Notes under the pieces: model-generated
Databases searched by the model: none
What the model was told of the DNA's origin: nothing
What the model saw: the letters and a program-made list of their open reading frames with translations, nothing else
Source: Candidatus Levyibacteriota bacterium
GTDB lineage: Bacteria; Patescibacteriota; Microgenomatia; Levybacterales; UBA12049
NCBI GenBank assembly: GCA_052034235.1
Contig: JBPOIT010000009.1
Span: 8,203 to 72,202, forward strand
Direction of reading: 5' to 3'
Length of the DNA: 64,000 bases
In this document: positions 1 to 64,000 of the stretch, one piece after another
Layout of the letters: each line of letters opens with the position of its first letter
How positions within the stretch are numbered: the stretch's first letter is position 1
Translations under genes and position numbers: made by a program

Positions 1-3000
1 CCAATGATGTCTCAATCATTACTGATGCTGATTCTTTCCTTAATATCAGCGGCTTAACAACAGCAACTGGTAATGTGGTCTGTCTTGATGCCACCAACAA
101 TGTTGTCCGCTGTGCTGCAGGTTCAATTTCATTGCAAGCTGCATATAACAGCGGTAATACTATTACGACAACCAATGCTCGAGGTATCGACTTTACCCTT
201 GCTGATACTGCTACCGATTCTAAATTCTCAGTCACCACGGCAACAGGTTCGACTGCTGGTGTTGAATTCATCAGAGCTGATGGCATTGGCGCAGATGATC
301 CAACACAGCTTGTGCTTATTGATAATGCAGATGCTGACAGAATATTACCAATAGGCCTCAGACTATCCTCCTCCGGCGGTGGCGGTATCACAACTGCGAT
401 TGATGTTTCTGACGCAACGATTGGGACTGCACTTTCATTCGGAGCGAATGATTTGGTAGGAACCAATTTCACCGTTATTGGCGGTACTGGAAACATCACC
501 AGTGCTGGTGACCTTGCTCTTAATGGCGGAGATATCACCACAACACAAACAACAGCAAATGTCTTTAACGGAACGGCAACAACACTTAATGTTGGCGGCT
601 CTGCAACATCACTCACTATCGGTGCAACAACAGGAACTGCGGCCATCAGAAATGCCACCATCTCCCTACCAAATGCGACAGCAATTAATGCAGGCAGCGC
701 AGTCACCACAATTGACTCACTCGTTCTCGGCGGTGGCTATGGCACAAGTGGTCTGAGTATCAGTAACGCAGGCACGATTCAAGCTAACGGCAACTTAACT
801 ATCGACGGGACATCAACCCTTACCGGCAATATCACCAGTGCTGGAGATTTGGCGCTTAATGGCGGCGATATCACCACGACATCACTCAACGCTTCACTCT
901 TTAATGCAAACGCAACCACGATTAACATCGGCAGCGATGCAACAGCTATTACTCTCGGCGCTGCAACTGGCACAACAACTGTTAATAACGACTTAGCAGT
1001 TACCGGCACCGGCACATTTACCGACACTCTAACTGCGAATGGTGATTTTGCAGCAAATGCTGCTTCAACCTTTACACCGTCCGGTACCAATGACGTTGCT
1101 ATCATTACCGATGCTGATTCATTCCTTAACATCAGCGGATTAACAACTCCTGGCGTTGCCGGCTCTACCCTCTGTGTGGATGCATCCGACAATGTCACCA
1201 AATGTGGCGGCGCAACCTTCTCCCTCCAAGCAGCATATGCAGGCGGAAACACGATCACCACAAGTGATGCACGAGGCATCGACTTCACACTTGCTGATAC
1301 AACAACTGATTCTAAATTCAGTGTCACTACTGCGACAGGTTCAACGGGCGGTAGTGAATTCCTGAGAGCTGATGGAGCAGGTACAGATGATCCAGCACAA
1401 CTCGTTCTGATCCAAAACCTTGATGTTGATCGAGCATTACCTATTGGACTGAAGATTGCTGGCGTCACCGGCGGAAATGTCACAACCGCACTTGATCTTT
1501 CAGATGCCAACATCACAACAGCTATCGCACTCGGTGCAAATAATATCATCGGCACACAATTCAGTTTGATTGGATCAACCGGAAATATCATAACCTCAGG
1601 AGATATCGCAGTGAATGGCGGAGACATCACCACAACTTCCGGAACCGGCAATATCTTTACGAGTGGTGCGACGACACTTAACATCGGATCAGCAGCTACA
1701 ACCTACACCGTTGGAGCAACCAATGCGACAGGTAATATCCGTGGTACAACGGTTAACTTCCCTAACGCAACAACGGTTAATGGGACACTCGCAACTGCGA
1801 ACTTTGACACTGTTACTTCCGGACAAGGTTATGGCAATACTGGCGTCACCCTTTCAAGCGCAGGCAACATCTCAGCAAATGGTGCGCTTGTTATAGACGG
1901 CACCTCGACTCTTACCGGAAATGTCACTGCAGTAGCTGATGTCGCAGTCAATGGTGGCGATCTGACATCAAGTCAAACAACATTTAATCTGCTTAACACA
2001 GGTGTCACAACACTTAATATCGGCAGTGCCGCAACAGCAATTTCAATCGGCGCTGCAACTGGCGCAACAACTGTTAACAATGCTTTGAATGTAACAGGGC
2101 TCGCAACATTTAATGGTGGCGCAACGGTTCCAACTGGCGAAACCTTGACTGCAGATGGTGCATCGAACTTTACACCTGACGGCACCAATTCCGTAACTGT
2201 TAATACCGATGGAGATTCATTCCTCAAGCTAACAGGTTTGCAAACGATTACTGGTAATCTGCTCTGTTTGGACGCTTCCGATAATGTTTCAAAGTGTTCA
2301 ACCAGTTCAATCTCACTGCAAGGTGCATACACCGGCGGCAACTCCATCACCACAACAAGTAATCGTGATATCTCCTTCACCCTTGCTGACAGTGTCACAG
2401 ATTCTAACTTTGTCGTGACATCAGCAACAGGCTCAACAGGTGGATCACAATTTGTCAGAGCTGACGGTGCAGGCACATCTGACCCAACGCAACTCGTCCT
2501 GATCCAAAATCTCGACACTGATCGTGACTTACCAATTGGCATGAGAATTGCTGGCGTTACCGGTGGAAATGTCACGACCGCAATTGATTTGTCTGATGCA
2601 AATATTGTTAATGCACTTGATTTGGGAGCAAACAATATAACCGGCACATACTTCTCAGTTGATGGCGGAACTGGCAGCATCACAACAGCAGGAGATATTG
2701 CAGTGAATGGTGGAGATGTTACAACGACATCGACAACTGCAACACTGTTTAACACCGGCGCCACTACCCTATCAATCGGCGGTGTTGCTACGACATACAC
2801 ACTTGGAGCAACCAATGCGACAGGCAATATCCGTGGTACAACCATCAACTTCCCGAATGCAACAACAATCAATGGCACGCTTGCAACCGCGAACTTTGAC
2901 ACTCAGACTGTCGGCGGCGGTTACGGCTCAACAGGCGTCACCATCTCCAACACCGGCAATATCTCAGCAAACGGTAACTTAATTGTTGACGGCACCTCCA

Positions 3001-6000
3001 CACTCACCGGAAACACAACTGTCGGCGGCACACTCGGTGTCACAGGCGCAACAACACTTTCAAGCACACTTGCCGTAACCGGTGACACGACACTGACTGG
3101 AGATCTCGCAGTTAACGGCGGCGATCTAACCACAACTGCTGCTACCTTTAACTTAATCAACGGTAATGCAACAACTGTTAACTTCGCTGGTGCTGCGACA
3201 TCACTCATCATGGGCGCACCAACTGGGACAGCACAAATCAGAAATGACGTTGTCTCACTACCAAATGCAACTGCGTTTGATGCGCTCGCTGCCCTCGCCC
3301 GCGTTGACGGCCTCCAGGTTGGTGGCGGTTACGGAGCAACTGGTGCAACCATCACAAACACAGGAAATATCTCAGCAAACGGCGCATTGGTTATTGATGG
3401 GACATCAACACTCACCGGCAATGTCACCGCTGCTTCAGACGTTGCAATCAACGGCGGAGATCTGACAACAACCCAAACCACCTTTAACTTGCTTGACTCA
3501 GTAGCAACCACGGTTAACTTCGCCGGCGCTGCGACAACACTTGAAATTGGTTCAGGAACCGGAAGAACAACACTTGATAATAACTTGACAGCAAACCTTG
3601 TTGATAACAATGTCGACGCGCTTGATATTCAGGAAGGACTCAATAATTACATCAACATCAACACAAGTGACAATGCTGAAAACATCTCATTTGGTAACGG
3701 TACAACCAACCCAACATACAATTTCGTGGGAACCGGACTGACAACATTTGCAAGTGATATTGCAGTCAACGGCGGTGATATCACCACAACTTCCGGAACT
3801 GGTAATATCTTTACCAGTGGTGCGACAACACTTAACATTGGTTCAGCTGCTACCACCTATACACTCGGTGCAACCAACGCGACAGGAAATATTCGTGGTA
3901 CAACCATCAACTTCCCGAATGCAACAACGATCAATGGCACACTCTCAACTGCAAATTTTGACACTGTTACTTCCGGACAGGGTTATGGCAACACCGGTGT
4001 TACCCTTTCAAACACAGGCAACATCTCAGCAAATGGTGCATTGATTGTTGATGGCACATCAACACTTACCGGAAATGTCACAGCCGGCGCGGATGTCGCA
4101 GTCAACGGCGGAGACCTGACCACAACAGCTGGTACCTTTAACTTGCTTACTGCAAATGCAACAGCAATCAACTTCGGTAGTGCTGCAACTGCTCTTTCAA
4201 TCGGTGCAGGAACGGGTACAACAACAGTTAATAACGCACTCACCGCAACTGGTCTGATCACTGCAAATGGCGGTGCAACGGTTGCAACCGGTCAAACCTT
4301 TACAGCAAATGGCGCATCAACCTTCAACCCTGACAGCAACAACGATGTCACCATTAATACTGATGCTGACTCATTCTTAACCGTTACCGGTCTCCAAACA
4401 GCAACCGGCACACTGGTCTGTCTTGATGGTTCAGACAACATAGCTAAATGTTCAACCAGTTCAATTTCACTGCAATCTGCTTATACCGGCGGCAATACTA
4501 TCGCGACAACTGACAATCGTGATATCGCATTTACCCTGGCCGATACAGCTACTGACAGTAATTTCATTGTCACCACGGCAACAGATTCAACCGGCGGATC
4601 ACAATTCCTCAGAGCTGATGGTGCAGGAACATCCGATCCAACGCAACTCGTCCTGATCCAAAATCTCGATTCAGATAACGCGCTTCCAATCGGGCTTAAG
4701 ATTGCGGGTATCGCTGGAGGCAATATCACCACAGCACTTGATCTGTCTGACACCAACATCACAACTGCAATCGCGCTTGGAGCAAATAGTATCAGCGGCA
4801 CGAATTTCTCACTCAACGGAACAAACGGCAATGTCACAACAGGTGGTGATGTCGCAGTCAATGGTGGAGATCTGACAACTACTTCCGGCACCTTTAACTT
4901 GGTAAACAGTGGCGCAACAACGCTTAACATCGGCGGCGTTGCTACCACCTATACACTCGGTGCAACCAATGCGACAGGAAATATCCGTGGCACAACTGTC
5001 AACTTCCCGAATGCGACAACAATCAACGGTACACTCGCAACAGCGAACTTTGATACCATCACTTCCGGACAAGGTTATGGGACTGCGGGTGTTACCCTTT
5101 CAAATGCTGGTGATATCTCAGCAAACGGTGCACTCATTGTTGACGGAACATCAACACTGACAGGTGATGTCACTGCAGCAGCTGATGTTGCTGTGAACGG
5201 TGGAGACCTGACAACCAGTGCAACGACATTTAATCTTCTTAATACAACAGCAACGACCCTTAACATTGGCGGCGATGCAACAACTGTCAGTATCGGTGAT
5301 GCAACAGGAACAACAACAGTCAATAATGCACTCACCGCAACAGGTCTGATCACAGCAAACGCCGGCGCAACGGTTTCAACAGGTCAGACCTTTACAGCAA
5401 ATGGTCAATCAACCTTTACACCAAACTTAACCAATGACATCAACATCACAACCGATGCAGATTCCTTCCTGAACATTGCAGGACTGACAACTGCAACCGG
5501 CAATACCGTTTGTATCGATGCTACCAACAACATCGTTAAATGTTCAGCTGCTTCTATCACCTTGCAGTCAGCATATGACGGTGGTAACACGATCACCACA
5601 ACTGATGGACGAAGTATCGGCTTCACACTTGCTGACACCACAACAGATGCGAACTTCTCAGTCACAACAGCACCAGGCGGTGAAGGCTACAGCTACTTCG
5701 GACTTACTGACGGCACCAACACTACCTCCCCTGCCCAACTCGTGTTGGTTGAAAATCTTGATACTGATGAAGCTTTGGCAACTGGTATTAGAATTCAATC
5801 AGCAGCTGGTGGTATCACCACAGCACTTGATGTTTCAGATATTGAAATCGGTACTGCCCTCCTCTTTGGTGCTAATGATATTACCGGTACTAATTTCTCA
5901 GTAACAGGAACCAACGGCAACGTCGGAACAGCTGGTACCATAACTGCTGCTGGCAACATTAATGCTAATTCAGGAACACTTGCAACAACACAAACAACTG

Positions 6001-9000
6001 GTAACTTGTTTAATGCAACGGTGACAACACTTAACATTGGCGGTGCGGCTACCACCTACACACTTGGTGCAACCAACGCAACAGGAAATATCCGTGGCAC
6101 AACGATCAACTTCCCGAATGCAACTGCTATCAATGGAACGAGTGCAACTGCTAACTTTGATACCATCACTGCAGGACAGGGATATGGCACTGCTGGTGTT
6201 ACCCTTTCAAATGCTGGTGATATCTCTGCTAATGGTGCACTTATCATTGATGGCACCTCAACACTCACCGGCAATGTCACTGCTGCAACTGACGTTGCTA
6301 TCAACGGCGGAGATCTGACAACCAGTGCCACAACATTTAACTTGCTTAACGCTACGGCAACAACCATTAACTTCGGCAGTGCAGCAACAGCTCTTTCAAT
6401 TGGCGCTGGAACAGGGACGACAAATATCAATAATGATCTCCTTATTGATGGCACCACCACGTCAACAGGACTGGCAACATTCAATGGCGGCGCAACAGTT
6501 GCAACAGGTCAAACATTCTTAGCAAATGGTATCTCAACCTTTTCACCTGACAGTACCAACGATGTCACCATCAATACTGATGCAGATTCAAGACTTGTCT
6601 TAACCGGCCTCCAAACAGCAGCCGGCAATGCGCTTTGTATTGACGCAACAAACAATGTGACACTTTGTAACGGTGCACCATTTGGTTTGCAGGCTGCATA
6701 TAACACAGGCAATACCATCACCACAACTGATGCTCGAGGTATCGACTTTACCCTTGCTAACACATCAACTGATGCAAACTTCTCAGTCACAACAGCTCCT
6801 GGTTCAACAGGTTACAGCTACTTCGCTTTGGCTGATGGTGCAAATGCTACGACTCCATCACAGCTCGTGCTTGTTGAGAATTTGGATACCAATCAAGCAT
6901 TGCCAACAGGTATCAGAATTCAATCAGCAGCAGGCGGTATCACAACAGCACTTGATGTTTCTGATGCTGAAATCGGTACTGCAATCTCCTTTGGAGCAAA
7001 TGATCTGAGCGGCACCTACTTCTCAGTTGCAGGTGGAACTGGTGATGTCACTTCAGCCGGTGACGCAGCATTTAATGGCGGAGACATCACCACCACGTCA
7101 ACAAATGCAAGTCTCTTTGATACCAATGCCACAACGCTTTCAATTGGAGGCGCTGCTACCACACTTACTTTGGGCGGCAATGGCGGCACGGCAACCATCA
7201 ATAACACAACAGTGGCACTAGCAAATGCAACTGCGTTTGATGCACTCACTGCCCTCGCTCGAGTTGATGGACTGCAAGTTGGCGGCGGTTACGGATCAAC
7301 TGGTGTTACCATTACAAACACTGGTAATATCTCAGCAAATGGCAACTTGATTGTCGACGGTACATCAACACTGACCGGTAATGTTACTGCCGGTGCAGAT
7401 GTCGCAGTCAACGGCGGAGATATCACCACGACGTCAACAAATGCAAGTCTCTTTGATACCAATGCCACAACGCTTAATATTGGCGGCGCGGCAACGGCTA
7501 TCGCAGTTGGTGCAGGAACTGGCACAACAACCTTGAATAATAACCTGACAGTAAACTTAGTTGATAACAATGCGAATGCACTTGATATTCAGGAGAACGG
7601 AAACAATTACATCAACATCAATACAACTGACAATGCTGAGAATATTTCATTTGGTAACGGAGCAACCAATCCAACATACAACTTTGTCGGCGCAGGACTT
7701 GCAAGCTTTGCAAGTGATATTGCAGTCAACGGCGGAGACATCCTAACCAGTGCAGCAACTGCAACTGTCTTTAATACCAACGCAACCAACCTTTCAATCG
7801 GCGGTGCAGCAACGACCTTAACACTCGGTGCAACAACAGGAACTGCAACGATCAGAAATGCAACTGTTGCACTGCCAAATGCATTAGTCGGCATCGGCAC
7901 TGCCTCACCTATCTCAGCACTCCAGGTAACCAGACCTCTGTCACTCGGGGCAACAGGCAAAGCTCTTGCTATCTTTGATCAGAATGAAAACCAGGATATC
8001 CTGACAGCATCAGCAGCAGGTGTCACCCGCTTCACCGTTTCAAATGCAGGAAACATCACCAACAGCGGAACAATTACTGCCGGCGGTGATATCACAACTG
8101 CTGGCGATCTCGCAGTGAATGGCGGAGATATCACCACAACAGCCGGTACTTTTAATTTGGTCAACACCGGTGCTACAGCTCTTAATATAGGCGGCGATGC
8201 AACAGCTGTCAGTATCGGTGATACAACCGGTACAACAACAATCAATAACGCTACAGTGAATTTTGCAAATGCGACATCCTTCACTGCTCCAACTGCTGTT
8301 GCAACTTTGGATTCACTCCAAATTGGCGGCGGTTACGGAAGCAGCGGTACAACACTGACAAATACCGGCAACATATCAGCTAACGGCGCACTCATCATTG
8401 ACGGCACCTCAACACTGACCGGCAATGTCACAACTGCTGGCGATATCGCTGTCAACGGCGGAGATATCACGACAACACAAACGACCGCTGCGCTCTTTAA
8501 CACCAACGCAACAACGATTTCTATCGGCAGCGTTGCAACAACCATCTCAATCGGAGCTGGAACTGGCACAACAACCATTAACAATAATTTGGGAGTTACG
8601 GGAACAAGTACCTTTACAGGACTTGGCACCTTTAACGGCGGCGCAACTGTTGCAACTGGTCAAACATTCACAGCAGATGGTATTTCAACATTTACACCTG
8701 ACAATACCAACGATGTCACGATCAATACTGATGCTGATTCATTCCTCGTTCTCTCAGGATTAACAACACCAGTTGCAGCAGGAACAGCATTATGTATTGA
8801 TTCTTCAGATAATGTCACCAAATGTTCAGGCAACACCGTTACCTTGCAAACTGCATACACAGGCGGCAATACCATAACAACAACAGATGCTCGAGGTATC
8901 GACTTTACTCTTGCAAATACAACAACAGACAGTAACTTCTCAGTCACAACTGCTGATGATGCAACCGGTTTCTCAGCATTCACCAGAGTGAACGGCACCG

Positions 9001-12000
9001 GAACCAACAACCCAGCACAGTTGATCCTGGTTGACAATCTCGACACAGATCAAGCAATCGCAGCAGGTATCAAGATCCAATCAGCAGGAGGCGGCATCAC
9101 CAATGGTCTTGATGTGTCAGATGCTCAAATCGTTAATGCAATTGCACTTGGAGATAATAATATAACAGGCACATACTTCTCAGTTGACGGTGGAACCGGA
9201 AGTATCACCAGTGCTGGAGATATCGCAGTCAACGGCGGCGATGTAACAACCTCAGCAACAACTGGAAATCTCTTTAATGCAGGTGCAACGATCGTTAATG
9301 TTGGCGGTGCGGCGACAACCGTTGCAATCGGTGCCGCAACAGGAACGACAACCATCTATAACCAAACCCTTGCTCTGCCAAATGCAACAGCAATCAATGC
9401 AGGCAGTGCAGTCACCACAATTGACTCACTCGTCCTCGGCGGCGGCTACGGCACGAGTGGCCTGAGTATCAGTAATGCTGGCACCATTCAGGCAAATGGC
9501 AATCTCACAATCGACGGCACATCAACACTCACAGGAGATGTCTCAACGGCTGGAGATTTGGCTGTCAATGGCGGTGACATCACAACCACAGCTGGTATAG
9601 TTAATTTGGTAAATGCAAATGCAACAACCATCAACTTCGGCAGTGCAGCAACAGCTCTTTCAATAGGAGCAGCAACTGGCACAACGAACATCAACAACAA
9701 TTTGCTTGTTGATGGCACAACGACATCAACCGGACTTGCAACATTTAACGGTGGTGCAACTGTCTCAACTGGTCAGACATTCTTAGCAGATGGCATCTCA
9801 ACATTCTCACCTGACAGCACCAATGATGTCACCATCAATACTGACAGTGACTCCTTCCTCGTACTTACAGGTTTAACAACACCAGTCGCAGCTGGCACAC
9901 AACTTTGTGTTGACGCAACAAACAATGTCACCAAATGTTCAGGTAACACTGTCACCTTGCAATCTGCATACACCGGCGGCAATACCATCACCACAACAGA
10001 TGACAGAACAATTTCATTCACACTTGCTGACACTGCAATTGACAGTAACTTCAGTGTCCAAACAGCTGCCGGTTCAACAGGTTATAACTACTTCAGTTTG
10101 CAGAATGGCACCAACACCACCTCCCCTGCCCAGCTCGTGTTGGTTGAAAATCTGGATGTGAACGAAGCATTAGCAACAGGTATAAGAATCCAATCAGCAG
10201 CAGGAGGCATCACAACAGCACTTGATCTTTCAGATGCTGACATCGTGACTGCCCTATTACTTGGTCTTAATGATGTGACAGCAACAAATTATTCAATCGC
10301 AGGAGCAACCGGCAACATCACAACAGCTGGAAATGTCGCAGTCAACGGCGGCGCTATTACAACAACTGCCGGAACAGCAACAATCTTTAATACCGGCGCA
10401 ACTGACCTTTCAATCGGCGGCGACGCAACAACCCTTTCAATCGGTGATGCTACCGGAACAGCGACCATTAATAATGCAACCGTCGCTCTCTCAAATGCGA
10501 CAGCATTTGATGCGCTCACTGCTCTCGCCAGAGTTGATTCACTGCAAGTTGGCGGCGGATACGGCGCAGCAGGTGTCACCATCAGTAACGCCGGCACCAT
10601 TCAGGCAAATGGCAATCTCACAATTGACGGCACATCAACACTCACAGGAGATGTGACTGCAGCAGGAGATGTTGCAGTAAACGGCGGAGATATCACAACA
10701 AGTGCAACAACCTTTAATCTCGCCACTGCAACAGCAACAACACTTAATATCGGCAGCGCTGGAACAACGATCTCAATCGGAGCAAATACCGGTACAACAA
10801 CCATCAATAACGATGTTGTCGTTGATGGAACCGGCACATTCTCAGGACTGGGAACATTTAATGGCGGTGCAACTGTTGCCAACGGCCAATCATTCACAGC
10901 CGGCGGCCAATCAACATTCACACCAACCGGCACAACTGATGTCGTTATCAACACTGATGCAGACTCACTTTTGACCGTTACCGGTTTGCCAACACTCACC
11001 GGCACAGCTGTTTGTATCGATGGCTCAAACACCATTGCAAAATGTTCAGCAGACTCTATCACCTTACAGTCTGCATATAACGGCGGCAATACCATCACCA
11101 CAACCGATGCACGTGATATTTCATTCACGCTTGCTGATACCACTACTGATTCTAAATTCGCAGTCACCACAGCTACAGGTTCAACCGGCGGTGTCGAATT
11201 TACCAGAGCTGATGGTGCGGGTACAGCAGATCCTTCACAGTTAGTACTCATCCAAAATCTTGATACCAACCGAGCATTGCCAGTTGGTTTGAAGATTGCT
11301 GGCGTTTCAGGCGGTAATCTGACCACCGCACTTGATTTGTCAGATGCTAACATCACAACAGCAATTGCACTTGGTACCAATAATGTTGTCGGCACGAACT
11401 TCTCAATCACCGGTTCAAACGGCAATATCGGAACAGCAGGAACAGTAACAGCTGCTGGCAACATCAATGCAAATTCAGGAACACTCGCAACAACCGAAAC
11501 AACCGGTAACCTGTTTAATGCAACAGTGACGACACTTAACATTGGCGGCGCTGCGACAACTGTTGAAATCGGCGCAGCAACAGGAACCACCTCCATCAAC
11601 AACTTAACCGTTGCTCTTGATAATGCAACTGCTTTTGATGCGCTCTCAGCTCTCGCCCGAGTTGACGGCCTCCAAGTTGGCGGTGGTTATGGAGCAGCAG
11701 GCGTCACCGTTTCAAACACTGGTAATATCTCAGCAAATGGTGCCTTGATCGTCGATGGAACCTCAACACTTACTGGCGATGTCACTGCAGCTGGTGATCT
11801 CGCAGTTAATGGCGGAGACCTGACAACAAGTGCAACAACCTTTAACTTGCTTAACGCAACTGCGACAACTGTTAACTTTGCAGGAGCTGCCACTACCCTT
11901 TCAATCGGAGCCGCAACAGGTACTTCAAATATCAATAACAACTTGCTTGTTGATGGCACAACCACATCAACTGGTCTTGCAACATTTAACGGCGGTGCAA

Positions 12001-15000
12001 CTGTTGCAACCGGTCAAACATTTACAGCAAATGGTCAATCAACCTTTGCACCAGACAGTACCAATGACATCAACCTTACAACAGATACTGACTCATTCCT
12101 GAACATTGCAGGACTGACAACTGCGACAGGAAACGCAGTTTGTGTCGATGGTTCCAACAACATTGTCATTTGTTCAGCTGCTTCTATCACCTTGCAGTCA
12201 GCATATAATGGCGGCAACACCATCACCACAGCAGATAACAAGAGTATTTCCTTCACACTTGCTGATACTTCAACAGACAGTAACTTCTCTGTCACAACTG
12301 CTGATGGTTCAACCGGCTACTCATCATTCACCAGAGCTGATGGCACTGGCACATCTGATCCAGCACAACTTATCTTGATTGATAATCTTGACACCAACCG
12401 TGCAGTTGCAGCTGGTATTAAAGTCCAAGCAGCAGGTGGCGGTATCACCAACGGCATTGACCTTTCAGATGATGAAATTGTTAATGCACTCTCACTTGGT
12501 GCAAATGACATTACTGCAACCAATTTCTCAATCACCGGTTCCAATGGTAACTTCGGTACAACTGGCACCATCACAGCAACCGGCAATATCACCAGCAGTG
12601 CAGATGTCGCAGTCAACGGTGGAGACCTGACAACAAGTGCAGGAACATTTAACTTAGTAAACAGTGGTGCAACAATTCTTAACATCGGCGGAGATGCAAC
12701 AACTGTTGCAATCGGTGCAGCAACAGGTACAACAACCATCAATAACCTGACACTCGCCCTGCCAAACGCAACTGCTATTACAGCAGCAAGTGCACTCTTA
12801 ACAATTGATTCTCTATCAGTCGGCAACGGTTATGGTTCAACTGGTGTGACTATCTCCAACACTGGTAACGTCCAAGCAAATGGCAACTTAACAATTGATG
12901 GCACATCAACACTCACCGGTGATGTCACAACTGCCGGCAACGTTGCAGTCAACGGCGGCACAATCTCAACAACACAAACAACAGCAAATCTCTTCAACGC
13001 AAATGCGACAACTGTGAATATCGGCGGCGCTGCTACCACCAATTTTGCAGGCGGTTACGGTGCAACAGGAGTCACCCTCTCCTCCGCTGGTGACATCTCA
13101 GCAAATGGTTCCTTAATAATTGATGGCACATCAACACTGACCGGCAATGTCACAACAGCTGGAGATCTTGCTGTTAACGGCGGCGATATCACCTCAACTG
13201 CCGGAACACTCAACATCAACGCAGGCGGCATTGTCGCAATCGATGATGCATTGACCGTAACCGGTACGATTTCAGACAGCAATTCAAACCTGATTCTTGA
13301 TGACACGGTTGATATTGGCGGTGCAAACGGCATCCGCATTGATACAACCGGCGACATCTCAGACATTGATGGTGAGGTTACCATTTCAGATAACACCACA
13401 ATAAACGGCACACTCACCGTAACCGGTGCAATCTCTGACAGTAATTCAAATCTTTCACTTAACGACAACACCGATGTGACTGGTGACTTCACTGTTTCAG
13501 GCCGAACAACGCTCGGATCAGCAACCCAAGGTGACGGCACATTAAATGTCACCGGTGCACAAGCTGGTAAAGCACTCGTCATTCTTAACGAAACCGGTGA
13601 TCAGAACATCCTGACTGCTTCTGCTTCAGGAACAACTGTGTTGAATGTTATGAGAAACGGCAATCTGCAAATTGAAGGTTCACTTTCAGATCTTTCAGAT
13701 GCAACCCTTAACATAAATGACAGCCTGGATGTTGCCGGCAACTTCACCTTAACAGGCACCATCTCAGACACCAATTCAAACCTGATCCTTGATGACACTG
13801 TTGATATTGGCGGAGCAAACGGCATTCGCATTGATACAACCGGCCAGATCTCTGACATTGATGGCATTGTCGCAATTGTCGATAACACCACAATTGACGG
13901 CACACTTACCGTCACCGGTGCAATCTCTGACAGTAATTCAAATCTCTCACTCAACGACAACACCGATGTCACCGGAACATTTACTGCATCAGGACAAACA
14001 ACCATCGGCACGGCAGTTCAGGGTGACGGCCTGTTCAATGTCACCGGCGCACAAACCGGCAAAGCGCTCGCTATCTTTAATGAAACCGGCGATCAGAATA
14101 TCCTTACCGCTTCAGCAAGTGGCACAACTGTCTTTAATCTCGGCAGAACTGGGAACGTTGCAATTGAAGGTTCACTTTCAGATCTTTCAGATGCTGCGTT
14201 GACAATCAATGATTCCCTATCAGTCACAGGAGATGCAACAGTTACCGGCATAACAACACTGAACGGAGCACTGATTGCAAACAGTACCGCTAACTTCCAA
14301 GATGTCACAGGTATCACTGTCGGTGTAGACGCAGCAACCAACACCAAAGGAGTTATCAAACTTATCGGTGAAGGTTCCAACAACTACTCAACAACCTTCC
14401 AAACTGGTATCCAAACACAAGACGTGACATACACACTTCCACTTGATGACGGTAGTACTAACTATGTTCTTTCAACTGATGGTAATGGCGTTCTCTCATG
14501 GCAATCAGCATCAGGCGTTGGTGCAGGAACAATCAATGCAGTCGGCAACGTCGTTACAGGAAGTGCTTTTACCGGCAGTGATTCAAGTGCAAATAAAGGT
14601 AATGAGCTGTACTTCGAAGGTTCAACCAGTACTGATGATGGAAATGAAATTCTGTTAACCGCTGTTAATCCATCAGCTGACAGAACGTACACGATGCCTG
14701 ATCTCGGCACCAATGGAACCTTTGCCTTCCTCGAAGGAACACAAACATTCACTGGACTTAAGACTTTTGCTCCAGCCGCTGACAATGTCGGTTTAACTGT
14801 CACCTCCTCCACGACAGATGATGGTGAAGGTTTCAGACTGAACTTCACCCAATCAGATGACACTAACGCCAATGACACAGGCAGTGCCTTGAGTATCGCT
14901 TTGACTTCAAGTTCAGGTGACGCAGATTCACTCTATGGCGTTAACCTTGAAGACATCTCTGCAGGTGCAGCAAATGAAGTCGGTTTGAGAATCGGTGCTG

Positions 15001-18000
15001 GATATGACTATGGCATTGAGTTTGAAGGTTCAAGTGCAAACAATAATGAACTCTTCCTTACAGCCGCAAATGCAACTGCAGACAGAACAATTACCCTGCC
15101 AGATCTTACCGGTACGGTTGCCCTGCTTGAAAATGCACAATCATTCACCGGTTTGAAATCATTCACCAATGCGTCAGGAATTATTGTCGGTGAAGATTTG
15201 GCAACCAACACCAAAGGTGTCATTACACTTATCGGCGAAGGTGCAAACAATTTCTCAACAACATTCCAGACAACAACACAATCACAAAACATCACCTATA
15301 CCCTCCCTGCTGATGATGGCGTTAATAACTATGTGCTTTCAACCGATGGCAGCGGTAATCTTTCATGGCAATCAGCATCAGGCGTTGGTGCAGGAACCAT
15401 AACCGCTGTTGGCAATGTCCTGACCGGAACATCATTCACCGGTAGTGATTCCAGTGTTCAAAAAGGTAACGAGTTATACTTCGAAGGATCAACCAGTACT
15501 GATGATGCATATGAAATTCTGCTAACGGCTGTTAATCCATCAGCCGACAGAATTTACACGATGCCAGATCTCGGCACCGACGGCACATTTGCCTTCCTCG
15601 AAGGAACACAAACATTCAGTGGTGCAAAGACCTTCAATGATCTCACCATTGCCGACACCAATGTCGTCCTTTCTGGTGGTGATTCAACCTTGGATATAAC
15701 AGGAGCCGCGACACGAACATTGAGTCTTCTTAATTCAACAGGCGGACAAGTTGCAAATCTTGATCTCACTGATGGTGGTCTCTTCACCGGCAGTACAAGC
15801 AGACTTACCAATGCAGGCGGACTTGAAAATATCACCGGCTATTCACAAACATCAGGTAACTTCCAGCAAACAGGTGCCGGCACATTCTCAACAGGTACAG
15901 GCAACGTTTCACTCAACGGCGACACATCAGTCACCAGTGATAATACCTTCACCGTTGGAACCGGCCTGACCTCACTCGGCGGACAATTGGGAGTATCAAG
16001 TTATGCAACCTTTAGTGCGACAGTTGATATCGCAGATGATACAACTATTGGCGGAACACTTGATGTTGCCGGTGCAACCACACTTAACTCAACACTCGAT
16101 GTCGATGGGACAGCAACCTTTAATGGAGATATCCTTCAAACCGGAAGTGGCGCATTGACAACCGGAACAGGAGCCGTGACACTTAACGGAGACACAACCC
16201 TTGTTTCAGGAAAGACACTCACAACAACCGGCAGTCTCGCTGCAAACGGTCAATCAACCTTTACACCAACCGGCACCAATGATGTTTCATTTGTCACGGA
16301 TACAGATTCATTCATCAATATCACCGGCCTGACAACTGCGACAGGAACAGCTGTTTGTATCGATGCAACCAACAATATCGTCAAATGTTCGGCTGCCTCC
16401 TCTACCCTGCAAGGTGCATACGTCGGCGGCAATACCATAACAACTAGTGATGCCAGAGATATTACCTTTACTCTTGCAAACACAGCAACAGATAGTAACT
16501 TCACCGTTACCACTGCTGCTGGTGGAGCTGGTTATAGCTACTTTGGTTTGGCAGACGGCACCAACACTGCACCTCCAGCACAACTCGTCCTTGTTGAGAA
16601 TTTGGATACTGATGAAGCTTTGCCAGCAGGTATTAAGATTCAATCAGCATCAGGCGGCATCACCAATGGTCTTGATGTCTCAGATGCTCAAATCGTTAAT
16701 GCAATCGCACTTGGAGAAAATAACATAACCGGTACCTACTTCTCAGTTGATGGCGGAACAGGCAATGTCACAGCTGCTGGATCAGCAAGTATTGGCGGCG
16801 GTTACGGATCAACTGGCGTCACCATCAGTAGTGCTGGAAACATTCAGGCAAACGGCACACTTACCATAGACGGCACATCAACACTGACCGGAGATGTGAC
16901 TGCGAGTGGTGACCTCGCTGTGAACGGTGGAGACATCACAACATCATCAGGCACAGCAGCAATCTTTAATACCGGTGCAACATCACTCAGTATCGGCGGA
17001 GCTGCCACTACCCTTTCACTCGGTGCAGGAACTGGCACAACAACAGTGAATAATGCACTCACTGCAACTGGTTTGATCACAGCTAATGCAGGAGCAACCA
17101 TTCCAACCGGCCAATCCCTTACCGCAAATGGTGCATCAACGTTCTCACCTAACTTAACCAACGATGTCACCATTAACACCGATACTGATTCATTCTTAAC
17201 CATCACCGGGCTGACAACTCCTGGCCTTGCTGGTAACGCACTTTGTGTCGATGCAACCAACAATGTCACCAAATGTGCAGCTTCAACCTTTACCCTGCAA
17301 GGTGCATATGACGGCGGCAACAGCTTGACTACAACTGATGCTCGAAACATCAGCTTCACGCTTGCTGATACCTCAACTGACAGTAACTTTGCTATCACAA
17401 CCGCTGACGGTTCAACCGGTTACACCTCCTTCACCAGAGCAAATGGCGCTGGTACGGCAGATCCTGCCCAGCTGATCTTGGTTGATAATCTCGACACCGA
17501 CAGAAGTATCACAGCTGGTATTAAGATTCAATCAGCTGCCGGAACCATCACCAATGGCATTGACCTTTCAGATATTGAAATCGTGAACGCATTGTCTCTC
17601 GGTGCAAATGACATCATTGCAAGTAACTTTACCCTTAATGGCAACAACGGAGATATCACAACTGCTGGAGATATCGCAGTCAACGGCGGCACAATCACAA
17701 CAACACAAGCAACAGCTGAGATCTTTAACACCAATGCAACTAACCTTTCTATCGGCGGAGCTGCCACTACCCTTTCACTTGGCGCTGCAACCGGAACCGC
17801 AACAATCAACAATGCAACTGTTAACTTTGCAAATGCGACATCCTTTACGGCAGCGGGTGCAGCAGCAACCTTTGATTCAGTCGCAGTCGGCGGGGGTTAT
17901 GGTTCAACCGGCGCAACCATTTCAAATACTGGCAATATCTCAGCAAATGGCGTACTCATTGTTGACGGAACATCAACACTCACCGGTGATGTCACTACTG

Positions 18001-21000
18001 CAGGAGATATCGCAGTGAACGGCGGAGACATTACAACATCAGCTGGAACTGCTGCTCTCTTTAATACTGGAGCCTCAACAGTTAATATTGGCGGCGACGC
18101 AACAACAGTCAGCATCGGCGATGCAACCGGAACAACAACCGTGAATAATGCACTCACTGCAACTGGTTTGATTACAGCTAACGCAGGTGCAACAGTTGCA
18201 ACTGGTCAAACATTTACAGCAAATGGACAATCAACCTTTACACCAAACTTAACCAATGACATAAGTATCACAACCGATACTGATTCATTCCTGAACGTTG
18301 CCGGTTTGACAACTGCGACAGGAAATGCTCTTTGTATCGATGCAACAGACAACATCGTTAAATGTTCAGCTGCTTCTATCACATTGCAGTCTGCTTACAC
18401 TGGCGGCAACACCATCACCACAACAGATGCAAGGGGTATCGACTTTACGCTTGCAAATACTGCAACTGACAGTAACTTCTCTATTACCACTGCCGATGAT
18501 TCAACCGGTTTCTCAGCATTTACCAGAGTAAACGGCACCGGCACCAACAACCCAGCACAGTTGATCTTGGTTGATAATCTCGACACAGATCAAGCAATTG
18601 CAGCTGGTATCAAGATTCAATCAGCAGCTGGCGGCATCACCAACGGCATTGACCTTTCAGATATCGACATCGTGAACGCATTGTCACTCGGTGCAAATGA
18701 TGTGATAGCATCCAACTTCTCTATCACCGGATCAAATGGCAATATCGGAACTGGCGGCACAATTACTGCCACTGGTGATATCAATGCAAATTCCGGAACG
18801 CTTGCAACAACCCAAACAACTGCAAATCTGTTCAACGCTACCGCAACCACGCTTAACATTGGCGGCGCGGCAACGACTTTGACACTTGGCGCGGCAACTG
18901 GAACAGCAACCATCAACAATGCGACCATCAACTTCCCGAATGCAACATCCTTCACTGCTCCAAATGCAGCTGCAACCTTTGATTCAGTTGCTATCGGTGG
19001 CGGTTATGGTACAGCTGGCGCAACCATTTCAAATGCCGGTACGATTCAGGCAAACGGCAATTTAACTATCGACGGCACATCAACACTCACTGGTGACGTG
19101 ACAACTGGCGGAACGATCAATGCAAATGGCGGTACAATTGCTACCACCCAAACAACAGCTAACTTGCTTAACGCAACTGCTACAACTGTCAACTTTGCAG
19201 GAGCTGCTACTACCCTTTCAATCGGCGCAGCAACAGGTACCTCAAACATCAATAACAACTTGCTTGTTGACGGCACAACGACATCAACTGGACTGGCGAC
19301 CTTTAACGGCGGTGCAACTGTTGCAACTGGTCAAACCTTTAGTGCCGGCGGTCAATCAACCTTCACACCAGACAGTACCAATGACATCAATATCACAACC
19401 GATGCAGATTCCTTCCTGAACATTGCAGGACTGACAACTGCAACCGGCAATACCGTTTGTATCGATGCCACAAACAACATTGTTAAATGTTCAGCTGCTT
19501 CTATCACCTTGCAGTCAGCTTATAACGGCGGCAATACCATCACCACAACCGATAACAAGAGTATTTCATTCACGCTTGCTAACACTGCAACTGACAGTAA
19601 CTTCAGTGTCCAAACTGCTGCCGGCGGAGCTGGTTACAGTTACTTCGGTTTGGTTGACGGCACTAATACCGCTCCTCCAGCACAGCTCGTCCTGATTGAA
19701 AATCTTGATACTGATGAAGCGTTGGATACTGGCCTTCGAATCCAAGCTGCAGCAGGCGGTATTAACACAGCAATTGATCTGTCTGATGCTGATATTGATA
19801 CGGCACTTTTGCTCGGTGCCAATGATGTTACCGGCTCTAACTTCTCTATCACAGGATCAAACGGTAATATCGGTACTGGCGGCACAATTACTGCAACTGG
19901 CGACATCACCAGCGGTGGAAACCTCGCAGCGAACACTGGTTCACTCACCACAACTGCGACATCTGCAAATCTGTTTAATACCAACGCAACAACACTTGCA
20001 ATCGGCGGCGCGGCAACAACACTCACACTCGGAGCAACAACCGGTACTGCAACCATCAGTAACGCAACCATCAACTTCCCGAATGCAACATCATTTACGG
20101 CTCCTAATGCAGCTGCAACCTTTGATTCAGTTGCTATCGGCGGCGGTTATGGTGCAGCTGGTGCAACCATTTCAAATAGTGGTACTATCCAGGCAAACGG
20201 TAACTTAACCATCGACGGAACGTCAACACTCACTGGTAATGTCACAACTGCCGGCGATGTTGCAGTTAACGGCGGCGATGTCACAACAACCCAAACAATA
20301 GCAGCACTCTTTAACACCAACGCAACAACACTTAATATCGGCGGAGTTGCAACAACAATCTCAATCGGTGCAGGTTCAGGAACAACAACGGTGAATAATG
20401 CACTAACTGCAACAGGTCTGATCACAGCAAACGCCGGCGCAACGGTTGCTAACGGCCAGACATTCACAGCTGGTGGTCAATCAACATTTACACCAACCGG
20501 CACTAACGATGTCAGTATCACAACCGATGCAGACTCATTCTTAAACGTTGCTGGTTTGACAACAGCTGCCGGTGATAACATTTGTATCGATGCCACAAAC
20601 AACATCGTTAAATGTGCAACAGCTTCAGTCACCTTGCAAGAAGCATATGATGGCGGCAATACTATCACCACAACTGATGCACGAAGTATCGACTTTACCC
20701 TTGCCAACACAGCGACAGACAGTAACTTCAGTGTCCAAACCGCTGCTGGTTCAACAGGTTATAACTACTTCAGTTTGGCAAACGGTACCAACACTACCTC
20801 CCCTGCACAGCTCGTGTTGATTGAAAATCTTGATACTGATGAAGCGTTGGATACCGGCATCAGAATCCAAGCAGCTGCCGGTGGTATTAACACTGCTATT
20901 GATTTGTCTGATGCTGATATTGATACAGCATTGTTACTCGGTGCCAATGATGTTACCGGAGCTAGCTTCTCTATCACCGGGGCAAACGGCAACATCGGAA

Positions 21001-24000
21001 CCGGCGGTACCATAACAGCTGCTGGAGACATCAATGCAAACTCAGGAACACTTGCAACCACGCAAACAACTGCAAATCTGTTCAACACCAATGCAACAAC
21101 ACTTAACGTTGGCGGTGCTGCGACATCAGTTGTTCTTGGCGCAACAACCGGTACAGCAACAATCAATAACGCAACAGTGAATTTTGCAAATGCGACATCC
21201 TTCACTGCTCCAACTGCTGCTGCAACTTTGGATTCACTTCAAATTGGCGGCGGTTACGGAAGTAGCGGTACAACACTGACAAATACTGGCAACATCTCTG
21301 CAAATGGCGCACTTGTTATTGACGGCACCTCAACTCTGACCGGGAATGTCACAACTGCTGGTGATGTTGCAGTTAACGGCGGAGATGTGACCACAACATT
21401 TGCAACCGGCAATCTCTTTAATACCAATGCAACAACAGTTAATGTCGGAGGAGCTGCGACTGCCTACACCATCGGTGCACCAACAGCAACAGGAAATATC
21501 CGAGGCACAACCATTAACTTCACGAATGCAACAACCATTGATGCAAACCTCGCAGCAGCATCCATTGATTCAGCAACAATCGGTGGAGGTTATGGCACAT
21601 CCGGTGTAAGTATCAGCAATGCAGGAACTATCCAAGCAAACGGTAACTTAACTGTTGATGGCACATCAACACTGACCGGCGATGTCACAACAGCTGGCGA
21701 TGTTGCTGTAAACGGCGGAGATCTGACAAGTTCAGCTGGAACATTCAATCTGGTCAATACCGGCACCACCACCCTTAACATCGGTGGAGATGCAACAACG
21801 GTCAGTATCGGTGATGCAACTGGAACAACAACAGTCAATAATGCACTCACCGCAACAGGTCTGATCACAGCAAATGCAGGCGCAACGGTTGCAACAGGTC
21901 AAACATTTACAGCAAACGGTGCATCTACATTCTCACCTAACTTAACAAATGATGTCACCATCAACACTGATGCTGATTCATTCCTCGTTCTCACCGGTTT
22001 GCAAACAGCTGCTGGCGACACCGTTTGTATCGATGCCACAAACAACATCGTCAAATGTGCAACTGCTGCCGGCACATTGCAGTCTGCATATAACAGCGGC
22101 AACACCATCACAACAACTGATGCACGTGATCTTACATTCTCACTTGCTAATACATCAACTGACAGTAACTTCACCATCACTACAGCAGCTGGATCAACCG
22201 GTTACACATACTTCGGTTTGGCAGACGGCACCAACACCACTCCTCCAGCACAACTCGTGTTGGTTGAAAATCTTGATACTGATGAAGCGTTGCCAGCTGG
22301 TATTAAAGTCAGATCAGCATCTGGCACCATCACCAACGGCATTGATCTTTCAGATGATGAAATCGTTAATGCTTTAACACTCGGTGCCAATGATGTTACA
22401 GCAACCAACTTCTCTATCACCGGTACAAACGGCAATATCGGAACCGGCGGAACAATAACAGCTGCTGGCAACATCAATGCTAATTCCGGAACACTGGCAA
22501 CAACACAAACAACCGGTAATCTCTTCAATGCAACAGTGACAACACTTAACATTGGCGGCGCTGCAACGACATATACACTCGGAGCAACCAATGCCACAGG
22601 CAATATCCGTGGCACAACAATCAACTTCCCGAATGCGACTGCTATCAATGGCACCAGTGCAACTGCTAACTTTGATACCATCACTTCCGGACAGGGTTAT
22701 GGCACTGCTGGTGTCACCCTTTCAAATGCTGGTGATATCTCTGCTAATGGTGCACTTATCATTGATGGCACCTCAACACTCACCGGCAATGTCACTGCTG
22801 CAACTGACGTTGCTATCAACGGCGGAGATCTGACAACCAGTTCCACAACCTTTAACTTGCTTAACGCTACGGCAACAACCATTAACTTCGGCAGTGCAGC
22901 AACGGCACTTTCAATTGGAGCTGGAACTGGCACAACCAACATCAACAACAACCTGCTTGTTGATGGCACCACCACGTCAACCGGTCTCGCAACATTTAAT
23001 GGCGGCGCAACAGTTGCAACCGGTCAAACATTTACAGCAAATGGTCAATCAACCTTTACACCGAACTTAACCAATGACATCAATATCACAACCGATGCTG
23101 ATTCATTCCTGAATGTTGCTGGTTTGACAACAGCTGCCGGCGATAACATTTGTATCGATGCCACAAACAACATCGTCATCTGTGCAACCGCAGCAGTTAC
23201 CTTGCAGGGAGCATATGACGGCGGCAACACCATCAGTACAACTGATGCACGTAATATCTCCTTCACCCTTGAAGACACTGCAACTGACAGTAACTTCAGT
23301 GTTCAAACTGCAGCAGGTGGAGCTGGTTACAGTTACTTCGGATTGGCTGATGGTACAAACACTACCCCACCTGCACAACTCGTGCTTGTTGAAAATCTTG
23401 ACACCAATGAAGCAGTTCCAGCTGGTATTAAGATTCAATCAGCAGCCGGTGGTATCACCACAGCACTTGATGTTTCAGATGCTGAAATCGGTACTGCCCT
23501 TCTCTTTGGAGAAAATAACATAACCGGTACCTACTTCTCAGTAACCGGATCAAATGGCAATGTCGGAACAGCTGGTACCATAACTGCTGCTGGTAACATC
23601 AATGCTAATTCCGGTACACTCGCAACAACGCAGACAACTGCAAATCTGTTCAACGCTACCGCAACAACACTTAATATCGGCGGCGCTGCTACAACACTTA
23701 ACTTGGGTGCAAATAGTGGTACAGCAACCATCAACAATGCAACGATTAACTTCCCAACTGCGACATCATTCACTGCACCAAATGCTGCTGCAACCTTTGA
23801 TTCAGTTGCAATCGGCGGCGGTTATGGTTCAACTGGAGTTACGATCAGTACCGCTGGAAACATCCAAGCAAACGGTACCTTAACTGTTGACGGCGTTTCA
23901 ACACTTACCGGCAATGTGACAGCATCTGCTGATCTCGCTGTTAACGGCGGCGATCTGACATCAAGTCAAACAACATTCAATCTGCTCAACAGCGGCGTCA

Positions 24001-27000
24001 CAACACTTAACATTGGAAATGATGCAACAACGGTAAGTATCGGTGAAACAACTGGTACAACAACAGTGAATAATGATTTGGCAGTTACCGGAGCTGGAAC
24101 CTTCACGGGAACACTCACAGCAAATGGTGATTTTGCAGCCAACAGTGCATCCGCCTTCACACCATCAGGAACCAATGATGTCACGATCACCAGTGATGCA
24201 GATTCATTCCTCGTGTTGCCAGGCCTCACTACTCCAGGAACAGCCGGCTCAACACTTTGTGTCGATGCAACCAATAACGTTACCAAATGTTCAGCCAACA
24301 CAATCACCTTGCAGTCTGCATACACAGGCGGTAACACGATCACCACAACCAATAACAGAGATATCTCATTCACACTTGCCAATACTGCAACAGACAGTAA
24401 CTTTGCTGTCACAACTGCTGATGATTCAACCGGTTACGCAGCATTCACCAGAGTGAACGGCACCGGCACAAACAACCCAGCACAGTTGATCCTTGTTGAT
24501 AATCTCGATACAGACCAAGCAATCGCAGCCGGTATCAAAATCCAATCAGCTGCTGGTACCATCACCAACGGCATTGATCTTTCAGATATAGATATTGTTA
24601 ATGCCCTTTCGCTTGGTGCAAACGACATCATCGCTACCAACTTCACACTCGATGGCACAACCGGCACAATCACAACCGCTGGAGATTTGGCTCTTAACGG
24701 CAGTGATATTACAACAACATCAACGGGTATTGCATCAGTCTTTAATACCAATGCAACAACACTTAACGTCGGCGGCGCGGCAACTGCTCTTAATCTCGGC
24801 GCGGCAACTGGAACAGCAACGATAAACAATGCAACCATTAACTTCCCAACTGCGACATCTTTCACTGCGCCAAATGCAGCTGCAACATTTAGTTCAGTAG
24901 CAATCGGCGGCGGATACGGTTCAACCGGCGTCACTATCAGTACCGCTGGCAACATCCAGGCAAACGGCACCTTAACAGTTGATGGCGTCTCAACACTCAC
25001 CGGCAATGTGACAGCAGCTGCTGATCTCGCTGTTAACGGCGGTGACCTGACAACAAATCAAACAACATTTAACCTGATCGACGCTGGTGCAACCACCGTT
25101 AACTTTGCTGGTGCTGCAACAACACTTGCAATCGGTGCAGGTACCGGAACAACAACACTTGATAACAACCTGACTGCAAATCTCGTTGACAACAATGCAG
25201 ATGCACTTGATATCCAGGAGAACGGCTACAATTACATTAACATCAACACAACAGACGGCTCTGAAGAAGTTGCATTTGGCAATGGCACAACCAACCCAAT
25301 CTACTCATTCTTAGGAAATGGTGCGACATCATTTGCAGGAAACGTTGCAGTCAACGGCGGCACACTCTCAACATCACAATCATCAGCCAACTTGTTCAAC
25401 ACCAATGCAACAACGCTTAGCGTCGGCGGCGCTGCAACAACACTTAACTTGGGTGCAACAACAGGAACTGCAAACATCAGAAACGTAACGATTAACTTTG
25501 CCAATGCAACATCCTTCACTGCACCAAATGCAGCTGCAACCTTTGATTCAGTCGCAATCGGCGGCGGTTATGGTTCAACAGGTGTCACCATCAGTAACGC
25601 TGGAAATATCCAGGCAAACGGAACCTTAACAGTTGACGGTGTTTCAACTCTTACCGGCAATGTCACAGCAGCTGCTGATGTTGCAATCAACGGCGGCGAT
25701 TTGACATCAAGTCAAACGACATTTAACCTCCTCAACAGCGGTGTGACAACACTCAATATCGGAAGTGATGCAACTGTTCTTTCACTTGGAGACGCAACTG
25801 GAACAACAACAGTGAATAACGCACTGACAGTAACAGGTGCTGCAACATTTAATGGCGGTGCAACTGTCCCAGCAAGTCAAACATTCTCAGCAAATGGTGT
25901 TTCAACATTTGCACCAAACTTAACCAATGATGTCACCTTCACCACTGATTCGGATTCAACAATTATCCTTAACGGTTTGGGAACAACAACCGGTACCCCA
26001 CTCTGTCTTGACGCCACCAACAATGTCGTCCAATGTGCAAACGCATCACTCAGTCTGCAAAACGCATATGTTGGCGGCAACACCATAACGACAACTGATG
26101 CACGAAATATTTCATTCACTCTTGCTGATACCGCAACTGACAGCAACTTCAGTGTTCAAACTGCAGCCGGCGGCGCTGGTTACAGCTACTTCGGTTTGGT
26201 TGACGGCACTAACACCGCTCCTCCAGCACAGCTTGTTTTGATTGAAAATCTGGATACTGATGAAGCTTTGGATACAGGCCTCAGGATCCAAGCAGACGCA
26301 GGCGGCATAAATACAGCTATCGATTTGTCTGATACAGACATTGATACTGCACTTTTACTCGGTGCAAATGATGTCACCGGCTCTAACTTCTCTATCACCG
26401 GCACCAACGGCAATATTGGAACCGGCGGTACCATCACAGCAACCGGCAATATCAATGCAAATTCAGGAACGATTGCAACGAGTCAATCAACCGGAAATCT
26501 GTTTAATACAACAGCAACAACCCTTAACATCGGCGGTGCTGCTACTACGTACACACTCGGTGCAACCAATGCAACAGGAAACATCCGCGGAACAACGATC
26601 AACTTCCCGAATGCGACAACCATCAATGGAACCCTGGCAACAGCTAACTTTGACATCATCACATCAGGTCAAGGTTTTGGAAATTCAGGTGTCACCCTTG
26701 CAAGTAACGGCAACATTTCAGGTGATGGAGACTTAACAATCGGCGGTGCTGCTGCAATTACTGGTACAGCAACAGTTACTGGTGATGTCGCAGTCAACGG
26801 CGGCGATCTGACAACCACTGCAACCACCTTTAACTTACTTAACAGTACAGCAACAACTGTTAACTTCGCCGGTGCAGCAACAACACTGGCAATCGGTGCA
26901 GGAACTGGCACAACAAACATCAACAATGACTTGCTCATTGACGGCACAACCACGTCAACCGGACTTGCAACCTTTAATGGCGGTGCAACAGTTTCAAATG

Positions 27001-30000
27001 GACAAACATTTAATGCAAATGGCGCATCAAACTTTGCACCAACATTAACAAATGACATCACCTTTACAACCGATACTGATTCAACTGTTATCCTTAACGG
27101 TTTGGGAACAACAACCGGTACCCCACTCTGTCTTGATGCCACAAACAATGTTGTTCAATGTGCAAATGCAACACTCAGTCTGCAAAATGCCTATGCAGGT
27201 GGTAACACGATCACCACAACTGATGCACGAAATATCGGCTTCACACTTGCTAACACAACAACTGACAGTAACTTTACCGTTACCACAGCTGCAGGCAGTG
27301 AAGGTTACAGCTACTTCGGACTTGCTGATGGCACAAACACCGCTCCTCCAGCACAACTCGTTCTGGTTGAGAATCTTGACACCGATGAAGCATTGCCAGC
27401 TGGTATTAAGATTCAATCAGCAGCCGGCGGCATCACCAATGGTATTGATCTTTCAGATCCTGAAATCCTTAATGCATTGTCACTTGGTCTTAATGATGTC
27501 ACTGCAAATAACTTCTCTATCACCGGATCAAACGGCAATATTGGCACTGGCGGCACCATCACCGCAACCGGCAACATCACAACAGCTGGTGATGTTGCAG
27601 CCAACGGCGGCGATGTGACAACCACTACGTCAACAGGAAATCTGTTCAATACCAACGCAACAACGGTTAACATTGGTGGTGTTGCAACAGCACTGACACT
27701 CGGTGCAAATACAGGAAGTGCAACAATCAGAAATGAGACAGTCACCTTCTCCAATGCAACAACCTTTGATGCAACAAGTGCAACTGCCAACTTCAACATT
27801 GTTACTGCAGGACAAGGGTATGGTAATACCGGAGTCACACTTGGTAACACTGGTAATATCCAGGCAAACGGCACCTTAACAATTGACAGCACGTCAACAC
27901 TTACCGGTAATGTCACCGCTGCAGCTGATGTTGCAATCAACGGCGGAGATTTGACATCAAGTCAAACAACATTTAACTTACTTAACAGCGGTGTCACCAC
28001 ACTTAATGTTGGCGGCGTTGCAACTGCACTTAATTTCGGTGCAGCAACAGGAACAACAACCATCAACAACCTGACACTCGCCCTGCCAAACGCAACTGCA
28101 ATCAATGCAACAGCTGCAACAGCAAATCTTGATATTGTAAATGTTGGCGGCGGTTACGGTTCAGCTGGTGTCACACTTGGCAACACCGGAAACATTCAGG
28201 CAAACGGCAACTTAACAATCGACGGCACATCAACACTGACCGGTGATGTTACCGCTGCAGCTGATGTTGCAATCAACGGCGGAGACCTGACATCAAGTCA
28301 AACAACCTTCAATCTGCTCAATAGCGGTGTCACAACACTTAATGTTGGCGGCGCTGCAACAACACTTTCACTCGGTGCTGGAACAGGAACAACAACACTT
28401 AACAACAACCTGACAGCAAACTTGATGGATGACAGTGCTGATGCACTTGATATTCAGGAAGCATCACACAATTACATCAACGTGAATACAACGAACAATT
28501 TTGAAGAAATTCAATTTGGCAATACTGTCACGAACCCAATCTATTCATTCCTCGGTAGTGGCGCTTCCACATTCTCAGGAAATATCAATGCCAATTCCGG
28601 AACAATCGCCACCAACCAAACAATAGCAAATCTGTTTAATACAACAGCAACAACACTCAGTATTGGCGGCGCAGCAACCAACTTAACAATGGGTGCAAAC
28701 AACTCAGGAACAACAACAATCAGAAACTCAACACTTGCTCTGCCAAATGCTCGTGTCGGTATCGGTACATCAACTCCTATCTCAATGCTACATGTCACTC
28801 GCCCACTTTCACTCGGTGCGATTGGTAAAGCAACAGCAATCTTTGATCAATATGAGAGTCAGGATATTCTTACTGCATCAGCAGCAGGAACAACCCGCTT
28901 CACTGTTTCAAATGCAGGAAACATCACCAACAGCGGAACAATCACAGCAGGTGGAGATATCACAACAACCGGCGATGTCGCAGTTAACGGCGGTGACCTG
29001 ACAACAACAGCTGGCACTGCTGCTCTCTTCAATACGGGTGCAACAACAGTTAATATCGGCGGCGCTGCAACAACAGTTAATATCGGAAATGCTGCAGGAA
29101 CAACATTTGTTAATGGCGGACTCACAGTTGCCAACGGTGAAACATTTACTGCCGGCGGTCAATCAACCTTCACACCAACCGGTACCAACGGTGTGACCAT
29201 TACAACAGATGCAGATTCATTCCTGACAGTTAACGGCCTGGCATCTGCAACCGGAACAGCAGTGTGTATCGATGCCACAAACCACATTATTACCTGTGAT
29301 GATGCTTCCCAAAGTCTGCAATCTGCATATGACAATGGCAACAGTATCACAACAACTAATAACCGTGATATCGACTTCACTCTTGCAAACACTGGAACTG
29401 ATTCTCTCTTCAGTGTCTCAACCGCTGATGATTCAACCGGTTATTCAGTGTTCTCAAGAACAAACGGTGCAGGAACAAATGACCCAACGCAGCTCGTGCT
29501 TATTGATAACGAAGATGCAGATCGCGCATTGCCAGTTGGTTTGAAGATTTCTTCAACCGGCGGCGGCGGTATTACAACTGGTATTGATTTGTCAGATGCA
29601 ACTATTGATGATGCAATCATTCTTGGTGCAAATGACGTCGTCGGCTCAAGCTTTACTATTGATGGTTCAAACGGCAACATTACAACAACTGGAGTCATTG
29701 CAGCAAATGGCGGTTCAATTACCACCAACCAAACAACAGCAAATGTGTTTAATACAAACGCAACATCACTCTCTATCGGCGGTGCTGCAACAACACTTAA
29801 TCTCGGTGCAACAACAGGAACGGCAGCCATCAGAAATGCGACAATTTCATTCCCGAACGCAACAACAGTTAGTGCAGCAAACGCAACCGGCAACTTCAGT
29901 GCACTCACAACCGGCGGCGGTTATGCATCAACTGGTACAACCATTTCAAGTACTGGTGATATCCAAACCAAAGGCGCGTTAACTGTTGATGGTATTTCAA

Positions 30001-33000
30001 CACTCACCGGTAATGTCACCGCCAGTGCTGATCTTGCAGTCAACGGCGGAGATCTCACAACAACATCCGGCACTGCTGCCCTCTTCAATACTGGTGCAAC
30101 AACACTTAATATAGGCGGCGCTGCAACGACTGTTTCAATCGGCAACGCAGCTGGTACAACAACAGTCAATGGTGGTTTGACAGTTGCTAATGGTGAGACA
30201 TTCACTGCCGGCGGTCAATCAACCTTCACACCAACCGGTACCAATGGCATTGCTATCACAACCGATGCAGATTCATTCTTAACAATTGACGGCTTGGCAG
30301 CAGTAACAGGAGGTACACTTTGTGTCAACACGTCAGACCAGGTCGGAACCTGTTCAGCAGCTTCATTCAGTCTGCAAGCTGCGTACGATGCCGGCAATAA
30401 TATTACAACAACCGATGCAAAGCCTATCGACTTTGTCCTTGCAAACACCACAACAGACAGTAACTTCTCAGTTACAACTGCTGATGGATCAATTGGTCAT
30501 TCAGTCTTTGCAAGAGCAAATGGTGTCGGCACATCCGATCCAGCACAGTTGATCCTTGTTGACAATCTTGATACAAACCGTGCAGTTGCAGCTGGTATTA
30601 AAGTCCAAGCAGCTAGCGGCGGTATCACCAACGGTATTGATCTTTCAGACGCAGAAATCCTTAATGCTCTCTCACTTGGCGATAACGATATCATCTCAAC
30701 CAACTTCACACTCACCGGTTCAAATGGTAATTTGACAACAACAGGTGCAATTGCTGCGAACGGCGGTACCATTTCAACTGATGACACAACCTTCACCTTG
30801 GTCGATGCAAATGCAACAACCGTCAACTTTGCAGGCGCTGCAACAACACTTAACATTGGTGCAGGAAGCGGTACAGCAACAATCAATAACCAGACAATCA
30901 GTCTGCCAAACGCAACAGCACTTAGTGCAAGTGGTGCAACAGTGACAATTGATGCAGCTACTATCGGTGGTGGTTACGGATCAGCTGGCGTCAGTATCAC
31001 CAATGCCGGCAACATCTCAGCAAACGGTGCTTTGATCGTTGATGGTACTTCAACACTCACCGGCAATGTCAGTACCAATGGTGATATCGCAGTCAACGGC
31101 GGAGATGTCACCACAACATTTGCAACAGGAAATCTGTTTAACTCAGGAGCTACAACGCTTAACATCGGCGGTGCTGCGACAACAGTTTCACTTGGAAATG
31201 CTGGCGGTACCACAACAATTAACGGCAACTTAACACTCGGTGCAGATAAGACACTGACAACAACCGGTGCTGTCTCTCTCACTCCATCCGGCACATTGGA
31301 TGTTGCAATCACAACCGATTCAGATTCATTCCTAAACATCAGCGGTTTGACAACAACAACAGGTGCACAGCCAACCCTTTGTGTAGACGCAACGAACAAC
31401 GTTGTCAAATGTGACTTAACTGCAAATGCCAGTCTCCAAGCTGCCTATGACAATGGCAACAGTATCGCCACAACCAACAATCGCAATATTGATTTCACAT
31501 TGACAAATGACGTTACCGATTCAAACTTCTTAATCACAACAGCTGATGGTTCAACCGGTAAAACAATCTTTGCTCGAGCAAACGGTGCAGGTACAACTGA
31601 TCCAAGTCAGTTGGTTCTCATTAATAATGCTGATGCAAATCGCCCATTGCCTGTTGGTCTCGCAATCACCTCTTCAGGTGGCGGCGGTGTCACAACTGGT
31701 ATTGATTTGTCAGATGCTTCAATTGATGATGCATTGGTTCTCGGCGCAAATGACGTCGTCGGCTCAAGCTTCACCATTGATGGTTCTAATGGCAACATCC
31801 AAACTTCTGGAACTGCTGCAATCAACAGCGGCACCATTTCAACAACATCATCAACCGGCTCACTTTTTGATACCAACGCAACAACGATTACTTTAGGAAG
31901 TGCAGCAACGACCTACACAATCGGTGCAACCAATGCGACAGGAAATATCCGTGGAACAACCATCAACTTCCCGAATGCGACAACAATTAATGGCACCGCT
32001 GCAGCACTTAACGTTCTCTCATCTGCAATCGGCGGCGGTTACGGAACAGCTGGAACAACCCTTTCCGCAGCAGGTGACATTTCAGCCAACGGCGCACTCA
32101 TTGTTGACGGCACGTCAACATTAACAGGTGCTGTGACTGCATCAAACGGCGTGACCATTAACGGTGCTTCAACATCAGATTTGATTGCAGCCAAGACAAC
32201 AGCAAATCTCTTCAACACTGTTGCAACAACACTTAACATCGGCGGTGCAGCAACAACAATTAATATTGGCAATGCAGCAGGAACAACAACAGTTAATGGT
32301 GGTTTGACAGTTGCTAATGGTGAGACATTCACTGCCGGCGGTCAATCGAACTTCACACCAACCGGTACTGACGGTATCACCATCACCACAGATGCAGATT
32401 CATTCCTGACACTTAACGGCCTTGCTTCTGATCCTGGAACTGCTATTTGTATCGATGCTACAAACCATGTCATCACCTGTGACAACACATCACAAAACTT
32501 GCAAGCTGCATATGATGCTGGCAATAACATCACCACAACAGATGCACGATCCATCGACTTTGTTCTTGATGACACAACAACTGATAGTAACTTCAGTGTC
32601 ACAACAGCTGACGGTGCAACAGGTTACTCAGTCTTCTCAAGAGAGAATGGTACAGGAACAGCAGATCCAGCACAATTGATTTTGGTTGATAATGCAGATG
32701 CAAACAGACCAATCACAACCGGCATCAAAGTCACCTCCTCCGGCGGCGGCGGATTTGGAACTGGTATTGATGTTTCAGATGCAAGTATCACAACTGGCAT
32801 CGCACTTGGCGAAAACGACTTATCAGCAACCAACTTCTCGATCGTCGGCTCAACAGGTAACTTCTCAACCAATGGAGATCTTGAAGTAAAAGGCAATGAC
32901 ATCACGACAACAACAGCTGGTGTCGCTGCTGTCTTTAACACCAACGCAACAACCATTAACATCGGCGGTGCGGCAACGACATACACACTTGGCGCAACCA

Positions 33001-36000
33001 ATGCGACAGGAAATATCCGTGGTACCACGATTAACCTGCCGAACGCAACAACACTCTCAGCAACAAGCGCGACAGCGAATTTTGATATCGTCACATCGGG
33101 CGGCGGTTACAGTAACTCAGGAGTCACGCTTTCAACTGCCGGTGATATTTCAGCAAATGGCGCACTCATTGTTGATGGCACATCAACCTTGACCGGCAAT
33201 GTGACTGCAAGTGCTGATGTCGCAGTCAACGGTGGAGATCTTACAACTACTGCTGGAACAGCTTCGATCTTTAATGCCAGCGCAACCACCATCAATTTGG
33301 GTGCAGGCGCAACAACAGGTATCAACATCGGTAATGCAGCAGGTACCACAACAGTCAATAGTGCACTGACAGTTGCAGCAGCTAGAACCTTTACAGCGGG
33401 CGGCCAATCAACCTTTAATCCAGACAGCACCAATGATGTCACAATGAACCTTGATGCTGATTCATTCTTAACACTCGTCGGTCTTCAATCAGCAGCCGGC
33501 AGTGGTCTGTGTATTAACGCCACCAATCAAGTTGTTGCATGTAATGATGCATCAGAAGGTTTGCAAGCTGCATATGACAACGGCAACAGTATCACGACAA
33601 CAACTGCACGTGACATCGTCTTTAATTTGGATGACACAGCAACTGATTCAAAGTTTGCAATCAATACCCTCTCTGGTGCAGCTGGCGGTGTTGAAATCAG
33701 TAGAGCTGATGGTACCGGAACAACAGATCCAACACAATTAGTTTTGATCCAAAACCAGGATACCAACAGAGCATTGCCAATTGCACTTCGAATCACCGGT
33801 GTCGCAGGCGGCGCTGTCACAACAGCACTTGATGTTTCAAATGCAGATATTGTTACAGCAATTGCACTTGGCGCCAATGACATCACCGGCTCTGTCTTTA
33901 ATGTCACCGGCTCAAATGGTAATGTCACAGCAGGAAATGTCGCAGTCAACGGCGGAGACCTGACAACAACTGCTGGGACCTTTAACTTGGTAAATACTGG
34001 TGCGACAACACTTAATGTCGGCGGTGCTGCTACCACCTACACACTCGGTGCAACCAACGCAACCGGAAATATCCGTGGCACAACAATCAACTTCCCGAAT
34101 GCAACATCAATTGTCGGGTCAGCTGCAACAGCAAGCTTCGCACAACTCAACACAGGCGGCGGTTATGGTTCAACAGGAACGACAATCGAAGGCAATGGCA
34201 CAATTAAAACCAAAGGTAACCTGACAGTTGACGGCACTTCCCTCCTCTCAGGTATTGCAACTGCATCTGCAGGTTTGGTAATTGATGGTGTCACACAATC
34301 AAGTCTTATTGCAGTAAAATCAACAGCAAATCTGTTTAATACTGTTGCGACGACACTTAATATCGGCGGCGCAGCAACAACTGTTTCACTCGGAGCAACA
34401 GGTGGAACAACAACAGTCAATGGAGCATTAACCGTTGCAAGTGCGCAAGCATTCCAAGCACTTGGTAACGCAACGCTTGGAAATGGCGATGATACAATCG
34501 CACTTAACGGCACAACAATTACACTGACAGCAAATGGCGCAGGCAATGACATCACTGCAAATCTGGTTGACGACAACACAGATGCACTTGATATCCAGCA
34601 AGGTACAAACAACTACATCAACATCAACACCTCAAATGGTACTGAAGAAATTCAATTTGGTAACGTTTCAACCAACCCAGATTACACATTCCTCGGAACC
34701 AGTGCGATGACCGTTGGTGGAGATTTGATTGTTAACGGTGGCGACCTGTATGCAACATCTGGTACAACAGTTAACTTATTCAACACCGCACAAACTGATA
34801 ATTTGAACATCGGTACTGATGCAAATGCAACCGTTTCAATCGGCGGTGCAAGTACACTGACAACAATCAATGGCGGACTGACCGTTTCAAGTACAACACT
34901 GAACACCAATATCGGTTCCCCACTCGTCAACTTGTCAGGCAACAATGCAGTAATCGATATGTCAGGAACCGGCACACTCGGCATCAACACCACAACAGAC
35001 AGAGCCGTCAACTTCGGAGCCGGTGCATTTAGTATTGAATCAGCAACAGTAACACTTACCGGTACCAACCCAGCAATTGCTGCATCCGGTGCAAACAATC
35101 TGCAGATTAATGGCGGCGCATCAGGACTTGTTCAAATTAACAACACCTCAACAGGAAACGTCGAAATCGCCGGCGGTTCAGGTGCAACTGGTTGTACCAT
35201 CAATAACAGTACCGGCGCACTTACCTGTTCAGGAAATATCACCTCAAGTGGCAGCTCAGGAAGTGTTACTGTCGGTTACTTCAGTAAAGACTTCGCAACA
35301 GGTGTTATCTCAAATGCAACTGCGAGTGATACCCTTGCTGTGAGTACAACCAGTGTTACCCAGCCAGCACTCGCTCTCACCAACAGTTCAACTGCTGGTG
35401 CAGCAAGTGGCACAACATACATGCTTGATATCCTCCGCTCTGGTGCTAATGCAAATGCTACCCATACTGCATACGGTGTCAGATCACGAGTAACCAATAC
35501 AGGATCAGGTGAAACAAATATTGCCGGTTACTTCTCCGCTTCAGGTGATGGAACTGGGGCTTATTATGCAGGTATCTTTGATGCAGGGAATGTCGGTGTC
35601 GGAACAACTGCTCCAAATGATAAATTAGTTCTTGGTGCAGGAAACAACTTCGGTATCAATGTCGGAGCTCCAACAACACTCTCTCTCACACCAAATGTAG
35701 GTGGTGGTACATTTGCAGCTGGAACATATTACTACAAAGTGACAGCGCTTGATGCAGCTGGTAATGAAACAACAAACAGTACTGAAAGTAGTGCAACAGT
35801 TGCACTTAACGGAACTATCAATGTTGACTGGGCGGCTGTATCAGGTGCGACATCATATCGCATATACCGTGGAACATCATCCAATAATCAGACAGTTTAC
35901 TTCACATCAACAAGTGATGTGTATCTTGATACAGGAACAGCTGGAACAGCTGGAACACCTCCATCAACTGGTTTCAACAATGCATATGCAATTAAACTGC

Positions 36001-39000
36001 TTAACACAGGAAGTGCATACATCGGCGGAAACCTTGGAATCGGCGACGGCTCCCCTGCTGCCCCATTGACAGTAGGAAGTGGAGATCTGTTCCAGGTAGC
36101 ATCAACCGGTAACATTACCTTTAATTACACCAGTCCAATCATTAACTTTGCAAATACCGGATCACTCACATTAAGAGACGGCACCAATAACCTATTCACC
36201 TTTGCTGATACATCAAGCACTGCTACTACATTCAATGTCGGTGTAAATGGAACCACGAACGGACAAATCACCTTTGGATCAGTTGCCGGAGGAACTCAAT
36301 CCTCTATCGTATCGGAATCAGATGGTGACCTCTGGATCCAATCAGGAACTGCAACAACAATCGTCGGTCGTGGAACAGGTGATGTCTTAATTCAACCTCC
36401 ATCTGGCAATCAAACAACCGTCAACTTGCAGGGTTCAGGAAGTAACTTCCGTGTCCAAAACGCAGGCGCGACATTCTTTAACTTATCAAATCTTGGCGCT
36501 ACAACCTGGACTCAGCCATCAGCACAGAGCGTCACACTTGATGCCGTAACAAACGCCTCTACATTAAACTCATTAACAGCAGGTGTCTTTGATATCAATG
36601 TTGGTTCCGGTGTTAGTAGCAATGTTGGTTTCACACTTGACTACACAGGTAACAATGGCGCTGCAGCCAGTAGCAAGATGTATGGTCAGAGAATTAACCT
36701 TATCCAAAATGATGCAGACTCACAATTACTTGGTCTTACCATTGGTCTTTCAAGTGCGGTAACTAAAAGTGGTGCAAACATCGTTGACTGTCTCCTCTGT
36801 CTCTCAAATGCAGTTGCACAAACTGCATCTATCTCTGATGCAATCAGAATCACATCGACAGGCGCAACAGCTGGTTCAATAACAAACGGTATAAACATCA
36901 ACACCACAGATGTCACAACAGACATCGTTCTTCAGAATGGTGAAACGATTGATAACAATACCAACGGTGTAGTAACAATTGGTGGAGCAGATCTTACACT
37001 CTCTTCCGTTACTGGTGACTTAATATTTGGTAATGGTGAATCTATTAATAACGATACTAATGGAAGAATCACCGTTGCCGGAGCAGATTTGGCTCTCTCA
37101 TCCACAACCGGTGATGTGATCTTTGGAAATGCTGAATCAATTGATAACGATACTAATGGTGTTATCAACATAAATGGAGCCTTGCAAATTGATGCAACAA
37201 CTGACGATAATGAAAGACTCTGTCATAGTGGCGCTGATGGCGCTACTCAAACAAACATTCTTATTAGAGACTGTACAGTTTCTGGACAAGACTTTGCTGA
37301 ATGGTCAATTGTCGCCTCTTCCAGTGCAGAACCAGGAGATGTTGTTTATGTAGTCGGTAATGATCTTACGGATAACACATTAACATTGAAAGATATAACA
37401 ACAAATGCATACCAAAATAATGCATCAGGTATTATCAGTACCAATCCATTTATCGATATTCTTGGAGATGAACAATATAAAGGCAAAGCAGGTGCAAAAC
37501 CAATTGCACTTTCAGGCCGCGTCCCAGTTAAGGTTTCAACTATCAACGGTAATATAGCAGTCGGCGATCCACTCGTTGCATCGGCAATACCAGGCGTCGC
37601 TATGAAAGCCACCCAAAAAGGCATGATTATTGGTTTTGCAGAAGAAGCTTTCGATGGTACTGTCAGAGTAAGTGCACAGGTACTCAAACAAGAAGAAATA
37701 TTCAACAGTGATCTTGATGACCGTCAAGCATACAATTCTAATCCAGCAAATTGGGATTCTAGTGTGGGTAAGATCATGACAACTATCAATCCTTTCTTCT
37801 ACGATCCAACAAACATAGGACCTTCATATAATGGTCTGGGCAATTGGATTCATAACGGTAACTTCGATATCCTTGGGGATCTTACAGCGAGTGCGGCGGC
37901 TTTTGGCAATAATAGTGAATTGACGATTGATGGGACTGGGAATTTGACGACTACAGGTGCGGTTCAGACTCCTCTGCTTGATCTTTTGTCTGGAACGATT
38001 GAAGGATTGGGTGGGAATGTGATTAGTAAATTGGCAGCAGATTATACCGGACTGGATGCAAACAAATTTGTCTTTAAGAATGCAGTCAATGCAGATCTCT
38101 TCTCTATCGACAGTACGGGGAATGCAACATTGTCTGGAACGTTGACAACTAACGGCGGTAATTATGATTTGGCTGAAGATTATGCAACCAAAGATAAATC
38201 GTTGCAAGAAGGTGACGTTGTTTCAGTTGATGTTTTGTATGACGAACATGTCCAAAAATCAGCTGGAGCATATGATACAACAATAGTCGGCGTTTATTCT
38301 GAGAAACCAGGATTTAGATTGTCACAAACTGGATCTACTATTAACGGTGGACGTGCTGTTCCAATTGCACTTGCAGGTCGTGTACCAGTCAAAGTGAATA
38401 CAGAAAATGGTCCAATCAAAAAGGGTGACTATCTGACATCATCCTCCACCCCTGGCGTTGCGATGAAAGCAACCAAACCAGGACAAGTTCTTGGTAAAGC
38501 ACTTGCTGACTTTAGTGGAACGGGTGTTGGCAAAGTTGTTACCTTTATCAATGTCACCTTTGCAGATCCACAAAACAAACTTGCAATCCTGACAGATGAG
38601 GCAGCAGCACCTTCAGAGTTGAGTGCAGCAAATGTTACACTTCCAGCTAACTTAACAATTGATGGCCAGGTCGTAAATGGTTCACTCGCCGATGCACTGA
38701 CAGTTATCAGTGAAAATCTCAGTGCGAAATCTGTTTCTATCAATGCGCTGCAAGCAGATCTCTTCACAAAGACTGCTAAAGACGTTGAACAGGACACCAA
38801 ACTTGCAGAGCTCTCAGACAAACAAGCATCAGATGCAGCTAGCCTTGAGAACCAAGCCTCACTGCTAGGTGATAAAGTAGCGTCAAATGAAGCTATTATC
38901 GCTAATCTGAGTAAACAAATTGAAGATATCAATAATGCGTCCAGTTCTGCAGATGTGACAGCTCTTGAAGCCCGACTGAATGCACTTATTGCACAATTGA

Positions 39001-39941
39001 CAGTAACACCTGCAGCAAGTGCAAGTGCGACTCCAACTCCAGCATCACAAAGTGCACAGACGAATCCAACACCAAGTGCAGATGATCTCACATCACCTGA
39101 CCTTCTTATTGCAACCAATTCAGCATTGCCGACAGATGCCAACTTCTTCTCAAGTGCAACGATTTCAGGAGAGCTGACAGCATACACAGCAACTGTCCAG
39201 GATACATTCAAATCATTTGGCAAATCATATCTCGGAGATACAACAATTAGTGGTGATGTAATGATTACCGGTCAGACACTTCTTAATAACACAGATGTCG
39301 CAGGGACTCTTAGTGTTGATGATCATATCAATGTTGCGGGAACGCTCACTATCACGGAGAATGCAATCAATGTCTTCGGCGGAACAGATGAATATGGTCA
39401 ACCAACAGGTGGTGTTCTCTATCTCCAGCAATCACCACTTGCTAACTTGCTTGATATCTTCAACGGCAATGTGGTGATCAATAAATCAGGAACAATTGTC
39501 ACCAAAGGTGATGTGAAAGCAAATAACATTGAAACCAAAAAGGATATCAATGTCGGTGGCAACATCAATCTTGAAGGCGGCATCACAATCAGTGCAACAG
39601 CAGGAGCAACGATAAAAGCTGGTGACGCTCTGTACATCTCAGCTGACAAACAAGTCCAAAAAGCTGACTCAAGATATGTCGACCGCGCAGATGTGATCGG
39701 TATTGCAGCAAATGACGCAGACGTCAACGAGCAGGTAAAAGTAATTATTAGCGGCAAAGCCAAAGGGCTCAGAGCACTTGAAGCAGGTGTTAAATATTAT
39801 CTCGGAATAAACGGAGGACTCACACCTGTTATTCCTGCGACTGCACTCAAAGATGTCCCAGTAGGAATCGCATTTTCAGAGACAGAACTGATCATTCAAT
39901 TGGGTTCCGAAAAACTCACCAGCGCCTCAGTAGTAAATTAA
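1..39941 (+). CDS. Giant repetitive surface protein, 5'-partial (at least 13,288 aa in window). T/G/N/A/S-rich beta-solenoid-like repeats with a phage tail-fibre-like C-terminal region.
   Basis: The frame is open from nt 3; translating nt 3-74 gives NDVSIITDADSFLNISGLTTATGN, which is part of the repeat consensus, so the gene continues upstream of the window. The stop is at 39939-39941. About 25 copies of a ~365-aa unit follow the pattern CxDA[TS][DN]NV.KC...LQ.AY.GGNTITTTDAR.I.FTLADT.TDS.F.VTTA. The composition is almost free of K/R/E/M/W/H and of Cys outside the paired motif. The C-terminus (34.9-39.9 kb) is non-repetitive. Confidence 0.85.
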   Translation, partial: NDVSIITDADSFLNISGLTTATGNVVCLDATNNVVRCAAGSISLQAAYNSGNTITTTNARGIDFTLADTATDSKFSVTTATGSTAGVEFIRADGIGADDPTQLVLIDNADADRILPIGLRLSSSGGGGITTAIDVSDATIGTALSFGANDLVGTNFTVIGGTGNITSAGDLALNGGDITTTQTTANVFNGTATTLNVGGSATSLTIGATTGTAAIRNATISLPNATAINAGSAVTTIDSLVLGGGYGTSGLSISNAGTIQANGNLTIDGTSTLTGNITSAGDLALNGGDITTTSLNASLFNANATTINIGSDATAITLGAATGTTTVNNDLAVTGTGTFTDTLTANGDFAANAASTFTPSGTNDVAIITDADSFLNISGLTTPGVAGSTLCVDASDNVTKCGGATFSLQAAYAGGNTITTSDARGIDFTLADTTTDSKFSVTTATGSTGGSEFLRADGAGTDDPAQLVLIQNLDVDRALPIGLKIAGVTGGNVTTALDLSDANITTAIALGANNIIGTQFSLIGSTGNIITSGDIAVNGGDITTTSGTGNIFTSGATTLNIGSAATTYTVGATNATGNIRGTTVNFPNATTVNGTLATANFDTVTSGQGYGNTGVTLSSAGNISANGALVIDGTSTLTGNVTAVADVAVNGGDLTSSQTTFNLLNTGVTTLNIGSAATAISIGAATGATTVNNALNVTGLATFNGGATVPTGETLTADGASNFTPDGTNSVTVNTDGDSFLKLTGLQTITGNLLCLDASDNVSKCSTSSISLQGAYTGGNSITTTSNRDISFTLADSVTDSNFVVTSATGSTGGSQFVRADGAGTSDPTQLVLIQNLDTDRDLPIGMRIAGVTGGNVTTAIDLSDANIVNALDLGANNITGTYFSVDGGTGSITTAGDIAVNGGDVTTTSTTATLFNTGATTLSIGGVATTYTLGATNATGNIRGTTINFPNATTINGTLATANFDTQTVGGGYGSTGVTISNTGNISANGNLIVDGTSTLTGNTTVGGTLGVTGATTLSSTLAVTGDTTLTGDLAVNGGDLTTTAATFNLINGNATTVNFAGAATSLIMGAPTGTAQIRNDVVSLPNATAFDALAALARVDGLQVGGGYGATGATITNTGNISANGALVIDGTSTLTGNVTAASDVAINGGDLTTTQTTFNLLDSVATTVNFAGAATTLEIGSGTGRTTLDNNLTANLVDNNVDALDIQEGLNNYININTSDNAENISFGNGTTNPTYNFVGTGLTTFASDIAVNGGDITTTSGTGNIFTSGATTLNIGSAATTYTLGATNATGNIRGTTINFPNATTINGTLSTANFDTVTSGQGYGNTGVTLSNTGNISANGALIVDGTSTLTGNVTAGADVAVNGGDLTTTAGTFNLLTANATAINFGSAATALSIGAGTGTTTVNNALTATGLITANGGATVATGQTFTANGASTFNPDSNNDVTINTDADSFLTVTGLQTATGTLVCLDGSDNIAKCSTSSISLQSAYTGGNTIATTDNRDIAFTLADTATDSNFIVTTATDSTGGSQFLRADGAGTSDPTQLVLIQNLDSDNALPIGLKIAGIAGGNITTALDLSDTNITTAIALGANSISGTNFSLNGTNGNVTTGGDVAVNGGDLTTTSGTFNLVNSGATTLNIGGVATTYTLGATNATGNIRGTTVNFPNATTINGTLATANFDTITSGQGYGTAGVTLSNAGDISANGALIVDGTSTLTGDVTAAADVAVNGGDLTTSATTFNLLNTTATTLNIGGDATTVSIGDATGTTTVNNALTATGLITANAGATVSTGQTFTANGQSTFTPNLTNDINITTDADSFLNIAGLTTATGNTVCIDATNNIVKCSAASITLQSAYDGGNTITTTDGRSIGFTLADTTTDANFSVTTAPGGEGYSYFGLTDGTNTTSPAQLVLVENLDTDEALATGIRIQSAAGGITTALDVSDIEIGTALLFGANDITGTNFSVTGTNGNVGTAGTITAAGNINANSGTLATTQTTGNLFNATVTTLNIGGAATTYTLGATNATGNIRGTTINFPNATAINGTSATANFDTITAGQGYGTAGVTLSNAGDISANGALIIDGTSTLTGNVTAATDVAINGGDLTTSATTFNLLNATATTINFGSAATALSIGAGTGTTNINNDLLIDGTTTSTGLATFNGGATVATGQTFLANGISTFSPDSTNDVTINTDADSRLVLTGLQTAAGNALCIDATNNVTLCNGAPFGLQAAYNTGNTITTTDARGIDFTLANTSTDANFSVTTAPGSTGYSYFALADGANATTPSQLVLVENLDTNQALPTGIRIQSAAGGITTALDVSDAEIGTAISFGANDLSGTYFSVAGGTGDVTSAGDAAFNGGDITTTSTNASLFDTNATTLSIGGAATTLTLGGNGGTATINNTTVALANATAFDALTALARVDGLQVGGGYGSTGVTITNTGNISANGNLIVDGTSTLTGNVTAGADVAVNGGDITTTSTNASLFDTNATTLNIGGAATAIAVGAGTGTTTLNNNLTVNLVDNNANALDIQENGNNYININTTDNAENISFGNGATNPTYNFVGAGLASFASDIAVNGGDILTSAATATVFNTNATNLSIGGAATTLTLGATTGTATIRNATVALPNALVGIGTASPISALQVTRPLSLGATGKALAIFDQNENQDILTASAAGVTRFTVSNAGNITNSGTITAGGDITTAGDLAVNGGDITTTAGTFNLVNTGATALNIGGDATAVSIGDTTGTTTINNATVNFANATSFTAPTAVATLDSLQIGGGYGSSGTTLTNTGNISANGALIIDGTSTLTGNVTTAGDIAVNGGDITTTQTTAALFNTNATTISIGSVATTISIGAGTGTTTINNNLGVTGTSTFTGLGTFNGGATVATGQTFTADGISTFTPDNTNDVTINTDADSFLVLSGLTTPVAAGTALCIDSSDNVTKCSGNTVTLQTAYTGGNTITTTDARGIDFTLANTTTDSNFSVTTADDATGFSAFTRVNGTGTNNPAQLILVDNLDTDQAIAAGIKIQSAGGGITNGLDVSDAQIVNAIALGDNNITGTYFSVDGGTGSITSAGDIAVNGGDVTTSATTGNLFNAGATIVNVGGAATTVAIGAATGTTTIYNQTLALPNATAINAGSAVTTIDSLVLGGGYGTSGLSISNAGTIQANGNLTIDGTSTLTGDVSTAGDLAVNGGDITTTAGIVNLVNANATTINFGSAATALSIGAATGTTNINNNLLVDGTTTSTGLATFNGGATVSTGQTFLADGISTFSPDSTNDVTINTDSDSFLVLTGLTTPVAAGTQLCVDATNNVTKCSGNTVTLQSAYTGGNTITTTDDRTISFTLADTAIDSNFSVQTAAGSTGYNYFSLQNGTNTTSPAQLVLVENLDVNEALATGIRIQSAAGGITTALDLSDADIVTALLLGLNDVTATNYSIAGATGNITTAGNVAVNGGAITTTAGTATIFNTGATDLSIGGDATTLSIGDATGTATINNATVALSNATAFDALTALARVDSLQVGGGYGAAGVTISNAGTIQANGNLTIDGTSTLTGDVTAAGDVAVNGGDITTSATTFNLATATATTLNIGSAGTTISIGANTGTTTINNDVVVDGTGTFSGLGTFNGGATVANGQSFTAGGQSTFTPTGTTDVVINTDADSLLTVTGLPTLTGTAVCIDGSNTIAKCSADSITLQSAYNGGNTITTTDARDISFTLADTTTDSKFAVTTATGSTGGVEFTRADGAGTADPSQLVLIQNLDTNRALPVGLKIAGVSGGNLTTALDLSDANITTAIALGTNNVVGTNFSITGSNGNIGTAGTVTAAGNINANSGTLATTETTGNLFNATVTTLNIGGAATTVEIGAATGTTSINNLTVALDNATAFDALSALARVDGLQVGGGYGAAGVTVSNTGNISANGALIVDGTSTLTGDVTAAGDLAVNGGDLTTSATTFNLLNATATTVNFAGAATTLSIGAATGTSNINNNLLVDGTTTSTGLATFNGGATVATGQTFTANGQSTFAPDSTNDINLTTDTDSFLNIAGLTTATGNAVCVDGSNNIVICSAASITLQSAYNGGNTITTADNKSISFTLADTSTDSNFSVTTADGSTGYSSFTRADGTGTSDPAQLILIDNLDTNRAVAAGIKVQAAGGGITNGIDLSDDEIVNALSLGANDITATNFSITGSNGNFGTTGTITATGNITSSADVAVNGGDLTTSAGTFNLVNSGATILNIGGDATTVAIGAATGTTTINNLTLALPNATAITAASALLTIDSLSVGNGYGSTGVTISNTGNVQANGNLTIDGTSTLTGDVTTAGNVAVNGGTISTTQTTANLFNANATTVNIGGAATTNFAGGYGATGVTLSSAGDISANGSLIIDGTSTLTGNVTTAGDLAVNGGDITSTAGTLNINAGGIVAIDDALTVTGTISDSNSNLILDDTVDIGGANGIRIDTTGDISDIDGEVTISDNTTINGTLTVTGAISDSNSNLSLNDNTDVTGDFTVSGRTTLGSATQGDGTLNVTGAQAGKALVILNETGDQNILTASASGTTVLNVMRNGNLQIEGSLSDLSDATLNINDSLDVAGNFTLTGTISDTNSNLILDDTVDIGGANGIRIDTTGQISDIDGIVAIVDNTTIDGTLTVTGAISDSNSNLSLNDNTDVTGTFTASGQTTIGTAVQGDGLFNVTGAQTGKALAIFNETGDQNILTASASGTTVFNLGRTGNVAIEGSLSDLSDAALTINDSLSVTGDATVTGITTLNGALIANSTANFQDVTGITVGVDAATNTKGVIKLIGEGSNNYSTTFQTGIQTQDVTYTLPLDDGSTNYVLSTDGNGVLSWQSASGVGAGTINAVGNVVTGSAFTGSDSSANKGNELYFEGSTSTDDGNEILLTAVNPSADRTYTMPDLGTNGTFAFLEGTQTFTGLKTFAPAADNVGLTVTSSTTDDGEGFRLNFTQSDDTNANDTGSALSIALTSSSGDADSLYGVNLEDISAGAANEVGLRIGAGYDYGIEFEGSSANNNELFLTAANATADRTITLPDLTGTVALLENAQSFTGLKSFTNASGIIVGEDLATNTKGVITLIGEGANNFSTTFQTTTQSQNITYTLPADDGVNNYVLSTDGSGNLSWQSASGVGAGTITAVGNVLTGTSFTGSDSSVQKGNELYFEGSTSTDDAYEILLTAVNPSADRIYTMPDLGTDGTFAFLEGTQTFSGAKTFNDLTIADTNVVLSGGDSTLDITGAATRTLSLLNSTGGQVANLDLTDGGLFTGSTSRLTNAGGLENITGYSQTSGNFQQTGAGTFSTGTGNVSLNGDTSVTSDNTFTVGTGLTSLGGQLGVSSYATFSATVDIADDTTIGGTLDVAGATTLNSTLDVDGTATFNGDILQTGSGALTTGTGAVTLNGDTTLVSGKTLTTTGSLAANGQSTFTPTGTNDVSFVTDTDSFINITGLTTATGTAVCIDATNNIVKCSAASSTLQGAYVGGNTITTSDARDITFTLANTATDSNFTVTTAAGGAGYSYFGLADGTNTAPPAQLVLVENLDTDEALPAGIKIQSASGGITNGLDVSDAQIVNAIALGENNITGTYFSVDGGTGNVTAAGSASIGGGYGSTGVTISSAGNIQANGTLTIDGTSTLTGDVTASGDLAVNGGDITTSSGTAAIFNTGATSLSIGGAATTLSLGAGTGTTTVNNALTATGLITANAGATIPTGQSLTANGASTFSPNLTNDVTINTDTDSFLTITGLTTPGLAGNALCVDATNNVTKCAASTFTLQGAYDGGNSLTTTDARNISFTLADTSTDSNFAITTADGSTGYTSFTRANGAGTADPAQLILVDNLDTDRSITAGIKIQSAAGTITNGIDLSDIEIVNALSLGANDIIASNFTLNGNNGDITTAGDIAVNGGTITTTQATAEIFNTNATNLSIGGAATTLSLGAATGTATINNATVNFANATSFTAAGAAATFDSVAVGGGYGSTGATISNTGNISANGVLIVDGTSTLTGDVTTAGDIAVNGGDITTSAGTAALFNTGASTVNIGGDATTVSIGDATGTTTVNNALTATGLITANAGATVATGQTFTANGQSTFTPNLTNDISITTDTDSFLNVAGLTTATGNALCIDATDNIVKCSAASITLQSAYTGGNTITTTDARGIDFTLANTATDSNFSITTADDSTGFSAFTRVNGTGTNNPAQLILVDNLDTDQAIAAGIKIQSAAGGITNGIDLSDIDIVNALSLGANDVIASNFSITGSNGNIGTGGTITATGDINANSGTLATTQTTANLFNATATTLNIGGAATTLTLGAATGTATINNATINFPNATSFTAPNAAATFDSVAIGGGYGTAGATISNAGTIQANGNLTIDGTSTLTGDVTTGGTINANGGTIATTQTTANLLNATATTVNFAGAATTLSIGAATGTSNINNNLLVDGTTTSTGLATFNGGATVATGQTFSAGGQSTFTPDSTNDINITTDADSFLNIAGLTTATGNTVCIDATNNIVKCSAASITLQSAYNGGNTITTTDNKSISFTLANTATDSNFSVQTAAGGAGYSYFGLVDGTNTAPPAQLVLIENLDTDEALDTGLRIQAAAGGINTAIDLSDADIDTALLLGANDVTGSNFSITGSNGNIGTGGTITATGDITSGGNLAANTGSLTTTATSANLFNTNATTLAIGGAATTLTLGATTGTATISNATINFPNATSFTAPNAAATFDSVAIGGGYGAAGATISNSGTIQANGNLTIDGTSTLTGNVTTAGDVAVNGGDVTTTQTIAALFNTNATTLNIGGVATTISIGAGSGTTTVNNALTATGLITANAGATVANGQTFTAGGQSTFTPTGTNDVSITTDADSFLNVAGLTTAAGDNICIDATNNIVKCATASVTLQEAYDGGNTITTTDARSIDFTLANTATDSNFSVQTAAGSTGYNYFSLANGTNTTSPAQLVLIENLDTDEALDTGIRIQAAAGGINTAIDLSDADIDTALLLGANDVTGASFSITGANGNIGTGGTITAAGDINANSGTLATTQTTANLFNTNATTLNVGGAATSVVLGATTGTATINNATVNFANATSFTAPTAAATLDSLQIGGGYGSSGTTLTNTGNISANGALVIDGTSTLTGNVTTAGDVAVNGGDVTTTFATGNLFNTNATTVNVGGAATAYTIGAPTATGNIRGTTINFTNATTIDANLAAASIDSATIGGGYGTSGVSISNAGTIQANGNLTVDGTSTLTGDVTTAGDVAVNGGDLTSSAGTFNLVNTGTTTLNIGGDATTVSIGDATGTTTVNNALTATGLITANAGATVATGQTFTANGASTFSPNLTNDVTINTDADSFLVLTGLQTAAGDTVCIDATNNIVKCATAAGTLQSAYNSGNTITTTDARDLTFSLANTSTDSNFTITTAAGSTGYTYFGLADGTNTTPPAQLVLVENLDTDEALPAGIKVRSASGTITNGIDLSDDEIVNALTLGANDVTATNFSITGTNGNIGTGGTITAAGNINANSGTLATTQTTGNLFNATVTTLNIGGAATTYTLGATNATGNIRGTTINFPNATAINGTSATANFDTITSGQGYGTAGVTLSNAGDISANGALIIDGTSTLTGNVTAATDVAINGGDLTTSSTTFNLLNATATTINFGSAATALSIGAGTGTTNINNNLLVDGTTTSTGLATFNGGATVATGQTFTANGQSTFTPNLTNDINITTDADSFLNVAGLTTAAGDNICIDATNNIVICATAAVTLQGAYDGGNTISTTDARNISFTLEDTATDSNFSVQTAAGGAGYSYFGLADGTNTTPPAQLVLVENLDTNEAVPAGIKIQSAAGGITTALDVSDAEIGTALLFGENNITGTYFSVTGSNGNVGTAGTITAAGNINANSGTLATTQTTANLFNATATTLNIGGAATTLNLGANSGTATINNATINFPTATSFTAPNAAATFDSVAIGGGYGSTGVTISTAGNIQANGTLTVDGVSTLTGNVTASADLAVNGGDLTSSQTTFNLLNSGVTTLNIGNDATTVSIGETTGTTTVNNDLAVTGAGTFTGTLTANGDFAANSASAFTPSGTNDVTITSDADSFLVLPGLTTPGTAGSTLCVDATNNVTKCSANTITLQSAYTGGNTITTTNNRDISFTLANTATDSNFAVTTADDSTGYAAFTRVNGTGTNNPAQLILVDNLDTDQAIAAGIKIQSAAGTITNGIDLSDIDIVNALSLGANDIIATNFTLDGTTGTITTAGDLALNGSDITTTSTGIASVFNTNATTLNVGGAATALNLGAATGTATINNATINFPTATSFTAPNAAATFSSVAIGGGYGSTGVTISTAGNIQANGTLTVDGVSTLTGNVTAAADLAVNGGDLTTNQTTFNLIDAGATTVNFAGAATTLAIGAGTGTTTLDNNLTANLVDNNADALDIQENGYNYININTTDGSEEVAFGNGTTNPIYSFLGNGATSFAGNVAVNGGTLSTSQSSANLFNTNATTLSVGGAATTLNLGATTGTANIRNVTINFANATSFTAPNAAATFDSVAIGGGYGSTGVTISNAGNIQANGTLTVDGVSTLTGNVTAAADVAINGGDLTSSQTTFNLLNSGVTTLNIGSDATVLSLGDATGTTTVNNALTVTGAATFNGGATVPASQTFSANGVSTFAPNLTNDVTFTTDSDSTIILNGLGTTTGTPLCLDATNNVVQCANASLSLQNAYVGGNTITTTDARNISFTLADTATDSNFSVQTAAGGAGYSYFGLVDGTNTAPPAQLVLIENLDTDEALDTGLRIQADAGGINTAIDLSDTDIDTALLLGANDVTGSNFSITGTNGNIGTGGTITATGNINANSGTIATSQSTGNLFNTTATTLNIGGAATTYTLGATNATGNIRGTTINFPNATTINGTLATANFDIITSGQGFGNSGVTLASNGNISGDGDLTIGGAAAITGTATVTGDVAVNGGDLTTTATTFNLLNSTATTVNFAGAATTLAIGAGTGTTNINNDLLIDGTTTSTGLATFNGGATVSNGQTFNANGASNFAPTLTNDITFTTDTDSTVILNGLGTTTGTPLCLDATNNVVQCANATLSLQNAYAGGNTITTTDARNIGFTLANTTTDSNFTVTTAAGSEGYSYFGLADGTNTAPPAQLVLVENLDTDEALPAGIKIQSAAGGITNGIDLSDPEILNALSLGLNDVTANNFSITGSNGNIGTGGTITATGNITTAGDVAANGGDVTTTTSTGNLFNTNATTVNIGGVATALTLGANTGSATIRNETVTFSNATTFDATSATANFNIVTAGQGYGNTGVTLGNTGNIQANGTLTIDSTSTLTGNVTAAADVAINGGDLTSSQTTFNLLNSGVTTLNVGGVATALNFGAATGTTTINNLTLALPNATAINATAATANLDIVNVGGGYGSAGVTLGNTGNIQANGNLTIDGTSTLTGDVTAAADVAINGGDLTSSQTTFNLLNSGVTTLNVGGAATTLSLGAGTGTTTLNNNLTANLMDDSADALDIQEASHNYINVNTTNNFEEIQFGNTVTNPIYSFLGSGASTFSGNINANSGTIATNQTIANLFNTTATTLSIGGAATNLTMGANNSGTTTIRNSTLALPNARVGIGTSTPISMLHVTRPLSLGAIGKATAIFDQYESQDILTASAAGTTRFTVSNAGNITNSGTITAGGDITTTGDVAVNGGDLTTTAGTAALFNTGATTVNIGGAATTVNIGNAAGTTFVNGGLTVANGETFTAGGQSTFTPTGTNGVTITTDADSFLTVNGLASATGTAVCIDATNHIITCDDASQSLQSAYDNGNSITTTNNRDIDFTLANTGTDSLFSVSTADDSTGYSVFSRTNGAGTNDPTQLVLIDNEDADRALPVGLKISSTGGGGITTGIDLSDATIDDAIILGANDVVGSSFTIDGSNGNITTTGVIAANGGSITTNQTTANVFNTNATSLSIGGAATTLNLGATTGTAAIRNATISFPNATTVSAANATGNFSALTTGGGYASTGTTISSTGDIQTKGALTVDGISTLTGNVTASADLAVNGGDLTTTSGTAALFNTGATTLNIGGAATTVSIGNAAGTTTVNGGLTVANGETFTAGGQSTFTPTGTNGIAITTDADSFLTIDGLAAVTGGTLCVNTSDQVGTCSAASFSLQAAYDAGNNITTTDAKPIDFVLANTTTDSNFSVTTADGSIGHSVFARANGVGTSDPAQLILVDNLDTNRAVAAGIKVQAASGGITNGIDLSDAEILNALSLGDNDIISTNFTLTGSNGNLTTTGAIAANGGTISTDDTTFTLVDANATTVNFAGAATTLNIGAGSGTATINNQTISLPNATALSASGATVTIDAATIGGGYGSAGVSITNAGNISANGALIVDGTSTLTGNVSTNGDIAVNGGDVTTTFATGNLFNSGATTLNIGGAATTVSLGNAGGTTTINGNLTLGADKTLTTTGAVSLTPSGTLDVAITTDSDSFLNISGLTTTTGAQPTLCVDATNNVVKCDLTANASLQAAYDNGNSIATTNNRNIDFTLTNDVTDSNFLITTADGSTGKTIFARANGAGTTDPSQLVLINNADANRPLPVGLAITSSGGGGVTTGIDLSDASIDDALVLGANDVVGSSFTIDGSNGNIQTSGTAAINSGTISTTSSTGSLFDTNATTITLGSAATTYTIGATNATGNIRGTTINFPNATTINGTAAALNVLSSAIGGGYGTAGTTLSAAGDISANGALIVDGTSTLTGAVTASNGVTINGASTSDLIAAKTTANLFNTVATTLNIGGAATTINIGNAAGTTTVNGGLTVANGETFTAGGQSNFTPTGTDGITITTDADSFLTLNGLASDPGTAICIDATNHVITCDNTSQNLQAAYDAGNNITTTDARSIDFVLDDTTTDSNFSVTTADGATGYSVFSRENGTGTADPAQLILVDNADANRPITTGIKVTSSGGGGFGTGIDVSDASITTGIALGENDLSATNFSIVGSTGNFSTNGDLEVKGNDITTTTAGVAAVFNTNATTINIGGAATTYTLGATNATGNIRGTTINLPNATTLSATSATANFDIVTSGGGYSNSGVTLSTAGDISANGALIVDGTSTLTGNVTASADVAVNGGDLTTTAGTASIFNASATTINLGAGATTGINIGNAAGTTTVNSALTVAAARTFTAGGQSTFNPDSTNDVTMNLDADSFLTLVGLQSAAGSGLCINATNQVVACNDASEGLQAAYDNGNSITTTTARDIVFNLDDTATDSKFAINTLSGAAGGVEISRADGTGTTDPTQLVLIQNQDTNRALPIALRITGVAGGAVTTALDVSNADIVTAIALGANDITGSVFNVTGSNGNVTAGNVAVNGGDLTTTAGTFNLVNTGATTLNVGGAATTYTLGATNATGNIRGTTINFPNATSIVGSAATASFAQLNTGGGYGSTGTTIEGNGTIKTKGNLTVDGTSLLSGIATASAGLVIDGVTQSSLIAVKSTANLFNTVATTLNIGGAATTVSLGATGGTTTVNGALTVASAQAFQALGNATLGNGDDTIALNGTTITLTANGAGNDITANLVDDNTDALDIQQGTNNYININTSNGTEEIQFGNVSTNPDYTFLGTSAMTVGGDLIVNGGDLYATSGTTVNLFNTAQTDNLNIGTDANATVSIGGASTLTTINGGLTVSSTTLNTNIGSPLVNLSGNNAVIDMSGTGTLGINTTTDRAVNFGAGAFSIESATVTLTGTNPAIAASGANNLQINGGASGLVQINNTSTGNVEIAGGSGATGCTINNSTGALTCSGNITSSGSSGSVTVGYFSKDFATGVISNATASDTLAVSTTSVTQPALALTNSSTAGAASGTTYMLDILRSGANANATHTAYGVRSRVTNTGSGETNIAGYFSASGDGTGAYYAGIFDAGNVGVGTTAPNDKLVLGAGNNFGINVGAPTTLSLTPNVGGGTFAAGTYYYKVTALDAAGNETTNSTESSATVALNGTINVDWAAVSGATSYRIYRGTSSNNQTVYFTSTSDVYLDTGTAGTAGTPPSTGFNNAYAIKLLNTGSAYIGGNLGIGDGSPAAPLTVGSGDLFQVASTGNITFNYTSPIINFANTGSLTLRDGTNNLFTFADTSSTATTFNVGVNGTTNGQITFGSVAGGTQSSIVSESDGDLWIQSGTATTIVGRGTGDVLIQPPSGNQTTVNLQGSGSNFRVQNAGATFFNLSNLGATTWTQPSAQSVTLDAVTNASTLNSLTAGVFDINVGSGVSSNVGFTLDYTGNNGAAASSKMYGQRINLIQNDADSQLLGLTIGLSSAVTKSGANIVDCLLCLSNAVAQTASISDAIRITSTGATAGSITNGININTTDVTTDIVLQNGETIDNNTNGVVTIGGADLTLSSVTGDLIFGNGESINNDTNGRITVAGADLALSSTTGDVIFGNAESIDNDTNGVININGALQIDATTDDNERLCHSGADGATQTNILIRDCTVSGQDFAEWSIVASSSAEPGDVVYVVGNDLTDNTLTLKDITTNAYQNNASGIISTNPFIDILGDEQYKGKAGAKPIALSGRVPVKVSTINGNIAVGDPLVASAIPGVAMKATQKGMIIGFAEEAFDGTVRVSAQVLKQEEIFNSDLDDRQAYNSNPANWDSSVGKIMTTINPFFYDPTNIGPSYNGLGNWIHNGNFDILGDLTASAAAFGNNSELTIDGTGNLTTTGAVQTPLLDLLSGTIEGLGGNVISKLAADYTGLDANKFVFKNAVNADLFSIDSTGNATLSGTLTTNGGNYDLAEDYATKDKSLQEGDVVSVDVLYDEHVQKSAGAYDTTIVGVYSEKPGFRLSQTGSTINGGRAVPIALAGRVPVKVNTENGPIKKGDYLTSSSTPGVAMKATKPGQVLGKALADFSGTGVGKVVTFINVTFADPQNKLAILTDEAAAPSELSAANVTLPANLTIDGQVVNGSLADALTVISENLSAKSVSINALQADLFTKTAKDVEQDTKLAELSDKQASDAASLENQASLLGDKVASNEAIIANLSKQIEDINNASSSADVTALEARLNALIAQLTVTPAASASATPTPASQSAQTNPTPSADDLTSPDLLIATNSALPTDANFFSSATISGELTAYTATVQDTFKSFGKSYLGDTTISGDVMITGQTLLNNTDVAGTLSVDDHINVAGTLTITENAINVFGGTDEYGQPTGGVLYLQQSPLANLLDIFNGNVVINKSGTIVTKGDVKANNIETKKDINVGGNINLEGGITISATAGATIKAGDALYISADKQVQKADSRYVDRADVIGIAANDADVNEQVKVIISGKAKGLRALEAGVKYYLGINGGLTPVIPATALKDVPVGIAFSETELIIQLGSEKLTSASVVN
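3588..3735 (+). repeat. Insert module ALDIQE-NYININT-(D/N)xxExI(S/Q)FGN-TNPxY-F-G, copy 1 of 5
   Basis: TANLVDNNVDALDIQEGLNNYININTSDNAENISFGNGTTNPTYNFVG. Paralogous copies lie at 7548-7695, 25172-25320, 28412-28560 and 34552-34700. Confidence 0.7.
7548..8290 (+). repeat. Composite module: ALDIQE/NYININT insert followed by a VGIGTASPISALQVTRPLSLGATGKALAIFDQ...ILTASAAG.TRFTVSNAGNITNSGTITAGGDITT block. It is paralogous to 28412-29120.
   Basis: Long collinear protein similarity between the two blocks, for example PNA[LR]VGIGT[AS][ST]PIS.L.VTRPLSLGA.GKA.AIFDQ.E.QDILTASAAG.TRFTVSNAGNITNSGTITAGGDITT. Confidence 0.7.
13040..16300 (+). repeat. Divergent internal block that interrupts the super-repeat array. 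It holds two tandem ~490-nt modules (13255-13745 and 13750-14235: TGTISDSNSNLILDDTVDIGGANGIRIDTTG.ISDIDG...GKAL.I.NETGDQNILTASASGTTV) and two ~470-nt modules (14300-14770 and 15170-15640: NTKGVI.LIGEG.NN.STTFQT..Q.Q..TYTLP.DDG.NYVLSTDG.G.LSWQSASGVGAGTI...GNELYFEGSTSTDD..EILLTAVNPSADR.YTMPDLGT.GTFAFLEGTQTF.G.KTF).
   Basis: Direct protein and DNA self-similarity. The DNA pairs are ~90% identical, for example 14590-14750 vs 15460-15620. Confidence 0.7.
28412..29120 (+). repeat. Second copy of the composite insert + VGIGTSTP module (paralog of 7548-8290)
   Basis: NLTANLMDDSADALDIQEASHNYINVNTTNNFEEIQFGNTVTNPIYSFLG ... PNARVGIGTSTPISMLHVTRPLSLGAIGKATAIFDQYESQDILTASAAGTTRFTVSNAGNITNSGTITAGGDITTTGDVAVNGGDLTTTAGT. 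Confidence 0.7.
35701..35940 (+). other. Fibronectin-type-III-like domain inside the giant protein, flanked by tail-fibre-type G-x-G-x-G-T-x-x-P motifs (NVGVGTTAPNDKLVL at ~35598-35645; GNLGIGDGSPAAPLTV at ~36028-36075)
   Basis: GTYYYKVTALDAAGNETTNSTESSATVALNGTINVDWAAVSGATSYRIYRGTSS matches the Fn3 pattern Y.Y.V.A.D..GNES..S..V...W..V.GA..Y.IYR. The flanking VG[IV]GTTxP motifs are typical of phage tail-fibre and chlorovirus-glycoprotein-type repeats (from memory). Confidence 0.5.
36910..37200 (+). repeat. Three tandem ~27-aa repeats (LQNGETIDNNTNGVVTIGGADLTLSSVTGDLIFGNGESINNDTNGRITVAGADLALSSTTGDVIFGNAESIDNDTNGVININGA)
   Basis: Direct reading of the translated sequence. Confidence 0.7.
37220..38570 (+). 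other. Duplicated C-terminal modules of the giant protein: D[FL]AE[WD]...GDVV.V ... GR[VA]P[IV]KV...G.I..GD.L..S..PGVAMKAT. Copy 1 lies at ~37220-37690 and copy 2 at ~38140-38570. A coiled-coil segment (~38600-39010) and a possible third degenerate copy (~39600-39900) follow.
   Basis: Copy 1: DFAEWSIVASSSAEPGDVVYVV...KPIALSGRVPVKVSTINGNIAVGDPLVASAIPGVAMKATQKG. Copy 2: DLAEDYATKDKSLQEGDVVSVD...AVPIALAGRVPVKVNTENGPIKKGDYLTSSSTPGVAMKATKPG. The region 38600-39010 is heptad-like and rich in A/L/E/Q/K/S. The family assignment (tail-fibre tip or intramolecular-chaperone-like) is not established. Confidence 0.45.
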
Positions 39942-39961
39942 TTAACCGTCGCTCATTCCAT

Positions 39962-40123
39962 TTTTCGGCATTTACGAGCACGCGTAAAGAAAATTCCTGT
40001 AATGAAGCGTCTAAAAAGGGGTAAGGAGAACAACGTGAGTCCGGCCCTTTTAGCGTAAATTTTTAGCAGGGCGCAGTCTTGCCGAGAGCTTTGGTCCTTT
40101 TGCAGTAAAAGAACATAAAAGAA
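39962..40123. repeat. ~165-bp direct repeat element, copy A. It sits immediately 3' of the giant gene stop and 3' of hydrolase gene 40248-41228.
   Basis: About 90% identical to 42313-42482. Both copies share the stem ctaaaaaggg...cccttttag. A second hairpin, gtccttttgcagtaaaagaac here and gttctttgtcggcacaaagaac in copy B, keeps its pairing through compensatory changes. In copy A the pairing is complete only as minus-strand RNA, where it needs a G-U wobble. Confidence 0.6.
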
Positions 40124-40247
40124 TACCTCATATATTCTTTGTCGACACAAATAACATACGTGGTGCAGTTTTCCTGATGATCCTACCAATATCAACAGTA
40201 AGTAGTCAGTAAAAAGAAGTACTGATACACAATTAATCTAACATTAA

Positions 40248-41228
40248 TTAATCACGTTTAACAACCTCGTCATACACCTTCTTGGAGATTTGTTCTATAA
40301 CTTCTTCTTGATCTGCAATATTTTTCCCTTTAGTCATAATGCATAGAGCATATGGACTTTCAGGATAATAGACAATACCACAATCGTGTAATTGTTGTTC
40401 ATCGCCACGTTTTATCTCTCCGAATTTGTGCGCAACAGGTATGCCTGATGGAATACCTGCTACTAATCCTTCTTTAAATTCTGTTTGTGATAAAAATTCC
40501 AATGCTTTATTAGACATTTCAAAATTTAGATATGATGAATTATAAAGAATTCGAAAAATTGCAGCATATGAATGTACGGCAATATACTGTTCTATATCAC
40601 CTTTTCTTGGATCTATGATACCTAGATCACTTAATGTATCAATGAAATCTTCTTGCGAATACTCTTGATTCAAATATTTTAAAAGCAGCTCCTGTGCAGT
40701 ATTTTCTGATTGTGTGATAAGAATTTTTAGTACTTCTTCAATCGTATATGTTTTACCTTTCTCAATCTTTACCTTCGGTTTGATATTTTGATCTACGATC
40801 TTAATATCACTTACCACAGTGAGCGTTTTTTTCAATAATGAAGGGTCTGCCTCTGCCTTTTTTAAATAAGTCATCAGCAGGGGTACTTTGAGTAAACTGG
40901 CTGGTGCAAAATCTTCGTTTGCATTAATACTCATCAGTGGACCATTTTGAAGATCTCTAAAATGTATCGCAACAGTGGACACTTTCCCTGCTGCGCTTTC
41001 AGTCTCAATAACTTCCAACAGATCATTTCGTAAAGTTACGTATTCCTTCTTTTTAACAGGATCCGTTTCGCAACGCAGAGGATTTAGATACGCATAGGGA
41101 CATTCTGCTTCTGTTGAGATTTGTGTCAAATTTTTACTTTTTTTTGCAGAAGTATTATATAAAGAAAACCCTAGTGCAAGGATGATAGTTAATAAAATTA
41201 GATAAATAATTATATTAGTTTTATTCAT
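40248..41228 (-). CDS. Secreted/membrane-anchored serine hydrolase with class A beta-lactamase fold (SxxK, SEN)
   Basis: 326 aa. N-terminal TM/signal (IIIYLILLTIILALGF), PASLLK (SxxK), ITQSENTAQ (S[DE]N-like loop), and KFGE near the C-terminus. About 40% identical to the adjacent paralog. Confidence 0.6.
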   Translation of the reverse strand: MNKTNIIIYLILLTIILALGFSLYNTSAKKSKNLTQISTEAECPYAYLNPLRCETDPVKKKEYVTLRNDLLEVIETESAAGKVSTVAIHFRDLQNGPLMSINANEDFAPASLLKVPLLMTYLKKAEADPSLLKKTLTVVSDIKIVDQNIKPKVKIEKGKTYTIEEVLKILITQSENTAQELLLKYLNQEYSQEDFIDTLSDLGIIDPRKGDIEQYIAVHSYAAIFRILYNSSYLNFEMSNKALEFLSQTEFKEGLVAGIPSGIPVAHKFGEIKRGDEQQLHDCGIVYYPESPYALCIMTKGKNIADQEEVIEQISKKVYDEVVKRD

Positions 41229-41245
41229 TAGCTCGTATTCAGAAA

Positions 41246-42253
41246 TTAATTAGTATTTCTGTAATGCACCTCATTATATACTTTTTGAGATATTTCTTTT
41301 ATTACTGTTTTGAGATCACTCTGTGATGTTCCTCTGGTCATAATGCAGATGACATAGGGATTGTTTGGATAGTAGACAACGCCGCAATCATGAAATTGTT
41401 GTTCGTTTCCGTTTTTCTGTTCACCAAATTTATGAGCAATTTGCAGATCACTTGGGATACCTGCAACGACTCCTTCATTAAAGGATGTCTGTTTGAGAAT
41501 GCCCAATGCTTTATCTGACATAGCAGTTGTAAGATATGATGAATTATATAAAATTCTGAAAAGTGATGCATATCCTTGGACGGTTATATACTGCTGGTCA
41601 TTTCTTTTCCTTGGATCGACAATTCCTAAATCGCTGAGTGTTACAATAAAATCATCTTCAGAATAATGAGCTCTTAAATAATTCAACAGTACTTTCCAAG
41701 AGATATTATCAGATTCTGTTATCATGAATTTAAGCAATTCATCGATTGTATATGTCTCACCAATTTTTGCTGATTTCCCAGGAGTGACATTTTGCTCCCA
41801 AGAACCCAAATCTCCTTCTACTTTTACGTTTTGAGAAAGTAGATTTGGATCTGTTTCTGCCTTTTTGTAATACATAATCATGAGAGGTAATTTAAGAAGA
41901 CTTGCTGGGATGAAATTCTGCTGTTCGTTGATGTTAAGGATAGGACCGTTCTGAAGATCTCTGAAATAGACAGCGGCAGATATTAGCTTTCCTTCATTTT
42001 CCTGCTTCTGGATATACTCATTAAGTTCACTACGGAGAACCACGTATTCTTTTTTCTTTTTCGCCAAATCAGGTTCACATCTGAGAGGATTGATATTGTG
42101 ATACTGACATTTAGTATCTTTCGCGAGGGGTTCTTCGGCTCGTTTATTTACCAAATCCCACACATGCCAATAGCTGCCAGCGGCAAACAGAATGAAGAGA
42201 ACCAATGTATAAAGTACAACTGCCTTTTTACTCATCAGCACAATTATATACAA
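41246..42253 (-). CDS. Serine hydrolase with class A beta-lactamase fold, tandem paralog (SxxK, SDN)
   Basis: 335 aa (start may instead be the Met at 42235). N-terminal TM, PASLLK, ITESDNISW and HKFGE. It shares the conserved pair of Cys with its paralog (KCQYHNINPLRCE vs ECPYAYLNPLRCE). Confidence 0.6.
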   Translation of the reverse strand: MYIIVLMSKKAVVLYTLVLFILFAAGSYWHVWDLVNKRAEEPLAKDTKCQYHNINPLRCEPDLAKKKKEYVVLRSELNEYIQKQENEGKLISAAVYFRDLQNGPILNINEQQNFIPASLLKLPLMIMYYKKAETDPNLLSQNVKVEGDLGSWEQNVTPGKSAKIGETYTIDELLKFMITESDNISWKVLLNYLRAHYSEDDFIVTLSDLGIVDPRKRNDQQYITVQGYASLFRILYNSSYLTTAMSDKALGILKQTSFNEGVVAGIPSDLQIAHKFGEQKNGNEQQFHDCGVVYYPNNPYVICIMTRGTSQSDLKTVIKEISQKVYNEVHYRNTN

Positions 42254-42312
42254 AATTTATTATAAATACATGCACTAACTAGACATATTTCTCGCCCCAT
42301 TGGGATCATTAG

Positions 42313-42482
42313 TATTCGGCAATTACGAGCACGCGTTAAGAAAATTCCTGTAATGAAGCGTCTAAAAAGGGGTAAGGCGAACAACGTGAGTCCGGCCCTT
42401 TTAGCGTAATGAAAGGAATTTTTAGAGAGCGGAGTCTTGCCGAGAGTTTTGGTTCTTTGTCGGCACAAAGAACATAAAAGAA
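42313..42482. repeat. ~170-bp direct repeat element, copy B. It lies between the 3' end of the PKD-domain gene and the 5' end of hydrolase gene 41246-42253.
   Basis: See copy A. It carries an 11-nt insertion (tgaaaggaatt) relative to copy A. Confidence 0.6.
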
Positions 42483-42488
42483 GAATAT

Positions 42489-44645
42489 TTAATTAAAACT
42501 TATTATCAAAGTTGGAGTATTCCCACTTTCTTTTGTCCCAAATTCCACTCTCCCATTCTGTCCTTCATCAACTTTTTTCAAAAGCCATCCAGTGTTTGTA
42601 TTTGCTCCACTGATAAATGATTGCACATCAGAAGTGACATCAAATTCAACAACTCCTGTTTGATTATTGGTAATTGTCGTCGTTGCAGTTGCAGCAGATG
42701 CAAAAGGCCAGAGACTACTATTTGTCATATTCCATTCATCTCCCCCTGTACAATTCTTTGAAGTATTCTGTATATTTGAATCAGTTGAACATGACCACGT
42801 TATACCATTTCCTGTTCCTCTAAATGATGGATTGTTGCCATCATTAAATCCATTCCCTTCTGTCCAGTCCTGAATCAGTCGGTGAAGAGAAATCGGACGA
42901 CCTGTCGATCCCCAGTTATTTCCGTTGTCAGAAATGGCAAATTGCAGTTTTGCTGTATAATTCTGAGCCCCATTTACCGCTGTTTCTATCTGAGATTGAT
43001 CAAATTTCACAAGCGAACGGTTATGGCCTGTAGACTGAAGCCGCATAAAGGAAGAAGACCCCTCATTTTCATTAGAAGACCCCTGTTTAATATACGAATC
43101 AGCAGTCGGATACAACGTTACGGGTTCTAAAGTATTTGCCACCGTGATTTCCGCAGTTTCAATATCTGACATTCCCCCATCATCCGTAAGAGTTAAAGTT
43201 ACAGTATATGTGCCGGTAGCAGTATAAGCGTGTGTCCCCGCTACTACTCCAGATCCATTACTTTCACTAATAACACCATTACTTGTGGTTCCATCCCCCC
43301 AATTCCAAACTGCGGTATGGTTACCATTAATATTAGGATCTGAAAAGTTAGTTGAACTTTCAAAAGACATGTCTGTTTGTATTAATGTCGGAAGATTAAT
43401 CGAGCTTATTGTAGGAGCAAGAGAAGGTTTGCTTATGGTTATGGGCTCATAACCTAACCCTGATTGAGGTAGATATAATCTATAGTTACCATCTGGAAGC
43501 GAATTTCCACTTCCGTAGCCGACACCATTAAACAAGCAAGAGTTGCTAGGGATATGTAATTCTGTAGTTGCTACGACATTCCCACTAGCGTTTATCAAGT
43601 GACAAGTTTCTCGCATTGGGACATTAGTCTCTACGTAAATATTGTCTGAATTATATACTACTCTTGGAACATCAAGTAACGTTGTTGTTGTATAAAAAAA
43701 GCTATTTGATCTGATACGAGTGCTACCTTGTGGATCTCCATAAAAGTATAGAGATAAATTTTTATAATCAATACTAGAAGTATTAAAAGTACAAGAGTTA
43801 GCTGTCTTACTCGATGCAACGATATTCATATCTGCATTAACCACTAAATAACAGCTATAGAAAGTAGCATCTGGTGTAAAAGAGATGGTTAATAGCCTCT
43901 TATTGGGAGAATCATAAACATATGAAAAATTAGTGATTGAAAGAGATGGTTGAGGGTCTGGTATTTCGATAAAAGCCGCAATGACATCATACTCCCCTAC
44001 ATTCCCATGATTATCTGTAATTTTAACTTTAATGACATAGGTACCCGCGGAAGTATATACATGATCCATATAATATAGTGTTCCATCAATCGTAAGGGGT
44101 TGTTCGCCAGAACCATCGCCATAGTCAACAGTACCAGTCCATGAGGATGAATCAGGATCGCTAAAGCCATAAAATTGATAGTAACGATCTCCAGCATGAT
44201 TAATTAAATAATTAGGTATATAGAATTGTGGTGCTTCATTCTCTGGTGTAGAAGTTGGAGAAGTTGGAGGCACCAATGATGGCTTTCCATTTATCATATA
44301 AAAGACTTCTGATATTCCAACTGGATTATTCTGATCACCAAACTGATTTAAAATTTCTATCGTGTATTCTCCATCAGGTAATGTAGCTCCAACAAATGAA
44401 CATCCATTTGCTGGTCTCATTACAGAGCCATTGTTAACGAAATTATGAGAACTGTTATAGATTATACAATTATCACTCGTTTTGGTTTCGGAAGGCATCG
44501 GATTGAAAAAAATTTTACTTAAAGTTCCAGGATCATTTCCTGGATAGAATCCTAAGACACTCATTTGTGTACTTGCATATGTGGTAGAAGTAAAAACTAA
44601 AGTAGTTAGTAGACTAAAGAAGATTAACGAATAGAATTTTCTCAT
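42489..44645 (-). CDS. Secreted PKD-domain protein with a C-terminal lectin-like beta-sandwich domain
   Basis: The start was moved to MRKFYSLIFFSLLTTLVFTSTTYAS (signal peptide); the longest ORF reaches 44711. There are two PKD-type motifs: VDYGDGSGEQPLTIDGTLYYMDHVYTSAGTYVIKVKITDNHGN and WNWGDGTTSNG...GTHAYTATGTYTVTLTLTDDGG. The C-terminal ~230 aa is a possible DNRLRE-type domain (HNRSLVKFD), at low confidence. Confidence 0.65.
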   Translation of the reverse strand: MRKFYSLIFFSLLTTLVFTSTTYASTQMSVLGFYPGNDPGTLSKIFFNPMPSETKTSDNCIIYNSSHNFVNNGSVMRPANGCSFVGATLPDGEYTIEILNQFGDQNNPVGISEVFYMINGKPSLVPPTSPTSTPENEAPQFYIPNYLINHAGDRYYQFYGFSDPDSSSWTGTVDYGDGSGEQPLTIDGTLYYMDHVYTSAGTYVIKVKITDNHGNVGEYDVIAAFIEIPDPQPSLSITNFSYVYDSPNKRLLTISFTPDATFYSCYLVVNADMNIVASSKTANSCTFNTSSIDYKNLSLYFYGDPQGSTRIRSNSFFYTTTTLLDVPRVVYNSDNIYVETNVPMRETCHLINASGNVVATTELHIPSNSCLFNGVGYGSGNSLPDGNYRLYLPQSGLGYEPITISKPSLAPTISSINLPTLIQTDMSFESSTNFSDPNINGNHTAVWNWGDGTTSNGVISESNGSGVVAGTHAYTATGTYTVTLTLTDDGGMSDIETAEITVANTLEPVTLYPTADSYIKQGSSNENEGSSSFMRLQSTGHNRSLVKFDQSQIETAVNGAQNYTAKLQFAISDNGNNWGSTGRPISLHRLIQDWTEGNGFNDGNNPSFRGTGNGITWSCSTDSNIQNTSKNCTGGDEWNMTNSSLWPFASAATATTTITNNQTGVVEFDVTSDVQSFISGANTNTGWLLKKVDEGQNGRVEFGTKESGNTPTLIISFN

Positions 44646-44718
44646 CTTATGTAAAGTGTAGAGTACTCTTATTAAAAAGTCATTAATTAGAAACGCATCA
44701 AATTCACACAAGCTTTTT

Positions 44719-44727
44719 TGCTATAAT
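44719..44727 (+). promoter_or_regulatory. Extended -10 element (TGcTATAAT) upstream of the 1024-aa secreted-protein gene, in a divergent intergenic region
   Basis: tgctataat at 44719-44727, and the ATG at 44747. No convincing -35 and no SD. Confidence 0.3.
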
Positions 44728-44746
44728 ATATAAGTACTCCTGTCCT

Positions 44747-47700
44747 ATGAAAAAACTACGTGGTTCTGCTGGGTGGATCTTTGTTACTCTTATTTTAGTT
44801 GTTTTTTTTGCCGCTATATATGTTTTGCCTAATTATTCATTAACTGCTCCACTTTCACCTTTTGCTCCATCCCCTTCTCTTAACAGAGAGATCGTGGAAT
44901 ATTCACTCTCAGAGGAGAGAACACTACCAGAGCAATATAATATACCTGGAAATAAATTACCTGAGTTTACATTTGATATTGCTGCACCGAAATTCCAAGA
45001 GATATTACAAAGCTCTGGTGATGCGCTTAATGAGAAAGCAAAAGCAAAAATCACCTATCAAGGATCCGGTAAAGGTGATAATACTTTCGATGCAGATATA
45101 CAAGTAAACACAGAAAAAAGCAAATTGGTGGTTCATCCCAATGATATTCCTAATTTTACGCCAGGCAAATATAGATTAAGTTTGACACTTCGCACGATTG
45201 AAGGAGAAGTTAATATCGAGCAAGATTTTACATGGGGTGTTATCGCTGTAAATACTGATAAATCAATCTACAAACCCGGTGAAACTGCGGAGATTGGTTT
45301 TGGTATTTTGGATGACGGAGGCAATACTCAATGTGTGGACACGGCTGACATTGTGACAACAATTACTTCACCTGAAGGTAAAGTAACCGAACTATCAACT
45401 AATACTGGAACGATCAGAGATAGTGGCAAATGTGGTGCTATCACTTTTACGAATAAAGCTGATTTCCAGGCGCAATATAAAACTTCAACTTCGGGCATCT
45501 ACCAAATGCACGTCACTGCTAGTATTAAAGGCGGTCCAATGCGCACAATTGATGACTATTTTAAAGTAGATTCTGATGTTCCGTTCGACATTACACGTAA
45601 TGATTTTCCTACCCGTATATACCCTGGTAGCCCCTACCCTGTCGCTTTCAAAGTAGTTCCAAAAGAGGCATATCGCGGTAAAATTGAAGAATTTGTTCCT
45701 AAGAATTTTCAAGTAGTAAGTATAAATAATAGAGGGCGAATTGAAGATGTAGGACTCTATAAAAAAATCACTTGGGATGTAAATTTAACCGCAGGTGAAG
45801 TGAGTTATTATAGCTACATAATAAAATTTCCTATGATTTCACCTGAATTTTATTTATTAGGACCTATTACAATAGGTACATTTAAAGAAGCGCGACAATG
45901 GCAGGTAGCATCAGATGCTATAAACTCGAGTACAGGCCTATTAAGTTATGAGGATAATGGAGGTAGTAATACTTGGTCACGAGTGTGGAACGGAACGGCT
46001 TTTAATGCGCAGGCGTCTATGTCTACAACTCCTGCTGATAGTCGATGGTTTTCTGAACAAAGTAGTCCTATCAATAACGAGAAACTTGTTGCACTAGTAG
46101 ACAATGCTGGGGTTAGTCCAAATATCGATCCGCTCTATATGTTCAGATGGGATGGGGCAGCCTGGAATTTAGATTTCTCCATTGGTTTTACTTGCCAACA
46201 AGACGCATCACGTAAATTTGACATCGCCTATGAAGAAACCTCTGGAGATGCACTTTTAGTATACAATGACTGTACTAGTCAATTAAAATATCGAAAGCGA
46301 GCAAGTGGAGCTTGGGATGGATCTTCAAGTAATGCTGGTACAGCTTATGACACGACAAAGTCTTGGATCAAACTTAAAGCAAAACCAAATACTGATGACA
46401 TTCTTGTAGGAATACTTAACGCCAACAGAAGGGTTGGCGCAATGGTTTGGGATGGTGCAAGTAATACTTTTGGGACCCAACTAGCAGACAGTTCAGGTAC
46501 GAGTAGTCAAACAAATACCATTACCGAGGAATCCATGGGTATTGCGTGGGAGAATTCAAGCGGAAAAGCACTGCTTGTCTATGGATCCACTACTACTACT
46601 CTTTTATATAGAGAGCTTAATGGGACCTGGGGAGGAGAAAATACTGCCTATACAGGGCTTGCGGGTCCGGTAGCATGGTTGAGTGTTTCTGGGGATATAC
46701 AACTCAACAGTGATTATGTGGCAGTAGGAATCGTAACGGCAACAACAATTAGAAATGAATTTGGTGTTTGGAATGGAGCAACATGGGTTACAAAACCAAC
46801 AGCTGTTACTGCGAGAAGCATCCAAGATAAAGCAATGTCTGTCAACTGGGAAGCATCTACATCTGCGAAAGCAATCTGGGCATATTCAACGAATGCTGGT
46901 GGAACTACTCCGCGTCAATTATCATATCGTACCTGGACAAACCCTGGTGGGGTTTCAACTTTCGGTGCAGATACTATTCTTACAGGAACTTTAGGTACTA
47001 ATATCCTCACCATTGAGCTTTATAGTGATACCAACTCACGTGGTATTATTGCGCTTATTGTTGATAATAATGGCGCTTTGTGGGATAGAAATTGGGACGG
47101 TAGTAGTTGGTCTGCATTACCCGGTGCAGCGTTAATTGCGAGTATTCAATCTGCGGGAGACAACGCACAAGCGTTTGGTTTTGGATTTGACCGTTTTTTG
47201 GAAACATTAGCTGCTTACAAATTCTTTGCCAATACAAATTCAACAGATGTGGGAGTTGCATTGGGTGCTCAAGACTCGCCTATTATTTTCAGCACAGCAA
47301 ATCCTGAATTTAGATTACGTATGTTATTGTATATTGATCCAGACGATTCTGTGGCAATAGGAGCTCGTCTATATACCCTGCAATATGTAGATCCTGGTGT
47401 TGGATCGTGTGCGGCACCTAGCGGAGGGACACCTGCCTCATGGACTGATGTAGGAACAGGGGTTTCTACTCTTATCGCATACAACAACAACGCTACACCA
47501 ACAGATGGGTCAAACTTAACAACCAATGCTTCAGATCCAACTTATAATGGAAAAACTGTCAGGGCGCAAACATATGAAGAGTCAAATACTTTTGCAAATT
47601 CTACATCTGCAATCGCAGGTGATCAAGTTGGATTGTGGGATTTTTCATTGAAGGATAATACAACTTACGACATTGACTCTCAAACATTTTGTTTTCGGGT

Positions 47701-47821
47701 TAAAAACAACTCTGGGCGTGTTATTAAAACACCGAGCTATCCTCAGATAACTACTGCTGGAACACCTGATGTTCTTATTCAGGGTGGTTCGATTATTCAA
47801 GGAGGAACGATACTTCAGTGA
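44747..47821 (+). CDS. Large secreted hypothetical protein (1024 aa), possibly with N-terminal alpha-2-macroglobulin MG-like/Ig-like domains
   Basis: N-terminal TM/signal (WIFVTLILVVFFAAIYVL). The motif NTDKSIYKPGETAEIGF resembles the MG2-domain TDKPIYKPGqtV motif (from memory, weak). No other recognisable catalytic motif. Confidence 0.55.
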   Translation: MKKLRGSAGWIFVTLILVVFFAAIYVLPNYSLTAPLSPFAPSPSLNREIVEYSLSEERTLPEQYNIPGNKLPEFTFDIAAPKFQEILQSSGDALNEKAKAKITYQGSGKGDNTFDADIQVNTEKSKLVVHPNDIPNFTPGKYRLSLTLRTIEGEVNIEQDFTWGVIAVNTDKSIYKPGETAEIGFGILDDGGNTQCVDTADIVTTITSPEGKVTELSTNTGTIRDSGKCGAITFTNKADFQAQYKTSTSGIYQMHVTASIKGGPMRTIDDYFKVDSDVPFDITRNDFPTRIYPGSPYPVAFKVVPKEAYRGKIEEFVPKNFQVVSINNRGRIEDVGLYKKITWDVNLTAGEVSYYSYIIKFPMISPEFYLLGPITIGTFKEARQWQVASDAINSSTGLLSYEDNGGSNTWSRVWNGTAFNAQASMSTTPADSRWFSEQSSPINNEKLVALVDNAGVSPNIDPLYMFRWDGAAWNLDFSIGFTCQQDASRKFDIAYEETSGDALLVYNDCTSQLKYRKRASGAWDGSSSNAGTAYDTTKSWIKLKAKPNTDDILVGILNANRRVGAMVWDGASNTFGTQLADSSGTSSQTNTITEESMGIAWENSSGKALLVYGSTTTTLLYRELNGTWGGENTAYTGLAGPVAWLSVSGDIQLNSDYVAVGIVTATTIRNEFGVWNGATWVTKPTAVTARSIQDKAMSVNWEASTSAKAIWAYSTNAGGTTPRQLSYRTWTNPGGVSTFGADTILTGTLGTNILTIELYSDTNSRGIIALIVDNNGALWDRNWDGSSWSALPGAALIASIQSAGDNAQAFGFGFDRFLETLAAYKFFANTNSTDVGVALGAQDSPIIFSTANPEFRLRMLLYIDPDDSVAIGARLYTLQYVDPGVGSCAAPSGGTPASWTDVGTGVSTLIAYNNNATPTDGSNLTTNASDPTYNGKTVRAQTYEESNTFANSTSAIAGDQVGLWDFSLKDNTTYDIDSQTFCFRVKNNSGRVIKTPSYPQITTAGTPDVLIQGGSIIQGGTILQ

Positions 47822-47822
47822 C

Positions 47823-49433
47823 ATGAGACATCGTTGGTTTAAGTTATTTTTTGTTGAATTGCCTCTTTTTGCTTTTGTTGGGCTGTTTGTTTGGGTGACG
47901 ATGAAGGCACTTCCCTCGCCTGCGGGAGGAGCAAGTATTTTTGAGTTGTATGTTACTTCTCATGTACAAAATCTCACCCTTCCACTTCTGCTCTACTTCT
48001 TTTTTTTGGTGTTGTATATCGTTATTGGAACGCAGATTTCTTCGAGGTATCACTCTCATCAGCGAAATATTGGGACGCGTAGTGTTCGTTATGCATTTGC
48101 ACTAGCTGCGATTTTAATTGTGTCTCTTCCCCTTTCATTTGTCGTGACGTATGTTGTTGCGTTTACGCAGATTAATTATGCTATTTACTCCTACAATTAC
48201 AAGGACGCGCAAAAGGATATTCTGACGAGCCCTCAGGCGATTGCAGACGCAATTACGTATACTGATAAGCTCAGTATCACAACGCTCTCTCCTGATACCT
48301 ATAAAAAAGACATACTGCTGTTATATATGAAACAGAAAAACGGTTTCTATGAAGAGAAATTCCTTCCAGGTTTTCCCTACATTCTCTATCAGCGCAGTTA
48401 TATTCCCTACAGTACACTTTTTCTCACCAATAACACACTCGTCGCAACAAGTATCTCTAAAAGAGACCTTTCAATAATCAGCCCTGCACTTGGCAAAATG
48501 ATTATTGAGCACAGCTTATTAGATCCAATTCAGAAAGGGCTGCCGACTGTTGATATTCTGTCACATGACGCATACATTGATTTTCGAAAACGAAGCATTG
48601 TGACACAAGTCGGTAAAATTGATGATGTCATTTATGCGGTTGATGATAGAATCGCCACAGTCAGTGCCTTTATCGCCGAGAATGAAAATTCTATTTCAAA
48701 GAACAATAATCTCAAAGAAACAACACTTGCTAAACAGCAAACAATCACCTGCAAAACACCTGAAAAATGTGAAGCCGCCAAAGAGAAATTGCAAAAGATC
48801 GTCGACCAGGCAGATAAAAATATCGCCAATGCAACCATTGCCATGCAAGGTAATCAGCAGGTACTCGGTGCAACAATTACCAACAAAAATACCCTCATTA
48901 CAAAACGTAACGAGCTGGCAGGAACGCAGGAACTGACTGAATATGAATTGGGGGTTTTTGTACCTGAAAACAAAATTAAAATGACACTTGATACAGAAAG
49001 TGAAGATGTTTTTGATGCGTATATTTCAACCCTAGCGCATGAATATCTTCACTATTTCTCCTATGTCGACGCCGAACATAAACTCGATCATTTTTTTGAA
49101 GAAGGTTTAACTGAATATTTTGCAAGAATTGCGGTCCAGCACTACACCGGCAAATCACTTGATCTCGGCTACCCGATGAGTTATCGCATAATTGCGGCTA
49201 TGGTAAATGATATTCCAAAACGTGAGTTTTTCAATGTCTATGTTGAGAAAGATCAAAAAGCGCTTGAAGCACTGCTTGATAAAACATATGGGAAATCATT
49301 CTATAAAACCAATGCAGCAATTCTTAATCAACTCAGCTATCTCCCCTTTGATCAATCACTTGATGCCGCAAATATCATCATGGCAGATATCAATGCCAAA
49401 CCTCTTAAAAAAGAAGACTTTTCAAAGAAATAA
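47823..49433 (+). CDS. Membrane-anchored putative zinc metallopeptidase (HExxH...E, gluzincin-like)
   Basis: The ATG at 47823 follows the upstream stop directly, with GGAGG 17 nt upstream; an alternative start is at 47769. There are several N-terminal TM helices. The motif AHEYLHYFSYVDAEHKLDHFFEEGLTEYF reads as HExxH plus a downstream Glu. Confidence 0.55.
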   Translation: MRHRWFKLFFVELPLFAFVGLFVWVTMKALPSPAGGASIFELYVTSHVQNLTLPLLLYFFFLVLYIVIGTQISSRYHSHQRNIGTRSVRYAFALAAILIVSLPLSFVVTYVVAFTQINYAIYSYNYKDAQKDILTSPQAIADAITYTDKLSITTLSPDTYKKDILLLYMKQKNGFYEEKFLPGFPYILYQRSYIPYSTLFLTNNTLVATSISKRDLSIISPALGKMIIEHSLLDPIQKGLPTVDILSHDAYIDFRKRSIVTQVGKIDDVIYAVDDRIATVSAFIAENENSISKNNNLKETTLAKQQTITCKTPEKCEAAKEKLQKIVDQADKNIANATIAMQGNQQVLGATITNKNTLITKRNELAGTQELTEYELGVFVPENKIKMTLDTESEDVFDAYISTLAHEYLHYFSYVDAEHKLDHFFEEGLTEYFARIAVQHYTGKSLDLGYPMSYRIIAAMVNDIPKREFFNVYVEKDQKALEALLDKTYGKSFYKTNAAILNQLSYLPFDQSLDAANIIMADINAKPLKKEDFSKK

Positions 49434-49441
49434 CATAGACG

Positions 49442-49927
49442 CTACGGGGTAACTGAAGGAATCTCACTAGGTGCAGTTGATGGTGGCACACTTGTAGGAG
49501 TTGCTGTCGGTGTTGGCGTTGCTGTTGGATCAGGATTGTTTGGAGCTGTTGTTGGCGTCGGTGTTGGTGTATTCGTAGCTGTCGGACTTTCAGTTGGTGT
49601 AGGGCCTTTGGTGGGCGTTTTTGAAGGTATTTGTTTGCCTGTTACAAGCGGCACTGCCTGTCTGACTGAGGGATATGGAAGAGCACGGTAATCACCTGAT
49701 CCTTTGACATCTTTTTGACCGAATTCTAATTCACCGGTTGGAAAGGGATTTGCACCGGATGCATTTCCTCCCCCTCCTGATGCAAGCCACATAATTCCTC
49801 CCACAACGACAAACACTGAGACAATCGAAACCGCAACTGTTAAGTGGTATCTATCGATAGACCATGATTTCTCCTGATTACCGATGACTGAAAGTACCTC
49901 TACTTTGTCCTCTTGTGGTGTTTCCAT
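49442..49927 (-). CDS. Small membrane protein with a Pro/Thr-rich C-terminal linker
   Basis: 161 aa. One TM helix (LTVAVSIVSVFVVVGGIMWLA) followed by the low-complexity stretch TPTKGPTPTESPTATNTPTPTPTTAPNNPDPTATPTPTATPTSVPPSTAP. Confidence 0.45.
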   Translation of the reverse strand: METPQEDKVEVLSVIGNQEKSWSIDRYHLTVAVSIVSVFVVVGGIMWLASGGGGNASGANPFPTGELEFGQKDVKGSGDYRALPYPSVRQAVPLVTGKQIPSKTPTKGPTPTESPTATNTPTPTPTTAPNNPDPTATPTPTATPTSVPPSTAPSEIPSVTP

Positions 49928-50033
49928 AGGCTTACTTTAAGTGTAACACGCGATAACCAATTTGCCAAATATGACAGCTTTATATTATGTTTTCTCGGAG
50001 ATTTTTCGTTTGCTCTGTCGTTTAATTAGAAGT

Positions 50034-52361
50034 TTATTGTTGTGCAGGTTGTGCTTGCTGTCCGTTCTGTTGATCTTGGCCTTGTGCAGGTGTCAACGGT
50101 GGGATGTTTGCTGCTGGATTTGGTCTAACACTTGGTGCTGGTGTAACTGATGGTGGGTTTGCAGTGTTGACGTTAACATCTGGCTGGTTTGGATCAGCAA
50201 GTGCACTATCTGCTTTAGCTGCTGAAGCTGATGCTGCACTCTGTGCGTTTGCATCTTTTACTTTAGCTGCTAATTCATCTCGGAGTTTGGATGCGATTTT
50301 GTAATCATTACTATCTTTGTTGACTTCAAGAAGTTTGACTGCTTGATCTGCAACTGCTTTTGCATTTTGGACATCACCTTTGTCACGGAGTGCGATTGAC
50401 AGGTTGAAGTAAGCATTTGCATAATCTGGTTTCAGGTTAGCTGCGTCAGAGAAGAATCTGATAGCAAGGTCATAGTTTTTGATTGAGTAATAGATACCGC
50501 CGACGTTGACACGAAGTGCAGGATTCAATGGATCTCTCTGAATTGCTCTACCGTATGAGTCGAGTGAGAAGACAAGTGCGTTTTGTGCAACTCCTGCAAT
50601 GTTTCGGTATATTGAAGCGAGTACTTCCCAATTTCGTGCTGATCGTGGACTCAAGGCGATACTTGCTCGTGCTTCATTTACTGATTGTGAAAGGAGCTGT
50701 TGGATTGTTTGACGATCCTGATCGGTCAATGTACCTTTGTCCTCTGCTGATTTAGGTCCTTTTTGTGCTGCGAGTGCGTTTGCGAGTGCAAAGTTGGTTT
50801 GTGCCATATCAACTCTGTAAAGGTCGATGTATGGATTCAATGTTTCTGCTTTTTGCAGGTTTTGATAGGTCAGAGTTCCATTTTTACTTGCTTGTACAAG
50901 TGCTTGACGATGATAGTAGTCCGCTGCAACTGCACTGTATGTTCTGATAACGACTGGTACAGCTGCGATCAGGAAGACAACAAAGACGATGATTGGGAAC
51001 AAGTCAAACTGTTTGTTATCTGATGTTGATGCTTTGATGCCCATTGAAAGTGCCATTTCTTTCTCGCGAATTGACTTCTGTGACACCATGAGTGCTGCGA
51101 AGATAAACAGTGTGATGACGAATGAGACAAGTGTTGTTGTGTGCATTGCGAGCAGTACGACTCCGACGAGTCCACTGATTGCGAGTGCAGGAAGCAAGAC
51201 ATGTGGATTGTTACTTTCAGTATCTTTCGCTGTGTCAACTGACATGTGTTTGCGAGCATTGTTCAGGACGACGATGCAGACAAAGATGAGTGCGAGCAGT
51301 CCGAAGACTCCGAGTGTGCCAAGCATTTGCAGGAATTCGTTTGATGCTGTGTCGAATGAGACATTCCAGTATGCAAGTTGGTTGAATTCAAGTGGTTTGT
51401 AGCTTGTGAAATTGTACAGGTAGGTTGAAGGACCTGTGCCGATGAAAGGTGCATCACGGAATGCTGATGCTGAGACTTTCCATGAGACTGCGAATGGCAA
51501 CTGTATTTCTTTAGGAAAACTTGCTTGCATTTTCTGCAGTCCGTCCATGCCGCCTGGCAATGGAGCATAAGAAAGGACGAGTGTTAAGACCGTGACGACG
51601 ACTGGAATAAGTGCGAATGCAAGTGTTTTTTTAACCTGTGCAGGTTTGCTGATGAAAAAGCTGACTGCAAAGACAATGAGCAGTGCAATGTAGCTTGCGA
51701 TAGAGCCGGTAAGGACGATTGTGACTGCAAATAGGATTGAGATTGCGATTGCAACAGGTGATGGAATATATTTATTTGGGTTGATGATTGACAACAGTGC
51801 CATAGGTAATAAGAGCAGCAGCATTGCAATTGTTGAGAATGACGAACCAGTTGGCGTGAAGTTAACAGCCCGTGCAAAGTCCATTGGTAGGAATGCGCCG
51901 AAGAAGGAAAGGATACTTATAAGAGAGACGACAACCGCGCTGCCGAATAAGACATATATAAAGGTCTTGATTTGTGCCAAGCTTTTTAAGTGACTGACCG
52001 TTACGAAGTACAATAATATATAAGTAACCCAAGCCACAGCTGAGCCATGAACACGTGGGAAGTTACCAAAGATTGCGGTATTTTTTGAATCAGTAAAGTA
52101 TGTCGAGACAAGGACTGCAACGAGCAGTAGGATTAAAGGAATATCAAGCGGCGTTCTTGTCACAACTACCTTCCCTTTAATAATAGAAGAGAAAATCCAA
52201 AGACCAATTAAAAGAAGTGTTGCGACCAAAAGAAATACCAATTTTGGAATTTCAAAGAATTCAGTCATTTGGTTAAAGAAGAGAAGAGGTGTTAATCCGA
52301 CAACAATTAGAAGTATAAATGTTATTGCGTGATCCAAATAGGTAGACAGTGTTTTTTTCAT
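50034..52361 (-). CDS. O-antigen ligase (Wzy_C)-like polytopic membrane protein with C-terminal TPR repeats and a Q/A/P-rich tail
   Basis: 775 aa. About 12 predicted TM helices in the N-terminal 450 aa. TPR-like helices (YANAYFNLSIALRDKGDVQNAKAVADQAVKLLE). Low-complexity C-terminus. Confidence 0.55.
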   Translation of the reverse strand: MKKTLSTYLDHAITFILLIVVGLTPLLFFNQMTEFFEIPKLVFLLVATLLLIGLWIFSSIIKGKVVVTRTPLDIPLILLLVAVLVSTYFTDSKNTAIFGNFPRVHGSAVAWVTYILLYFVTVSHLKSLAQIKTFIYVLFGSAVVVSLISILSFFGAFLPMDFARAVNFTPTGSSFSTIAMLLLLLPMALLSIINPNKYIPSPVAIAISILFAVTIVLTGSIASYIALLIVFAVSFFISKPAQVKKTLAFALIPVVVTVLTLVLSYAPLPGGMDGLQKMQASFPKEIQLPFAVSWKVSASAFRDAPFIGTGPSTYLYNFTSYKPLEFNQLAYWNVSFDTASNEFLQMLGTLGVFGLLALIFVCIVVLNNARKHMSVDTAKDTESNNPHVLLPALAISGLVGVVLLAMHTTTLVSFVITLFIFAALMVSQKSIREKEMALSMGIKASTSDNKQFDLFPIIVFVVFLIAAVPVVIRTYSAVAADYYHRQALVQASKNGTLTYQNLQKAETLNPYIDLYRVDMAQTNFALANALAAQKGPKSAEDKGTLTDQDRQTIQQLLSQSVNEARASIALSPRSARNWEVLASIYRNIAGVAQNALVFSLDSYGRAIQRDPLNPALRVNVGGIYYSIKNYDLAIRFFSDAANLKPDYANAYFNLSIALRDKGDVQNAKAVADQAVKLLEVNKDSNDYKIASKLRDELAAKVKDANAQSAASASAAKADSALADPNQPDVNVNTANPPSVTPAPSVRPNPAANIPPLTPAQGQDQQNGQQAQPAQQ

Positions 52362-52484
52362 AACTATATATTCTTCAGAAGGAATGTCTTGTAAAAAACA
52401 CCTTTCTAAAGTTTGTTTAATTGATTAATAATATTAAGACAGAAAATGATTTACACGTCAATAAGCAATTTTATACCCTATCCC

Positions 52485-52514
52485 TTGACAACAAGCATTT
52501 AGGTTCGATACAAT
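52485..52514 (+). promoter_or_regulatory. Sigma70-like promoter TTGACA-18nt-TACAAT, ending 6 nt before the ATG of the transposase fragment (leaderless-type transcript)
   Basis: ttgaca at 52485-52490 and tacaat at 52509-52514. Confidence 0.45.
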
Positions 52515-52520
52515 ATATTT

Positions 52521-52994
52521 ATGGTCGAAAACTTCACTCTTTCACAATTCAATTCTCTCTACCCTACAGATGATATTTGTCTTGAGAAAATCAAGAGAAT
52601 TAAATACCCCAAAGGTATCGTTTGTATATCCTGTAAAAAAATAACCAAGCATTACAAGGTAAAGAATAGACCTGCTTACACGTGCAAAATCTGTCGAAGT
52701 CAATTGTATCCACTTGCCGGTACAATTTTTGAAAAATCCTCTACTCCACTACGATTATGGTTTTATTCCCTCTATCTCATGATCACAACAAGAGGAGATG
52801 TCTCGGCAAAAGGCCTTCAGAGGGAATTAGGAGTAACATACAAAACTGCATGGAGAATACGTAGTGCAATTTATAAACTGATGGCCCAAAACGGAGGCGA
52901 CTTACTTGCAAAAGAGCCAGAGGAAAATACTATTAAAAAATGGACCTTCTTCAAACGTCTTACCTTTAGTGTCACAGAAACACAAAAAGGTTAG
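52521..52994 (+). mobile_element. IS1595-family (ISXO2-like) transposase, N-terminal zinc-ribbon/HTH fragment only. The DDE catalytic domain is absent.
   Basis: 157 aa. The CxxC...CxxC zinc ribbon and PLRLWFYSLYLMITTRGDVSAKGLQRELGVTYKTAWRIRSAI match the N-terminal module of IS1595/ISXO2 transposases. No DDE-domain ORF follows in any frame. Confidence 0.6.
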
Positions 52995-53207
52995 TGATAC
53001 TTACTGAGGGAGTCTCACTGCTCGTTTTAATAATTCATTAAAGTCTTTTTCGGTCGTCGCCTTCTCCCCTTTTTTAAAAAGCTTTCTTACTTTTTTATCT
53101 CGAATGACAATTCGCTCTGATTTCGATTTCATAGTGTGAGTATACATTATATATGTATTGTGAAGAAAGAGTGGTGTATGGAATAAATCTTCTAGAACAT
53201 GCTATTA

Positions 53208-54245
53208 TAAATAGAGTATGCTCGCTAAATTCCTTTCCGCTGCCGTTGTTGGCCTTGATGCACTCCCCGTTGAAGTAGAAGTCGACATCGCATCGCAAGG
53301 ACTTCCCTCGTTTACCATTGTGGGACTCCCTGATAAAGCAGTTGAAGAGGCAAGAGAGAGTTCGTTCTGCCATGCGTAATACAGGCGCTGATTTCCCAGC
53401 ACGCAGAATAACTGTCAATCTCTCCCCGTATGACAGTTGAGAAGATGGTTGAAGAAACCAAAATTTACAGCGTCGCAGGACTCTTAGGAAAAGAACCAAT
53501 GATTCGCAGACGGCCTTTTCGAGCACCGCATCATACAACCTCGCTTGTCGGACTGATTGGTGGTGATTCATACCCAAAACCTGGGGAAATCACCCTTGCC
53601 CACCTCGGCGTATTATTTTTAGATGAATTTCCTGAGTTTCCTAGAAACGTTTTGGAGAGCTTAAGACAACCTATTGAAGATAATATCGTCTCAATTTCCC
53701 GCGCCAGCGGCAAAACAACCTTCCCAGCTAAGTGTATGTTATTCGCTGCGCATAACCCGTGTCCATGTGGATATCTTGGGGATAAGTCCCACAATTGTAC
53801 TTGTGCACCGGGACAAATCTTGAAATATCAAAAGAAACTCTCCGGTCCACTACTTGACCGTATTGATATACATGTGCATGTTCCAGCGGTAAAAGTTGAG
53901 AAGCTCACTGAAAAAGACACAACAGGCATTGAAGATTCAGCGACAATAAGAGAACGCGTACAAAATGCCAGAGATCGACAATTATATAGGTATAAGAAAA
54001 CAACAATAACTGCCAATGCCGAGCTCTCCAATAAAGCAATAAAAGAATATTGCGCGTTATCCGATGAATGTATACCCATCCTCCGAATGGCAGTCAGCAA
54101 AATGCTATTATCAGGAAAGTCGTATTACCGTATTCTCAAACTTTCACGAACCATTGCTGATTTGGATGATAAAACAGACATTTTGCCAAATCACATAGCA
54201 GAAGCTCTCCAATACCGCCCAAAAACAGAATCAGCTAATGCCTAA
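53208..54245 (+). pseudogene. comM: comM/yifB (Mg-chelatase-like AAA+ ATPase) pseudogene with a +1 frameshift near 53360 and a ~190-codon internal deletion
   Basis: Frame 1 from 53208 reads [47 protein letters not shown], which is the ComM N-terminus. A shifted frame continues [26 protein letters not shown], then hits a stop. The ORF at 53430 resumes at MTVEKMVEETKIYSVAGLL...RRPFRAPHHTTSLVGLIGG...VLFLDEFPEF..., which corresponds to ComM residues ~260 to the end. The region with the Walker A motif is missing. Confidence 0.6.
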
Positions 54246-54288
54246 GATGATTTCACACGACATAACTATTCTGTTAGAATAATGAGAC

Positions 54289-56643
54289 ATGGATAAAGGA
54301 CTCACTGCCCGGGAGGTTCTTCTTGCTCGAACAAAATATGGCAAGAATATTATCTCAGCCAACAATTCCACATCAATTCTCCATATTTTTGGATCACAAT
54401 TACTGACAACAATTAACTTTATTCTCTTTTTTGCCGGAGTTTTCTTCCTAGTAACACAAGATTCAATTGATGGTTTTTTTATCTTTGCAGTCATTATTAT
54501 TAATGCATGTTTTGGTTTTATTCAGGAGTACCGCGCGGAAAAATCACTTGAGAAACTCAAACAATTTGCGGCACCGATTGCAAGAGTTAAAAGGGATAAT
54601 AAGGAGCAAGAAATACTCGCTGAGGACTTAGTGCCTGGCGACTTAGTCATCCTCTCAGAAGGATCTCGTATACCAGCTGATGGAATGATCATGAATGAGA
54701 GCATGCTTGAAGTTGATGAATCAATCCTTACGGGTGAATCAATTGCCGTTGTTAAGAATTCGCAGGATACGGTGTACTGGGGAACGCTCGTCACAAAAGG
54801 AAATGCATTGATGCGGGTAGAAAAAATAGGCATGGAGACACGATTTGGACAAATTGCCCACACGCTTACTGATATAAAAGAAGAAAAGACACCTCTCCAA
54901 AAGAACTTTGATCAATTAGGCAAGACTCTCTCCTTATTTGCACTTGGTGCAGGCTTTTTAATTATTCCGGCAGGTCTCTTTCATAATGTAGATATCGTTC
55001 CACTACTACTCATTGCAGGAACGATTGGTGTAGCGGCTATCCCAGAAGGTTTACCCGCCGTTATTACGATTGCTTTCGCGCTCGGGACACATAGAATGGC
55101 AAAAAATAACGCAATTGTACGTAAAATGGCAGCAATTGAAACCTTAGGCGCTATTCAAGTCATTGTTTCAGATAAAACCGGAACAATAACCCAAAATAAA
55201 ATGACCGTGAAAGAGTATTGGCTGAGCGACAATGCAACATTACATTTTTTTGTACGCGCATGTTTACTTGGAAATACAGCTTCGCTTGTAGAGAAAGCGA
55301 ATAATGACTTTGATATCATTGGTGACCAAACAGACGGCGCAATGCTGGTTTGGGCAAAAGGACATGAAGCACTTGCAAAGACTGAAGGAGGAAAGGTCCT
55401 AGATGAATACGTGTTTGATAATAATACAAAAACAATATCCACACTTTGGCATCATAACGCACACGAATATGCATTTGTACGAGGAGCTCCTGAATCAGTA
55501 ATTGCGCGATGTAAAGTTTCAGAACATGAGAAAGTACGCATCCAAAAACAGGTTGAGATGTATGCAAAGACAGGACTCAGAACAATTGGTTTTGCATACA
55601 AACGTGCCGAGAAAATTGATAAAAAGGATAGAGCAGTAATAGAAAATGGATTAACATTTCTGGGAATACTAGCCATTTACGATCCCCCACGCCCAGAAAT
55701 AAAAGAAGCCCTCGCCAAAGCACGAGGAGCAGGCATACAAGTAATGATGGTCACTGGAGATAATGAATACACAGCGCTCGCGCTTTCAAAAGAAGTAGGA
55801 CTCGTAGAAAACGATGAAGATGTTGTTACTGGTGACGAACTCGAAAAGCTTTCAGATGAACAACTATCATCAATCCTTCTTAAAACAAGAATTTTTGCTC
55901 GTACAAAACCTGAACAGAAATTAAGGATAACGACTTTGCTTCAAAAAATGGGAATTATTGTCGGGGTAACAGGCGACGGTGTAAACGATGCGCTTGCTTT
56001 AAAGAAAGCAAATGTCGGCGTTTCTATGGGCAAAAAAGGTACTGATGTTGCAAAAGAAGCATCGGATATTATCCTCGCAGACGACAATTTTGCAACGCTT
56101 GTAAAAGCGATTGAAGAAGGACGAATTATTTATAAAAATATTGTTAACGCAATTCTCTATTTGATCTCTGGAAATCTTGCTAAAATTCTTCTTGTTTTCA
56201 TGACGACACTTTTCAACCTACCTTTGCCCCTTTTACCTACTCAAATTTTATGGATAAACCTTATTACTGATAGTATTCCAGCCCTCGCATTAGCGACAGG
56301 TACTCGAGATAGTTCTGTACTTCTTCATAAACCCCGAGACCCAAAATCACAACTACTTAACACAGAAAGACTGCTGATGGTAACCGTTATTGCACTCGCA
56401 CTTGCCGACGCTATGTTATTTCAATACTATTTTCTCTTAAAAACTATACCGGTGGAAGAAGCGCGTACTATAATTTTTAATAGTTTAGTATATTCTCATT
56501 TACTTATTGTCATTGTCTTCGGATGGCATTCGATAAGGAAAGGAAACAAAACTCTTATAATGACGATCGTGTTTATCGTTCTCCTTCAACTATTTGTCAC
56601 TTTTAATCCATTCCTCCAGATACTATTACATTTGAAAGTATAA
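54289..56643 (+). CDS. P-type cation-transporting ATPase (type IIA/SERCA-like, probably Ca2+/Mg2+)
   Basis: 784 aa. Motifs PEGLPAVITIAFALGTHRMAKNNAIVRKMAAIETLGAIQVIVSDKTGTITQNKMTV (DKTGT), MVTGDN and GDGVNDALALKKANVGVSMG. Confidence 0.85.
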   Translation: MDKGLTAREVLLARTKYGKNIISANNSTSILHIFGSQLLTTINFILFFAGVFFLVTQDSIDGFFIFAVIIINACFGFIQEYRAEKSLEKLKQFAAPIARVKRDNKEQEILAEDLVPGDLVILSEGSRIPADGMIMNESMLEVDESILTGESIAVVKNSQDTVYWGTLVTKGNALMRVEKIGMETRFGQIAHTLTDIKEEKTPLQKNFDQLGKTLSLFALGAGFLIIPAGLFHNVDIVPLLLIAGTIGVAAIPEGLPAVITIAFALGTHRMAKNNAIVRKMAAIETLGAIQVIVSDKTGTITQNKMTVKEYWLSDNATLHFFVRACLLGNTASLVEKANNDFDIIGDQTDGAMLVWAKGHEALAKTEGGKVLDEYVFDNNTKTISTLWHHNAHEYAFVRGAPESVIARCKVSEHEKVRIQKQVEMYAKTGLRTIGFAYKRAEKIDKKDRAVIENGLTFLGILAIYDPPRPEIKEALAKARGAGIQVMMVTGDNEYTALALSKEVGLVENDEDVVTGDELEKLSDEQLSSILLKTRIFARTKPEQKLRITTLLQKMGIIVGVTGDGVNDALALKKANVGVSMGKKGTDVAKEASDIILADDNFATLVKAIEEGRIIYKNIVNAILYLISGNLAKILLVFMTTLFNLPLPLLPTQILWINLITDSIPALALATGTRDSSVLLHKPRDPKSQLLNTERLLMVTVIALALADAMLFQYYFLLKTIPVEEARTIIFNSLVYSHLLIVIVFGWHSIRKGNKTLIMTIVFIVLLQLFVTFNPFLQILLHLKV

Positions 56644-56674
56644 CAGGACAATTTTCTACGATAAAAGAGGCTAA

Positions 56675-57709
56675 CTATAACAACGGTTGCTGTTTGTCTG
56701 CAGTTTTTTTAAATGAACGTCCAATATGAATATATGCAGCCTCTGTTGCAACTCTTCCCCTTGGCGTTCGCTGCAGAAACCCTAGCTGGAGTAAATAAGG
56801 TTCAACAATATCTTCAAGTGTGCCGCTATCCTCTGAAATAGTTGCCGCAATCGTATCTATGCCAACCGGCCCGCCTTTATGTTTTTCAATAATTGCTTTG
56901 AGAAACTTCATGTCCAATGGATCCAAACCTTTTTCGTCGACATCAAGCATTTTTAATGCGTCCTCAGTAGCTTTTTCATCAATGTGCCCGTGACCACGAA
57001 CTTGGGCATAGTCTCTCACTCTTTTTAATAATTTCAGAGCAATTCTGGGTGTACCCCTTGCACGTCTCGCAATTTCATGAATACTGTCTTTATCAACATT
57101 AATATTCAGTTTTTTAGCAGCACCCTCGATAATCTTTCCTAATTCTACAGGGTCATAAAAATTTAACCGATGAACAACGCCAAACCTATCACGAAGTGGC
57201 GCAGAAAGCATACCAGCCCTTGTGGTCGCACCGATAATGGTAAACTGCGGCAAATCCAAACGCATCGTTCTCGCAGACGGTCCTTTCCCCAAAACGATAT
57301 CAAGCGCATAATCTTCCATGGCAGGATACATTGTCTCCTCAACTGCTTTATTTAACCTATGAATTTCATCAATAAACAGAATATCTCCTTTTTCGAGATT
57401 GGTAAGAATTGAGGCTAGATCCCCTGCTCTTTCAAGCGCTGGCCCAGTTGTCACACGTATATTAGCGCCCATTTCGCGCGCAACGATATGCGCAAGTGAG
57501 GTCTTACCGAGTCCAGGAGGTCCATAAAGGAGTATATGTTCAATTGCTTCTTCACGTTTTCTTGCAGCTTCTATGGCTATTTGTAGTGAGGTTTTAACAC
57601 CTTGTTGACCATGAAATTCATTCCAAGAACCAGCGCGTAGGGATGTAATCAGAACTTCTTCTTCAATTGTCACATCTTCAGCTTGTAGCACATTTTGTTT
57701 TTTTGTCAT
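56675..57709 (-). CDS. ruvB: Holliday junction branch-migration ATPase RuvB
   Basis: 344 aa. Walker [18 protein letters not shown] and the conserved RuvB-family C-terminal winged-helix region. Confidence 0.9.
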
Positions 57710-57710
57710 A

Positions 57711-58283
57711 CTATTTTCCTAAATATTTAAGCGCCAACATTACTTTTGCCTCAACAGTCTCCCCTTTTCCGTTAAGTGCTCTGATTGCATCCTGCACTTC
57801 ACCCGTTGAATAACCAAAGGCCTTTAATGCTGATTGAAGCTCTCCTTGTTCTGCTCCAGCATCAGAAAGATCAATATCTCCACCTGCTCCTAATTTGTTT
57901 TTAAGTTCAATAATGATTTTTTGTCCATTCTTTTTCCCAAGTCTTGGAACAGACGTGAAAAACGACACATCACCATCTCTAATAGCCTGTATAATCTCGT
58001 TTCGAGAACCAACTGCAAAAATACCAGTAGCAGTCCTACACCCAACACCGGAGACACTAATCAGATATTCAAAGAGTTTTAAATCTTGTGGTTCAGTAAA
58101 GCCATACAGTTCAAGCAAATCTTCCCGCACATGTGTATGGGTAAATACCTTTATTTCATCACCAATATTAATACGAGCCAAAACAGCTGTGGGGACTACT
58201 ACTTTATAACCGACTCCGTGGACATCGATAATGAGGAATGGATCTTCCCGGTATTCTATAATTCCTTTTAGCGTTCCTATCAT
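57711..58283 (-). CDS. ruvA: Holliday junction DNA-binding protein RuvA
   Basis: The start was moved to [11 protein letters not shown] (ATG at 58283), which matches the canonical RuvA N-terminus MIGRLRG and removes the overlap with the upstream gene. The HhH region reads [10 protein letters not shown]. Confidence 0.8.
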
Positions 58284-58324
58284 AAGGCAGTGAATTACTG
58301 AGATTATAACACACAAACTTGAGG

Positions 58325-58918
58325 TTACCAGAGATAAGGAATAAACCGTTTTGTCTGCTTCATATATTGCGCGTATTGCTTTCCAAAATGCTTCAGTAAC
58401 AAATCTTCTTCCCACGATGCCTGCATATTCACGGCTACAAGACCAAGCACATAGACATAGACTAAATAACTCTGCACTATCAATTCACTTCCGAGGAAAA
58501 AAAGCGCTATGCCAGCATACAGAGGGTGACGAATATACTTATAAATACCATGCACAACCAGTTCTTGTTTCTGTTTCACCTGATATTCATAGCAGTTAGC
58601 CCAATTGGTACCCAAGTTATGCCTTCCAACAATTGCGACACCTAAACCGATAAGGACAAACATAAAACCTAACACCTGCATGAATGGATTGGGATTAGGC
58701 ATAGCAAAGAGAGAGATGCCTAACAATTGAACACCCACAACTCCAAAGGCAAACATCGTAAAAAGCATACTAAAAGTTCCTTTACTAAAAAGCTTCGTGC
58801 TTTTCTTTTCTTTCGGCTTTACGTGTTCAGTTTTCTGTTCTGAAAGATACCAATACAACCTCCACAGGCCAAGAAGGCAAAAGGAAATCCAGCCAAGTAG
58901 TGTACCAAGATCATTCAT
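58325..58918 (-). CDS. Isoprenylcysteine carboxyl methyltransferase (ICMT)/phospholipid methyltransferase-family membrane protein
   Basis: 197 aa, multi-TM. IRHPLYAGIALFFLG...EEDLLLKHFGKQYAQYMK matches the RHPxY...EE..L...FG..Y..Y signature. Confidence 0.6.
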   Translation of the reverse strand: MNDLGTLLGWISFCLLGLWRLYWYLSEQKTEHVKPKEKKSTKLFSKGTFSMLFTMFAFGVVGVQLLGISLFAMPNPNPFMQVLGFMFVLIGLGVAIVGRHNLGTNWANCYEYQVKQKQELVVHGIYKYIRHPLYAGIALFFLGSELIVQSYLVYVYVLGLVAVNMQASWEEDLLLKHFGKQYAQYMKQTKRFIPYLW

Positions 58919-58921
58919 AGG

Positions 58922-59407
58922 CTATTTCTGCATTTTAATTCTATATGAAAAGGCATGTGTTAAAGCTATCGCCAATGCGTCCGCAGTATCGTCAGGTTTG
59001 GGAATTGTTGTTAAATGTAAAAGACTTTTGACCATTTGGCCAACTTGAGCTTTCTCAGCGCGACCATAACCGGTGACTGCCATTTTCACTTCAAGTGGTG
59101 TATAGACGGTGATAGGAACATTATGCTGCTGAGCCGCAAGAAGCATAACTCCTCTTGCTTGTCCGACAACCATAGCTGTTTTGACATTGGTGTTAAAAAA
59201 CAGCTCTTCTATCGCAAGCGCATCAGGTTTTTGTTCCTTAATGAGTTTACAGATATCTTCATACAGTAATTCTAGCCTTTCTCCAATTGTGTGAGTTTGA
59301 AATGTTTCAATACAACCAAATTGTAAAACGCTAAATTTTCCTCCTGTAGCCTCAATAATCCCCCACCCTGTTCTCCCAATACCTGGATCAATACCTAAGA
59401 TAATCAT
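58922..59407 (-). CDS. ruvC: Holliday junction resolvase RuvC
   Basis: 161 aa. MIILGIDPGIGRTGWGII..., the RNase-H-fold RuvC N-terminus. Confidence 0.85.
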   Translation of the reverse strand: MIILGIDPGIGRTGWGIIEATGGKFSVLQFGCIETFQTHTIGERLELLYEDICKLIKEQKPDALAIEELFFNTNVKTAMVVGQARGVMLLAAQQHNVPITVYTPLEVKMAVTGYGRAEKAQVGQMVKSLLHLTTIPKPDDTADALAIALTHAFSYRIKMQK

Positions 59408-59451
59408 AATGCATTTTTATTATACACCTCAGCAAAATAGAACCCATAGTA

Positions 59452-59480
59452 TTGACATTATGATCCAATCCTTGTATAAT
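59452..59480 (+). promoter_or_regulatory. Sigma70-like promoter TTGACA-17nt-TATAAT upstream of rplY. The same intergenic region probably also serves as the divergent promoter for ruvC.
   Basis: ttgaca at 59452-59457, tataat at 59475-59480, and the ATG at 59513. Confidence 0.5.
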
Positions 59481-59512
59481 CTTTAACAGTAGGATACAAT
59501 ATCCTAGTAATT

Positions 59513-60202
59513 ATGAAACATCCAGTTCTTAAAGCTGAACCGCGAACAATCCTTGGTAAAAAGGTAAAGAAACTTCGACGTGAGGGACTTTTGCCTACCA
59601 ATGTGTATGGAAAAGGACTTTCTTCAGTTGCGCTGCAAGTCAGCATGGATGATTTCAAAGCTATCCATAAGCAAGTTGGAGATACAGGCATTATCGATTT
59701 ACAATTTGATGGTAAAGCAAAACCTGTGCTTATCAAAAATCTTCAAATGAATTTTGAAACACGCACTCCTCTACATGCAGATTTCTATCAAGTAAATTTG
59801 AAAGAAAAGATTAAAGCTGTTGTTCCAATTATACTTACCGGTGAAGCACAAGCTGTTACTGATAAAGCCGGCATGCTTCTCCAAACACTTAACGATGTTG
59901 AAGTTGAAGCACTTCCTGAAGCACTTCCTGAAAATATTGAAGTTTCAGTGGAACACTTGGCTGTTGTTGGTGATAGTTTCACTATTGCTGACTTGAAAGC
60001 ACCTGAGGGTGTTACAATTCTAAGTGAAGAAGGCCAAACCATTGCAAAGATAGTAGAACTTGTTGCTCCAGAACCTGAGCCTGAAGAAGAAGCAGAAGGT
60101 GGCGAAGGTGCAACAGAAGGCGAAGCTACTGAAGAGACTGCTGCTGAAGCTACTGACGAGGCTGGTACAGAAAAACCGGCTGATGAAGAAGCAAACGCTT
60201 AA
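59513..60202 (+). CDS. rplY: 50S ribosomal protein L25/general stress protein Ctc, with an acidic E/A/T-rich C-terminal tail
   Basis: 229 aa. The N-terminus MKHPVLKAEPRTILGKKVKKLRREGLLPTNVYGKG is typical of L25/Ctc. Confidence 0.8.
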   Translation: MKHPVLKAEPRTILGKKVKKLRREGLLPTNVYGKGLSSVALQVSMDDFKAIHKQVGDTGIIDLQFDGKAKPVLIKNLQMNFETRTPLHADFYQVNLKEKIKAVVPIILTGEAQAVTDKAGMLLQTLNDVEVEALPEALPENIEVSVEHLAVVGDSFTIADLKAPEGVTILSEEGQTIAKIVELVAPEPEPEEEAEGGEGATEGEATEETAAEATDEAGTEKPADEEANA

Positions 60203-60204
60203 TT

Positions 60205-60600
60205 TTAAAGTTTTATTTTCTCCCCGAGAACTCTTCCCGCATCAAAATTTGGATCAACTTCTAAAGCTTTTTGGATGTATTTTTTAGCCTCAGCTATATT
60301 CCCTTGACTATATTCCAAAACTGCAATTTTATAATAAACATCTCTATATCCCGTATATTGATCTGCTATTTTTTTCCAATGAGCTATTTCACTTGTAATA
60401 CCTTTCCTATTGTCCTGCACGAGTTTTGCCTGAGCTGCATTGATAGGAAGAGACACTAACTCACGAACGATTTGCATGACTAACATCGCAGAGACCATAC
60501 TTATTAAAAGAAGCTTTAAGATAAACATTGTTCTGATCGAAACAACGTCTTCGGTAATAAATCGGGGAATCCTCGGGAAATCGGGCAGTTTCTTTTTCAT
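60205..60600 (-). CDS. Small membrane-anchored TPR-like protein
   Basis: 131 aa, one TM helix, and a C-terminal TPR-like helix pair (YYKIAVLEYSQGNIAEAKKYIQKALEVDPNF). It overlaps the valS stop by 4 nt. Confidence 0.4.
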   Translation of the reverse strand: MKKKLPDFPRIPRFITEDVVSIRTMFILKLLLISMVSAMLVMQIVRELVSLPINAAQAKLVQDNRKGITSEIAHWKKIADQYTGYRDVYYKIAVLEYSQGNIAEAKKYIQKALEVDPNFDAGRVLGEKIKL

Positions 60601-62759
60601 CTCGCAACTGGATATGACTCTATCATAATTGACTCGCCGTGTCCAGGCAATTGCTGATAGATAGCCTCAGTTACAAAAGGCATAAATGGATGTAAAAGCC
60701 TTAGCTGGATTTGGAATAATGAACTCAGAACGCTAAATGAATTGGCATCTACCCTATTTTTTACATCCTCAATATATTTATCTGCAAATTCGTGCCAAAT
60801 AAACTGATATAGCCCTTGCGCAGCTTCGTGCAGATAAAATCTATCGATGTTCTTTGCAGTTTCTTTGGTCAGATTTTCAACCTTTTCTATCCATTCCATG
60901 TCTGTCTCATGAACAGCTATTTTCTTTAACTCATCAAACGATGTTTCTGGTTTATCTGAGAATGATTCTGGTCTATTCATTTCAATAAACCTTCCCATGT
61001 TCCATAACTTATTGGCAAAGAACTTCATACCTCTCACCTTCTCCTCAGCCATAGGAATATCATTTCCAGCCGCGGTTGAGAAAATAAGTGCAATTCTTAA
61101 TGCATCTGTACCATAAAGATCTGACCAATCAAGAGGATTAACGACATTCCCTTTAGATTTACTCATCTTCTGCTTTTGTGCATCTCTGACAAGACCATGA
61201 AGCAGTACATTACGGAACGGGATTTGACCTCTCAGATAGGTACTCATTAAAATCATCCTCGCAACCCAGAAAAACAAAATGTCATAACCTGTCTCAAGAA
61301 CTGCTGTCGGATGGAAGTTTTTAAGATCTTCAGTTTTTTGCGGCCAACCAAGCGTTGAGAATGTCCACAAACCACTTGAAAACCACGTATCAAGCGTATC
61401 AGAATCCTGCTCCCAACCTTCTCCACTTGGAGCTTCAATGCCACAATACAGTTCCTCGCCCTTATACCACACAGGAATTCTATGTCCGTACCAAATCTGA
61501 CGAGAGATACACCAATCCCTAAGGTTATCAATCCAATGATAATACGTTTTTATAAAATGCGACGGTGTAATACCAATTTGACCACTGGAGACGCTCTGTT
61601 TCATGAGTTTCTTCAGTGTAACTTTTGAACCAGAGGGAATTCCTTCAATTTCAGAATGCTTAAGGACAAATTCCTTATTAACATCAACCATCCATTGCTT
61701 TTTGATTTGAGGTTCGATGATCCCGCCGCCACGATAGTTTGTTGCAACTCTATTTGCATACTGCTCATCAATCTTCACAAGCAGACCTTTCTCTTTAAGT
61801 TTTTCTACTAAGACGGGACGCGCTTTCTTTATATGCATTCCCGCAAACTCACCTGCAATTGGTAGTAACAGACCCTTAAAGTCGATGATTTGTTCGATAT
61901 CCAGATTATGACGTTTGGCGATTTCATAGTCAGTTTTATCATGCCAAGGTGTAATCGTCATTACACCCGTTCCGAAATTCATATCAACTGCTTCATCTTT
62001 AATAACTGTTGCTGTAACTTTCCCATTTATCCATTCAGCCTCAAACTGTTCTCCGTGCTTATATTTAGCATACCGCTTGTCTTTCGGATGCATCACAACG
62101 TACTTATCACCAAATTTGGTCTCAGGACGAACAGTACCGATGGTAAACGGTCCGTATGTAAAGTGATAAAAAGGAACAGCCTGATCTTTCCATTCGATTT
62201 CATCATCTGAAACGGTTGTCTGAAGAAATGGATCCCAGTTAACGACTGTTTCACCTCTATAAATAATGCCATCATCATACATTTGCTTAAATGCAGTCCG
62301 AACAGCCAAGTTTCGATCTTCATCCAATGTATAGGCCTCCCGTGTCCAATCAACAGATGCTCCCATACGTTTTATCTGATGCACAATCGTATCATGGCTG
62401 TCTTGTGCAAAATCCTCCACTTTTTTTAAAAATGCTTCTCGGCCCAAATCATGTCTTGTTTTCCCCTCTTCTTTATAAAGAATACTCTCAACCTTTGATT
62501 GCGTCGCTATCGCAGCATGATCGGTACCAGGAATCCATACTGTTTTAAAACCTTTCATACGATGGTATCTGACAAGGATATCTTGAATAACAAGCATCAA
62601 AGCATGACCGTTATGAAGTGTACCAGTCACATTTGGTGGAGGAAGAACGATGGCATAAGGCTTACCGTTGGGGTTTACTTCCGGCTTAAAATAGCCTTTT
62701 TGCTCCCAAGTGTTATACAAATCGCTTTCAATATCTTTATGGTTGTATGCTTTGTCCAT
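60597..62759 (-). CDS. valS: Valyl-tRNA synthetase, short form (720 aa) lacking the C-terminal coiled-coil arm
   Basis: PPPNVTGTLHNGHA (HIGH-class motif) and KMSKSKGN, with a CP1 editing-domain-sized insertion between them. The gene ends right after the anticodon-binding region. Confidence 0.8.
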   Translation of the reverse strand: MDKAYNHKDIESDLYNTWEQKGYFKPEVNPNGKPYAIVLPPPNVTGTLHNGHALMLVIQDILVRYHRMKGFKTVWIPGTDHAAIATQSKVESILYKEEGKTRHDLGREAFLKKVEDFAQDSHDTIVHQIKRMGASVDWTREAYTLDEDRNLAVRTAFKQMYDDGIIYRGETVVNWDPFLQTTVSDDEIEWKDQAVPFYHFTYGPFTIGTVRPETKFGDKYVVMHPKDKRYAKYKHGEQFEAEWINGKVTATVIKDEAVDMNFGTGVMTITPWHDKTDYEIAKRHNLDIEQIIDFKGLLLPIAGEFAGMHIKKARPVLVEKLKEKGLLVKIDEQYANRVATNYRGGGIIEPQIKKQWMVDVNKEFVLKHSEIEGIPSGSKVTLKKLMKQSVSSGQIGITPSHFIKTYYHWIDNLRDWCISRQIWYGHRIPVWYKGEELYCGIEAPSGEGWEQDSDTLDTWFSSGLWTFSTLGWPQKTEDLKNFHPTAVLETGYDILFFWVARMILMSTYLRGQIPFRNVLLHGLVRDAQKQKMSKSKGNVVNPLDWSDLYGTDALRIALIFSTAAGNDIPMAEEKVRGMKFFANKLWNMGRFIEMNRPESFSDKPETSFDELKKIAVHETDMEWIEKVENLTKETAKNIDRFYLHEAAQGLYQFIWHEFADKYIEDVKNRVDANSFSVLSSLFQIQLRLLHPFMPFVTEAIYQQLPGHGESIMIESYPVAR

Positions 62760-62782
62760 GAGGCTAATTTTAGCACAGAGGG

Positions 62783-63979
62783 TTACTCTTTGGCTATGGA
62801 GAGTTTATAACCGCGAGTTCGAACTGTAACAATTTCGTAGGGACTGTTTTGCTGACGAAGTTTTACTCGTACACGTGCAACTAGTCTATCAATTGCCCAG
62901 TCTGATACGCCAAACTCCTGATACTCTGGCCACACGACTTCAATAATTTTCTCTCTTTCACAGATTTCCCCTATTTGAGACTCGAGCAAACTAAAAAGCA
63001 GATGTTCCTTACGAGTCAAATCAACAAGCTGTGATTTTTTATCGTTTTTTTCCTTTCCAATTAAATAATGCTCAAGAAGCGGGCTAAAGATTTTTAACCC
63101 ATCTTTCGTATCTGTTATGAAACCTGCATCCCATAAATAAAGAGCTTTTGCTTTTTCATTAGCTTGTATTTGTTGCCCTTTTGCGGCAGGAAGCACGACT
63201 TGCTTCTCCTCTTTTGTCAAACTCTCCCATAATTCTTCTGATTCGAGTGTTATTCGCTCATCGGTAAGGAGCATTTCGAGTAATTCTTCCTCCGTCGTAA
63301 TCTTTTGTGACTTTTTCTCATTCATTACGATAAGTGCTAATTGCAGATATTGGACGTTACCATTGACGAGCCGGAAGAGTGACTTCTCAATTGTTGGGGA
63401 TAATTGGAAATTGTAACGTTTTTCATAAGACTCATAAATAATTGCCATATCGCTTTCTTTTGCAGGTCTGATTGGCATAACCTGAGCAAAAACTGGCAAA
63501 CGGTTTTTTATCTGAGGGAACATAACATCAAGACTTCTAAAGCTGGTAAACACATAACTTGCACGTTCATGCGTTGCATCCCGAAGCCCTTCCAGGTTAT
63601 CAAAAAACGATGTTGTGATAACATCTTTCAATCTATCAAAGCGTATAAAAAAGAGTGTTGGATAAATATCTCCTGCTGCGATCCAAGAGAGTGAATGCCG
63701 AATACTATCTATAACCAAGAATAAATCATGAGATTGAATGCTCGTTAGAAACAGCGTATTTATTTTCTTTTTTGTTTCATCAGGTAAATCAGTTGTTTCT
63801 ACAGCATCAACGATTCTTTTCAGAACAAGAGTCCAGAAAGGATAAATCTCACGCTCTACCAAATCATTAAGATCAACGGCAATAAAAAGATGTTTTTCGT
63901 CATTGCTAATATATGTTTTAACTATTTCTTGGTGATAGAGGAAAAAACGAAGGAAATTGCCTATACCGACACGTTTCAT
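62783..63979 (-). CDS. Putative transcriptional regulator with a C-terminal OmpR/PhoB-type winged-helix DNA-binding domain
   Basis: 398 aa. The C-terminus VSDWAIDRLVARVRVKLRQQNSPYEIVTVRTRGYKLSI matches the trans_reg_C pattern. The N-terminal ~300 aa could not be assigned. Confidence 0.45.
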   Translation of the reverse strand: MKRVGIGNFLRFFLYHQEIVKTYISNDEKHLFIAVDLNDLVEREIYPFWTLVLKRIVDAVETTDLPDETKKKINTLFLTSIQSHDLFLVIDSIRHSLSWIAAGDIYPTLFFIRFDRLKDVITTSFFDNLEGLRDATHERASYVFTSFRSLDVMFPQIKNRLPVFAQVMPIRPAKESDMAIIYESYEKRYNFQLSPTIEKSLFRLVNGNVQYLQLALIVMNEKKSQKITTEEELLEMLLTDERITLESEELWESLTKEEKQVVLPAAKGQQIQANEKAKALYLWDAGFITDTKDGLKIFSPLLEHYLIGKEKNDKKSQLVDLTRKEHLLFSLLESQIGEICEREKIIEVVWPEYQEFGVSDWAIDRLVARVRVKLRQQNSPYEIVTVRTRGYKLSIAKE

Positions 63980-64000
63980 GCCAACAAGATTGACACTTTG

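Follow-up and report, generated by a model that had tools for sequence, protein, structure and literature searches.

A 5′-truncated giant repeat gene of a Levybacteria-like Patescibacterium, probably encoding an extracellular fibre with a phage-type C-terminal module

Introduction

The DNA examined here, a window of 64,000 nucleotides (nt), opens inside what we read as the 3′ 39.9 kb of a single real gene of a CPR bacterium, whose product of more than 13,312 amino acids (aa) would be an extracellular fibre, trimeric by virtue of its C-terminal module and serving as a cell tether or adhesin; taken as a whole, this reading seems to us somewhat more probable than the contrary. Were it true, a single gene would take up ~2.5-3% or more of the ~1.3-1.6-Mb genome of an ultrasmall bacterium (a fraction computed from the assemblies of its closest relatives, 1.32 and 1.61 Mb), and phage tailspike assembly modules, namely a gp12-type auto-chaperone and cement-like tulip domains, would have been reused in a cellular surface organelle. 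Partner-cell attachment is poorly understood outside Saccharibacteria (PMC11665869, PMC12206443), and the fibre would be a definite candidate for the structure with which uncultured Microgenomatia locate or hold their partners. The analysis also marks out an uncharacterised protein family, with 851 relatives at E ≤ 1e-3, defined here as the Levybacteria/Patescibacteria homologues L008-L014 and P0001-P0041 and lacking a curated model.

Extent and composition of the giant reading frame

The giant open reading frame (ORF; nt 3..39941, plus strand) runs without a stop in frame 3 from nt 3 up to the stop codon at 39939-39941, giving 13,312 codons plus the stop, with a 5′ end beyond the window. From base composition, about 661 stops would be expected in 13,312 codons (probability of none, ~1e-294), and the single stop among the 13,313 codons of frame 3 compares with 377 and 1,068 in the other two plus-strand frames. 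The earliest in-frame start codon, a GTG at nt 75, yields the 13,288 aa given in the first-pass annotation of this DNA, but was rejected as the true start because the first 11 residues match the tail of a repeat unit, the next unit beginning at aa 12. That annotation, made by a model from the letters and a list of their ORFs, was thus right in describing an open frame of at least 39.9 kb, cut at the window edge, whose first residues already lie inside a repeat unit. Its statement that genes of such size are rare agrees with the literature (bioRxiv 10.1101/2023.11.21.568195), and residue counts bear out the composition that it described, rich in T, G, N, A, S, D, I, L and V and poor in K, R, E, H, W and M. 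Over the 13,312 aa, T accounts for 18.8%, G for 13.0%, A for 12.9%, N for 10.0%, L and S for 7.6% each, I for 6.8%, D for 6.4% and V for 5.6%, while K, R and E make up ~1% each, and M, H and W occur just 18, 10 and 8 times, respectively.

Codon usage of the giant gene correlates with that of its neighbours (r = 0.87), and its GC excess sits at codon position 2. C-ending codons are used more often than in neighbouring genes, a possible sign of high expression; no terminator was detected downstream of the gene. The visible 13,312 aa contain no hydrophobic stretch of at least 17 residues, no transmembrane (TM) segment and nowhere an LPXTG signal (LP.T[GAN]), the C-terminus being hydrophilic. These features of the visible part, together with 25 C-x9-C cysteine pairs, indicate that the protein is probably extracellular.

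The repeat array

Searches with phmmer, and with hmmsearch of the unit against the protein, delimit 25 visible head-containing units of 351-375 aa each, in keeping with the ~365-aa unit proposed in the first-pass annotation. Each opens with a head, which carries the conserved C-x9-C pair, and continues in at least two ~112-aa sub-repeats, and the dominant periodicities of the protein accordingly lie at lags of 112 and 364-375 aa. The first block of the array (aa 12-4348; nt 36..13046, plus strand), identified by these searches and by DNA repeat families, comprises units of ~362-375 aa, some with extra ~112-aa sub-repeats. The array is then interrupted by an insert of ~1,000 aa (aa ~4400-5436; nt 13200..16310, plus strand), a gap in the coverage of the unit HMM that matches no Pfam family and has internal duplications of its own, for example TYTLPxDDGxxNYVLSTDGxGxLSWQS and DRTYTMPDLGTxGTFAFLEGTQTF. 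The second block (aa 5437-11528; nt 16311..34586, plus strand) ends in five units (aa 9740-11528) with 1:1 orthologues in the relatives L008 and L009. Motifs that truly recur in the protein are G[DN][ILV][ATS][ILV]NGG (26 times), NGGD[IL]T (34 times) and [ST][ILV][STN][ILV]G (73 times).

Neither the units nor the insert gave anything above threshold in Pfam, NCBIfam or PDB sequences, and tblastn of the unit against 50,697 phage genomes returned no match. PHROGs gave the units one match, phrog_4527 ("short tail fiber", E 8e-11). In the protein search no other protein with more than four units was found among the matches listed, whose lengths reach ~1.75 times that of the query.

The C-terminal module

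Beyond the repeats lies a non-repeat C-terminal module of 1,780 aa with two gp12-like domains, a coiled coil and a phage-cement-like end domain. These are preceded by a pre-terminal region (aa 11529-12427; nt 34587..37283, plus strand), known from reading the sequence and lacking a Pfam or NCBIfam match, which includes an FN3-like stretch, 'YYYKVTALDAAGNET...YRIYRG', and a 'GNVGVGTTAPNDKLVL' motif. The first gp12-like, beta-tulip-type domain (aa ~12428-12560; nt 37284..37682, plus strand) begins with DFAEW and is conserved in Patescibacteria homologues, and the second (aa ~12720-12855; nt 38160..38567, plus strand) begins with DLAEDY, so that a D-[FL]-A-E start motif is present twice; the two copies are 40% identical (E 8e-20). 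In the family alignment D33 and E36 of the gp12-like domain are conserved in at least 90% of members, and the domain is also found in P0001-P0041.

The second copy was modelled with AlphaFold2 (AF2) at a pLDDT of ~90. In Foldseek its best match is phi29 gp12 (3SUC, E 4e-5; 3GQH, E 1e-3, TM 0.54), and many phage cement proteins were matched as well; a profile search aligned it with 3GQH from residue 1 of the latter ("DFAEYFE", E 0.025). Pfam matches to XM1_gp53, K1-lyase_C and Peptidase_G2 were sub-threshold, the window protein having none to Peptidase_G2 (PF11962) above the gathering score, while one of 15 family members matched PF11962 at E 4e-4. By modelling, the two paralogous domains have the fold that phage cement proteins and the C-terminal auto-chaperone of phi29 gp12 share. 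In phage, the gp12 C-terminal domain is an auto-chaperone required for trimer assembly and cleaved off afterwards (PMC3357383).

A long alpha-helix follows (aa ~12895-13000; nt 38685..39002, plus strand), predicted by AF2 at query residues 206-311. Its ~105 residues bear a heptad hydrophobic stripe, and profile searches align them with the trimeric coiled coil of reovirus sigma-1 (E 1e-4) and with P22 gp26 (0.03), so that the helix is a probable coiled coil; the C-terminal region also has weak profile matches to coiled-coil fragments of trimeric autotransporter adhesins (TAAs; E ~0.04). A linker rich in Pro, Thr, Ser and Ala, with low pLDDT (aa ~13001-13030; nt 39003..39092, plus strand), leads to the terminal domain (aa ~13031-13312; nt 39093..39938, plus strand), which is common to P0001-P0003 and L008-L014 and has a phage-cement-like (PF09956) core at nt ~39540-39659. 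The PF09956 match, found in 4 of 15 family members and to be read as domain-level similarity only, scores 24.2 bits (E 4.4e-5) with the last 313 aa and 23.0 bits with a 623-aa query, against a cut-off of 24. With the C-terminus as query, tblastn against the 50,697 phage genomes gave one weak match only.

Fold of the shaft

The first-pass annotation saw in the protein the hallmark of a beta-solenoid or beta-helix, and a single-chain adhesin of this type, a monomeric rod like FHA or autotransporter passengers, is an alternative that we think unlikely, if worth serious consideration. In its favour are the abundance of T, G, N, A and S, the alternation of small and hydrophobic residues, a weak Bactofilin match in the terminal domain (E 0.045), and the names given to some distant matches of the ~112-aa sub-repeat, which JGI calls bactofilin or DUF342 and NCBI "beta strand repeat-containing protein". 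Yet the motif on which the proposal relied, N-x-T-x-T-x-N-x-A, does not recur throughout, as had been claimed, but occurs 3 times, against 0.5 expected; the periodicity analysis revealed no strong short coil period, lags of 112 and 364-375 aa being dominant; and no Pfam beta-helix, haemagglutinin or PbH1 family was matched. The AF2 monomer model of one unit, fairly confident with a mean pLDDT of 76.9, also speaks against it, having almost no intrachain beta structure despite pLDDT of 77-90: DSSP finds only two 3-residue strands, and no single-chain solenoid is seen. Such a strand-free, extended model could also stem from a shallow alignment consisting mostly of internal repeats. Searches with it against PDB and BFVD found no significant structural neighbour.

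A trimerisation-type C-terminal module likewise points to a multi-chain assembly. Taken together, the strand-poor unit model, the tailspike-type C-terminal folds and the coiled coil suggest that the shaft is probably an intertwined multi-chain fibre resembling a phage tail fibre, most plausibly a trimer, with which the unit model is compatible, the predictions here being of monomers alone. The "short tail fiber" match of the units in PHROGs speaks for such a fibre as well. Of the earlier interpretation as a whole, what stands is one very large, 5′-truncated gene with a repetitive, fibre-like and probably extracellular product; the beta-solenoid is not supported.

Proposed assembly and role

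In the assembly that we favour, three chains would associate through the C-terminal tulip and coiled-coil module, which, as happens in phage tail fibres and tailspikes, would set the register and start the folding of the long repeat region into a trimer of intertwined chains. The module might then stay as the distal tip or, like that of gp12, might be cut off at its conserved D-x-x-E start, in which case the cut may fall before the D-[FL]-A-E motif. At the other end, beyond the window, a single membrane anchor would lie at the N-terminus: shorter or complete members of the family possess a single TM helix close to the N-terminus, in many cases preceded by a MerR/excisionase-type helix-turn-helix (HTH), and it is from these homologues that N-terminal anchoring and secretion are extrapolated. 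If an N-anchored chain is exported from N to C, the C-terminal nucleus could act only after ~13,000 residues are out, an unusual arrangement. The fibre would project hundreds of nanometres from the cell. The long tail fibre of phage T4 gives a rough scaling of about 0.05 nm per residue, by which the present fibre would measure ~0.7 µm and probably be longer than the cell itself. From lifestyle and architecture we infer an attachment role, the fibre serving an ultrasmall episymbiont as a tether or adhesin of long reach.

The fibre may furthermore be glycosylated. A membrane protein with Wzy_C (O-antigen-ligase-like) and TPR regions recognised by Pfam (nt 50034..52361, minus strand) is conserved at 57-71% identity and adjoins the fibre gene in L009-L018. 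The Wzy_C/TPR family includes O-oligosaccharyltransferases, and this neighbour could at most be put forward as a candidate partner, for example a glycosyltransferase acting on the Thr/Ser-rich fibre. The same features could be read differently, as signs of a protective or spacing coat, that is, a glycocalyx- or sheath-like brush of glycosylated Thr-rich fibres that shields the cell, from phages for instance, or sets the distance to the host and is not an adhesin. Thr and Ser together make up 26% of the residues, the raised use of C-ending codons may suggest high expression, and Pfam/NCBIfam scans found no recognisable lectin or enzyme domain. However, units that are positionally conserved and non-interchangeable, with an elaborate conserved tip, suit a specific fibre better, and a 40-kb gene would make a costly coat, so that this possibility appears to us distinctly improbable.

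A bolder version of the tether may be added, speculative and given little credence here, in which a cell of ~0.2-0.3 µm carries a sub-micron to micron homotrimeric host-capture tether on the phage tail-fibre plan, with a gp12-type tip, and a cytoplasmic MerR/excisionase-type HTH, joined to the fibre by one TM helix as in many shorter family members, signals contact or cleavage to transcription. In eukaryotes MyRF likewise employs trimerisation and cleavage domains derived from phage tailspikes (PMC8326128), and such a protein would be its bacterial analogue.

Relatives and soundness of the locus

Units of ~351-375 aa occur at the matching locus in at least five other genomes (L008, L009, L010, L012 and L013), the homologous ORFs of which extend past the 10-kb flank examined. 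The C-terminal module, as a 623-aa query, finds L008-L015 at 41-62% identity in the best aligned segment, with matches spanning nearly all 623 aa, and the C-terminal 1,780 aa are 55% identical to L008. Some Patescibacteria homologues carry Peptidase_S74 (PF13884) instead. In several assemblies the largest family members are present as fragments or as pieces with frameshifts.

In so repetitive a gene one has to consider a decaying pseudogene or an error of assembly in which paralogous genes were collapsed, expanded or made chimeric, and the first-pass annotation had warned of mis-assembly. The worry is largely answered by divergence of the repeats, collinear orthologues and purifying selection, although numerous frameshifts interrupt one homologue (L007), whose contig bears a name of long-read style. 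Complete units are 45-84% identical to each other in aa and 54-82% in nt (median 63% nt), and only two exact repeats of at least 60 nt exist, of 126 and 77 nt. The former, with two in-frame copies at nt 6201 and 22716, might have invited misjoining, but a lone two-copy repeat permits only one linear order. The last five units are collinear 1:1 with those of L008, on a 1.32-Mb contig, and of L009, on a 1.61-Mb chromosome, and the orthologues of these two have a dN/dS of 0.21 over 3,843 codons. The correlation of codon usage with the neighbours and the GC excess at codon position 2 also speak against an artefact. Sequence comparison shows that related genomes keep the giant gene, in collinear form and under purifying selection, and with one stop in frame 3 against the hundreds or more in the other frames, an artefact or pseudogene is very improbable.

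Host and genomic setting

Judged from the proteins that it encodes, the window comes from a Levybacteria-like, ultrasmall Patescibacterium (CPR). Its ValRS shares 74% identity with a protein of Candidatus Levybacteria and 70% with one of Microgenomates; the labels "uncultured Gammaproteobacteria" on related MAGs were rejected, the ValRS on the L008 contig being 83% identical to that of the window and the named relatives being Levybacteria/Microgenomates. The giant gene has RuvABC, L25, ValRS and a P-type ATPase among its neighbours; there are no tRNA genes in the window. Two tandem Beta-lactamase2-family genes (nt 40248..42253, minus strand) lie directly 3′ of it and are kept in L008 and L009, and a 1,024-aa MG2-like (alpha-2-macroglobulin-type) protein (nt 44747..47821, plus strand; Pfam MG2 26.2 bits, below the 32.8 cut-off) is 45-49% identical in L008, L014 and L016. 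Synteny across genomes extends to the Wzy_C/TPR, MG2-like and beta-lactamase-like genes near the fibre gene, and a locus with matching housekeeping-type neighbours is kept in at least nine genomes. On the strength of these neighbours and of synteny, the gene is a cellular chromosomal one and not a phage gene. A prophage, tailocin or mobile-element tail-fibre gene, brought to mind by the phage-like C-terminal domains, the PHROG "short tail fiber" match and an IS1595-type zinc-ribbon ORF 12.6 kb downstream, is scarcely credible given the absence of capsid, portal, terminase, tail and integrase genes from the 24 kb downstream, the conserved locus, codon usage like that of the neighbours, the N-terminal TM anchors of family members and the near absence of matches in phage genomes.

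Comparison with known systems

Among characterised proteins, the phi29 gp12 pre-neck appendage (3SUC, 3GQH; PF11962) offers the closest parallel to the tip. By modelling, the conserved ~135-aa C-terminal domain described here has the fold of its auto-chaperone, the D-[FL]-A-E motif starts this domain as it does the cleaved gp12 fragment, and in both cases the domain stands towards the C-terminus of an elongated protein rich in beta structure. The differences are nonetheless considerable: the giant gene resides in a cellular chromosome and specifies over 13,000 aa, gp12 having 854; two copies of the domain are present, with a coiled coil and a further domain behind them, whereas in gp12 it forms the very end of the chain; a pectin-lyase-like single-chain beta-helix is not to be seen; and the sequence match falls below the Pfam threshold. 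That the protein is a virion component encoded in a phage genome is contradicted by the housekeeping neighbours, the conserved chromosomal locus and the almost complete lack of phage-genome matches. With the beta-tulip cement or decoration proteins of phages (lambda gpD/P21 SHP, Pam3, BB1, XM1 gp53; PF09956, PF22758, PF23982) the two tulip domains share a small trimer-forming fold, and the terminal domain scores close to the PF09956 cut-off; but cement proteins are stand-alone capsid proteins of ~100-170 aa, whereas here the fold is a module that would end a giant cellular fibre.

Long phage tail fibres (T5 pb1, K1F endosialidase, T4 gp34/gp37) follow a similar logic of an elongated homotrimer (the trimer being predicted in the present case), a repetitive shaft and a C-terminal folding module, which in phages directs trimer folding (PMC3357383, PMC4690869). 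Unlike these, the giant fibre is ten times longer, has no S74 domain and would be borne on a cell instead of a baseplate. TAAs (YadA, UspA1, Hia) also have in common with it an elongated, in our case probably trimeric, fibre with a coiled-coil segment; membership was rejected since Pfam scans of the C-terminal 1,979 aa and of pieces found no YadA-type anchor (PF03895), Hep_Hag or HIM, and the host is a CPR bacterium without evidence of an outer membrane. An LPXTG-anchored Gram-positive giant adhesin was likewise set aside on the lack of an LP.T[GAN] signal and the hydrophilic C-terminus.

Finally, giant bacterial surface proteins and adhesins such as those of Omnitrophota (bioRxiv 10.1101/2023.11.21.568195) and Apilactobacillus Giant1-5 (PMC12863079) provide the broader setting, and huge proteins are reported to be enriched in CPR Peregrinibacteria (PMC11573180). 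Shared features are a gene that specifies over 10,000 aa, an ultrasmall bacterium that probably depends on a host, a repetitive and probably extracellular product, and a proposed role in adhesion. Omnitrophota giant proteins combine many transmembrane regions with a SecA DEAD-like helicase domain (bioRxiv 10.1101/2023.11.21.568195), and assignment to that type was rejected, the visible part having no TM stretch and the Pfam-scanned pieces no SecA-like helicase. The present protein further differs from other giant surface proteins in its repeat unit, its phage-type C-terminal module and its occurrence in Patescibacteria with a ~1.3-1.6-Mb genome. As far as sequence allows it to be classed, it appears to belong to a known kind, the giant surface fibre or adhesin.

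Open reading frame and repeat architecture

From nt 3 of the window the plus-strand frame runs through 13,312 open codons to a stop at 39939-39941, as the first-pass annotation had reported, where about 661 stops would be expected from base composition (probability of none ~1e-294) and where the two remaining plus frames carry 377 and 1,068. A GTG at nt 75, the earliest start codon in frame, reproduces the minimum of 13,288 aa given there; it is ruled out as the true start, with residues 1-11 matching the tail of one repeat unit and the next unit opening at residue 12, so the gene extends upstream of the window, again as first suspected. Residue counts bear out the composition described at that stage, with T (18.8%), G (13.0%), A (12.9%) and N (10.0%) set against about 1% each of K, R and E and only 18 M, 10 H and 8 W in 13,312 residues. 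On the minus strand of the gene (1-39941) there are antisense ORFs as long as 796 aa (for example, 11577-13967 and 19281-21512), which probably arise from the gene's ACN/GCN/GGN-rich codons and are at risk of being mis-called as genes.

A hidden Markov model of the unit matches 36 times between residue 12 and about 11,790, 25 of the matches starting at the unit's first positions. The unit consists of a head of ~115 aa, in which a C-x9-C pair keeps a strict spacing (one pair in each head, 25 in all), and a body of ~112-aa sub-repeats, of which some units hold extra copies; a 100-nt DNA repeat family is present in 56 copies. An insert with its own internal duplications (residues ~4400-5436) interrupts the array. 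Neither a transmembrane (TM) segment nor an LPXTG motif occurs in the 13,312 residues. Searches with individual ~365-aa units, envisaged in the first-pass annotation as a check, found nothing above threshold in the curated families (Pfam, NCBIfam and PDB sequence searches), nor did the insert, and the units gave one match in PHROGs, to a "short tail fiber" family (E 8e-11).

The shaft and the C-terminal module

The shaft was originally taken for a beta-solenoid or beta-helix fibre, on the strength of N-x-T-x-T-x-N-x-A turns said to recur throughout. Literal copies of this motif number only three, recurrent ones including instead G[DN][ILV][ATS][ILV]NGG and NGGD[IL]T, and the strongest identity lag is 112 aa. 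In the AF2 model of a unit (34 sequences; mean pLDDT 76.9, 302 of the 375 residues scoring at least 70), the secondary structure assigned by DSSP amounts to no more than two 3-residue strands and a short helix, and the model is without a significant structural neighbour in PDB or BFVD. Since a single-chain solenoid would show regular strands, this nearly strand-free model speaks against one, and a single-chain beta-solenoid adhesin is disfavoured. Monomer predictions of intertwined fibres, for their part, tend to yield a confident extended chain.

The C-terminal 1,780 aa are non-repetitive and comprise, in order, an FN3-like stretch, two paralogous domains of ~135 aa (beginning DFAEW and DLAEDY; 40% mutual identity, E 8e-20), a helix of ~105 residues with a heptad hydrophobic stripe, a Pro/Thr-rich linker, and an end domain of ~280 aa. 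AF2 modelling of the final 623 aa in an alignment with homologues gives one domain a pLDDT of ~90 and the long helix 70-82, the remainder being poorly modelled. Foldseek against the PDB places first the pre-mature gp12 appendage of phage phi29 (3SUC, E 4e-5), and also retrieves the gp12 C-terminal fragment (3GQH, E 1e-3, TM 0.54) and many phage capsid cement or decoration proteins (BB1, Pam3, YSD1, P21 SHP, XM1, and the phi29 gp8.5 base). In the family sequence profile, a conserved D-l-a-E start aligns with residue 1 of 3GQH (E 0.025), and the helix aligns with the reovirus sigma-1 trimeric coiled coil (E 1e-4) as well as the tail needle of P22. Sub-threshold Pfam matches of the C-terminal domain (XM1_gp53, K1-lyase_C, Peptidase_G2) agree, and the end domain matches Phage_cement_2 at threshold (24.2 vs 24 bits). 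The C-terminal domain of gp12 is an auto-chaperone needed for trimer assembly and removed afterwards (PMC3357383).

Relatives, N-terminus and proposed assembly

An exhaustive phmmer search with one unit against 1.84 billion representative proteins returned 851 relatives (E <= 1e-3), the longest of 2,500-4,100 aa, and no retrieved protein holds more than four unit heads, versus 25 in the window. Proteins sharing the C-terminal module are, among the matches listed, mostly hypothetical proteins of 1,000-3,100 aa from Patescibacteria, Parcubacteria and Paceibacterota, and related loci also occur in metagenome-assembled genomes (MAGs) of Levyibacteriota, Daviesbacteria and Saccharimonadales. At the N-terminus, complete family members have one TM helix, which often follows a cytoplasmic helix-turn-helix (HTH) of MerR/excisionase type, and from this TM helix we infer an N-terminal membrane anchor in the window's protein. 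Many shorter members (homologues P0005, P0010, P0015, P0017 and P0018, and ORFs of loci L021 and L023) run from HTH_17/MerR Pfam matches through one TM helix into an extracellular fibre, a layout that suggests membrane-tethered DNA-binding proteins with a giant ectodomain.

The giant protein is probably extracellular. Its tulip and coiled-coil module would align three chains in register, the repeat region folding into an intertwined fibre that the N-terminus anchors in the membrane. Such a fibre might reach hundreds of nanometres (~0.7 um by our own scaling from the T4 long tail fibre) and tether the cell to a host or surface, and the neighbouring Wzy_C/TPR protein may glycosylate its Thr/Ser-rich shaft. 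That the protein serves as a protective glycosylated coat seems to us rather improbable. A weak point of the tethering fibre is that a chain exported from its N-terminus does not sit easily with a folding nucleus at the C-terminus.

Genomic setting and host

The giant gene is followed directly by two tandem Beta-lactamase2-family paralogues (40248-41228 and 41246-42253, minus strand; conserved in the related loci L008 and L009) and, further downstream, by a PKD/CBM96 protein, a protein of 1,024 aa whose MG2-like match falls below threshold, a membrane protein combining Wzy_C (O-antigen-ligase-like) and TPR (50034-52361, minus strand), a 157-aa IS1595-type zinc-ribbon ORF (52521-52994, plus strand), a fragmented comM/YifB-like gene (53218-54245, plus strand), a P-type ATPase, RuvB, RuvA, a PEMT-family methyltransferase, RuvC, ribosomal protein L25, ValRS and a Trans_reg_C protein. 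Because of this gene content the locus is cellular chromosome, not phage. A prophage tail fibre is unlikely given such neighbours, the recurrence in related genomes of the order fibre gene, beta-lactamase-like genes, MG2-like gene and Wzy_C/TPR gene, and the near absence of matches in phage-genome searches. The Wzy_C/TPR protein, whose family includes O-oligosaccharyltransferases, adjoins the fibre gene in at least nine related genomes (L009-L018) at 57-71% identity, and might be a partner, for instance a glycosyltransferase, of the Thr/Ser-rich fibre.

The window's ValRS is 74% identical to that of Candidatus Levybacteria and 70% to that of Microgenomates, its named relatives, indicating a Levybacteria-like lineage of Patescibacteria (CPR). 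Together with these relatives, the 83% identity of the ValRS on the contig carrying L008 makes the label "uncultured Gammaproteobacteria bacterium", borne by the MAGs with L008, L009, L012-L016, L018, L019, L021 and L022, look wrong, and it is not credible.

Strains ~98% identical in DNA are present in other metagenomes, and one contig, from Logan (L005/L006), is 100% identical and ends in the intergenic region just before the Beta-lactamase2-family pair. The comM/YifB-like Mg-chelatase gene consists of an N-terminal ChlI piece, a frame change and a 271-aa ORF starting from position 50 of the Mg_chelatase profile, a split also seen in the gene tables of the ~98%-identical strains (L001-L004). 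The 157-aa ORF holds only the zinc-ribbon domain of an IS1595-type transposase, with no recognisable catalytic domain, and some related strains (L002-L004) have it cut down to 71 aa.

Continuity and conservation of the gene

Several independent lines point to the giant ORF being a real, contiguous gene. Among 19 complete units, identity is 45-84% at the protein level (median 60%) and 54-82% at the DNA level (median 63%). The gene has just two exact repeats of at least 60 nt, one of 126 nt (6201/22716) and one of 77 nt, and no alternative linear order can arise from a single two-copy repeat. The 126-nt in-frame repeat (6201-6326 and 22716-22841) is shared by units at residues 1822-2196 and 7327-7701, 84% identical in protein, which suggests recent gene conversion or duplication within the array. 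The N-proximal units are more alike than the five at the C-proximal end.

With the C-terminal 623 aa as query, species-representative genomes yielded 17 homologous loci. In seven (L008, L009, L010, L012, L013, L014 and L018) the homologous frame meets no stop before the 10-kb flank runs out, giving at least 3,400-4,200 aa, and five of these contain the same ~360-aa units; such flank-limited homologues may also be very long. L008 lies on a 1.32-Mb contig and L009 in a 1.61-Mb chromosome-level MAG, both with the open homologous frame. Each of the window's last five units has a single, collinear orthologue among the last five in both, with 66-76% identity to the positional partner versus 54-62% to any other unit, and the 1,780-aa C-terminus is 55% identical to that of L008 end to end. 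Between L008 and L009 dN/dS is 0.21 (3,843 aligned codons), indicative of purifying selection. The gene's G+C (47% vs ~39%) is in excess at codon position 2 (0.55 vs 0.38) and so reflects amino-acid composition; its relative codon usage correlates with that of its neighbours (r = 0.87), C-ending codons being commoner, and appears native.

An assembly artefact or pseudogene is therefore unlikely, against diverged repeats with few exact copies, a frame free of the stops that fill the other two, and collinear orthologous units under a low dN/dS. In the homologue L007 (ENA ERZ25039513 contig_57579, 49 kb, with a long-read-style name), ~365-aa units extend over at least 11.5 kb and are broken by many frameshifts into separately called genes, probably through sequencing error in a long-read assembly, which shows how such giant genes become fragmented in databases.

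Comparison with known giant genes

The giant protein is a conserved, selected repeat protein with phage-type C-terminal domains. In the literature searched, neither the unit, nor the C-terminal module as part of a cellular protein, nor a Microgenomatia gene this large was found described. Genes of more than 10,000 aa are on record, chiefly from Omnitrophota and PVC phyla (bioRxiv 10.1101/2023.11.21.568195), and huge proteins have been noted as enriched in some CPR lineages (PMC11573180). The gene is best classed with those for giant surface fibres or adhesins, a known kind, within which it is made distinctive by its phage tailspike-style assembly module and by its extreme size relative to a genome of ~1.3-1.6 Mb.

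What the first reader, a model, noticed from the sequence alone, without database searches (positions are those of the whole stretch)
81..34700. Higher-order mosaic architecture: about 25 super-repeats, two subfamilies and a duplicated multi-unit segment
Units anchored on the C-x-D-x2-[DN]N-x3-C motif recur every ~1.1 kb. Five units are ~2.1 kb because they carry the ALDIQE/NYININT insert, at 3588, 7548, 25172, 28412 and 34552. The unit order between ~2270 and 8800 is insert-unit, plain, plain, then insert + VGIGTASP unit. The order between ~24258 and 29266 is insert-unit, plain, then insert + VGIGTSTP unit. That looks like an ancient duplication of a ~6-kb multi-unit segment. The last five units (29.2-34.6 kb) belong to a distinct subfamily (LPVGLKISSTGGGGITTG), and the first unit of the window resembles that subfamily too. 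So the protein is not a simple homopolymeric array. It has a defined supramodular grammar, which suggests segmental length control or functionally distinct stalk zones.
Basis: seen in the sequence. Interest (0 to 1): 0.6.

Follow-up and report, generated by a model that had tools for sequence, protein, structure and literature searches.

The report
Mosaic repeat array in giant fibre gene
Most of this window is the end of one enormous gene (over 13,300 codons) from an ultrasmall uncultured bacterium, encoding a probable surface fibre built from about 25 old, diverged repeat units that are patchily shuffled rather than copied as a 6-kb block, and the order of the last six units is kept in related genomes.

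Summary
Nt 3-39941 is one open frame that runs off the 5' edge. It encodes at least 13,312 aa of a Thr/Ala/Gly/Asn-rich protein with no Pfam, NCBIfam or PDB relative. RuvB relatives place the organism in the Patescibacteria (Microgenomates).

Confirmed:
- 25 Cys-loop anchors
- a unit of about 1.1 kb
- five ALDIQ/NYININT modules and two VGIGT modules, at the stated positions and in the stated order

Corrected:
- Units are strings of smaller modules: head H, 112-aa repeat F, half-repeat P plus neck, I and V.
- Only three insert-bearing units are about 2.1 kb.
- Three other odd-sized units were missed, one holding a 1,000-aa non-array region at 13.2-16.2 kb.
- Heads fall into at least four types, not two.

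The proposed 6-kb segment duplication is not supported. Unit pairs U3/U18 and U6/U20 have ordinary similarity. The I cores pair within the proposed segments, not between them. The best paralogue switches every 0.3-0.95 kb. No multi-unit collinear run beats shuffled unit order (p about 0.25-0.3).

The broader idea of a defined grammar does hold for the end of the array. Two other genomes have the same last six units by count, length and special-module position. In one of them the units are position-for-position orthologues. Function as an adhesion fibre is inferred only.

The parts
3..39941 (+). Giant ORF, 5'-truncated by the window edge. At least 13,312 codons lie in the window and the stop codon is at 39939-39941.
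   Evidence: the frame is open from nt 3, and a neck motif (DADSFL) precedes the first head, so at least one more unit lies upstream. The array region is T 20%, A 14%, G 13% and N 10%. All Cys residues occur as close pairs.
81..13229 (+). Array block 1, units U1-U10. The canonical unit is H (Cys-loop head, about 145 aa), F (112-aa repeat), P (half repeat) and neck, 364-376 aa in all. U3 reads H F F P I F P n and U6 reads H F P I P V F P n.
13230..16244 (+). Non-array region inside U10. It has its own repeats: two 164-aa copies (offset 492 nt) carrying a V-like GKAL..NETGDQNILTAS motif, and two 289-aa copies (offset 867 nt).
   Evidence: Its relatives are 1-2 kaa Microgenomates proteins that their sources name tail fibre or hemagglutinin.
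16356..29264 (+). Array block 2, units U11-U20. It includes U11 (short, 296 aa), U15 (H F F P n, 481 aa), U18 (H F P I F P n, 582 aa) and U20 (H F F P I P V P n, 712 aa).
29265..34547 (+). Terminal units U21-U25. U21-U24 are 352-356 aa long, with short necks of 95-98 aa (a type that begins with the neck of U20 at 28980). The GGGG head signature is in U21, U23 and U24 only.
   Evidence: Positional orthologues are present in L003.
3582..3761 (+). I module core (NLxANLVDNNxDALDIQE..NYININT..) in U3.
7542..7721 (+). I module core in U6.
   Evidence: It is 83% aa identical to the U3 core.
25167..25346 (+). I module core in U18.
28407..28586 (+). I module core in U20.
   Evidence: An I module sits at the same position in L002 and L003.
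34548..34727 (+). I module core in U25, the last array element before the tail.
   Evidence: It is conserved in L002 and L003.
7722..8111 (+). P+V module of U6 (VGIGTASP...DILTASAAG...). V takes the place of the second half of an F repeat.
28584..28979 (+). P+V module of U20, 75% aa identical to the U6 copy.
   Evidence: V is present at the orthologous position in L002 and is replaced by an F half in L003.
5960..6500 (+). One copy of the most similar internal pair (F5 and the start of the neck). The partner lies at 22475-23015.
   Evidence: 87-100% nt identity, with 6200-6379 at 98-100%. F5 and F16 share 111 of 112 aa.
22475..23015 (+). Partner copy (F16) of the near-identical tract.
34728..39938 (+). 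Non-repeat C-terminal region of about 1,740 aa. It holds three further Cys pairs, two related ~90-aa modules, a heptad-like Ala/Leu/Ser-rich stretch and a terminal domain.
   Evidence: Pfam, PHROGs and PDB give nothing significant. It is 52-56% identical to the ends of L002 and L003.

Best explanation
The region is the 3' 39.9 kb of a single giant gene in a Patescibacteria (Microgenomates, Levybacteria-like) genome. It encodes a probably extracellular, fibre-like protein.

The protein is assembled from a small set of modules:
- H: a Cys-loop head of about 145 aa
- F: a 112-aa repeat
- P plus neck: a half repeat and a neck
- I: a 60-aa module
- V: a module that replaces the second half of an F

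These are strung into at least 25 super-repeats of about 364 aa. A 1,000-aa unrelated region interrupts the array, and a 1,740-aa non-repeat tail follows it.

The higher-order pattern is real. It is best explained as an old tandem array whose units diverged long ago (60-65% mean aa identity, synonymous sites near saturation). The array shows neighbour-wise relatedness and has since been patched by short intragenic exchanges of about 0.3-1 kb (gene conversion or unequal crossover). As a result, the head, repeat and neck of one unit usually have different closest relatives.

The I and I-P-V composites are module-level insertions or copies. They are not markers of a duplicated 6-kb block.

The order, number and lengths of the last six units predate the split from at least two other genomes, so the array is stable, not a fast-changing one.

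Shown: the anatomy, the mosaic and the positional orthology. Inferred: an extracellular location (paired Cys residues and composition), and a role as a long attachment fibre in which unit number sets length.
For: Anatomy.

Mosaic structure:
- H, F and neck have different best partners in nearly every unit.
- Type combinations reshuffle between units.
- The similarity matrices of the three module types correlate only weakly (r = 0.13-0.26).
- In 300-nt best-paralogue painting the longest constant-offset run is 953 nt and the median is about 305 nt.

Age and selection: codon positions 1 and 2 are 77-90% identical and position 3 only 45-55%, in both paralogous and orthologous comparisons.

Exchange tract: F5 and F16 share 111/112 aa, with an identical 180-nt core.

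Neighbour effect: Mantel p = 0.0002-0.006.

Positional orthology:
- L003 is collinear with the window at a constant offset of 8829-8850 aa.
- Whole-unit identity on the diagonal is 74/68/76/71/68/69%, against 51-63% off it.
- Unit lengths are 712/352/353/356/354/561 aa in the window, 693/352/353/356/353/558 in L003 and 697/353/360/354/353/558 in L002.
- The beta-lactamase-family gene downstream is syntenic (47% identity).

Taxon: the closest named RuvB relatives are Levyibacteriota (83%) and Gottesmanbacteria (79%).

Fibre-like nature:
- Composition.
- Homologues are named 'beta strand repeat-containing protein', 'tail fiber domain-containing protein' or 'Hemagluttinin family protein' by their sources.
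- F/P modules hit PHROG 4527 (short tail fibre) at E = 4e-12.
Against: - No structure supports the fibre reading. The AF2 monomer models (pLDDT 80.5 for a unit, 71.2 for a head) show almost no DSSP secondary structure and have no Foldseek match in the PDB. BFVD gives only non-significant tail-fibre hits.
- No signal peptide or anchor could be examined, because the N-terminus lies outside the window.
- Exchange breakpoints do not cluster at module boundaries, so 'module shuffling' is a description, not a demonstrated mechanism.
- L002 keeps the architecture, but its units show only a weak diagonal.
- Orthologue coverage is limited to the last roughly 4,200 aa, so stability of the rest of the array is not known.
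Confidence: 0.7

Rival explanations
1. A multi-unit segment of about 6 kb (I-unit, plain unit(s), I+V unit) was duplicated long ago, giving U3-U6 and U18-U20. Later deletion of one plain unit and local gene conversion blurred the signal.
For: - The two stretches have the same order of unit kinds.
- Two reciprocal-best patches lie on the predicted diagonal: 3308-3782 with 24893-25367 (76%) and 7710-8310 with 28578-29178 (71%).
- The F-P-I-P-V composite is shared by U6 and U20 (1212 nt, 70.7%).
- U5/U19 composite identity is at the 98th percentile.
Against: - U3/U18 is at the 37th percentile and U6/U20 at the 75th.
- I cores pair within segments (U3/U6 83%) and U6/U20 is the lowest pair among these four cores, at 58%.
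- Collinear best-paralogue windows make up only 10-14% of either segment, no more than the target's share of the array.
- The mapping ranks at the 62nd-84th percentile of all 3-unit collinear runs, and even the best run in the gene is not significant (p = 0.26).
- The strongest off-diagonal block links other units (4826-7552 with 21341-24085, 75.9%).
Confidence: 0.12
2. The pattern is an assembly artefact. A short-read assembler mis-joined or collapsed repeat units, so the unit order is not biological.
For: The gene is highly repetitive. One tract of 180-420 nt is 98-100% identical between two places 16.5 kb apart, which could allow a false join. Short-read contigs of the same organism from other samples are 7-48 kb long.
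Against: - Units differ by 25-35% at nucleotide level almost everywhere.
- The frame stays open for 39.9 kb.
- An independently assembled complete chromosome (L003) and a second MAG (L002) have the same terminal architecture, and L003 is collinear over about 13 kb.
Confidence: 0.05
3. The order of modules is itself selected. I and V modules would mark hinges or knobs, and the short-neck terminal zone a distinct distal part, so the array acts as a ruler with position-specific functions rather than as a merely slowly evolving array.
For: - The count, lengths and I/V positions of the last six units are conserved in three genomes, even where unit sequences have diverged to paralogue level (L002).
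- Strong purifying selection is seen.
- F5/F16 have 26 synonymous differences against 1 replacement.
Against: - No functional or structural data exist.
- In L003 the V half is replaced by an F half at the same position, so at least V is dispensable there.
- Conservation may simply reflect low turnover, because diverged repeats recombine rarely.
Confidence: 0.2

Closest known systems
Unnamed 'beta strand repeat-containing' and 'tail fiber domain-containing' proteins of Microgenomates and other uncultured bacteria
   Same: They share the head and F/P modules: 45-64% identity to fragments. 358 proteins carry the head domain. V modules repeat many times in other giant ORFs.
   Different: The listed relatives carry 1-8 heads in 0.6-4.9 kaa proteins, whereas this protein has at least 25 in over 13 kaa. 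Some relatives carry Peptidase_S74, Mtd_N or bactofilin Pfam hits that were not found here.
Trimeric autotransporter adhesins such as BadA and YadA, with repeated head/neck/stalk modules (my own knowledge)
   Same: Both are long surface fibres built from a few module kinds repeated in a set order, with length set by repeat number.
   Different: No YadA head, stalk or anchor domains were detected. Patescibacteria lack an outer membrane to hold a beta-barrel anchor. There is no evidence of trimerisation.
Titin and nebulin super-repeats (my own knowledge)
   Same: Both are giant proteins whose domains form higher-order super-repeats. Domains at equivalent positions are more alike between species than neighbouring domains are within one protein.
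   Different: The folds, the organisms and the cellular location (intracellular for titin and nebulin) are unrelated. This is an analogy only.
Giant proteins of Omnitrophota (bioRxiv 10.1101/2023.11.21.568195)
   Same: Both are very large genes in small uncultured bacteria with host- or prey-dependent lifestyles, and both are proposed to act in cell-cell interaction.
   Different: The Omnitrophota proteins are rich in identifiable domains such as HEAT, TPR, dockerin and enzymes. This protein has no known domain and is a near-pure array.
Phage long and short tail fibres (PHROG 4527)
   Same: The composition is similar, and the F/P modules hit the profile weakly (E = 4e-12). The BFVD hits are all fibre-like but not significant.
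   Different: There are no phage genes nearby. The locus is syntenic with housekeeping genes in three genomes. No S74 chaperone domain is present.

Membership tests
Trimeric autotransporter adhesin (YadA/BadA type) | C-terminal YadA-like beta-barrel membrane anchor | tested here: not met
   A Pfam scan of the last 1,900 aa at E <= 0.1 gives no YadA_anchor hit.
Trimeric autotransporter adhesin (YadA/BadA type) | YadA head, neck or stalk repeat motifs | tested here: not met
   A Pfam scan of units U1-U3 and of the mid region gives no such family.
Trimeric autotransporter adhesin (YadA/BadA type) | Homotrimeric assembly | not testable with these tools
   Only monomer AF2 prediction is available. 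The models lack intrachain secondary structure, which neither shows nor excludes an intertwined oligomer.
Phage tail fibre with Peptidase_S74 intramolecular chaperone | C-terminal S74 autoproteolytic chaperone domain | tested here: not met
   There is no PF13884 hit in the window protein. The domain is present in some distant relatives.
Phage tail fibre with Peptidase_S74 intramolecular chaperone | Location in a phage or prophage gene cluster | tested here: not met
   The flanking genes are beta-lactamase-family, PKD/CBM96, Wzy_C, P-type ATPase, RuvABC and LeuRS-like.
Bactofilin / DUF342-type beta-helix | Match to PF04519 | tested here: not met
   No hit at E <= 0.1. Only some distant homologues carry it.
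Head-domain family defined here (profile A3) | C-x9-C loop followed by LQxAY, then about 125 aa with conserved F38, D46, P74-Q-L, N82-D84 and D108-S110 | tested here: met
   All 25 window heads align, with 29 invariant columns. 358 library proteins match at E <= 1e-3. No curated family covers it.
Concerted-evolution tandem array (near-identical repeats, rapid copy-number change) | High identity between repeats within one gene, exceeding identity between orthologous repeats | tested here: not met
   Mean paralogue identity is 60-64%. Positional orthologues in L003 are 68-76% identical, against 51-63% for non-positional pairs.
(p = 0.25-0.31 for the best runs).

The most novel reading that the evidence does not exclude
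The protein is an intertwined, oligomeric fibre several hundred nanometres long, displayed by an ultrasmall Patescibacteria cell. Its unit number and module order are under selection as a ruler with position-specific elements: I and V as joints or knobs, and a distinct short-neck distal zone. This would explain why the terminal six-unit architecture persists in three genomes even after unit sequences have diverged to paralogue level.
Probability: 0.2. Interest if true: 0.7.

Novelty: new variant of a known kind. Interest (0 to 1): 0.45.

Why it matters
Patescibacteria live attached to other cells, and little is known about how they attach. One gene of over 40 kb in a genome of about 1-1.6 Mb is a large investment, and it is built from domains that no database describes.

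The array is old, under purifying selection and position-for-position conserved between genomes. This separates it from the fast-changing, near-identical repeat arrays typical of bacterial adhesins. It also gives concrete targets for structural work and imaging: the head domain, and the I and V modules.

For the scan itself, the result shows that similar unit order alone does not demonstrate a segmental duplication.

Tried and rejected
- Tandem Repeats Finder reported nothing, because the periods exceed 500 nt and the copies are under 75% identical.
- Pfam, NCBIfam and PDB sequence searches of a unit, the mid region and the tail gave no significant family.
- AF2 models of a unit and of a head were moderately confident but had no DSSP strands, so they did not settle the fold.
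The tool listed only proteins up to about 1.7 times the query length, so full-length giant orthologues could not be retrieved.
- An exact look-up of the adjacent beta-lactamase-family gene was not on record.
- A metagenome scan anchored on the mid region returned only distant relatives with other architectures, so orthologues of U1-U19 were not obtained. L001 and L010 are frameshifted long-read contigs of more distant homologues.
- I tested whether exchange breakpoints cluster at module boundaries. They do not.
- I considered the block 4826-7552 / 21341-24085 as an alternative multi-unit duplication. At unit level it is not significant. Its signal comes mainly from F5/F16 and the adjacent necks.


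Full report
**What is there**

The + strand carries one reading frame that is open from nt 3 to a stop at 39941. The first residues in the window are the neck of a preceding unit, so the gene starts upstream of the window. At least 13,312 codons lie inside it.

The array region is 20% Thr, 14% Ala, 13% Gly and 10% Asn, with about 2% Lys+Arg+Glu. All 56 Cys residues occur as close pairs.

The higher G+C of the gene (47-48%, against 35-44% in the flanks) and the many antisense ORFs probably follow from this composition. I did not test that.

The flanks encode two beta-lactamase-family proteins, a PKD/CBM96 protein, a Wzy_C-TPR protein, a P-type ATPase, RuvA/B/C and a class I tRNA synthetase. This is a cellular chromosome. 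The closest named RuvB relatives are Levyibacteriota (83%) and Gottesmanbacteria (79%), which places the organism in the Patescibacteria, Microgenomates group.

**Check of the observation**

There are 25 C-x9-C anchors.

Motif spacing shows that each super-repeat is a string of smaller modules:
- H: a head of about 145 aa carrying the Cys loop
- F: a full 112-aa repeat (AVNGGD ... GGGYG ... DGTSTLTG)
- P: a half repeat of about 58 aa
- n: a neck of about 50 aa (DADSFL)

The canonical unit H-F-P-n is 364-376 aa long, and 352-356 aa in the last units. The non-canonical units are:

| Unit | Module string | Length (aa) |
|---|---|---|
| U3 | H F F P I F P n | 718 |
| U6 | H F P I P V F P n | 719 |
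| U10 | contains a ~1,000-aa non-array region with its own 164-aa and 289-aa repeats | 1405 |
| U11 | shortened | 296 |
| U15 | H F F P n | 481 |
| U18 | H F P I F P n | 582 |
| U20 | H F F P I P V P n | 712 |
| U25 | H F .. I, then the tail | not bounded by a further head |

Three corrections apply:
- Only three insert units are about 2.1 kb.
- The I core is only about 60 aa.
- Three other odd-sized units and the mid-gene interruption were missed.

**Dot-plot and unit relationships**

Self-BLASTN gives 65-76% identity between units everywhere, with no long high-identity block.

For every 300-nt window I found its best in-frame paralogue. The best partner changes about every 0.3-0.95 kb, and the longest constant-offset run is 953 nt.

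Pairwise identity matrices for H, F and P+neck show that the three modules of one unit nearly always have different closest relatives. The three matrices correlate only weakly (r = 0.13-0.26).

UPGMA clustering gives these head groups:
- {2, 3, 4, 9}
- {5, 6, 8, 11, 14-17, 19, 20}
- {7, 10, 12, 13, 18, 22}
- {21, 23}
- singletons 1, 24 and 25

The F and neck groupings differ from this, so type combinations are reshuffled. Similarity falls with distance along the array (Mantel p = 0.0002-0.006), so zones exist. F type d fills U12-U18 except U16, and the short-neck type begins with the neck of U20: necks 20, 21 and 23 cluster, while those of U22 and U24 are equally short but more diverged.

**The proposed 6-kb duplication**

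- Composite identities are U3/U18 59.7% (37th percentile), U4/U19 64.2% (67th), U5/U19 74.0% (98th) and U6/U20 65.4% (75th).
- I cores are closest within the proposed segments: U3/U6 83%, against U3/U18 68% and U6/U20 58%.
- Only 10-14% of windows in either segment have their best paralogue collinear in the other. That is no more than the target's share of the array.
- With unit order shuffled, the best collinear runs of 2, 3 or 4 units are matched or exceeded in 25-31% of permutations.

What survives is two short reciprocal-best patches on the predicted diagonal and a shared 1.2-kb F-P-I-P-V composite in U6 and U20 (70.7% nt; V modules 75% aa).

The strongest internal relationship lies elsewhere, at 4826-7552 with 21341-24085 (75.9%). 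It peaks in F5/F16, which share 111/112 aa and have a 180-nt core at 98-100%.

**Subfamily claim**

The GGGG signature is in U1, U21, U23 and U24. U22's head is of the U10 type (C-terminal half 84% identical). U25's head is nearest the U2/U4/U9 type. U1 is a chimera: its N-terminal half is closest to U2 (72%) and its C-terminal half to U21 (71%).

**Orthologous loci**

The C-terminal 909 aa find two genome loci, L003 (a 1.61-Mb chromosome, 56% identity) and L002 (52%). Both are giant ORFs that run beyond the 10-kb flank. A beta-lactamase-family gene downstream is syntenic in L003 (47% identity).

L003 is collinear with window aa ~8950-13288 at a constant offset.

| Locus | Lengths of the last six units (aa) |
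|---|---|
| Window | 712/352/353/356/354/561 |
| L003 | 693/352/353/356/353/558 |
| L002 | 697/353/360/354/353/558 |

Whole-unit identity between L003 and the window is 74/68/76/71/68/69% on the diagonal and 51-63% off it. These units are therefore positional orthologues, older than the species split.

L002 keeps the count, the lengths, the I+V unit and the terminal I unit, but its diagonal is only weakly higher. In L003 the V half of the U20 equivalent is replaced by an F half, and some F modules match non-positional window units better. That is module replacement in one lineage.

Codon positions 1 and 2 are much better conserved than position 3 in both orthologous and paralogous comparisons. 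This indicates purifying selection and old divergence.

**What it is and how it probably works**

No Pfam, NCBIfam or PDB relative exists for the unit, the mid region or the tail.

A profile of the head finds only 358 proteins among 1.84 billion representatives. The listed ones are mostly 0.1-4.9 kaa long, with 1-8 matched head stretches. Relatives are named beta strand repeat-containing, tail fibre or hemagglutinin proteins by their sources. F/P modules hit a phage short-tail-fibre PHROG at E = 4e-12. In other giant metagenomic ORFs the V module is the main repeat, so the modules belong to a shared toolkit.

The AF2 monomer models (pLDDT 80.5 and 71.2) contain almost no DSSP secondary structure and match nothing in the PDB. 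The fold remains open. An intertwined oligomer is one possibility that I could not test.

My best reading is an extracellular attachment fibre whose length is set by unit number. It arose by old tandem amplification, diverged under purifying selection and was patched by short intragenic exchanges. The evolutionary part is shown by the analyses above. The cellular role is inference.

**Novelty and verdict**

Giant repetitive surface proteins are a known kind. This one has an undescribed unit, an extreme copy number for its family and a demonstrably stable, position-conserved terminal architecture.

The headline interpretation of a duplicated 6-kb segment is not supported. The general idea of a defined grammar is supported for the terminal zone and untested elsewhere.

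Noticed in passing
window 5958-6293 and 22473-22808: F5 and F16 are 111/112 aa identical, yet they differ at 26 synonymous third positions, all within the first ~80 codons. The last 32 codons have no third-position differences. Other F pairs with similar third-position identity are only about 85% aa identical. The cause could be nested conversion events or unusually strong constraint on this module variant.
   Followed up: partly
window ~53095-54245; also L004 13465-14494, L005, L006, L007 and L009: A ComM/YifB-like Mg-chelatase gene is called as two overlapping ORFs (a 74-aa ChlI part and a 266-271-aa part) in five of the six contigs returned from other samples (in L008 no 74-aa part was called). 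This suggests a fixed frameshift or a split gene, not a sequencing error.
   Followed up: no
L002 and L003 record titles: Both MAG records are titled 'uncultured Gammaproteobacteria bacterium'. The window's RuvB groups with Levyibacteriota and Gottesmanbacteria, and a protein from L003's 1.61-Mb chromosome is 87% identical to it. The taxonomic labels are probably wrong.
   Followed up: partly
L019/L037 (Ga0214473_10000936), L016, L028: Other giant open frames (over 4,600-5,800 aa within the loci) use the V module (VGIGT, then DILTAS about 36 aa later) as their main repeat, every 300-400 aa. The same module occurs only twice in the window's array.
   Followed up: partly
P0122, P0123, P0130, P0133, P0135, P0295, P0375: Microgenomates relatives of the mid region carry precomputed HTH_17/MerR Pfam hits. 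Some head-domain proteins begin with an HTH-like N-terminus (e.g. ...TIQEAAKFLKVS). That is an odd start for a presumed surface fibre.
   Followed up: no
window 40248-42253: Two tandem beta-lactamase-family (PF13354) genes lie directly downstream of the giant gene on the opposite strand. A 47%-identical counterpart of the proximal one sits at the same position in L003.
   Followed up: partly
window 37500-38700 (aa ~12440-12530 and ~12740-12830): The C-terminal tail holds two related modules (…GRVPVKV.T.NG.I..GD.L..S..PGVAMKAT…) and a third, weaker one near the end. The third gives a sub-threshold Phage_cement_2 hit (E = 0.0024).
   Followed up: no
window 779-39223, minus strand: Seventeen ORFs of 155-333 aa lie antisense to the giant gene. 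They are most likely by-products of its biased, repetitive codon usage and not genes.
   Followed up: no
L010 (ERZ25039540 contig_56253): A more distant homologue has Cys-loop heads at a regular 431-433-aa period, so the super-repeat design differs between lineages. The gene is broken into several ORFs on this long-read contig.
   Followed up: partly

What the first reader, a model, noticed from the sequence alone, without database searches (positions are those of the whole stretch)
6070..6520. Near-identical DNA tracts between distant repeat units (6070-6520 vs 22570-23030, plus other pairs)
The tract 6230-6420 is ~98% identical to 22740-22930, and the ~450-bp flanks are ≥93% identical. The tract 5435-5575 is ~96% identical to 19378-19518 (5 mismatches in 141 nt). 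Other unit pairs are only ~70-85% identical at the DNA level. Patchy near-identity of this kind points to recent gene conversion or unequal recombination, that is, concerted evolution. Such tracts can also drive expansion and contraction of the protein. They are exactly the kind of sequence where short-read assemblers collapse or mis-join repeats.
Basis: seen in the sequence. Interest (0 to 1): 0.55.

Follow-up and report, generated by a model that had tools for sequence, protein, structure and literature searches.

The report
Short gene-conversion patches in giant repeat gene
Two short stretches (about 190 and 145 bases) inside a more than 40-kb repeat-protein gene of a tiny uncultured bacterium are almost identical to distant copies, because one repeat recently overwrote part of another; this is real but ordinary repeat-gene evolution.

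Summary
The finding lies in one giant ORF (window 3-39941, + strand, at least 13,312 aa, cut by the window's 5' edge). The genome is Levybacteria-like (Patescibacteria/CPR). The ORF holds about 25 super-units of about 365 aa, with median DNA identity of 64% and near-saturated silent sites (pS 0.63).

Only a 188-nt core is truly recent: 6201-6388 = 22716-22903, 2 mismatches, dS 0.02. They have dS 0.5-0.7 and dN about 0.01, so their identity reflects older shared ancestry plus strong protein constraint. The second tract (5433-5576 = 19380-19523, 96.5%, dS 0.16, dN 0) is also real.

Both tracts are extreme outliers among all unit pairs and in permutation tests, including at third codon positions. 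They are in frame, cause no length change, and both involve unit 5511-6635.

Best explanation: short-patch ectopic gene conversion between old, diverged intragenic repeats. The result is a mosaic, not array-wide concerted evolution. Unequal crossing-over is not supported. The mis-assembly worry is overstated, because the longest exact repeat is 126 nt. A related giant gene from another metagenome shows the same pattern. This is a new member of a known kind, of low to moderate interest.

The parts
3..39941 (+). Giant repeat-protein ORF, at least 13,312 aa. Its 5' end runs off the window; the stop codon is at 39939-39941.
   Evidence: One search lists ORF 75..39941. One search shows the frame is open back to base 3. 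The protein is rich in T, G, A and N. It has no Pfam or NCBIfam family. Homologues are named 'beta strand repeat-containing protein' and come from Patescibacteria. Purifying selection between paralogous units (dN 0.009 vs dS 0.52) shows it is truly coding.
81..34577 (+). Array of about 25 super-units of 352-376 aa. Each is anchored by a Cys-loop motif (C..ATNN.VKC....LQ.AY.GGNTITTT) and contains internal sub-repeats of about 112 aa (336 nt). A non-unit insert interrupts the array at 13.2-16.3 kb.
5511..6635 (+). Unit u5511, the unit involved in both recent tracts. It is a mosaic whose best partner switches along its length: u19458, then u27129, u23151, u22026, u8793.
6201..6388 (+). Tract 1 core, copy A. 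Recent conversion patch of 188 nt with 2 mismatches to copy B, including a 126-nt exact run at 6201-6326.
   Evidence: (dS 0.02).
22716..22903 (+). Tract 1 core, copy B, in unit u22026 (22026-23150). It lies 16,515 nt (5,505 codons) downstream of copy A and in frame with it.
6051..6200 (+). Left shoulder of tract 1 (partner 22566-22715). Protein is nearly identical but silent sites have diverged (dS 0.52, dN 0.009), so it is older than the core.
6389..6548 (+). Right shoulder of tract 1 (partner 22904-23063). dS 0.64 and dN 0.067, so it is older than the core.
5433..5576 (+). Tract 2, copy A. It spans the tail of unit u4419 and the Cys-loop head of u5511. 96.5% identical to copy B, with 5 synonymous and 0 non-synonymous differences (dS 0.155). 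This copy is the likely recipient.
19380..19523 (+). Tract 2, copy B, spanning the tail of u18333 and the head of u19458. It lies 13,947 nt downstream of copy A and in frame. It is the likely donor lineage, because it stays collinear with the u12141 line through the tract.

Best explanation
The tracts are footprints of short-patch, non-reciprocal homologous exchange (ectopic, intragenic gene conversion). The exchange took place between paralogous super-units of one giant gene that probably encodes a fibrous surface protein, in a Levybacteria-like Patescibacteria genome.

Proposed mechanism (inferred, not shown): a break or gap in one unit is repaired from a diverged unit 14-16.5 kb away in the same ORF. 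Only about 150-190 nt is copied, in frame and with no change in unit number.

The most recent event, 6201-6388 with 22716-22903, has dS of about 0.02. An older one, 5433-5576 with 19380-19523, has dS of about 0.16. Many still older patches, at 85-93% identity, make the whole array a patchwork.

Because patches are short and rare compared with point mutation, the repeats stay diverged (median 64% DNA identity). The net effect is shuffling of segment variants among units, not homogenisation.

Shown: the pair-specific collapse of silent divergence, sharp tract edges, in-frame register, unchanged unit length, discordant genealogies, and the same pattern in a homologous gene. Inferred: the RecA/RuvABC-type pathway, the direction of transfer (u5511 as recipient of tract 2), and any functional consequence.
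For: Silent-site evidence:
- Core dS is 0.02, shoulders 0.52-0.72, and background pS is 0.63. Fisher test of core against shoulders gives p=1.3e-7.
- In 6051-6440 there are 26 synonymous against 3 non-synonymous codon differences. The shoulders are therefore conserved by protein constraint, while the core is young.

Statistical evidence:
- The permutation test gives runs of 103 polymorphic sites and 44 third-position sites. None of 300 permutations reached them.
- Both tracts are unique outliers among 253-300 unit pairs compared over the same homologous segment.

Structural evidence:
- All 122 diagonal segments of at least 88% identity are in frame.
- Both partner units are 375 aa, like several others, so nothing was inserted or deleted.
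- Tract 2 is discordant with its flanks. The u5511 line follows the u22026 line at 93% and 84% before the tract, drops to 74% inside it, and matches u19458 at 96.5% there. u19458 stays collinear with the u12141 line at 84-92% before, through and just after the tract.

Array-wide mosaicism:
- The best partner changes every 150-500 nt.
- Between-block distance correlation is 0.29, against 0.70 for random column partitions.

Independent support:
- An independent homologous giant gene (L081, a 15.3-kb open frame with 12 units) shows the same pattern. Its units have a median identity of 59%, it contains 100-nt windows at 91-92%, and its block correlation is 0.17 against 0.49.
- ruvA, ruvB and ruvC are encoded in the window, so Holliday-junction processing is available.
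Against: - No reads, population data or orthologue from a close relative are available. The event is therefore inferred from a single consensus sequence.
- The exact core is absent from the genome and metagenome collections.
- The direction of tract 1 cannot be determined, because the flanks of the two units are already each other's closest relatives.
- Second-tier patches at about 80% four-fold-site identity have per-window P of only 1e-5 to 5e-4. Some may be chance given the number of windows scanned.
- recA was not seen in this window.
Confidence: 0.75

Rival explanations
1. The tract is a remnant of a recent segmental duplication or unequal crossover. A multi-unit block (4826-7552 and 21341-24085) was duplicated, and the 188-nt core is what remains unchanged.
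For: The two regions are collinear over about 2.7 kb (2.5 units) on one diagonal at 76% identity, the second-highest-scoring long diagonal in the ORF. u5511/u22026 is the most similar unit pair overall, at 82%.
Against: Silent divergence on that diagonal is 0.5-0.8 everywhere except the 188-nt core, where it is 0.02. A single duplication cannot give two ages with a sharp boundary (Fisher p=1.3e-7). An old block duplication probably does explain the backbone similarity, but the core still needs a later patch event. No tract longer than 400 nt reaches 90% identity.
Confidence: 0.08
2. Assembly or polishing artefact. Multi-mapping reads homogenised one copy toward the other during consensus building or polishing, or the contig is mis-joined at the shared 126-mer.
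For: The window comes from an uncultured-organism assembly of unknown method. In one MAG the homologous gene is found only as contig-sized fragments of 1.8-4.1 kb (P0055, P0057, P0059, P0063, P0077, P0003). The source contig could not be found in public collections for cross-checking.
Against: - The ORF is uninterrupted for 39.9 kb.
- Identity declines in steps (99%, then about 90%, then about 80%) on both sides along the same diagonal. It does not break abruptly as it would at a chimeric join.
- Differences in the shoulders are 26 synonymous to 3 non-synonymous, which is a biological signature and not error.
- The longest exact repeat is 126 nt, so any 150-nt read carries a discriminating base (this step is inference).
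- An independent assembly of a related gene (L081) shows the same kind of short high-identity patches.
Confidence: 0.07
3. Selection on the nucleotide sequence itself keeps the two copies identical, for example an embedded RNA structure, regulatory site or small element.
For: The RNA fold of the core is slightly more stable than shuffles (z = -1.82; 9 of 200 shuffles fold as well).
Against: - The z-score is marginal.
- There is no Rfam hit anywhere in the window and no promoter-like site in 5300-6700.
- The other 20-plus homologous segments are only 60-83% identical to these two, so any such constraint would have to apply to just two of about 25 copies.
Confidence: 0.03

Closest known systems
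Intragenic recombination among direct repeats of Helicobacter pylori cagY (PMC2194252)
   Same: A large surface-exposed protein gene is packed with direct repeats, and recombination between the repeats always gives in-frame products. All donors and recipients lie inside one expressed ORF.
   Different: cagY events are mainly deletions and duplications that change repeat number, and they were observed experimentally. Here the two detected events are length-neutral patches, inferred from a single sequence, and the repeats are far more diverged.
Short intragenic recombination in the Giant1-5 surface-protein genes of Apilactobacillus kunkeei (PMC12863079)
   Same: Very large extracellular proteins occupy several percent of a small genome. 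dS varies patchily along the genes, and this is attributed to short recombination tracts plus strong purifying selection on the protein.
   Different: Those tracts are allelic exchanges between strains, detected in a population sample. Here the exchange is between paralogous repeats within one gene of one genome. The protein families are unrelated.
Periscope proteins: variable-length stalks of highly identical tandem repeats (PMC8201768)
   Same: A long repetitive bacterial surface protein in which DNA identity between repeats is proposed to allow intragenic recombination.
   Different: Periscope repeats are highly identical in sequence throughout, and repeat number varies between strains. Here the median repeat identity is 64% and only about 0.3 kb of roughly 34 kb is near-identical. 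Length variation could not be tested.
Intragenic homogenisation (concerted evolution) of spider-silk spidroin repeats (PMC3933166, PMC3563967)
   Same: A giant repetitive structural gene in which repeats exchange sequence.
   Different: Spidroin repeats are homogenised across the whole array. This array is not homogenised; it is a mosaic of old variants.
Cassette-based segmental gene conversion in antigenic variation (Neisseria pilE/pilS, Borrelia vlsE; review PMC4534519)
   Same: Short, in-frame, non-reciprocal patches are copied from diverged homologous donors and create mosaic variants of a surface protein.
   Different: Those systems use silent donor cassettes outside a single expression site, have dedicated features, and run at high programmed rates. 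Here donors and recipients are all expressed parts of one ORF, and the rate appears low: one event at dS 0.02 and one at dS 0.16.

Membership tests
Ectopic (non-allelic) gene-conversion tract between paralogous repeats | Pair-specific excess of identity at silent sites relative to the flanks and to all other paralogue pairs | tested here: met
   dS is 0.02 in the core against 0.5-0.7 in the flanks. Permutation runs gave P<1/300, including at third positions. The tracts are outliers among 253-300 pairs.
Ectopic (non-allelic) gene-conversion tract between paralogous repeats | Genealogy inside the tract is discordant with the genealogy of the flanks | tested here: met
   Met for tract 2. Inconclusive for tract 1, where the flanks are already sister sequences. 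Array-wide discordance is shown by a block correlation of 0.29 against 0.70.
Ectopic (non-allelic) gene-conversion tract between paralogous repeats | Length-neutral and in register (replacement, not insertion or deletion) | tested here: met
   Offsets 16515 and 13947 are multiples of 3. The alignments are ungapped. The units are 375 aa, like others.
Ectopic (non-allelic) gene-conversion tract between paralogous repeats | Converted and unconverted alleles observed in a population or in sister lineages | not testable with these tools
   No reads are available. No same-species sequence was found in the genome, metagenome or protein collections.
Concerted evolution (array-wide homogenisation) | Repeats within the gene are highly similar to each other along their whole length | tested here: not met
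   Median unit identity is 64% with a maximum of 82%. Median pS is 0.63.
Concerted evolution (array-wide homogenisation) | Paralogous repeats are more similar within a genome than orthologous repeats are between species | not testable with these tools
   The closest homologous gene, L081, is only about 59% identical in protein. Orthology of individual units cannot be assigned.
Unequal crossing-over product | A contiguous block of one or more units of uniform young age, and/or a change in copy number | tested here: not met
   No tract longer than 400 nt reaches 90% identity. The age steps from dS 0.02 to 0.5 within 200 nt.
Periscope protein | Long tandem repeats that are highly identical in sequence | tested here: not met
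   only 10 exact repeats of at least 40 nt in 40 kb.
Periscope protein | Repeat-number variation between strains | not testable with these tools
   No other strain is available.
Trimeric autotransporter adhesin (the name JGI gives to some homologues) | YadA-type head, stalk or anchor domains recognisable by Pfam | tested here: not met
   No Pfam family reached its threshold in about 7,300 aa sampled from the ORF, including the C-terminus. NCBIfam gave nothing. No transmembrane-like segment was found. The N-terminus lies outside the window.
'Large' prokaryotic gene as defined by West-Roberts et al. 2023 (over 30 kb, over 10,000 aa) | ORF of more than 10,000 aa | tested here: met
   At least 13,312 aa. 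The definition is from 10.1101/2023.11.21.568195, section 5.

The most novel reading that the evidence does not exclude
The giant gene serves as its own cassette library. Segmental, in-frame conversion among its roughly 25 diverged units would be a selected way of continually reshuffling the surface of an attachment fibre in an episymbiotic CPR bacterium. This would be an intragenic analogue of pilE/pilS- or vlsE-type variation, with unit 5511-6635 as a hotspot recipient.
Probability: 0.1. Interest if true: 0.65.

Novelty: new member of a known kind. Interest (0 to 1): 0.3.

Why it matters
The finding shows how a gene of more than 40 kb, several percent of a roughly 1-1.6 Mb CPR genome, evolves. 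Its repeats are ancient and kept distinct, under strong purifying selection on the protein, and short ectopic conversion patches occasionally shuffle segment variants between units.

The longest exact repeat is 126 nt, and the positions that long reads would need to span are identified.

The silent-site age ladder (dS 0.02, 0.16, about 0.5) gives a rough measure of conversion rate relative to mutation in an uncultured lineage.

The phenomenon itself is well known from other repetitive surface-protein genes, so by itself it opens no new question.

Tried and rejected
1. Looking for the source contig or same-species relatives, to date the events or see variants.
- The exact 61-nt core is absent from genome contigs and metagenome contigs.
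- The neighbouring beta-lactamase-like protein is not on record.
- The best protein homologues are only 43-60% identical.
- The closest genomes by RuvB (OZ246394.1 and CAZDOJ010000001.1, 87%) were fetched only 10 kb either side of ruvB.

2. megablast self-search with an 85% identity filter missed the tracts, because the gapped extension diluted them into long 70-76% alignments. I replaced it with an ungapped diagonal scan.

3. Tandem Repeats Finder sees almost nothing, because the units are too diverged.

4. Structure of a unit.
- The first AlphaFold2 run (18 paralogues) gave pLDDT 59.5 and was unusable.
- The second (31 sequences) gave pLDDT 76, but an extended monomer with almost no secondary structure.
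- Foldseek found nothing in the PDB. In BFVD it found only weak matches to phage tail-fibre or tip-attachment proteins (E 5e-3, TM 0.22).

5. Pfam and NCBIfam on the giant ORF gave no family.

6. An embedded RNA or regulatory element in the tract was rejected.

7. The four-fold-site scan for further young tracts shows that only the top tract is robust after allowing for multiple testing. The background four-fold match is 0.48.
Full report
**Context**

The finding lies inside a single very large ORF on the + strand. The ORF listing reports 75..39941 (13,288 aa). The frame is open back to window base 3 with no upstream stop. The gene is therefore cut by the window edge and encodes at least 13,312 aa.

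The protein is dominated by T, G, A, N, L and S. It has no Pfam or NCBIfam family at threshold. It has no transmembrane-like segment in the part seen.

The rest of the window (40-64 kb) is ordinary bacterial chromosome:
- two beta-lactamase-family paralogues
- a PKD/CBM96 protein
- a Wzy_C/TPR protein
- a P-type ATPase
- ruvB, ruvA and ruvC
- ribosomal protein L25
- a class-I aminoacyl-tRNA synthetase
- a Trans_reg_C regulator

RuvB is 82-87% identical to MAGs labelled Patescibacteria or Levybacteria, several of which are mislabelled 'uncultured Gammaproteobacteria', and 70-83% identical to many Candidatus Levybacteria. The organism is therefore a Levybacteria-like member of the Candidate Phyla Radiation.

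GC content is 46.9% in the giant ORF and 39.4% elsewhere. I attribute the difference to the ACN/GGN/GCN-rich codon content; this is inference.

**Architecture of the gene**

A Cys-loop motif (TDADSFL..GL.T..G...C.DATNN.VKC....LQ.AY.GGNTITTTD.R) recurs 25 times at spacings of mostly 352-376 aa. phmmer with one unit finds 36 full or partial copies between nt 81 and 34577.

Each super-unit contains sub-repeats of about 112 aa (336 nt). A 100-nt sub-motif occurs 56 times.

Nt 13.2-16.3 kb holds unrelated sequence with its own duplications, and 34.6-39.9 kb is non-repetitive.

In a codon alignment of the 25 units, pairwise DNA identity is 55-82% with a median of 64%. Nei-Gojobori proportions are median pS 0.63 and pN 0.26. 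The repeats are therefore old, and silent sites are close to saturation.

**Checking the observation**

At the literal coordinates identity is only 22-25%.

In the correct register:
- Tract 1 uses offset 16515.
  - 6230-6420 is 95.8% identical.
  - The real core, 6201-6388 = 22716-22903, is 98.9% identical (2 mismatches) and contains a 126-nt exact run.
  - 6070-6520 is 92.2% overall.
- Tract 2 uses offset 13947. 5435-5575 is 96.5% identical, with 5 mismatches.

An exhaustive ungapped diagonal scan of the ORF ranks the 6051-6439 / 22566-22954 pair first and the 5388-5606 / 19335-19553 pair third. All 122 segments of at least 88% identity over 100 nt are in frame.

Only 10 exact repeats of at least 40 nt exist in 40 kb. 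The two longest, 126 and 77 nt, are these two tracts. The 61-nt core occurs exactly twice in the window and never in 100 shuffles.

The relevant null is not random sequence but homologous repeats under uneven constraint. I tested that in three ways.
1. Over the same homologous segment across all unit pairs, tract 1 is 98.9% against a next best of 83.0% and a median of 66.5%. Tract 2 is 96.5% against 88.2% and 59.7%. Tract 2's third-position identity is 89.6% against a maximum of 72.9% elsewhere.
2. In a GENECONV-like test that permutes polymorphic columns, u5511/u22026 share a run of 103 consecutive polymorphic sites (largest permuted value across all pairs, 43). They also share 44 third-position sites (largest permuted value, 25). 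The u4419/u18333 tail, which is the left part of tract 2, has a run of 53 sites (P<1/300) and 21 third-position sites (P=0.023).
3. Silent and replacement changes were compared directly, as described next.

**What is young and what is not**

In 6051-6440 the two copies differ at 29 codons, of which 26 are synonymous and 3 non-synonymous.

| Segment | dS | dN |
|---|---|---|
| Core 6201-6386 | 0.02 | 0.007 |
| Left shoulder 6051-6200 | 0.52 | 0.009 |
| Right shoulder 6387-6548 | 0.64 | 0.067 |
| Further left 5928-6050 | 0.72 | 0.023 |
| Start of the unit | 0.84 | 0.20 |

(All.) The step between core and shoulders is significant (Fisher p=1.3e-7).

They are a stretch where the two units share an older ancestor and the protein is under strong constraint. 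Only about 188 nt is recent.

Tract 2 (5433-5576) has dS 0.155 and dN 0, between flanks of dS 0.7 and about 2. It is an older, separate event.

**Mosaic structure**

Along unit u5511 the best-matching unit switches as follows:
- u19458 (90%)
- u27129 (about 80%)
- u23151 (87-90%)
- u22026 (94-100%)
- u8793 (87%)

Across the whole array the best partner changes every 150-500 nt.

Pairwise-distance matrices from four contiguous blocks of the 18 full units correlate at only 0.29 on average (range 0.06-0.54). Random partitions of the same columns give 0.70, with a minimum of 0.64. Different parts of the unit therefore have different genealogies.

For tract 2 the discordance is explicit:
- The u5511 line follows the u22026 line at 93% and 84% upstream of the tract.
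- It falls to 74% inside the tract, where it matches u19458 at 96.5%.
- u19458 remains collinear with the u12141 line, at 92%, 84%, 84% and 84%, through and just beyond the tract.

This makes u5511 the probable recipient; that step is inference. The direction of tract 1 cannot be resolved.

**Mechanism**

The best-supported reading is short-patch ectopic gene conversion between diverged intragenic repeats 14-16.5 kb apart. The copying is in frame and leaves length unchanged: both units are 375 aa, like five others.

An older multi-unit block duplication probably explains why 4826-7552 and 21341-24085 are collinear at 76%. The young core must have been superimposed later.

Unequal crossing-over between these positions would create or delete 16.5 kb and leave a long block of uniform age. 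Nothing longer than 400 nt reaches 90% identity.

'Concerted evolution' is the wrong label for the array as a whole. The repeats are not homogenised, and exchange yields mosaics.

The window encodes RuvA, RuvB and RuvC, so junction-processing machinery is present. recA was not in the window, and the pathway is inferred.

**Artefact and other rivals**

Mis-assembly or polishing homogenisation cannot be excluded without reads, but several results argue against it:
- The ORF is intact for 39.9 kb.
- Identity declines stepwise on both sides of the core along one diagonal, rather than breaking at a junction.
- Flank differences are overwhelmingly synonymous.
- The longest exact repeat is shorter than a 150-nt read.

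An embedded RNA or regulatory element is unlikely. The fold z-score is -1.82, there is no Rfam hit, there are no promoter-like sites, and the other 20-plus copies do not share the nucleotides.

**Related sequences**

No same-species sequence was found. Protein homologues of the units reach 58-60% identity and are named 'beta strand repeat-containing protein', 'trimeric autotransporter adhesin' or 'Hemagluttinin family protein [Candidatus Amesbacteria]'. In one MAG the homologue exists only as contig-sized fragments of 1.8-4.1 kb. C-terminal homologues are 43-49% identical, and the named ones are largely from Patescibacteria. Only 16 near-full super-units occur in 10 database proteins, so the complete unit belongs to a narrow clade.

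A metagenome scan recovered L081 (JADMIO011437896.1). Its 15.3-kb locus is one open frame with 12 Cys-loop units. Its units have a median identity of 59% and a maximum of 69%, yet it contains 100-nt windows at 91-92%. Its block correlation is 0.17 against 0.49. The same pattern of old repeats with short patches thus appears in an independent assembly. Several more distant loci also carry in-frame tracts of 100-180 nt at or above about 90% identity.

**Nature of the protein**

AlphaFold2 with 31 sequences gives pLDDT 76, but an extended chain with almost no intrachain secondary structure. There is no significant PDB match. BFVD gives only weak resemblance to phage tail-fibre or tip-attachment proteins (E 5e-3, TM 0.22).

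A fibrous, possibly multimeric, surface protein is a reasonable guess from composition, homologue names and these weak hits. It is not demonstrated.

**Comparison with what is known**

Exchange between intragenic repeats of large surface proteins is well documented:
- H. pylori cagY (PMC2194252)
- Periscope proteins (PMC8201768)
- spidroins (PMC3933166)
- short recombination tracts with patchy dS in the A. kunkeei giant proteins (PMC12863079)
- cassette conversion in antigenic variation (PMC4534519)

This case differs from Periscope proteins and spidroins in that its repeats are highly diverged and not homogenised. It differs from cassette systems in having no silent donors. It differs from A. 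kunkeei in being paralogous rather than allelic exchange.

The gene qualifies as 'large' (over 10,000 aa) in the sense of West-Roberts et al. The section of that preprint that I read lists PVC phyla, Actinobacteriota, Myxococcota and Margulisbacteria as rich in such genes, and does not list Patescibacteria. The gene's size in a CPR genome is therefore the more unusual feature, but it is outside this finding.

**Verdict**

Gene conversion is supported. Unequal recombination and array-wide concerted evolution are not. The assembly risk is overstated.
- Novelty: new member of a known kind.
- Interest: 0.3.

Noticed in passing
window 3-39941 (+): The ORF is at least 13,312 aa and still open at the window's 5' edge, in a Levybacteria-like CPR genome. 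Close relatives have chromosomes or contigs of 1.1-1.6 Mb, so this one gene is roughly 2.5-4% of the genome. The section of the giant-gene survey that I read (10.1101/2023.11.21.568195) does not list Patescibacteria among phyla rich in proteins over 10,000 aa.
   Followed up: partly
window 13203-15650 (+): A non-unit insert within the array has its own internal duplications. One is at a 492-nt offset (13203-14150, up to 86% identity) and one at an 867-nt offset (14253-15650, up to 87%). They share a repeated 'SDSNSNL.L.D..D' type motif unlike the main units.
   Followed up: no
window 34578-39938 (+): The C-terminal ~1,790 aa are non-repetitive and match no Pfam or NCBIfam family. By eye they contain an FN3-like stretch, a coiled-coil-like stretch, and two diverged copies (861-nt offset, 57-58% DNA identity) of a 'PIAL.GRVPVKV...PGVAMKAT' module.
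   Followed up: no
window 1-39941 vs 39942-64000: GC content is 46.9% in the giant ORF and 39.4% in the flanking chromosome. This probably reflects Thr/Gly/Ala-rich codon content rather than foreign origin. Not tested.
   Followed up: no
window 40248-41228 (-) and 41246-42253 (-): Two tandem paralogues of the Beta-lactamase2 family (PF13354, E about 1e-35 each) lie immediately downstream of the giant gene.
   Followed up: no
window 56675-59407 (-): ruvC (58922-59407), ruvA (57711-58415) and ruvB (56675-57709) are clustered, with a PEMT/ICMT-like methyltransferase ORF (58325-58918) between ruvC and ruvA. This is relevant only in showing that Holliday-junction processing genes are present.
   Followed up: partly
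window 52521-54245 (+): A 157-aa ORF with only an IS1595-type transposase zinc ribbon lies next to a 271-aa Mg_chelatase/ComM-like ORF that matches the family profile only from position 50 onward. This may be a disrupted comM-like gene.
   Followed up: no
L081 (JADMIO011437896.1) 1-15334: The whole 15.3-kb locus of a 32.5-kb metagenome contig is one open frame with 12 Cys-loop units at 354-370 aa spacing. It is a second giant gene of this family, only about 59% identical in protein to the window's units.
   Followed up: partly
proteins P0055, P0057, P0059, P0063, P0077, P0003: Several 'MAG: Acidobacteriota bacterium' partial proteins are homologues of this Patescibacteria-type giant protein. 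They sit on contigs of 1.8-4.1 kb that they fill almost end to end. This looks like a fragmented and probably mis-binned giant gene.
   Followed up: no

Follow-up and report, generated by a model that had tools for sequence, protein, structure and literature searches.

It is moderately probable, in our judgment, that the last ~880-900 residues (nt ~37290-39938) of a giant open reading frame (ORF) in the 64,000-nt stretch of Candidatus Levyibacteriota DNA analysed here (the window) form a trimerisation and self-cleavage cassette of a cell-surface fibre whose variable tip lies upstream of the cassette. The fibre is probably very long and trimeric, and is probably displayed on the cell surface of this Patescibacteria (CPR) bacterium. 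The cassette would run from two tandem beta-tulip domains, each initiated by a D-x-A-E motif, through a ~105-residue helix, a disordered linker and a beta-rich segment to a single beta-tulip cap. The observations behind this reading are the homology and fold of these domains, the alignment and conservation of the motif, the distribution of the domain family and the pattern of conservation among related loci.

The ORF comprises at least 13,312 aa and its N-terminus lies outside the window; because the reading frame continues unbroken as far as the left edge of the window, residues are numbered here from window base 3 (residue numbers in the first-pass annotation of this DNA equal ours minus 24). 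The end of the ORF at 39941 agrees with that annotation. Its repetitive bulk is rich in Thr, Gly, Ala and Asn (T 19.8%, G 13.3%, A 13.2%, N 10.1%), and 120-aa stretches of it are 60-86% identical to other parts of the protein up to about aa 11,580-11,640. As had been proposed, the repeats cease near nt ~34,750-34,920, past which, the module pair described below excepted, we saw weak low-complexity matches only. Pfam searches with three sampled stretches of the bulk found no family, and the matches of window segments in Pfam, PHROGs, NCBIfam and PDB sequence searches were all sub-threshold. Past aa 11,600, no 19-residue stretch had a Kyte-Doolittle mean above 1.35, i.e. the visible part carries no transmembrane anchor on this measure. 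The features of the ORF are listed in Table 1.

Table 1. Features of the giant ORF, in nucleotide positions of the window, with residue numbers counted from window base 3
Feature	Position	Strand	Basis or remark
Repetitive bulk of the giant ORF (context, outside the cassette)	3..34898	+	Open frame, 120-aa windows
Non-repetitive transition region	34899..35657	+	Final part GYFSASGDG...GNVGVGTTAPNDKLVL, nt 35526-35633
Fn3-like beta-sandwich domain, aa 11886-11990	35658..35972	+	Weak direct matches and homologues
Second [VL]G[IV]G..(S/T)P motif, GNLGIGDGSPAAPLTV	36027..36074	+	Sequence inspection, regex
Three tandem 32-aa repeats, aa 12308-12403	36924..37211	+	Starts at aa 12308, 12340 and 12372
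Predicted self-cleavage site 1, Q12429 / D12430-F-A-E12433	37287..37301	+	Alignment to gp12 cut site
Module 1, putative G2-like tandem beta-tulip autochaperone domain, aa 12430-12575	37290..37727	+	HMM, AF2, Foldseek
Inter-module linker	37728..38165	+	Short fibre-like stretch at its end, ...LFSIDSTGNATLSGTLTTNGGNY
Predicted self-cleavage site 2, Y12721 / D12722-L-A-E12725	38163..38177	+	Alignment to gp12 cut site
Module 2, putative G2-like tandem beta-tulip autochaperone domain, aa 12722-12860	38166..38582	+	HMM, AF2, conservation
Long alpha-helix, aa 12895-12999, candidate trimeric coiled coil	38685..38999	+	AF2
Pro/Thr/Ala/Ser-rich linker, predicted disordered	39000..39197	+	pLDDT <50, composition
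Beta-strand-rich region	39198..39572	+	AF2 monomer, low confidence: short strands, pLDDT 40-57
Terminal single beta-tulip domain, aa 13193-13302, phage decoration/cement type	39579..39908	+	AF2, Foldseek

The two ~140-aa modules that the first-pass annotation had picked out are borne out by their HMM envelopes (module 1, aa 12426-12575, nt 37278-37727, 124.9 bits; module 2, aa 12718-12860, nt 38154-38582, 200.4 bits) and by their mutual identity of 40% over 124 aa (E=7e-20), and the motifs noted in them at that time are the conserved motifs of an entire module family. Profile, profile-profile and structure searches point to these modules as a divergent branch of the phi29 gp12 D4 / Peptidase_G2 autochaperone. 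A profile of 30 module copies found its best PDB match in the C-terminal fragment of phi29 gp12 (3gqh_A, E=0.004), together with full-length gp12, and the D of the module motif aligns to residue 1 of this released fragment, D692. In an hhalign comparison of the module profile with gp12 residues 680-854 (probability 92.7%, E=4e-7), D-x-A-E was placed over D692-F-A-E695 of the 854-aa chain, with the first ~76 residues alignable at 29% identity. D692 and E695 (S691/D692-F-A-E695) are reportedly the catalytic residues of gp12 according to MEROPS and Xiang et al. 2009. Foldseek, when queried with the AF2 model of the modules, likewise ranked pre-mature gp12 (3suc) at the top (E=2.7e-5), followed by tandem beta-tulip capsid cement proteins and then by 3gqh_A (E=1e-3, TM 0.55 on the target); both AF2 runs were of monomers, and the tandem beta-tulip match is to be read as that of a monomer model. 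In blocks of 10 residues, the pLDDT of module 1 was mostly 80-88 with dips to 55-72, and that of module 2 was 86-98 save for one block at 74. The BFVD matches of the modules include a 'Preneck appendage protein', tail and fibre proteins and IMC-domain proteins.

Phage gp12 is the best PDB match in both sequence and structure, in keeping with the Peptidase G2 comparison that had been proposed for this region. The D4 domain of gp12, the tail-spike (pre-neck appendage) protein of phi29, is a tandem beta-tulip autochaperone that is required for trimer assembly (bioRxiv 10.1101/216911). Since that superfamily and its fold have already been described (bioRxiv 10.1101/216911), the module is not the undescribed domain that it was thought it might be; it is only for the present divergent branch that no Pfam model reaches its threshold. 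In the window segments PF11962 (Peptidase_G2, gathering score 25 bits) gave no match at E<=1, and module 2 searched alone had XM1_gp53 as its sole Pfam match, at 22.7 bits (cut-off 27; 18.5-22.7 bits on module 2 over the different searches). Among homologues, the copy in P0070 that aligns to window module 2 scored 36.5 bits for Peptidase_G2 against the required 25 (E=4.4e-9), P0040 also reached the threshold (25.1 bits), and four of the 30 aligned copies matched at E<=0.01. The passing homologue, the matches to 3gqh_A and 3suc and the hhalign result support the earlier idea that the duplicated module is of an auto-processing (intramolecular chaperone) type.

The D-x-A-E motif is conserved in about 95% of 165 module copies (D in 156, A in 160 and E in 155), and both window modules carry it as D-[FL]-A-E. 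From its alignment to the gp12 cut site we infer that cleavage might occur at the D12430 and D12722 sites. The Pfam match to the XM1 gp53 capsid protein, which is non-cleaving, begins at module residue 22 and leaves D-x-A-E outside, so the motif would appear to be kept for something beyond the shared fold. Several homologues have a module-2-equivalent copy in which the D or E is missing (...ITQDY, ...LAQDY, DIAQDF), and cleavage at that position might therefore be dispensable in some lineages. The first-pass annotation had also pointed to Peptidase S74 and to conserved Ser/Lys dyads as worth checking; Pfam gave no PF13884 match in the window, on which ground an S74-type identity was rejected, and a Ser-x5-Lys pair is likewise missing from the near-invariant module columns where the domain begins. 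Two homologues, P0032 and P0068, carry an S74 domain besides the G2-like module. The linker between the modules has AF2 pLDDT values below 50 over most of its length and is 36-73% identical in relatives.

Downstream of the modules, AF2 predicts a helix of ~105 residues (H43-130 and H132-147 of the model, with a one-residue break at 131) at a pLDDT of 63-93 in 10-residue blocks and about 90 over most of them. A single strong L/I stripe recurs in it at 7-residue intervals, the partner position being mostly A/S/V, and its 3.5-residue periodicity was equalled in 299 of 2000 shuffles, i.e. it is not above shuffles. The helix agrees with the position given earlier for a heptad-like coiled coil, 38600-39010, and is a candidate for one. 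Weak matches to PspA, SMC-like and DUF1664 entries all fell on the helix, were treated as compositional and were set aside. A precedent for a long helix in such a cassette is offered by T5 pb1, the folding of which has been proposed to begin at a short triple coiled coil of its chaperone (PMC4690869).

The beta-strand-rich region that follows the disordered linker is 42-69% identical in relatives. The terminal domain was modelled with block pLDDT values of mostly 79-91, two blocks going down to 57-63, and its Foldseek matches were the phi29 gp8.5 head-fibre base, YSD1, HFTV1, SHP, lambda gpD and MoeA, at an rmsd of 1.3-2.6 A over about 56-66 columns. Pfam Phage_cement_2 (PF09956) scored 20.3 bits on the window domain (cut-off 24), and the homologue P0010 passes at 25.9 bits. 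The final segment had been regarded as a third, degenerate copy of the module, an assignment that we reject on sequence (HMM score -1.4, hhalign 0.3%); by fold search it is a single beta-tulip, so that it does correspond in predicted fold to half a module, though one with no D-x-A-E.

Upstream of the modules, the GYFSASGDG segment and the second [VL]G[IV]G..(S/T)P motif were both found where they had been described, flanking the Fn3-like stretch. A strict regex for the latter motif matched at aa 2629, 9585 and 12011, and a GNVGVGTTAP copy at aa 11862 was found separately. The Fn3-like segment itself scored 16.9 bits for Pfam GH85_C (cut-off 27) and matched the PDB entry 3mpc, an 'Fn3-like protein', at E=0.02 in two pieces of swapped order. 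Homologues with 50-58% identity over aa 11886-11989 score above the GH85_C cut-off, at 39.8 and 34.7 bits, and this stretch can also be aligned with a protein that has 10 true fn3 domains, which lends the original Fn3-like call indirect support; some homologues of the stretch are phage Baseplate_J proteins. Three tandem repeats do follow, with 12-19 of 32 residues identical between units, but their period is 32 aa and not the 27 aa first given.

The module family numbers 31,220 cluster representatives at E<=0.001. Typically, one to three copies occur near the C-terminus of large or giant Patescibacteria proteins, and the module is also present in fibre-like proteins of jumbo phages, as for example in phage PA5oct, where a virion structural protein encoded beside the long-tail-fibre genes carries it ~39 aa before its end. 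Each of the 120 homologues examined has a further 69-461 residues behind its last module copy; the two window modules have about 880 and 450 residues behind them, unlike gp12 D4 with its extreme C-terminal position. Module 2 is the best conserved segment (63-77% identity in 11 of 12 related loci and 49% in the twelfth), and the terminal tulip (49-62% identity) and the beta region are likewise conserved, whereas the Fn3, tipB and 32-aa repeat segments are missing from most of the 12 loci, the Fn3-like domain being found in only 3 of them, and the transition region is kept in some relatives only. A conserved chaperone joined to mosaic upstream segments is the pattern seen in fibre genes, and the layout follows the logic of phage tail fibres and tail spikes that the first-pass annotation had recognised. 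The same annotation took the extreme end for a receptor-binding tip; a conserved end behind a patchy Fn3 and repeat region is the opposite of the usual receptor-binding tip, and for this end of the protein a conserved assembly device is likelier than a binding tip.

Trimer formation, self-cleavage, surface location and tip function can be envisaged together in a scheme that is modelled, by analogy, on phi29 gp12 and other fibre chaperones. Three chains would be aligned in register from their C-terminal ends, the helix and the beta-tulip rings acting as trimerisation nuclei, and this registration would enable the folding of the upstream beta-structured fibre. Each chain might then cut itself just before D12430 and/or D12722 and release the helper part, which would be everything C-terminal to the first D-x-A-E, leaving a mature fibre that ends in the upstream variable region (Fn3-like domain and 32-aa repeats) as the likelier contact or recognition end. 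Some observations count against this cassette. A gp12-like release would discard much of the conserved sequence that follows the modules, and gp12 release reportedly requires ATP, which would be lacking outside the cell. In addition, the window modules reach no Pfam threshold, they are internal, and the coiled-coil periodicity is not significant.

The same observations might be accommodated if the modules and the terminal domain stayed in the mature fibre as trimer-clamping beta-tulip rings or as a binding tip and were never cut, an alternative that we consider rather unlikely. The fold is common to non-cleaving trimeric decoration proteins, and precedents can be found both in the capsid cement proteins and in the uncleaved C-terminal fin of the P22 tailspike, for which an uncleaved auto-chaperone has been proposed (PMC4690869). 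The window modules score slightly higher against XM1_gp53_minor_capsid than against Peptidase_G2, they are followed by long conserved sequence, and some homologous copies have been retained despite the missing D or E; moreover, GRVPVKV..ENG.I..GD.LT.S..PGVAMKAT is conserved far beyond what matching gp12 would need, hinting at a function of its own. A permanent role is harder to reconcile with a D-x-A-E-x-Y motif that is ~95% conserved exactly at the gp12 cut site and outside the XM1 gp53 match, with the presence of D, A and E in both window copies, and with a C-terminal cassette that is conserved and an upstream region that is mosaic, which would be unusual for a binding tip.

That the gene belongs to a phage or prophage tail fibre, or to a phage-derived particle, is suggested by the phage counterpart of every recognisable domain (gp12 D4, the decoration proteins and the Fn3-like domain shared with Baseplate_J) and by the occurrence of the module in jumbo phages. 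The genomic context makes this very improbable and led us to reject a prophage origin: the ORF has a length of no less than 13,312 aa, the 24 kb downstream hold housekeeping and envelope genes (RuvABC, ValRS, L25, a P-type ATPase and Wzy_C) with no phage genes found among them, at 12 of the 17 related genome loci a homologous ORF spans the entire upstream stretch covered, which is 10 kb wherever the contig reaches that far, and the chromosomal neighbourhood downstream of it is conserved. The least probable of the readings, and one that we find scarcely credible, would make the modules trans-acting enzymes (a protease or other hydrolase) aimed at host or prey cells, in line with the filing of the gp12 domain in MEROPS as peptidase family G2. 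However, G2 activity is not known to go beyond a single intramolecular cut, and no enzyme family or structure was matched save the beta-tulip subdomain of MoeA, a part of that enzyme distinct from its catalytic site. What speaks for such a role is that a connection with the degradation of cell walls has been drawn for giant proteins in other ultra-small bacteria (bioRxiv 10.1101/2023.11.21.568195).

If the cassette is real, it would provide a testable account of the assembly and maturation of enormous surface fibres in uncultured, host-dependent bacteria, and the likely recognition end would have to be sought upstream of the cassette and not at the chain end. A very large unnamed domain family would be tied to one experimentally studied phage domain, by which thousands of large 'hypothetical' proteins could be better annotated, and the protein would be a clear case of one beta-tulip unit being used in the capsids and fibres of phages as well as in giant proteins of cells. 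One may go further and imagine an ATP-free, two-stage extracellular device of tandem G2-type autochaperones, a trimeric helix and a beta-tulip cap, defining a family of >25,000 clusters without a name of its own, that registers three chains of >13,000 residues and exposes a mosaic recognition tip by sequential self-removal; Patescibacteria would thereby produce micrometre-scale 'cellular tail fibres' for host attachment on the principle of phage fibres; we regard this extended picture as doubtful.

Among known systems, the giant genes of Omnitrophota, which are also ultra-small or episymbiotic bacteria, are similar in size class and in their repetitive, Pfam-dark bulk, but they belong to a lineage other than the Patescibacteria, in which the source names of homologues and related MAGs place the present protein. 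In a term search, the paper describing them (bioRxiv 10.1101/2023.11.21.568195) contained neither tail fiber nor autocleav- nor beta-tulip, and 'chaperone' in other senses only. The Peptidase_S74 chaperones (K1F, T5 pb1 and GA-1, with MYRF in animals) share the proposed role of a self-removing C-terminal trimerisation helper and differ in having a helical, tentacle-type fold and a Ser-Lys catalytic dyad, neither a match to S74 nor the dyad being present in the window. The phage cement and decoration proteins (lambda gpD, phage 21 SHP, phi29 gp8.5 base, XM1 gp53, BB1, Pam3, TW1 and HFTV1; PF09956, PF23982) have the beta-tulip fold in common with the window domains, the tandem-tulip type resembling the modules and the single-tulip type the terminal domain, with weak sequence matches. 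Beta-tulip proteins of this kind act as trimers (bioRxiv 10.1101/216911), but they are small, stand-alone and capsid-binding proteins without D-x-A-E, whereas the window beta-tulips are parts of a much longer ORF (at least 13,312 aa) that has cellular genes, and no genes for capsid proteins, in its vicinity. Phi29 gp12 D4 (PF11962; 3suc, 3gqh) is part of an 854-aa virion protein and has an insertion between its two tulips, while the window modules lack the insertion and sit, as two copies of which neither is C-terminal and both fall below the Pfam threshold, in a giant cellular protein; the motif GRVPVKV..GD.LT.S..PGVAMKAT, strong in the second half of the module, is faint in gp12 (LLGQIAVRID). 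Despite these differences, gp12 D4 and the window modules are alike in their tandem beta-tulip fold, in the D-x-A-E motif with which the domain begins, and in their placement C-terminal to a beta-structured fibre.

The frame of the giant ORF is open from window base 3, off the left edge, so that the protein has at least 13,312 aa; the mechanical ORF, with a GTG start at 75, has 13,288 aa, and we count residues from base 3 (numbers in the first-pass annotation are these minus 24). In a self-comparison with 120-aa windows, most of the protein proves to be made up of repeats, 60-86% identical to other parts of it. These matches stop at aa ~11,580-11,640 (nt ~34,750-34,920), and beyond aa ~11,640 there are only weak low-complexity self-matches, except for module 1 versus module 2, which bears out the first-pass view of the C-terminal part as non-repetitive; every motif quoted there was also found in its place. 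The bulk of the ORF is very rich in Thr, Gly, Ala and Asn, and no Pfam family was detected in any of three sampled stretches of 1,300-1,430 aa. The GC content is ~47% in the giant gene versus 35-44% in its flank.

Features of the giant ORF and of the genes downstream of it, with AlphaFold2 confidence and conservation of the C-terminal segments in a comparison with 12 related loci
Feature	Residues (aa)	Window position (nt, strand)	Block pLDDT	Related loci
Repeat bulk		3-34898 (+)
Fn3-like domain	11886-11990	35658-35972 (+)		found in 3 of 12
Region after Fn3 (tipB)				found in 4 of 12
32-aa repeats	starts 12308, 12340, 12372			found in 2 of 12
Cys pair	12407, 12424	~37221-37274
Module 1	12426-12575	37278-37727	mostly 80-88, dips to 55-72
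Module 2	12718-12860	38154-38582	86-98, one block at 74	63-77% identity in 11 of 12, 49% in twelfth
Long helix	12895-12999	38685-38999	63-93, mostly ~90
Beta region				42-69% identity in 8, 37% in ninth
Terminal tulip domain	~13193-13302		mostly 79-91	49-62% identity in 8, 37% in ninth
Beta-lactamase2-family paralogues		40248-41228 (-), 41246-42253 (-)
1,024-aa secreted protein		44747-47821 (+)
554-aa protein		47769-49433 (+)
Wzy_C+TPR membrane protein		50034-52361 (-)
IS1595-type zinc-ribbon ORF		52521-52994 (+)
Mg_chelatase/ComM-like ORF		53430-54245 (+)

The two modules, confirmed as a duplication (40% identity across 124 aa, E=7e-20), are homologues in sequence and fold of the C-terminal domain of gp12, the tail-spike (pre-neck appendage) protein of phage phi29. 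The window sequence gave only sub-threshold matches in Pfam, PHROGs, NCBIfam and PDB sequences, the best direct one on module 2 being XM1_gp53_minor_capsid. Searched against all PDB sequences, a profile of 30 diverse module copies scores best with full-length gp12 and with its C-terminal fragment (3gqh_A, E=0.004), and pairs the module Asp with the first residue of this released 163-residue fragment, D692 in the 854-residue chain. Compared by hhalign with gp12 residues 680-854 (probability 92.7%, E=4e-7), the profile places the module-initial motif D-x-A-E on gp12 D692-F-A-E695. One homologue's copy, alignable residue for residue with module 2, lies above the Pfam Peptidase_G2 threshold (36.5 bits vs 25). 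The family consensus reads D-x-A-E-x-Y ... GDVV ... G(I/V)(V/I)S..PG in its first part and VALAGRVPVKV..ENG.I..GD.LT.S..PGVAMKAT..G..IGKALE in its second. An AlphaFold2 model of aa 12403-12870 is confident in both modules but not in the inter-module linker. Its top Foldseek match in the PDB is pre-mature gp12 (3suc, E=2.7e-5), followed by capsid cement proteins of the tandem beta-tulip kind (BB1, Pam3, HFTV1, T1, phi29 gp8.5, XM1 and TW1), with 3gqh_A below these. Matches among viral predicted structures include 'Preneck appendage protein', tail and tail-fibre proteins, 'intramolecular chaperone auto-processing domain' proteins, DUF2190 proteins and giant-virus proteins. Decoration proteins of the lambda gpD type are built from the same small fold, and sequence relatives in PBCV-1 Vp260 and in bacterial adhesins had already been pointed out by those who solved the gp12 structure (bioRxiv 10.1101/216911).

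A separate AlphaFold2 model (aa 12853-13312) has four parts. A long near-continuous helix leads into a disordered Pro/Thr-rich linker; then come a beta-rich stretch, whose low confidence would fit folding only in an oligomer, and a terminal domain. The helix lies where a coiled coil had been proposed and carries a clear Leu/Ile stripe, one per seven residues, whereas its 3.5-residue periodicity is no higher than in shuffled controls; it is a plausible candidate for a coiled coil. The terminal domain had been said to resemble a third, degenerate module copy, for which sequence comparison gives no significant score (HMM score -1.4, hhalign probability 0.3%), and it is without the D-x-A-E motif. 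Its Foldseek matches are single beta-tulip proteins (the phi29 gp8.5 base, YSD1, HFTV1, SHP, lambda gpD and a MoeA subdomain) with locally tight fits (rmsd 1.3-2.6 A over ~56-66 columns), and this fold agrees with a weak Phage_cement_2 match that, together with 'head scaffolding/decoration' PHROGs, is sub-threshold in the window; in the homologue P0010 the Phage_cement_2 match is at threshold.

The comparison with related loci reveals a conserved C-terminal block behind a patchy mosaic region, the arrangement seen in fibre genes, which conserve the folding helper and exchange the recognition end. Within the mosaic, the Fn3-like stretch has weak direct matches and is 50-58% identical to domains above the GH85_C (Fn3-like) threshold, phage Baseplate_J proteins included; its 45-58% identity to a domain found both in Baseplate_J (gp47/JayE-like) proteins of phages and in several large proteins unrelated to them (compared in P0268, P0270 and P0283) suggests a mobile domain common to phage baseplates and these cellular fibres. 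In the best PDB alignment of this stretch, the order of the two aligned pieces is swapped. The three tandem repeats reported at first pass are present (12-19 of 32 residues identical), with starts that set their period at 32 aa, not 27. The Cys pair directly before module 1 (ERLCHSG...IRDCTVSGQ, then DFAE) might close a loop by a disulfide where the mature fibre ends; similar 'DC...' contexts also precede the module in the homologues P0029, P0043 and P0066.

Searching for homologues of the last 910 aa retrieved at least 1,461 proteins, with named sources among Woese-, Levy-, Davies- and Uhrbacteria, Saccharimonadales and other Patescibacteria. Each of the 120 homologues listed contains the module when scanned with an HMM of the two window copies; roughly half have it twice and one has it three times, and 69-461 residues always come after the last copy. 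Among 1.84 billion cluster representatives, scanned exhaustively with HMMER, 31,220 proteins bear the module at E<=0.001 (25,575 at E<=1e-10), and the best 150 of the 31,220 are mostly 1,000-6,800 aa long, with two copies near the C-terminus. Among cultured phages it occurs in the jumbo phages Atu_ph07 (Agrobacterium), Phosso (Sinorhizobium) and the PA5oct group; in Pseudomonas phage PA5oct (locus L004, NC_071039.1 45682-47118) it forms the end of a virion structural protein of 478 aa whose gene adjoins long-tail-fibre genes, including that of the distal subunit. According to its record, this protein was detected by mass spectrometry. Three module-bearing proteins (P0036, P0037 and P0284) have a precomputed Intein_splicing (PF14890) match, and the name 'replicative DNA helicase' on one of them is probably a misannotation driven by that intein-like match.

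The 24 kb downstream of the giant ORF encode a P-type ATPase, RuvABC, L25 and ValRS, as well as a PKD/CBM96 protein, the 1,024-aa secreted protein and the Wzy_C+TPR membrane protein. Directly downstream of the giant gene lie two adjoining membrane-anchored paralogues of the Beta-lactamase2 family (PF13354), both with an N-terminal hydrophobic segment; loci L005 and L006 have the same pair. The related loci come from MAGs of Patescibacteria, Levyibacteriota, Daviesbacteria and Saccharimonadales and from several genomes of 1.3-1.6 Mb labelled 'uncultured Gammaproteobacteria'. Their cassettes, from the two modules to the terminal tulip, are up to 62% identical to that of the window, and in 12 of 17 loci the ORF is open throughout the available upstream stretch (10 kb where the contig allows), so that very large genes are the rule here. 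The Wzy_C+TPR and 1,024-aa genes are syntenic in most related loci (L005-L015 compared): the Wzy_C (O-antigen-ligase family) protein is 58-74% identical in 10 loci and 28% in an eleventh, the 1,024-aa protein is found in 9 and the 554-aa protein in 4. A role of the Wzy_C protein in glycosylating a Thr/Ser-rich fibre is conceivable, or the arrangement may be plain synteny among relatives. The IS1595-type ORF adjoins the ComM-like gene, which may be N-terminally truncated because its match begins at profile position 50 of 207. The label 'uncultured Gammaproteobacteria bacterium' on the MAGs of L005, L006, L009-L012, L014-L016, L018 and L019 (contigs of 1.3 and 1.6 Mb for L005 and L006) looks like a placeholder or error, because the cassette and its neighbourhood are common to Patescibacteria MAGs.

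We propose that the two tandem-tulip modules, the long helix and the tulip cap are the trimer-forming units of the conserved C-terminal block, and that this cassette would nucleate and register the trimer from the C-terminal end; a long helix as nucleator has a precedent in T5 pb1, for which folding has been proposed to start from a short triple coiled coil of its chaperone (PMC4690869). Self-cleavage before D12430 and/or D12722 would follow, leaving the variable Fn3 and repeat region as the end of the mature fibre, which we infer to be displayed at the surface with that region as its tip. D-x-A-E is ~95% conserved among module copies, stands at the exact gp12 cut position in the profile alignment and falls outside the part matched by the model of XM1 gp53, a non-cleaving capsid-protein relative, which argues that it is retained for cleavage and not for the fold. 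Copies with substituted putative catalytic positions and the rest of the module kept (SIAVEY, AITQDY, NLAQDY, SIAQDY and DIAQDF, in P0006 (972-1119), P0020 (771-923), P0016 (631-777), P0030 (278-425) and P0008 (181-322)) look like natural 'cleavage-dead' versions.

The main rival is that the modules stay in the mature fibre as structural or adhesive beta-tulip rings; we hold it to be less likely than the proposed cassette but still a reasonable alternative. Two points count against self-cleavage: with the modules in internal positions, cutting would throw away much conserved sequence; and gp12 release reportedly requires ATP (Xiang et al. 2009), which an extracellular fibre would be without. 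In a few homologues D or E is lost from the copy equivalent to module 2, so that cleavage at that position is not universal, and the role of trimer clamp may be the primary one. That the giant gene came from a prophage is unlikely, since the 24 kb downstream contain no phage genes and the related loci have a conserved chromosomal neighbourhood, and modules acting in trans as enzymes are likewise unlikely, the sequence-database and Foldseek searches having returned no enzyme matches beyond the MoeA beta-tulip subdomain.

The self-cleaving trimer cassette that we favour is modelled on D4, the C-terminal autochaperone of gp12 (Pfam Peptidase_G2), which belongs to the same superfamily as the modules by fold and motif and is proposed to work alike; the modules have neither the gathering score nor the terminal position of that Pfam family. 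A limited literature search turned up no account of this branch and none of internal tandem copies in giant proteins of Patescibacteria, and the general idea of a gp12-type maturation of bacterial adhesins was raised in 2009 (per bioRxiv 10.1101/216911). Contrary to the initial suggestion of an undescribed domain, the modules are neither a new fold nor a new principle; as relatives of gp12 D4 they form a large family that lacks annotation, for which a concrete mechanism can now be tested, in organisms with a little-studied surface biology.
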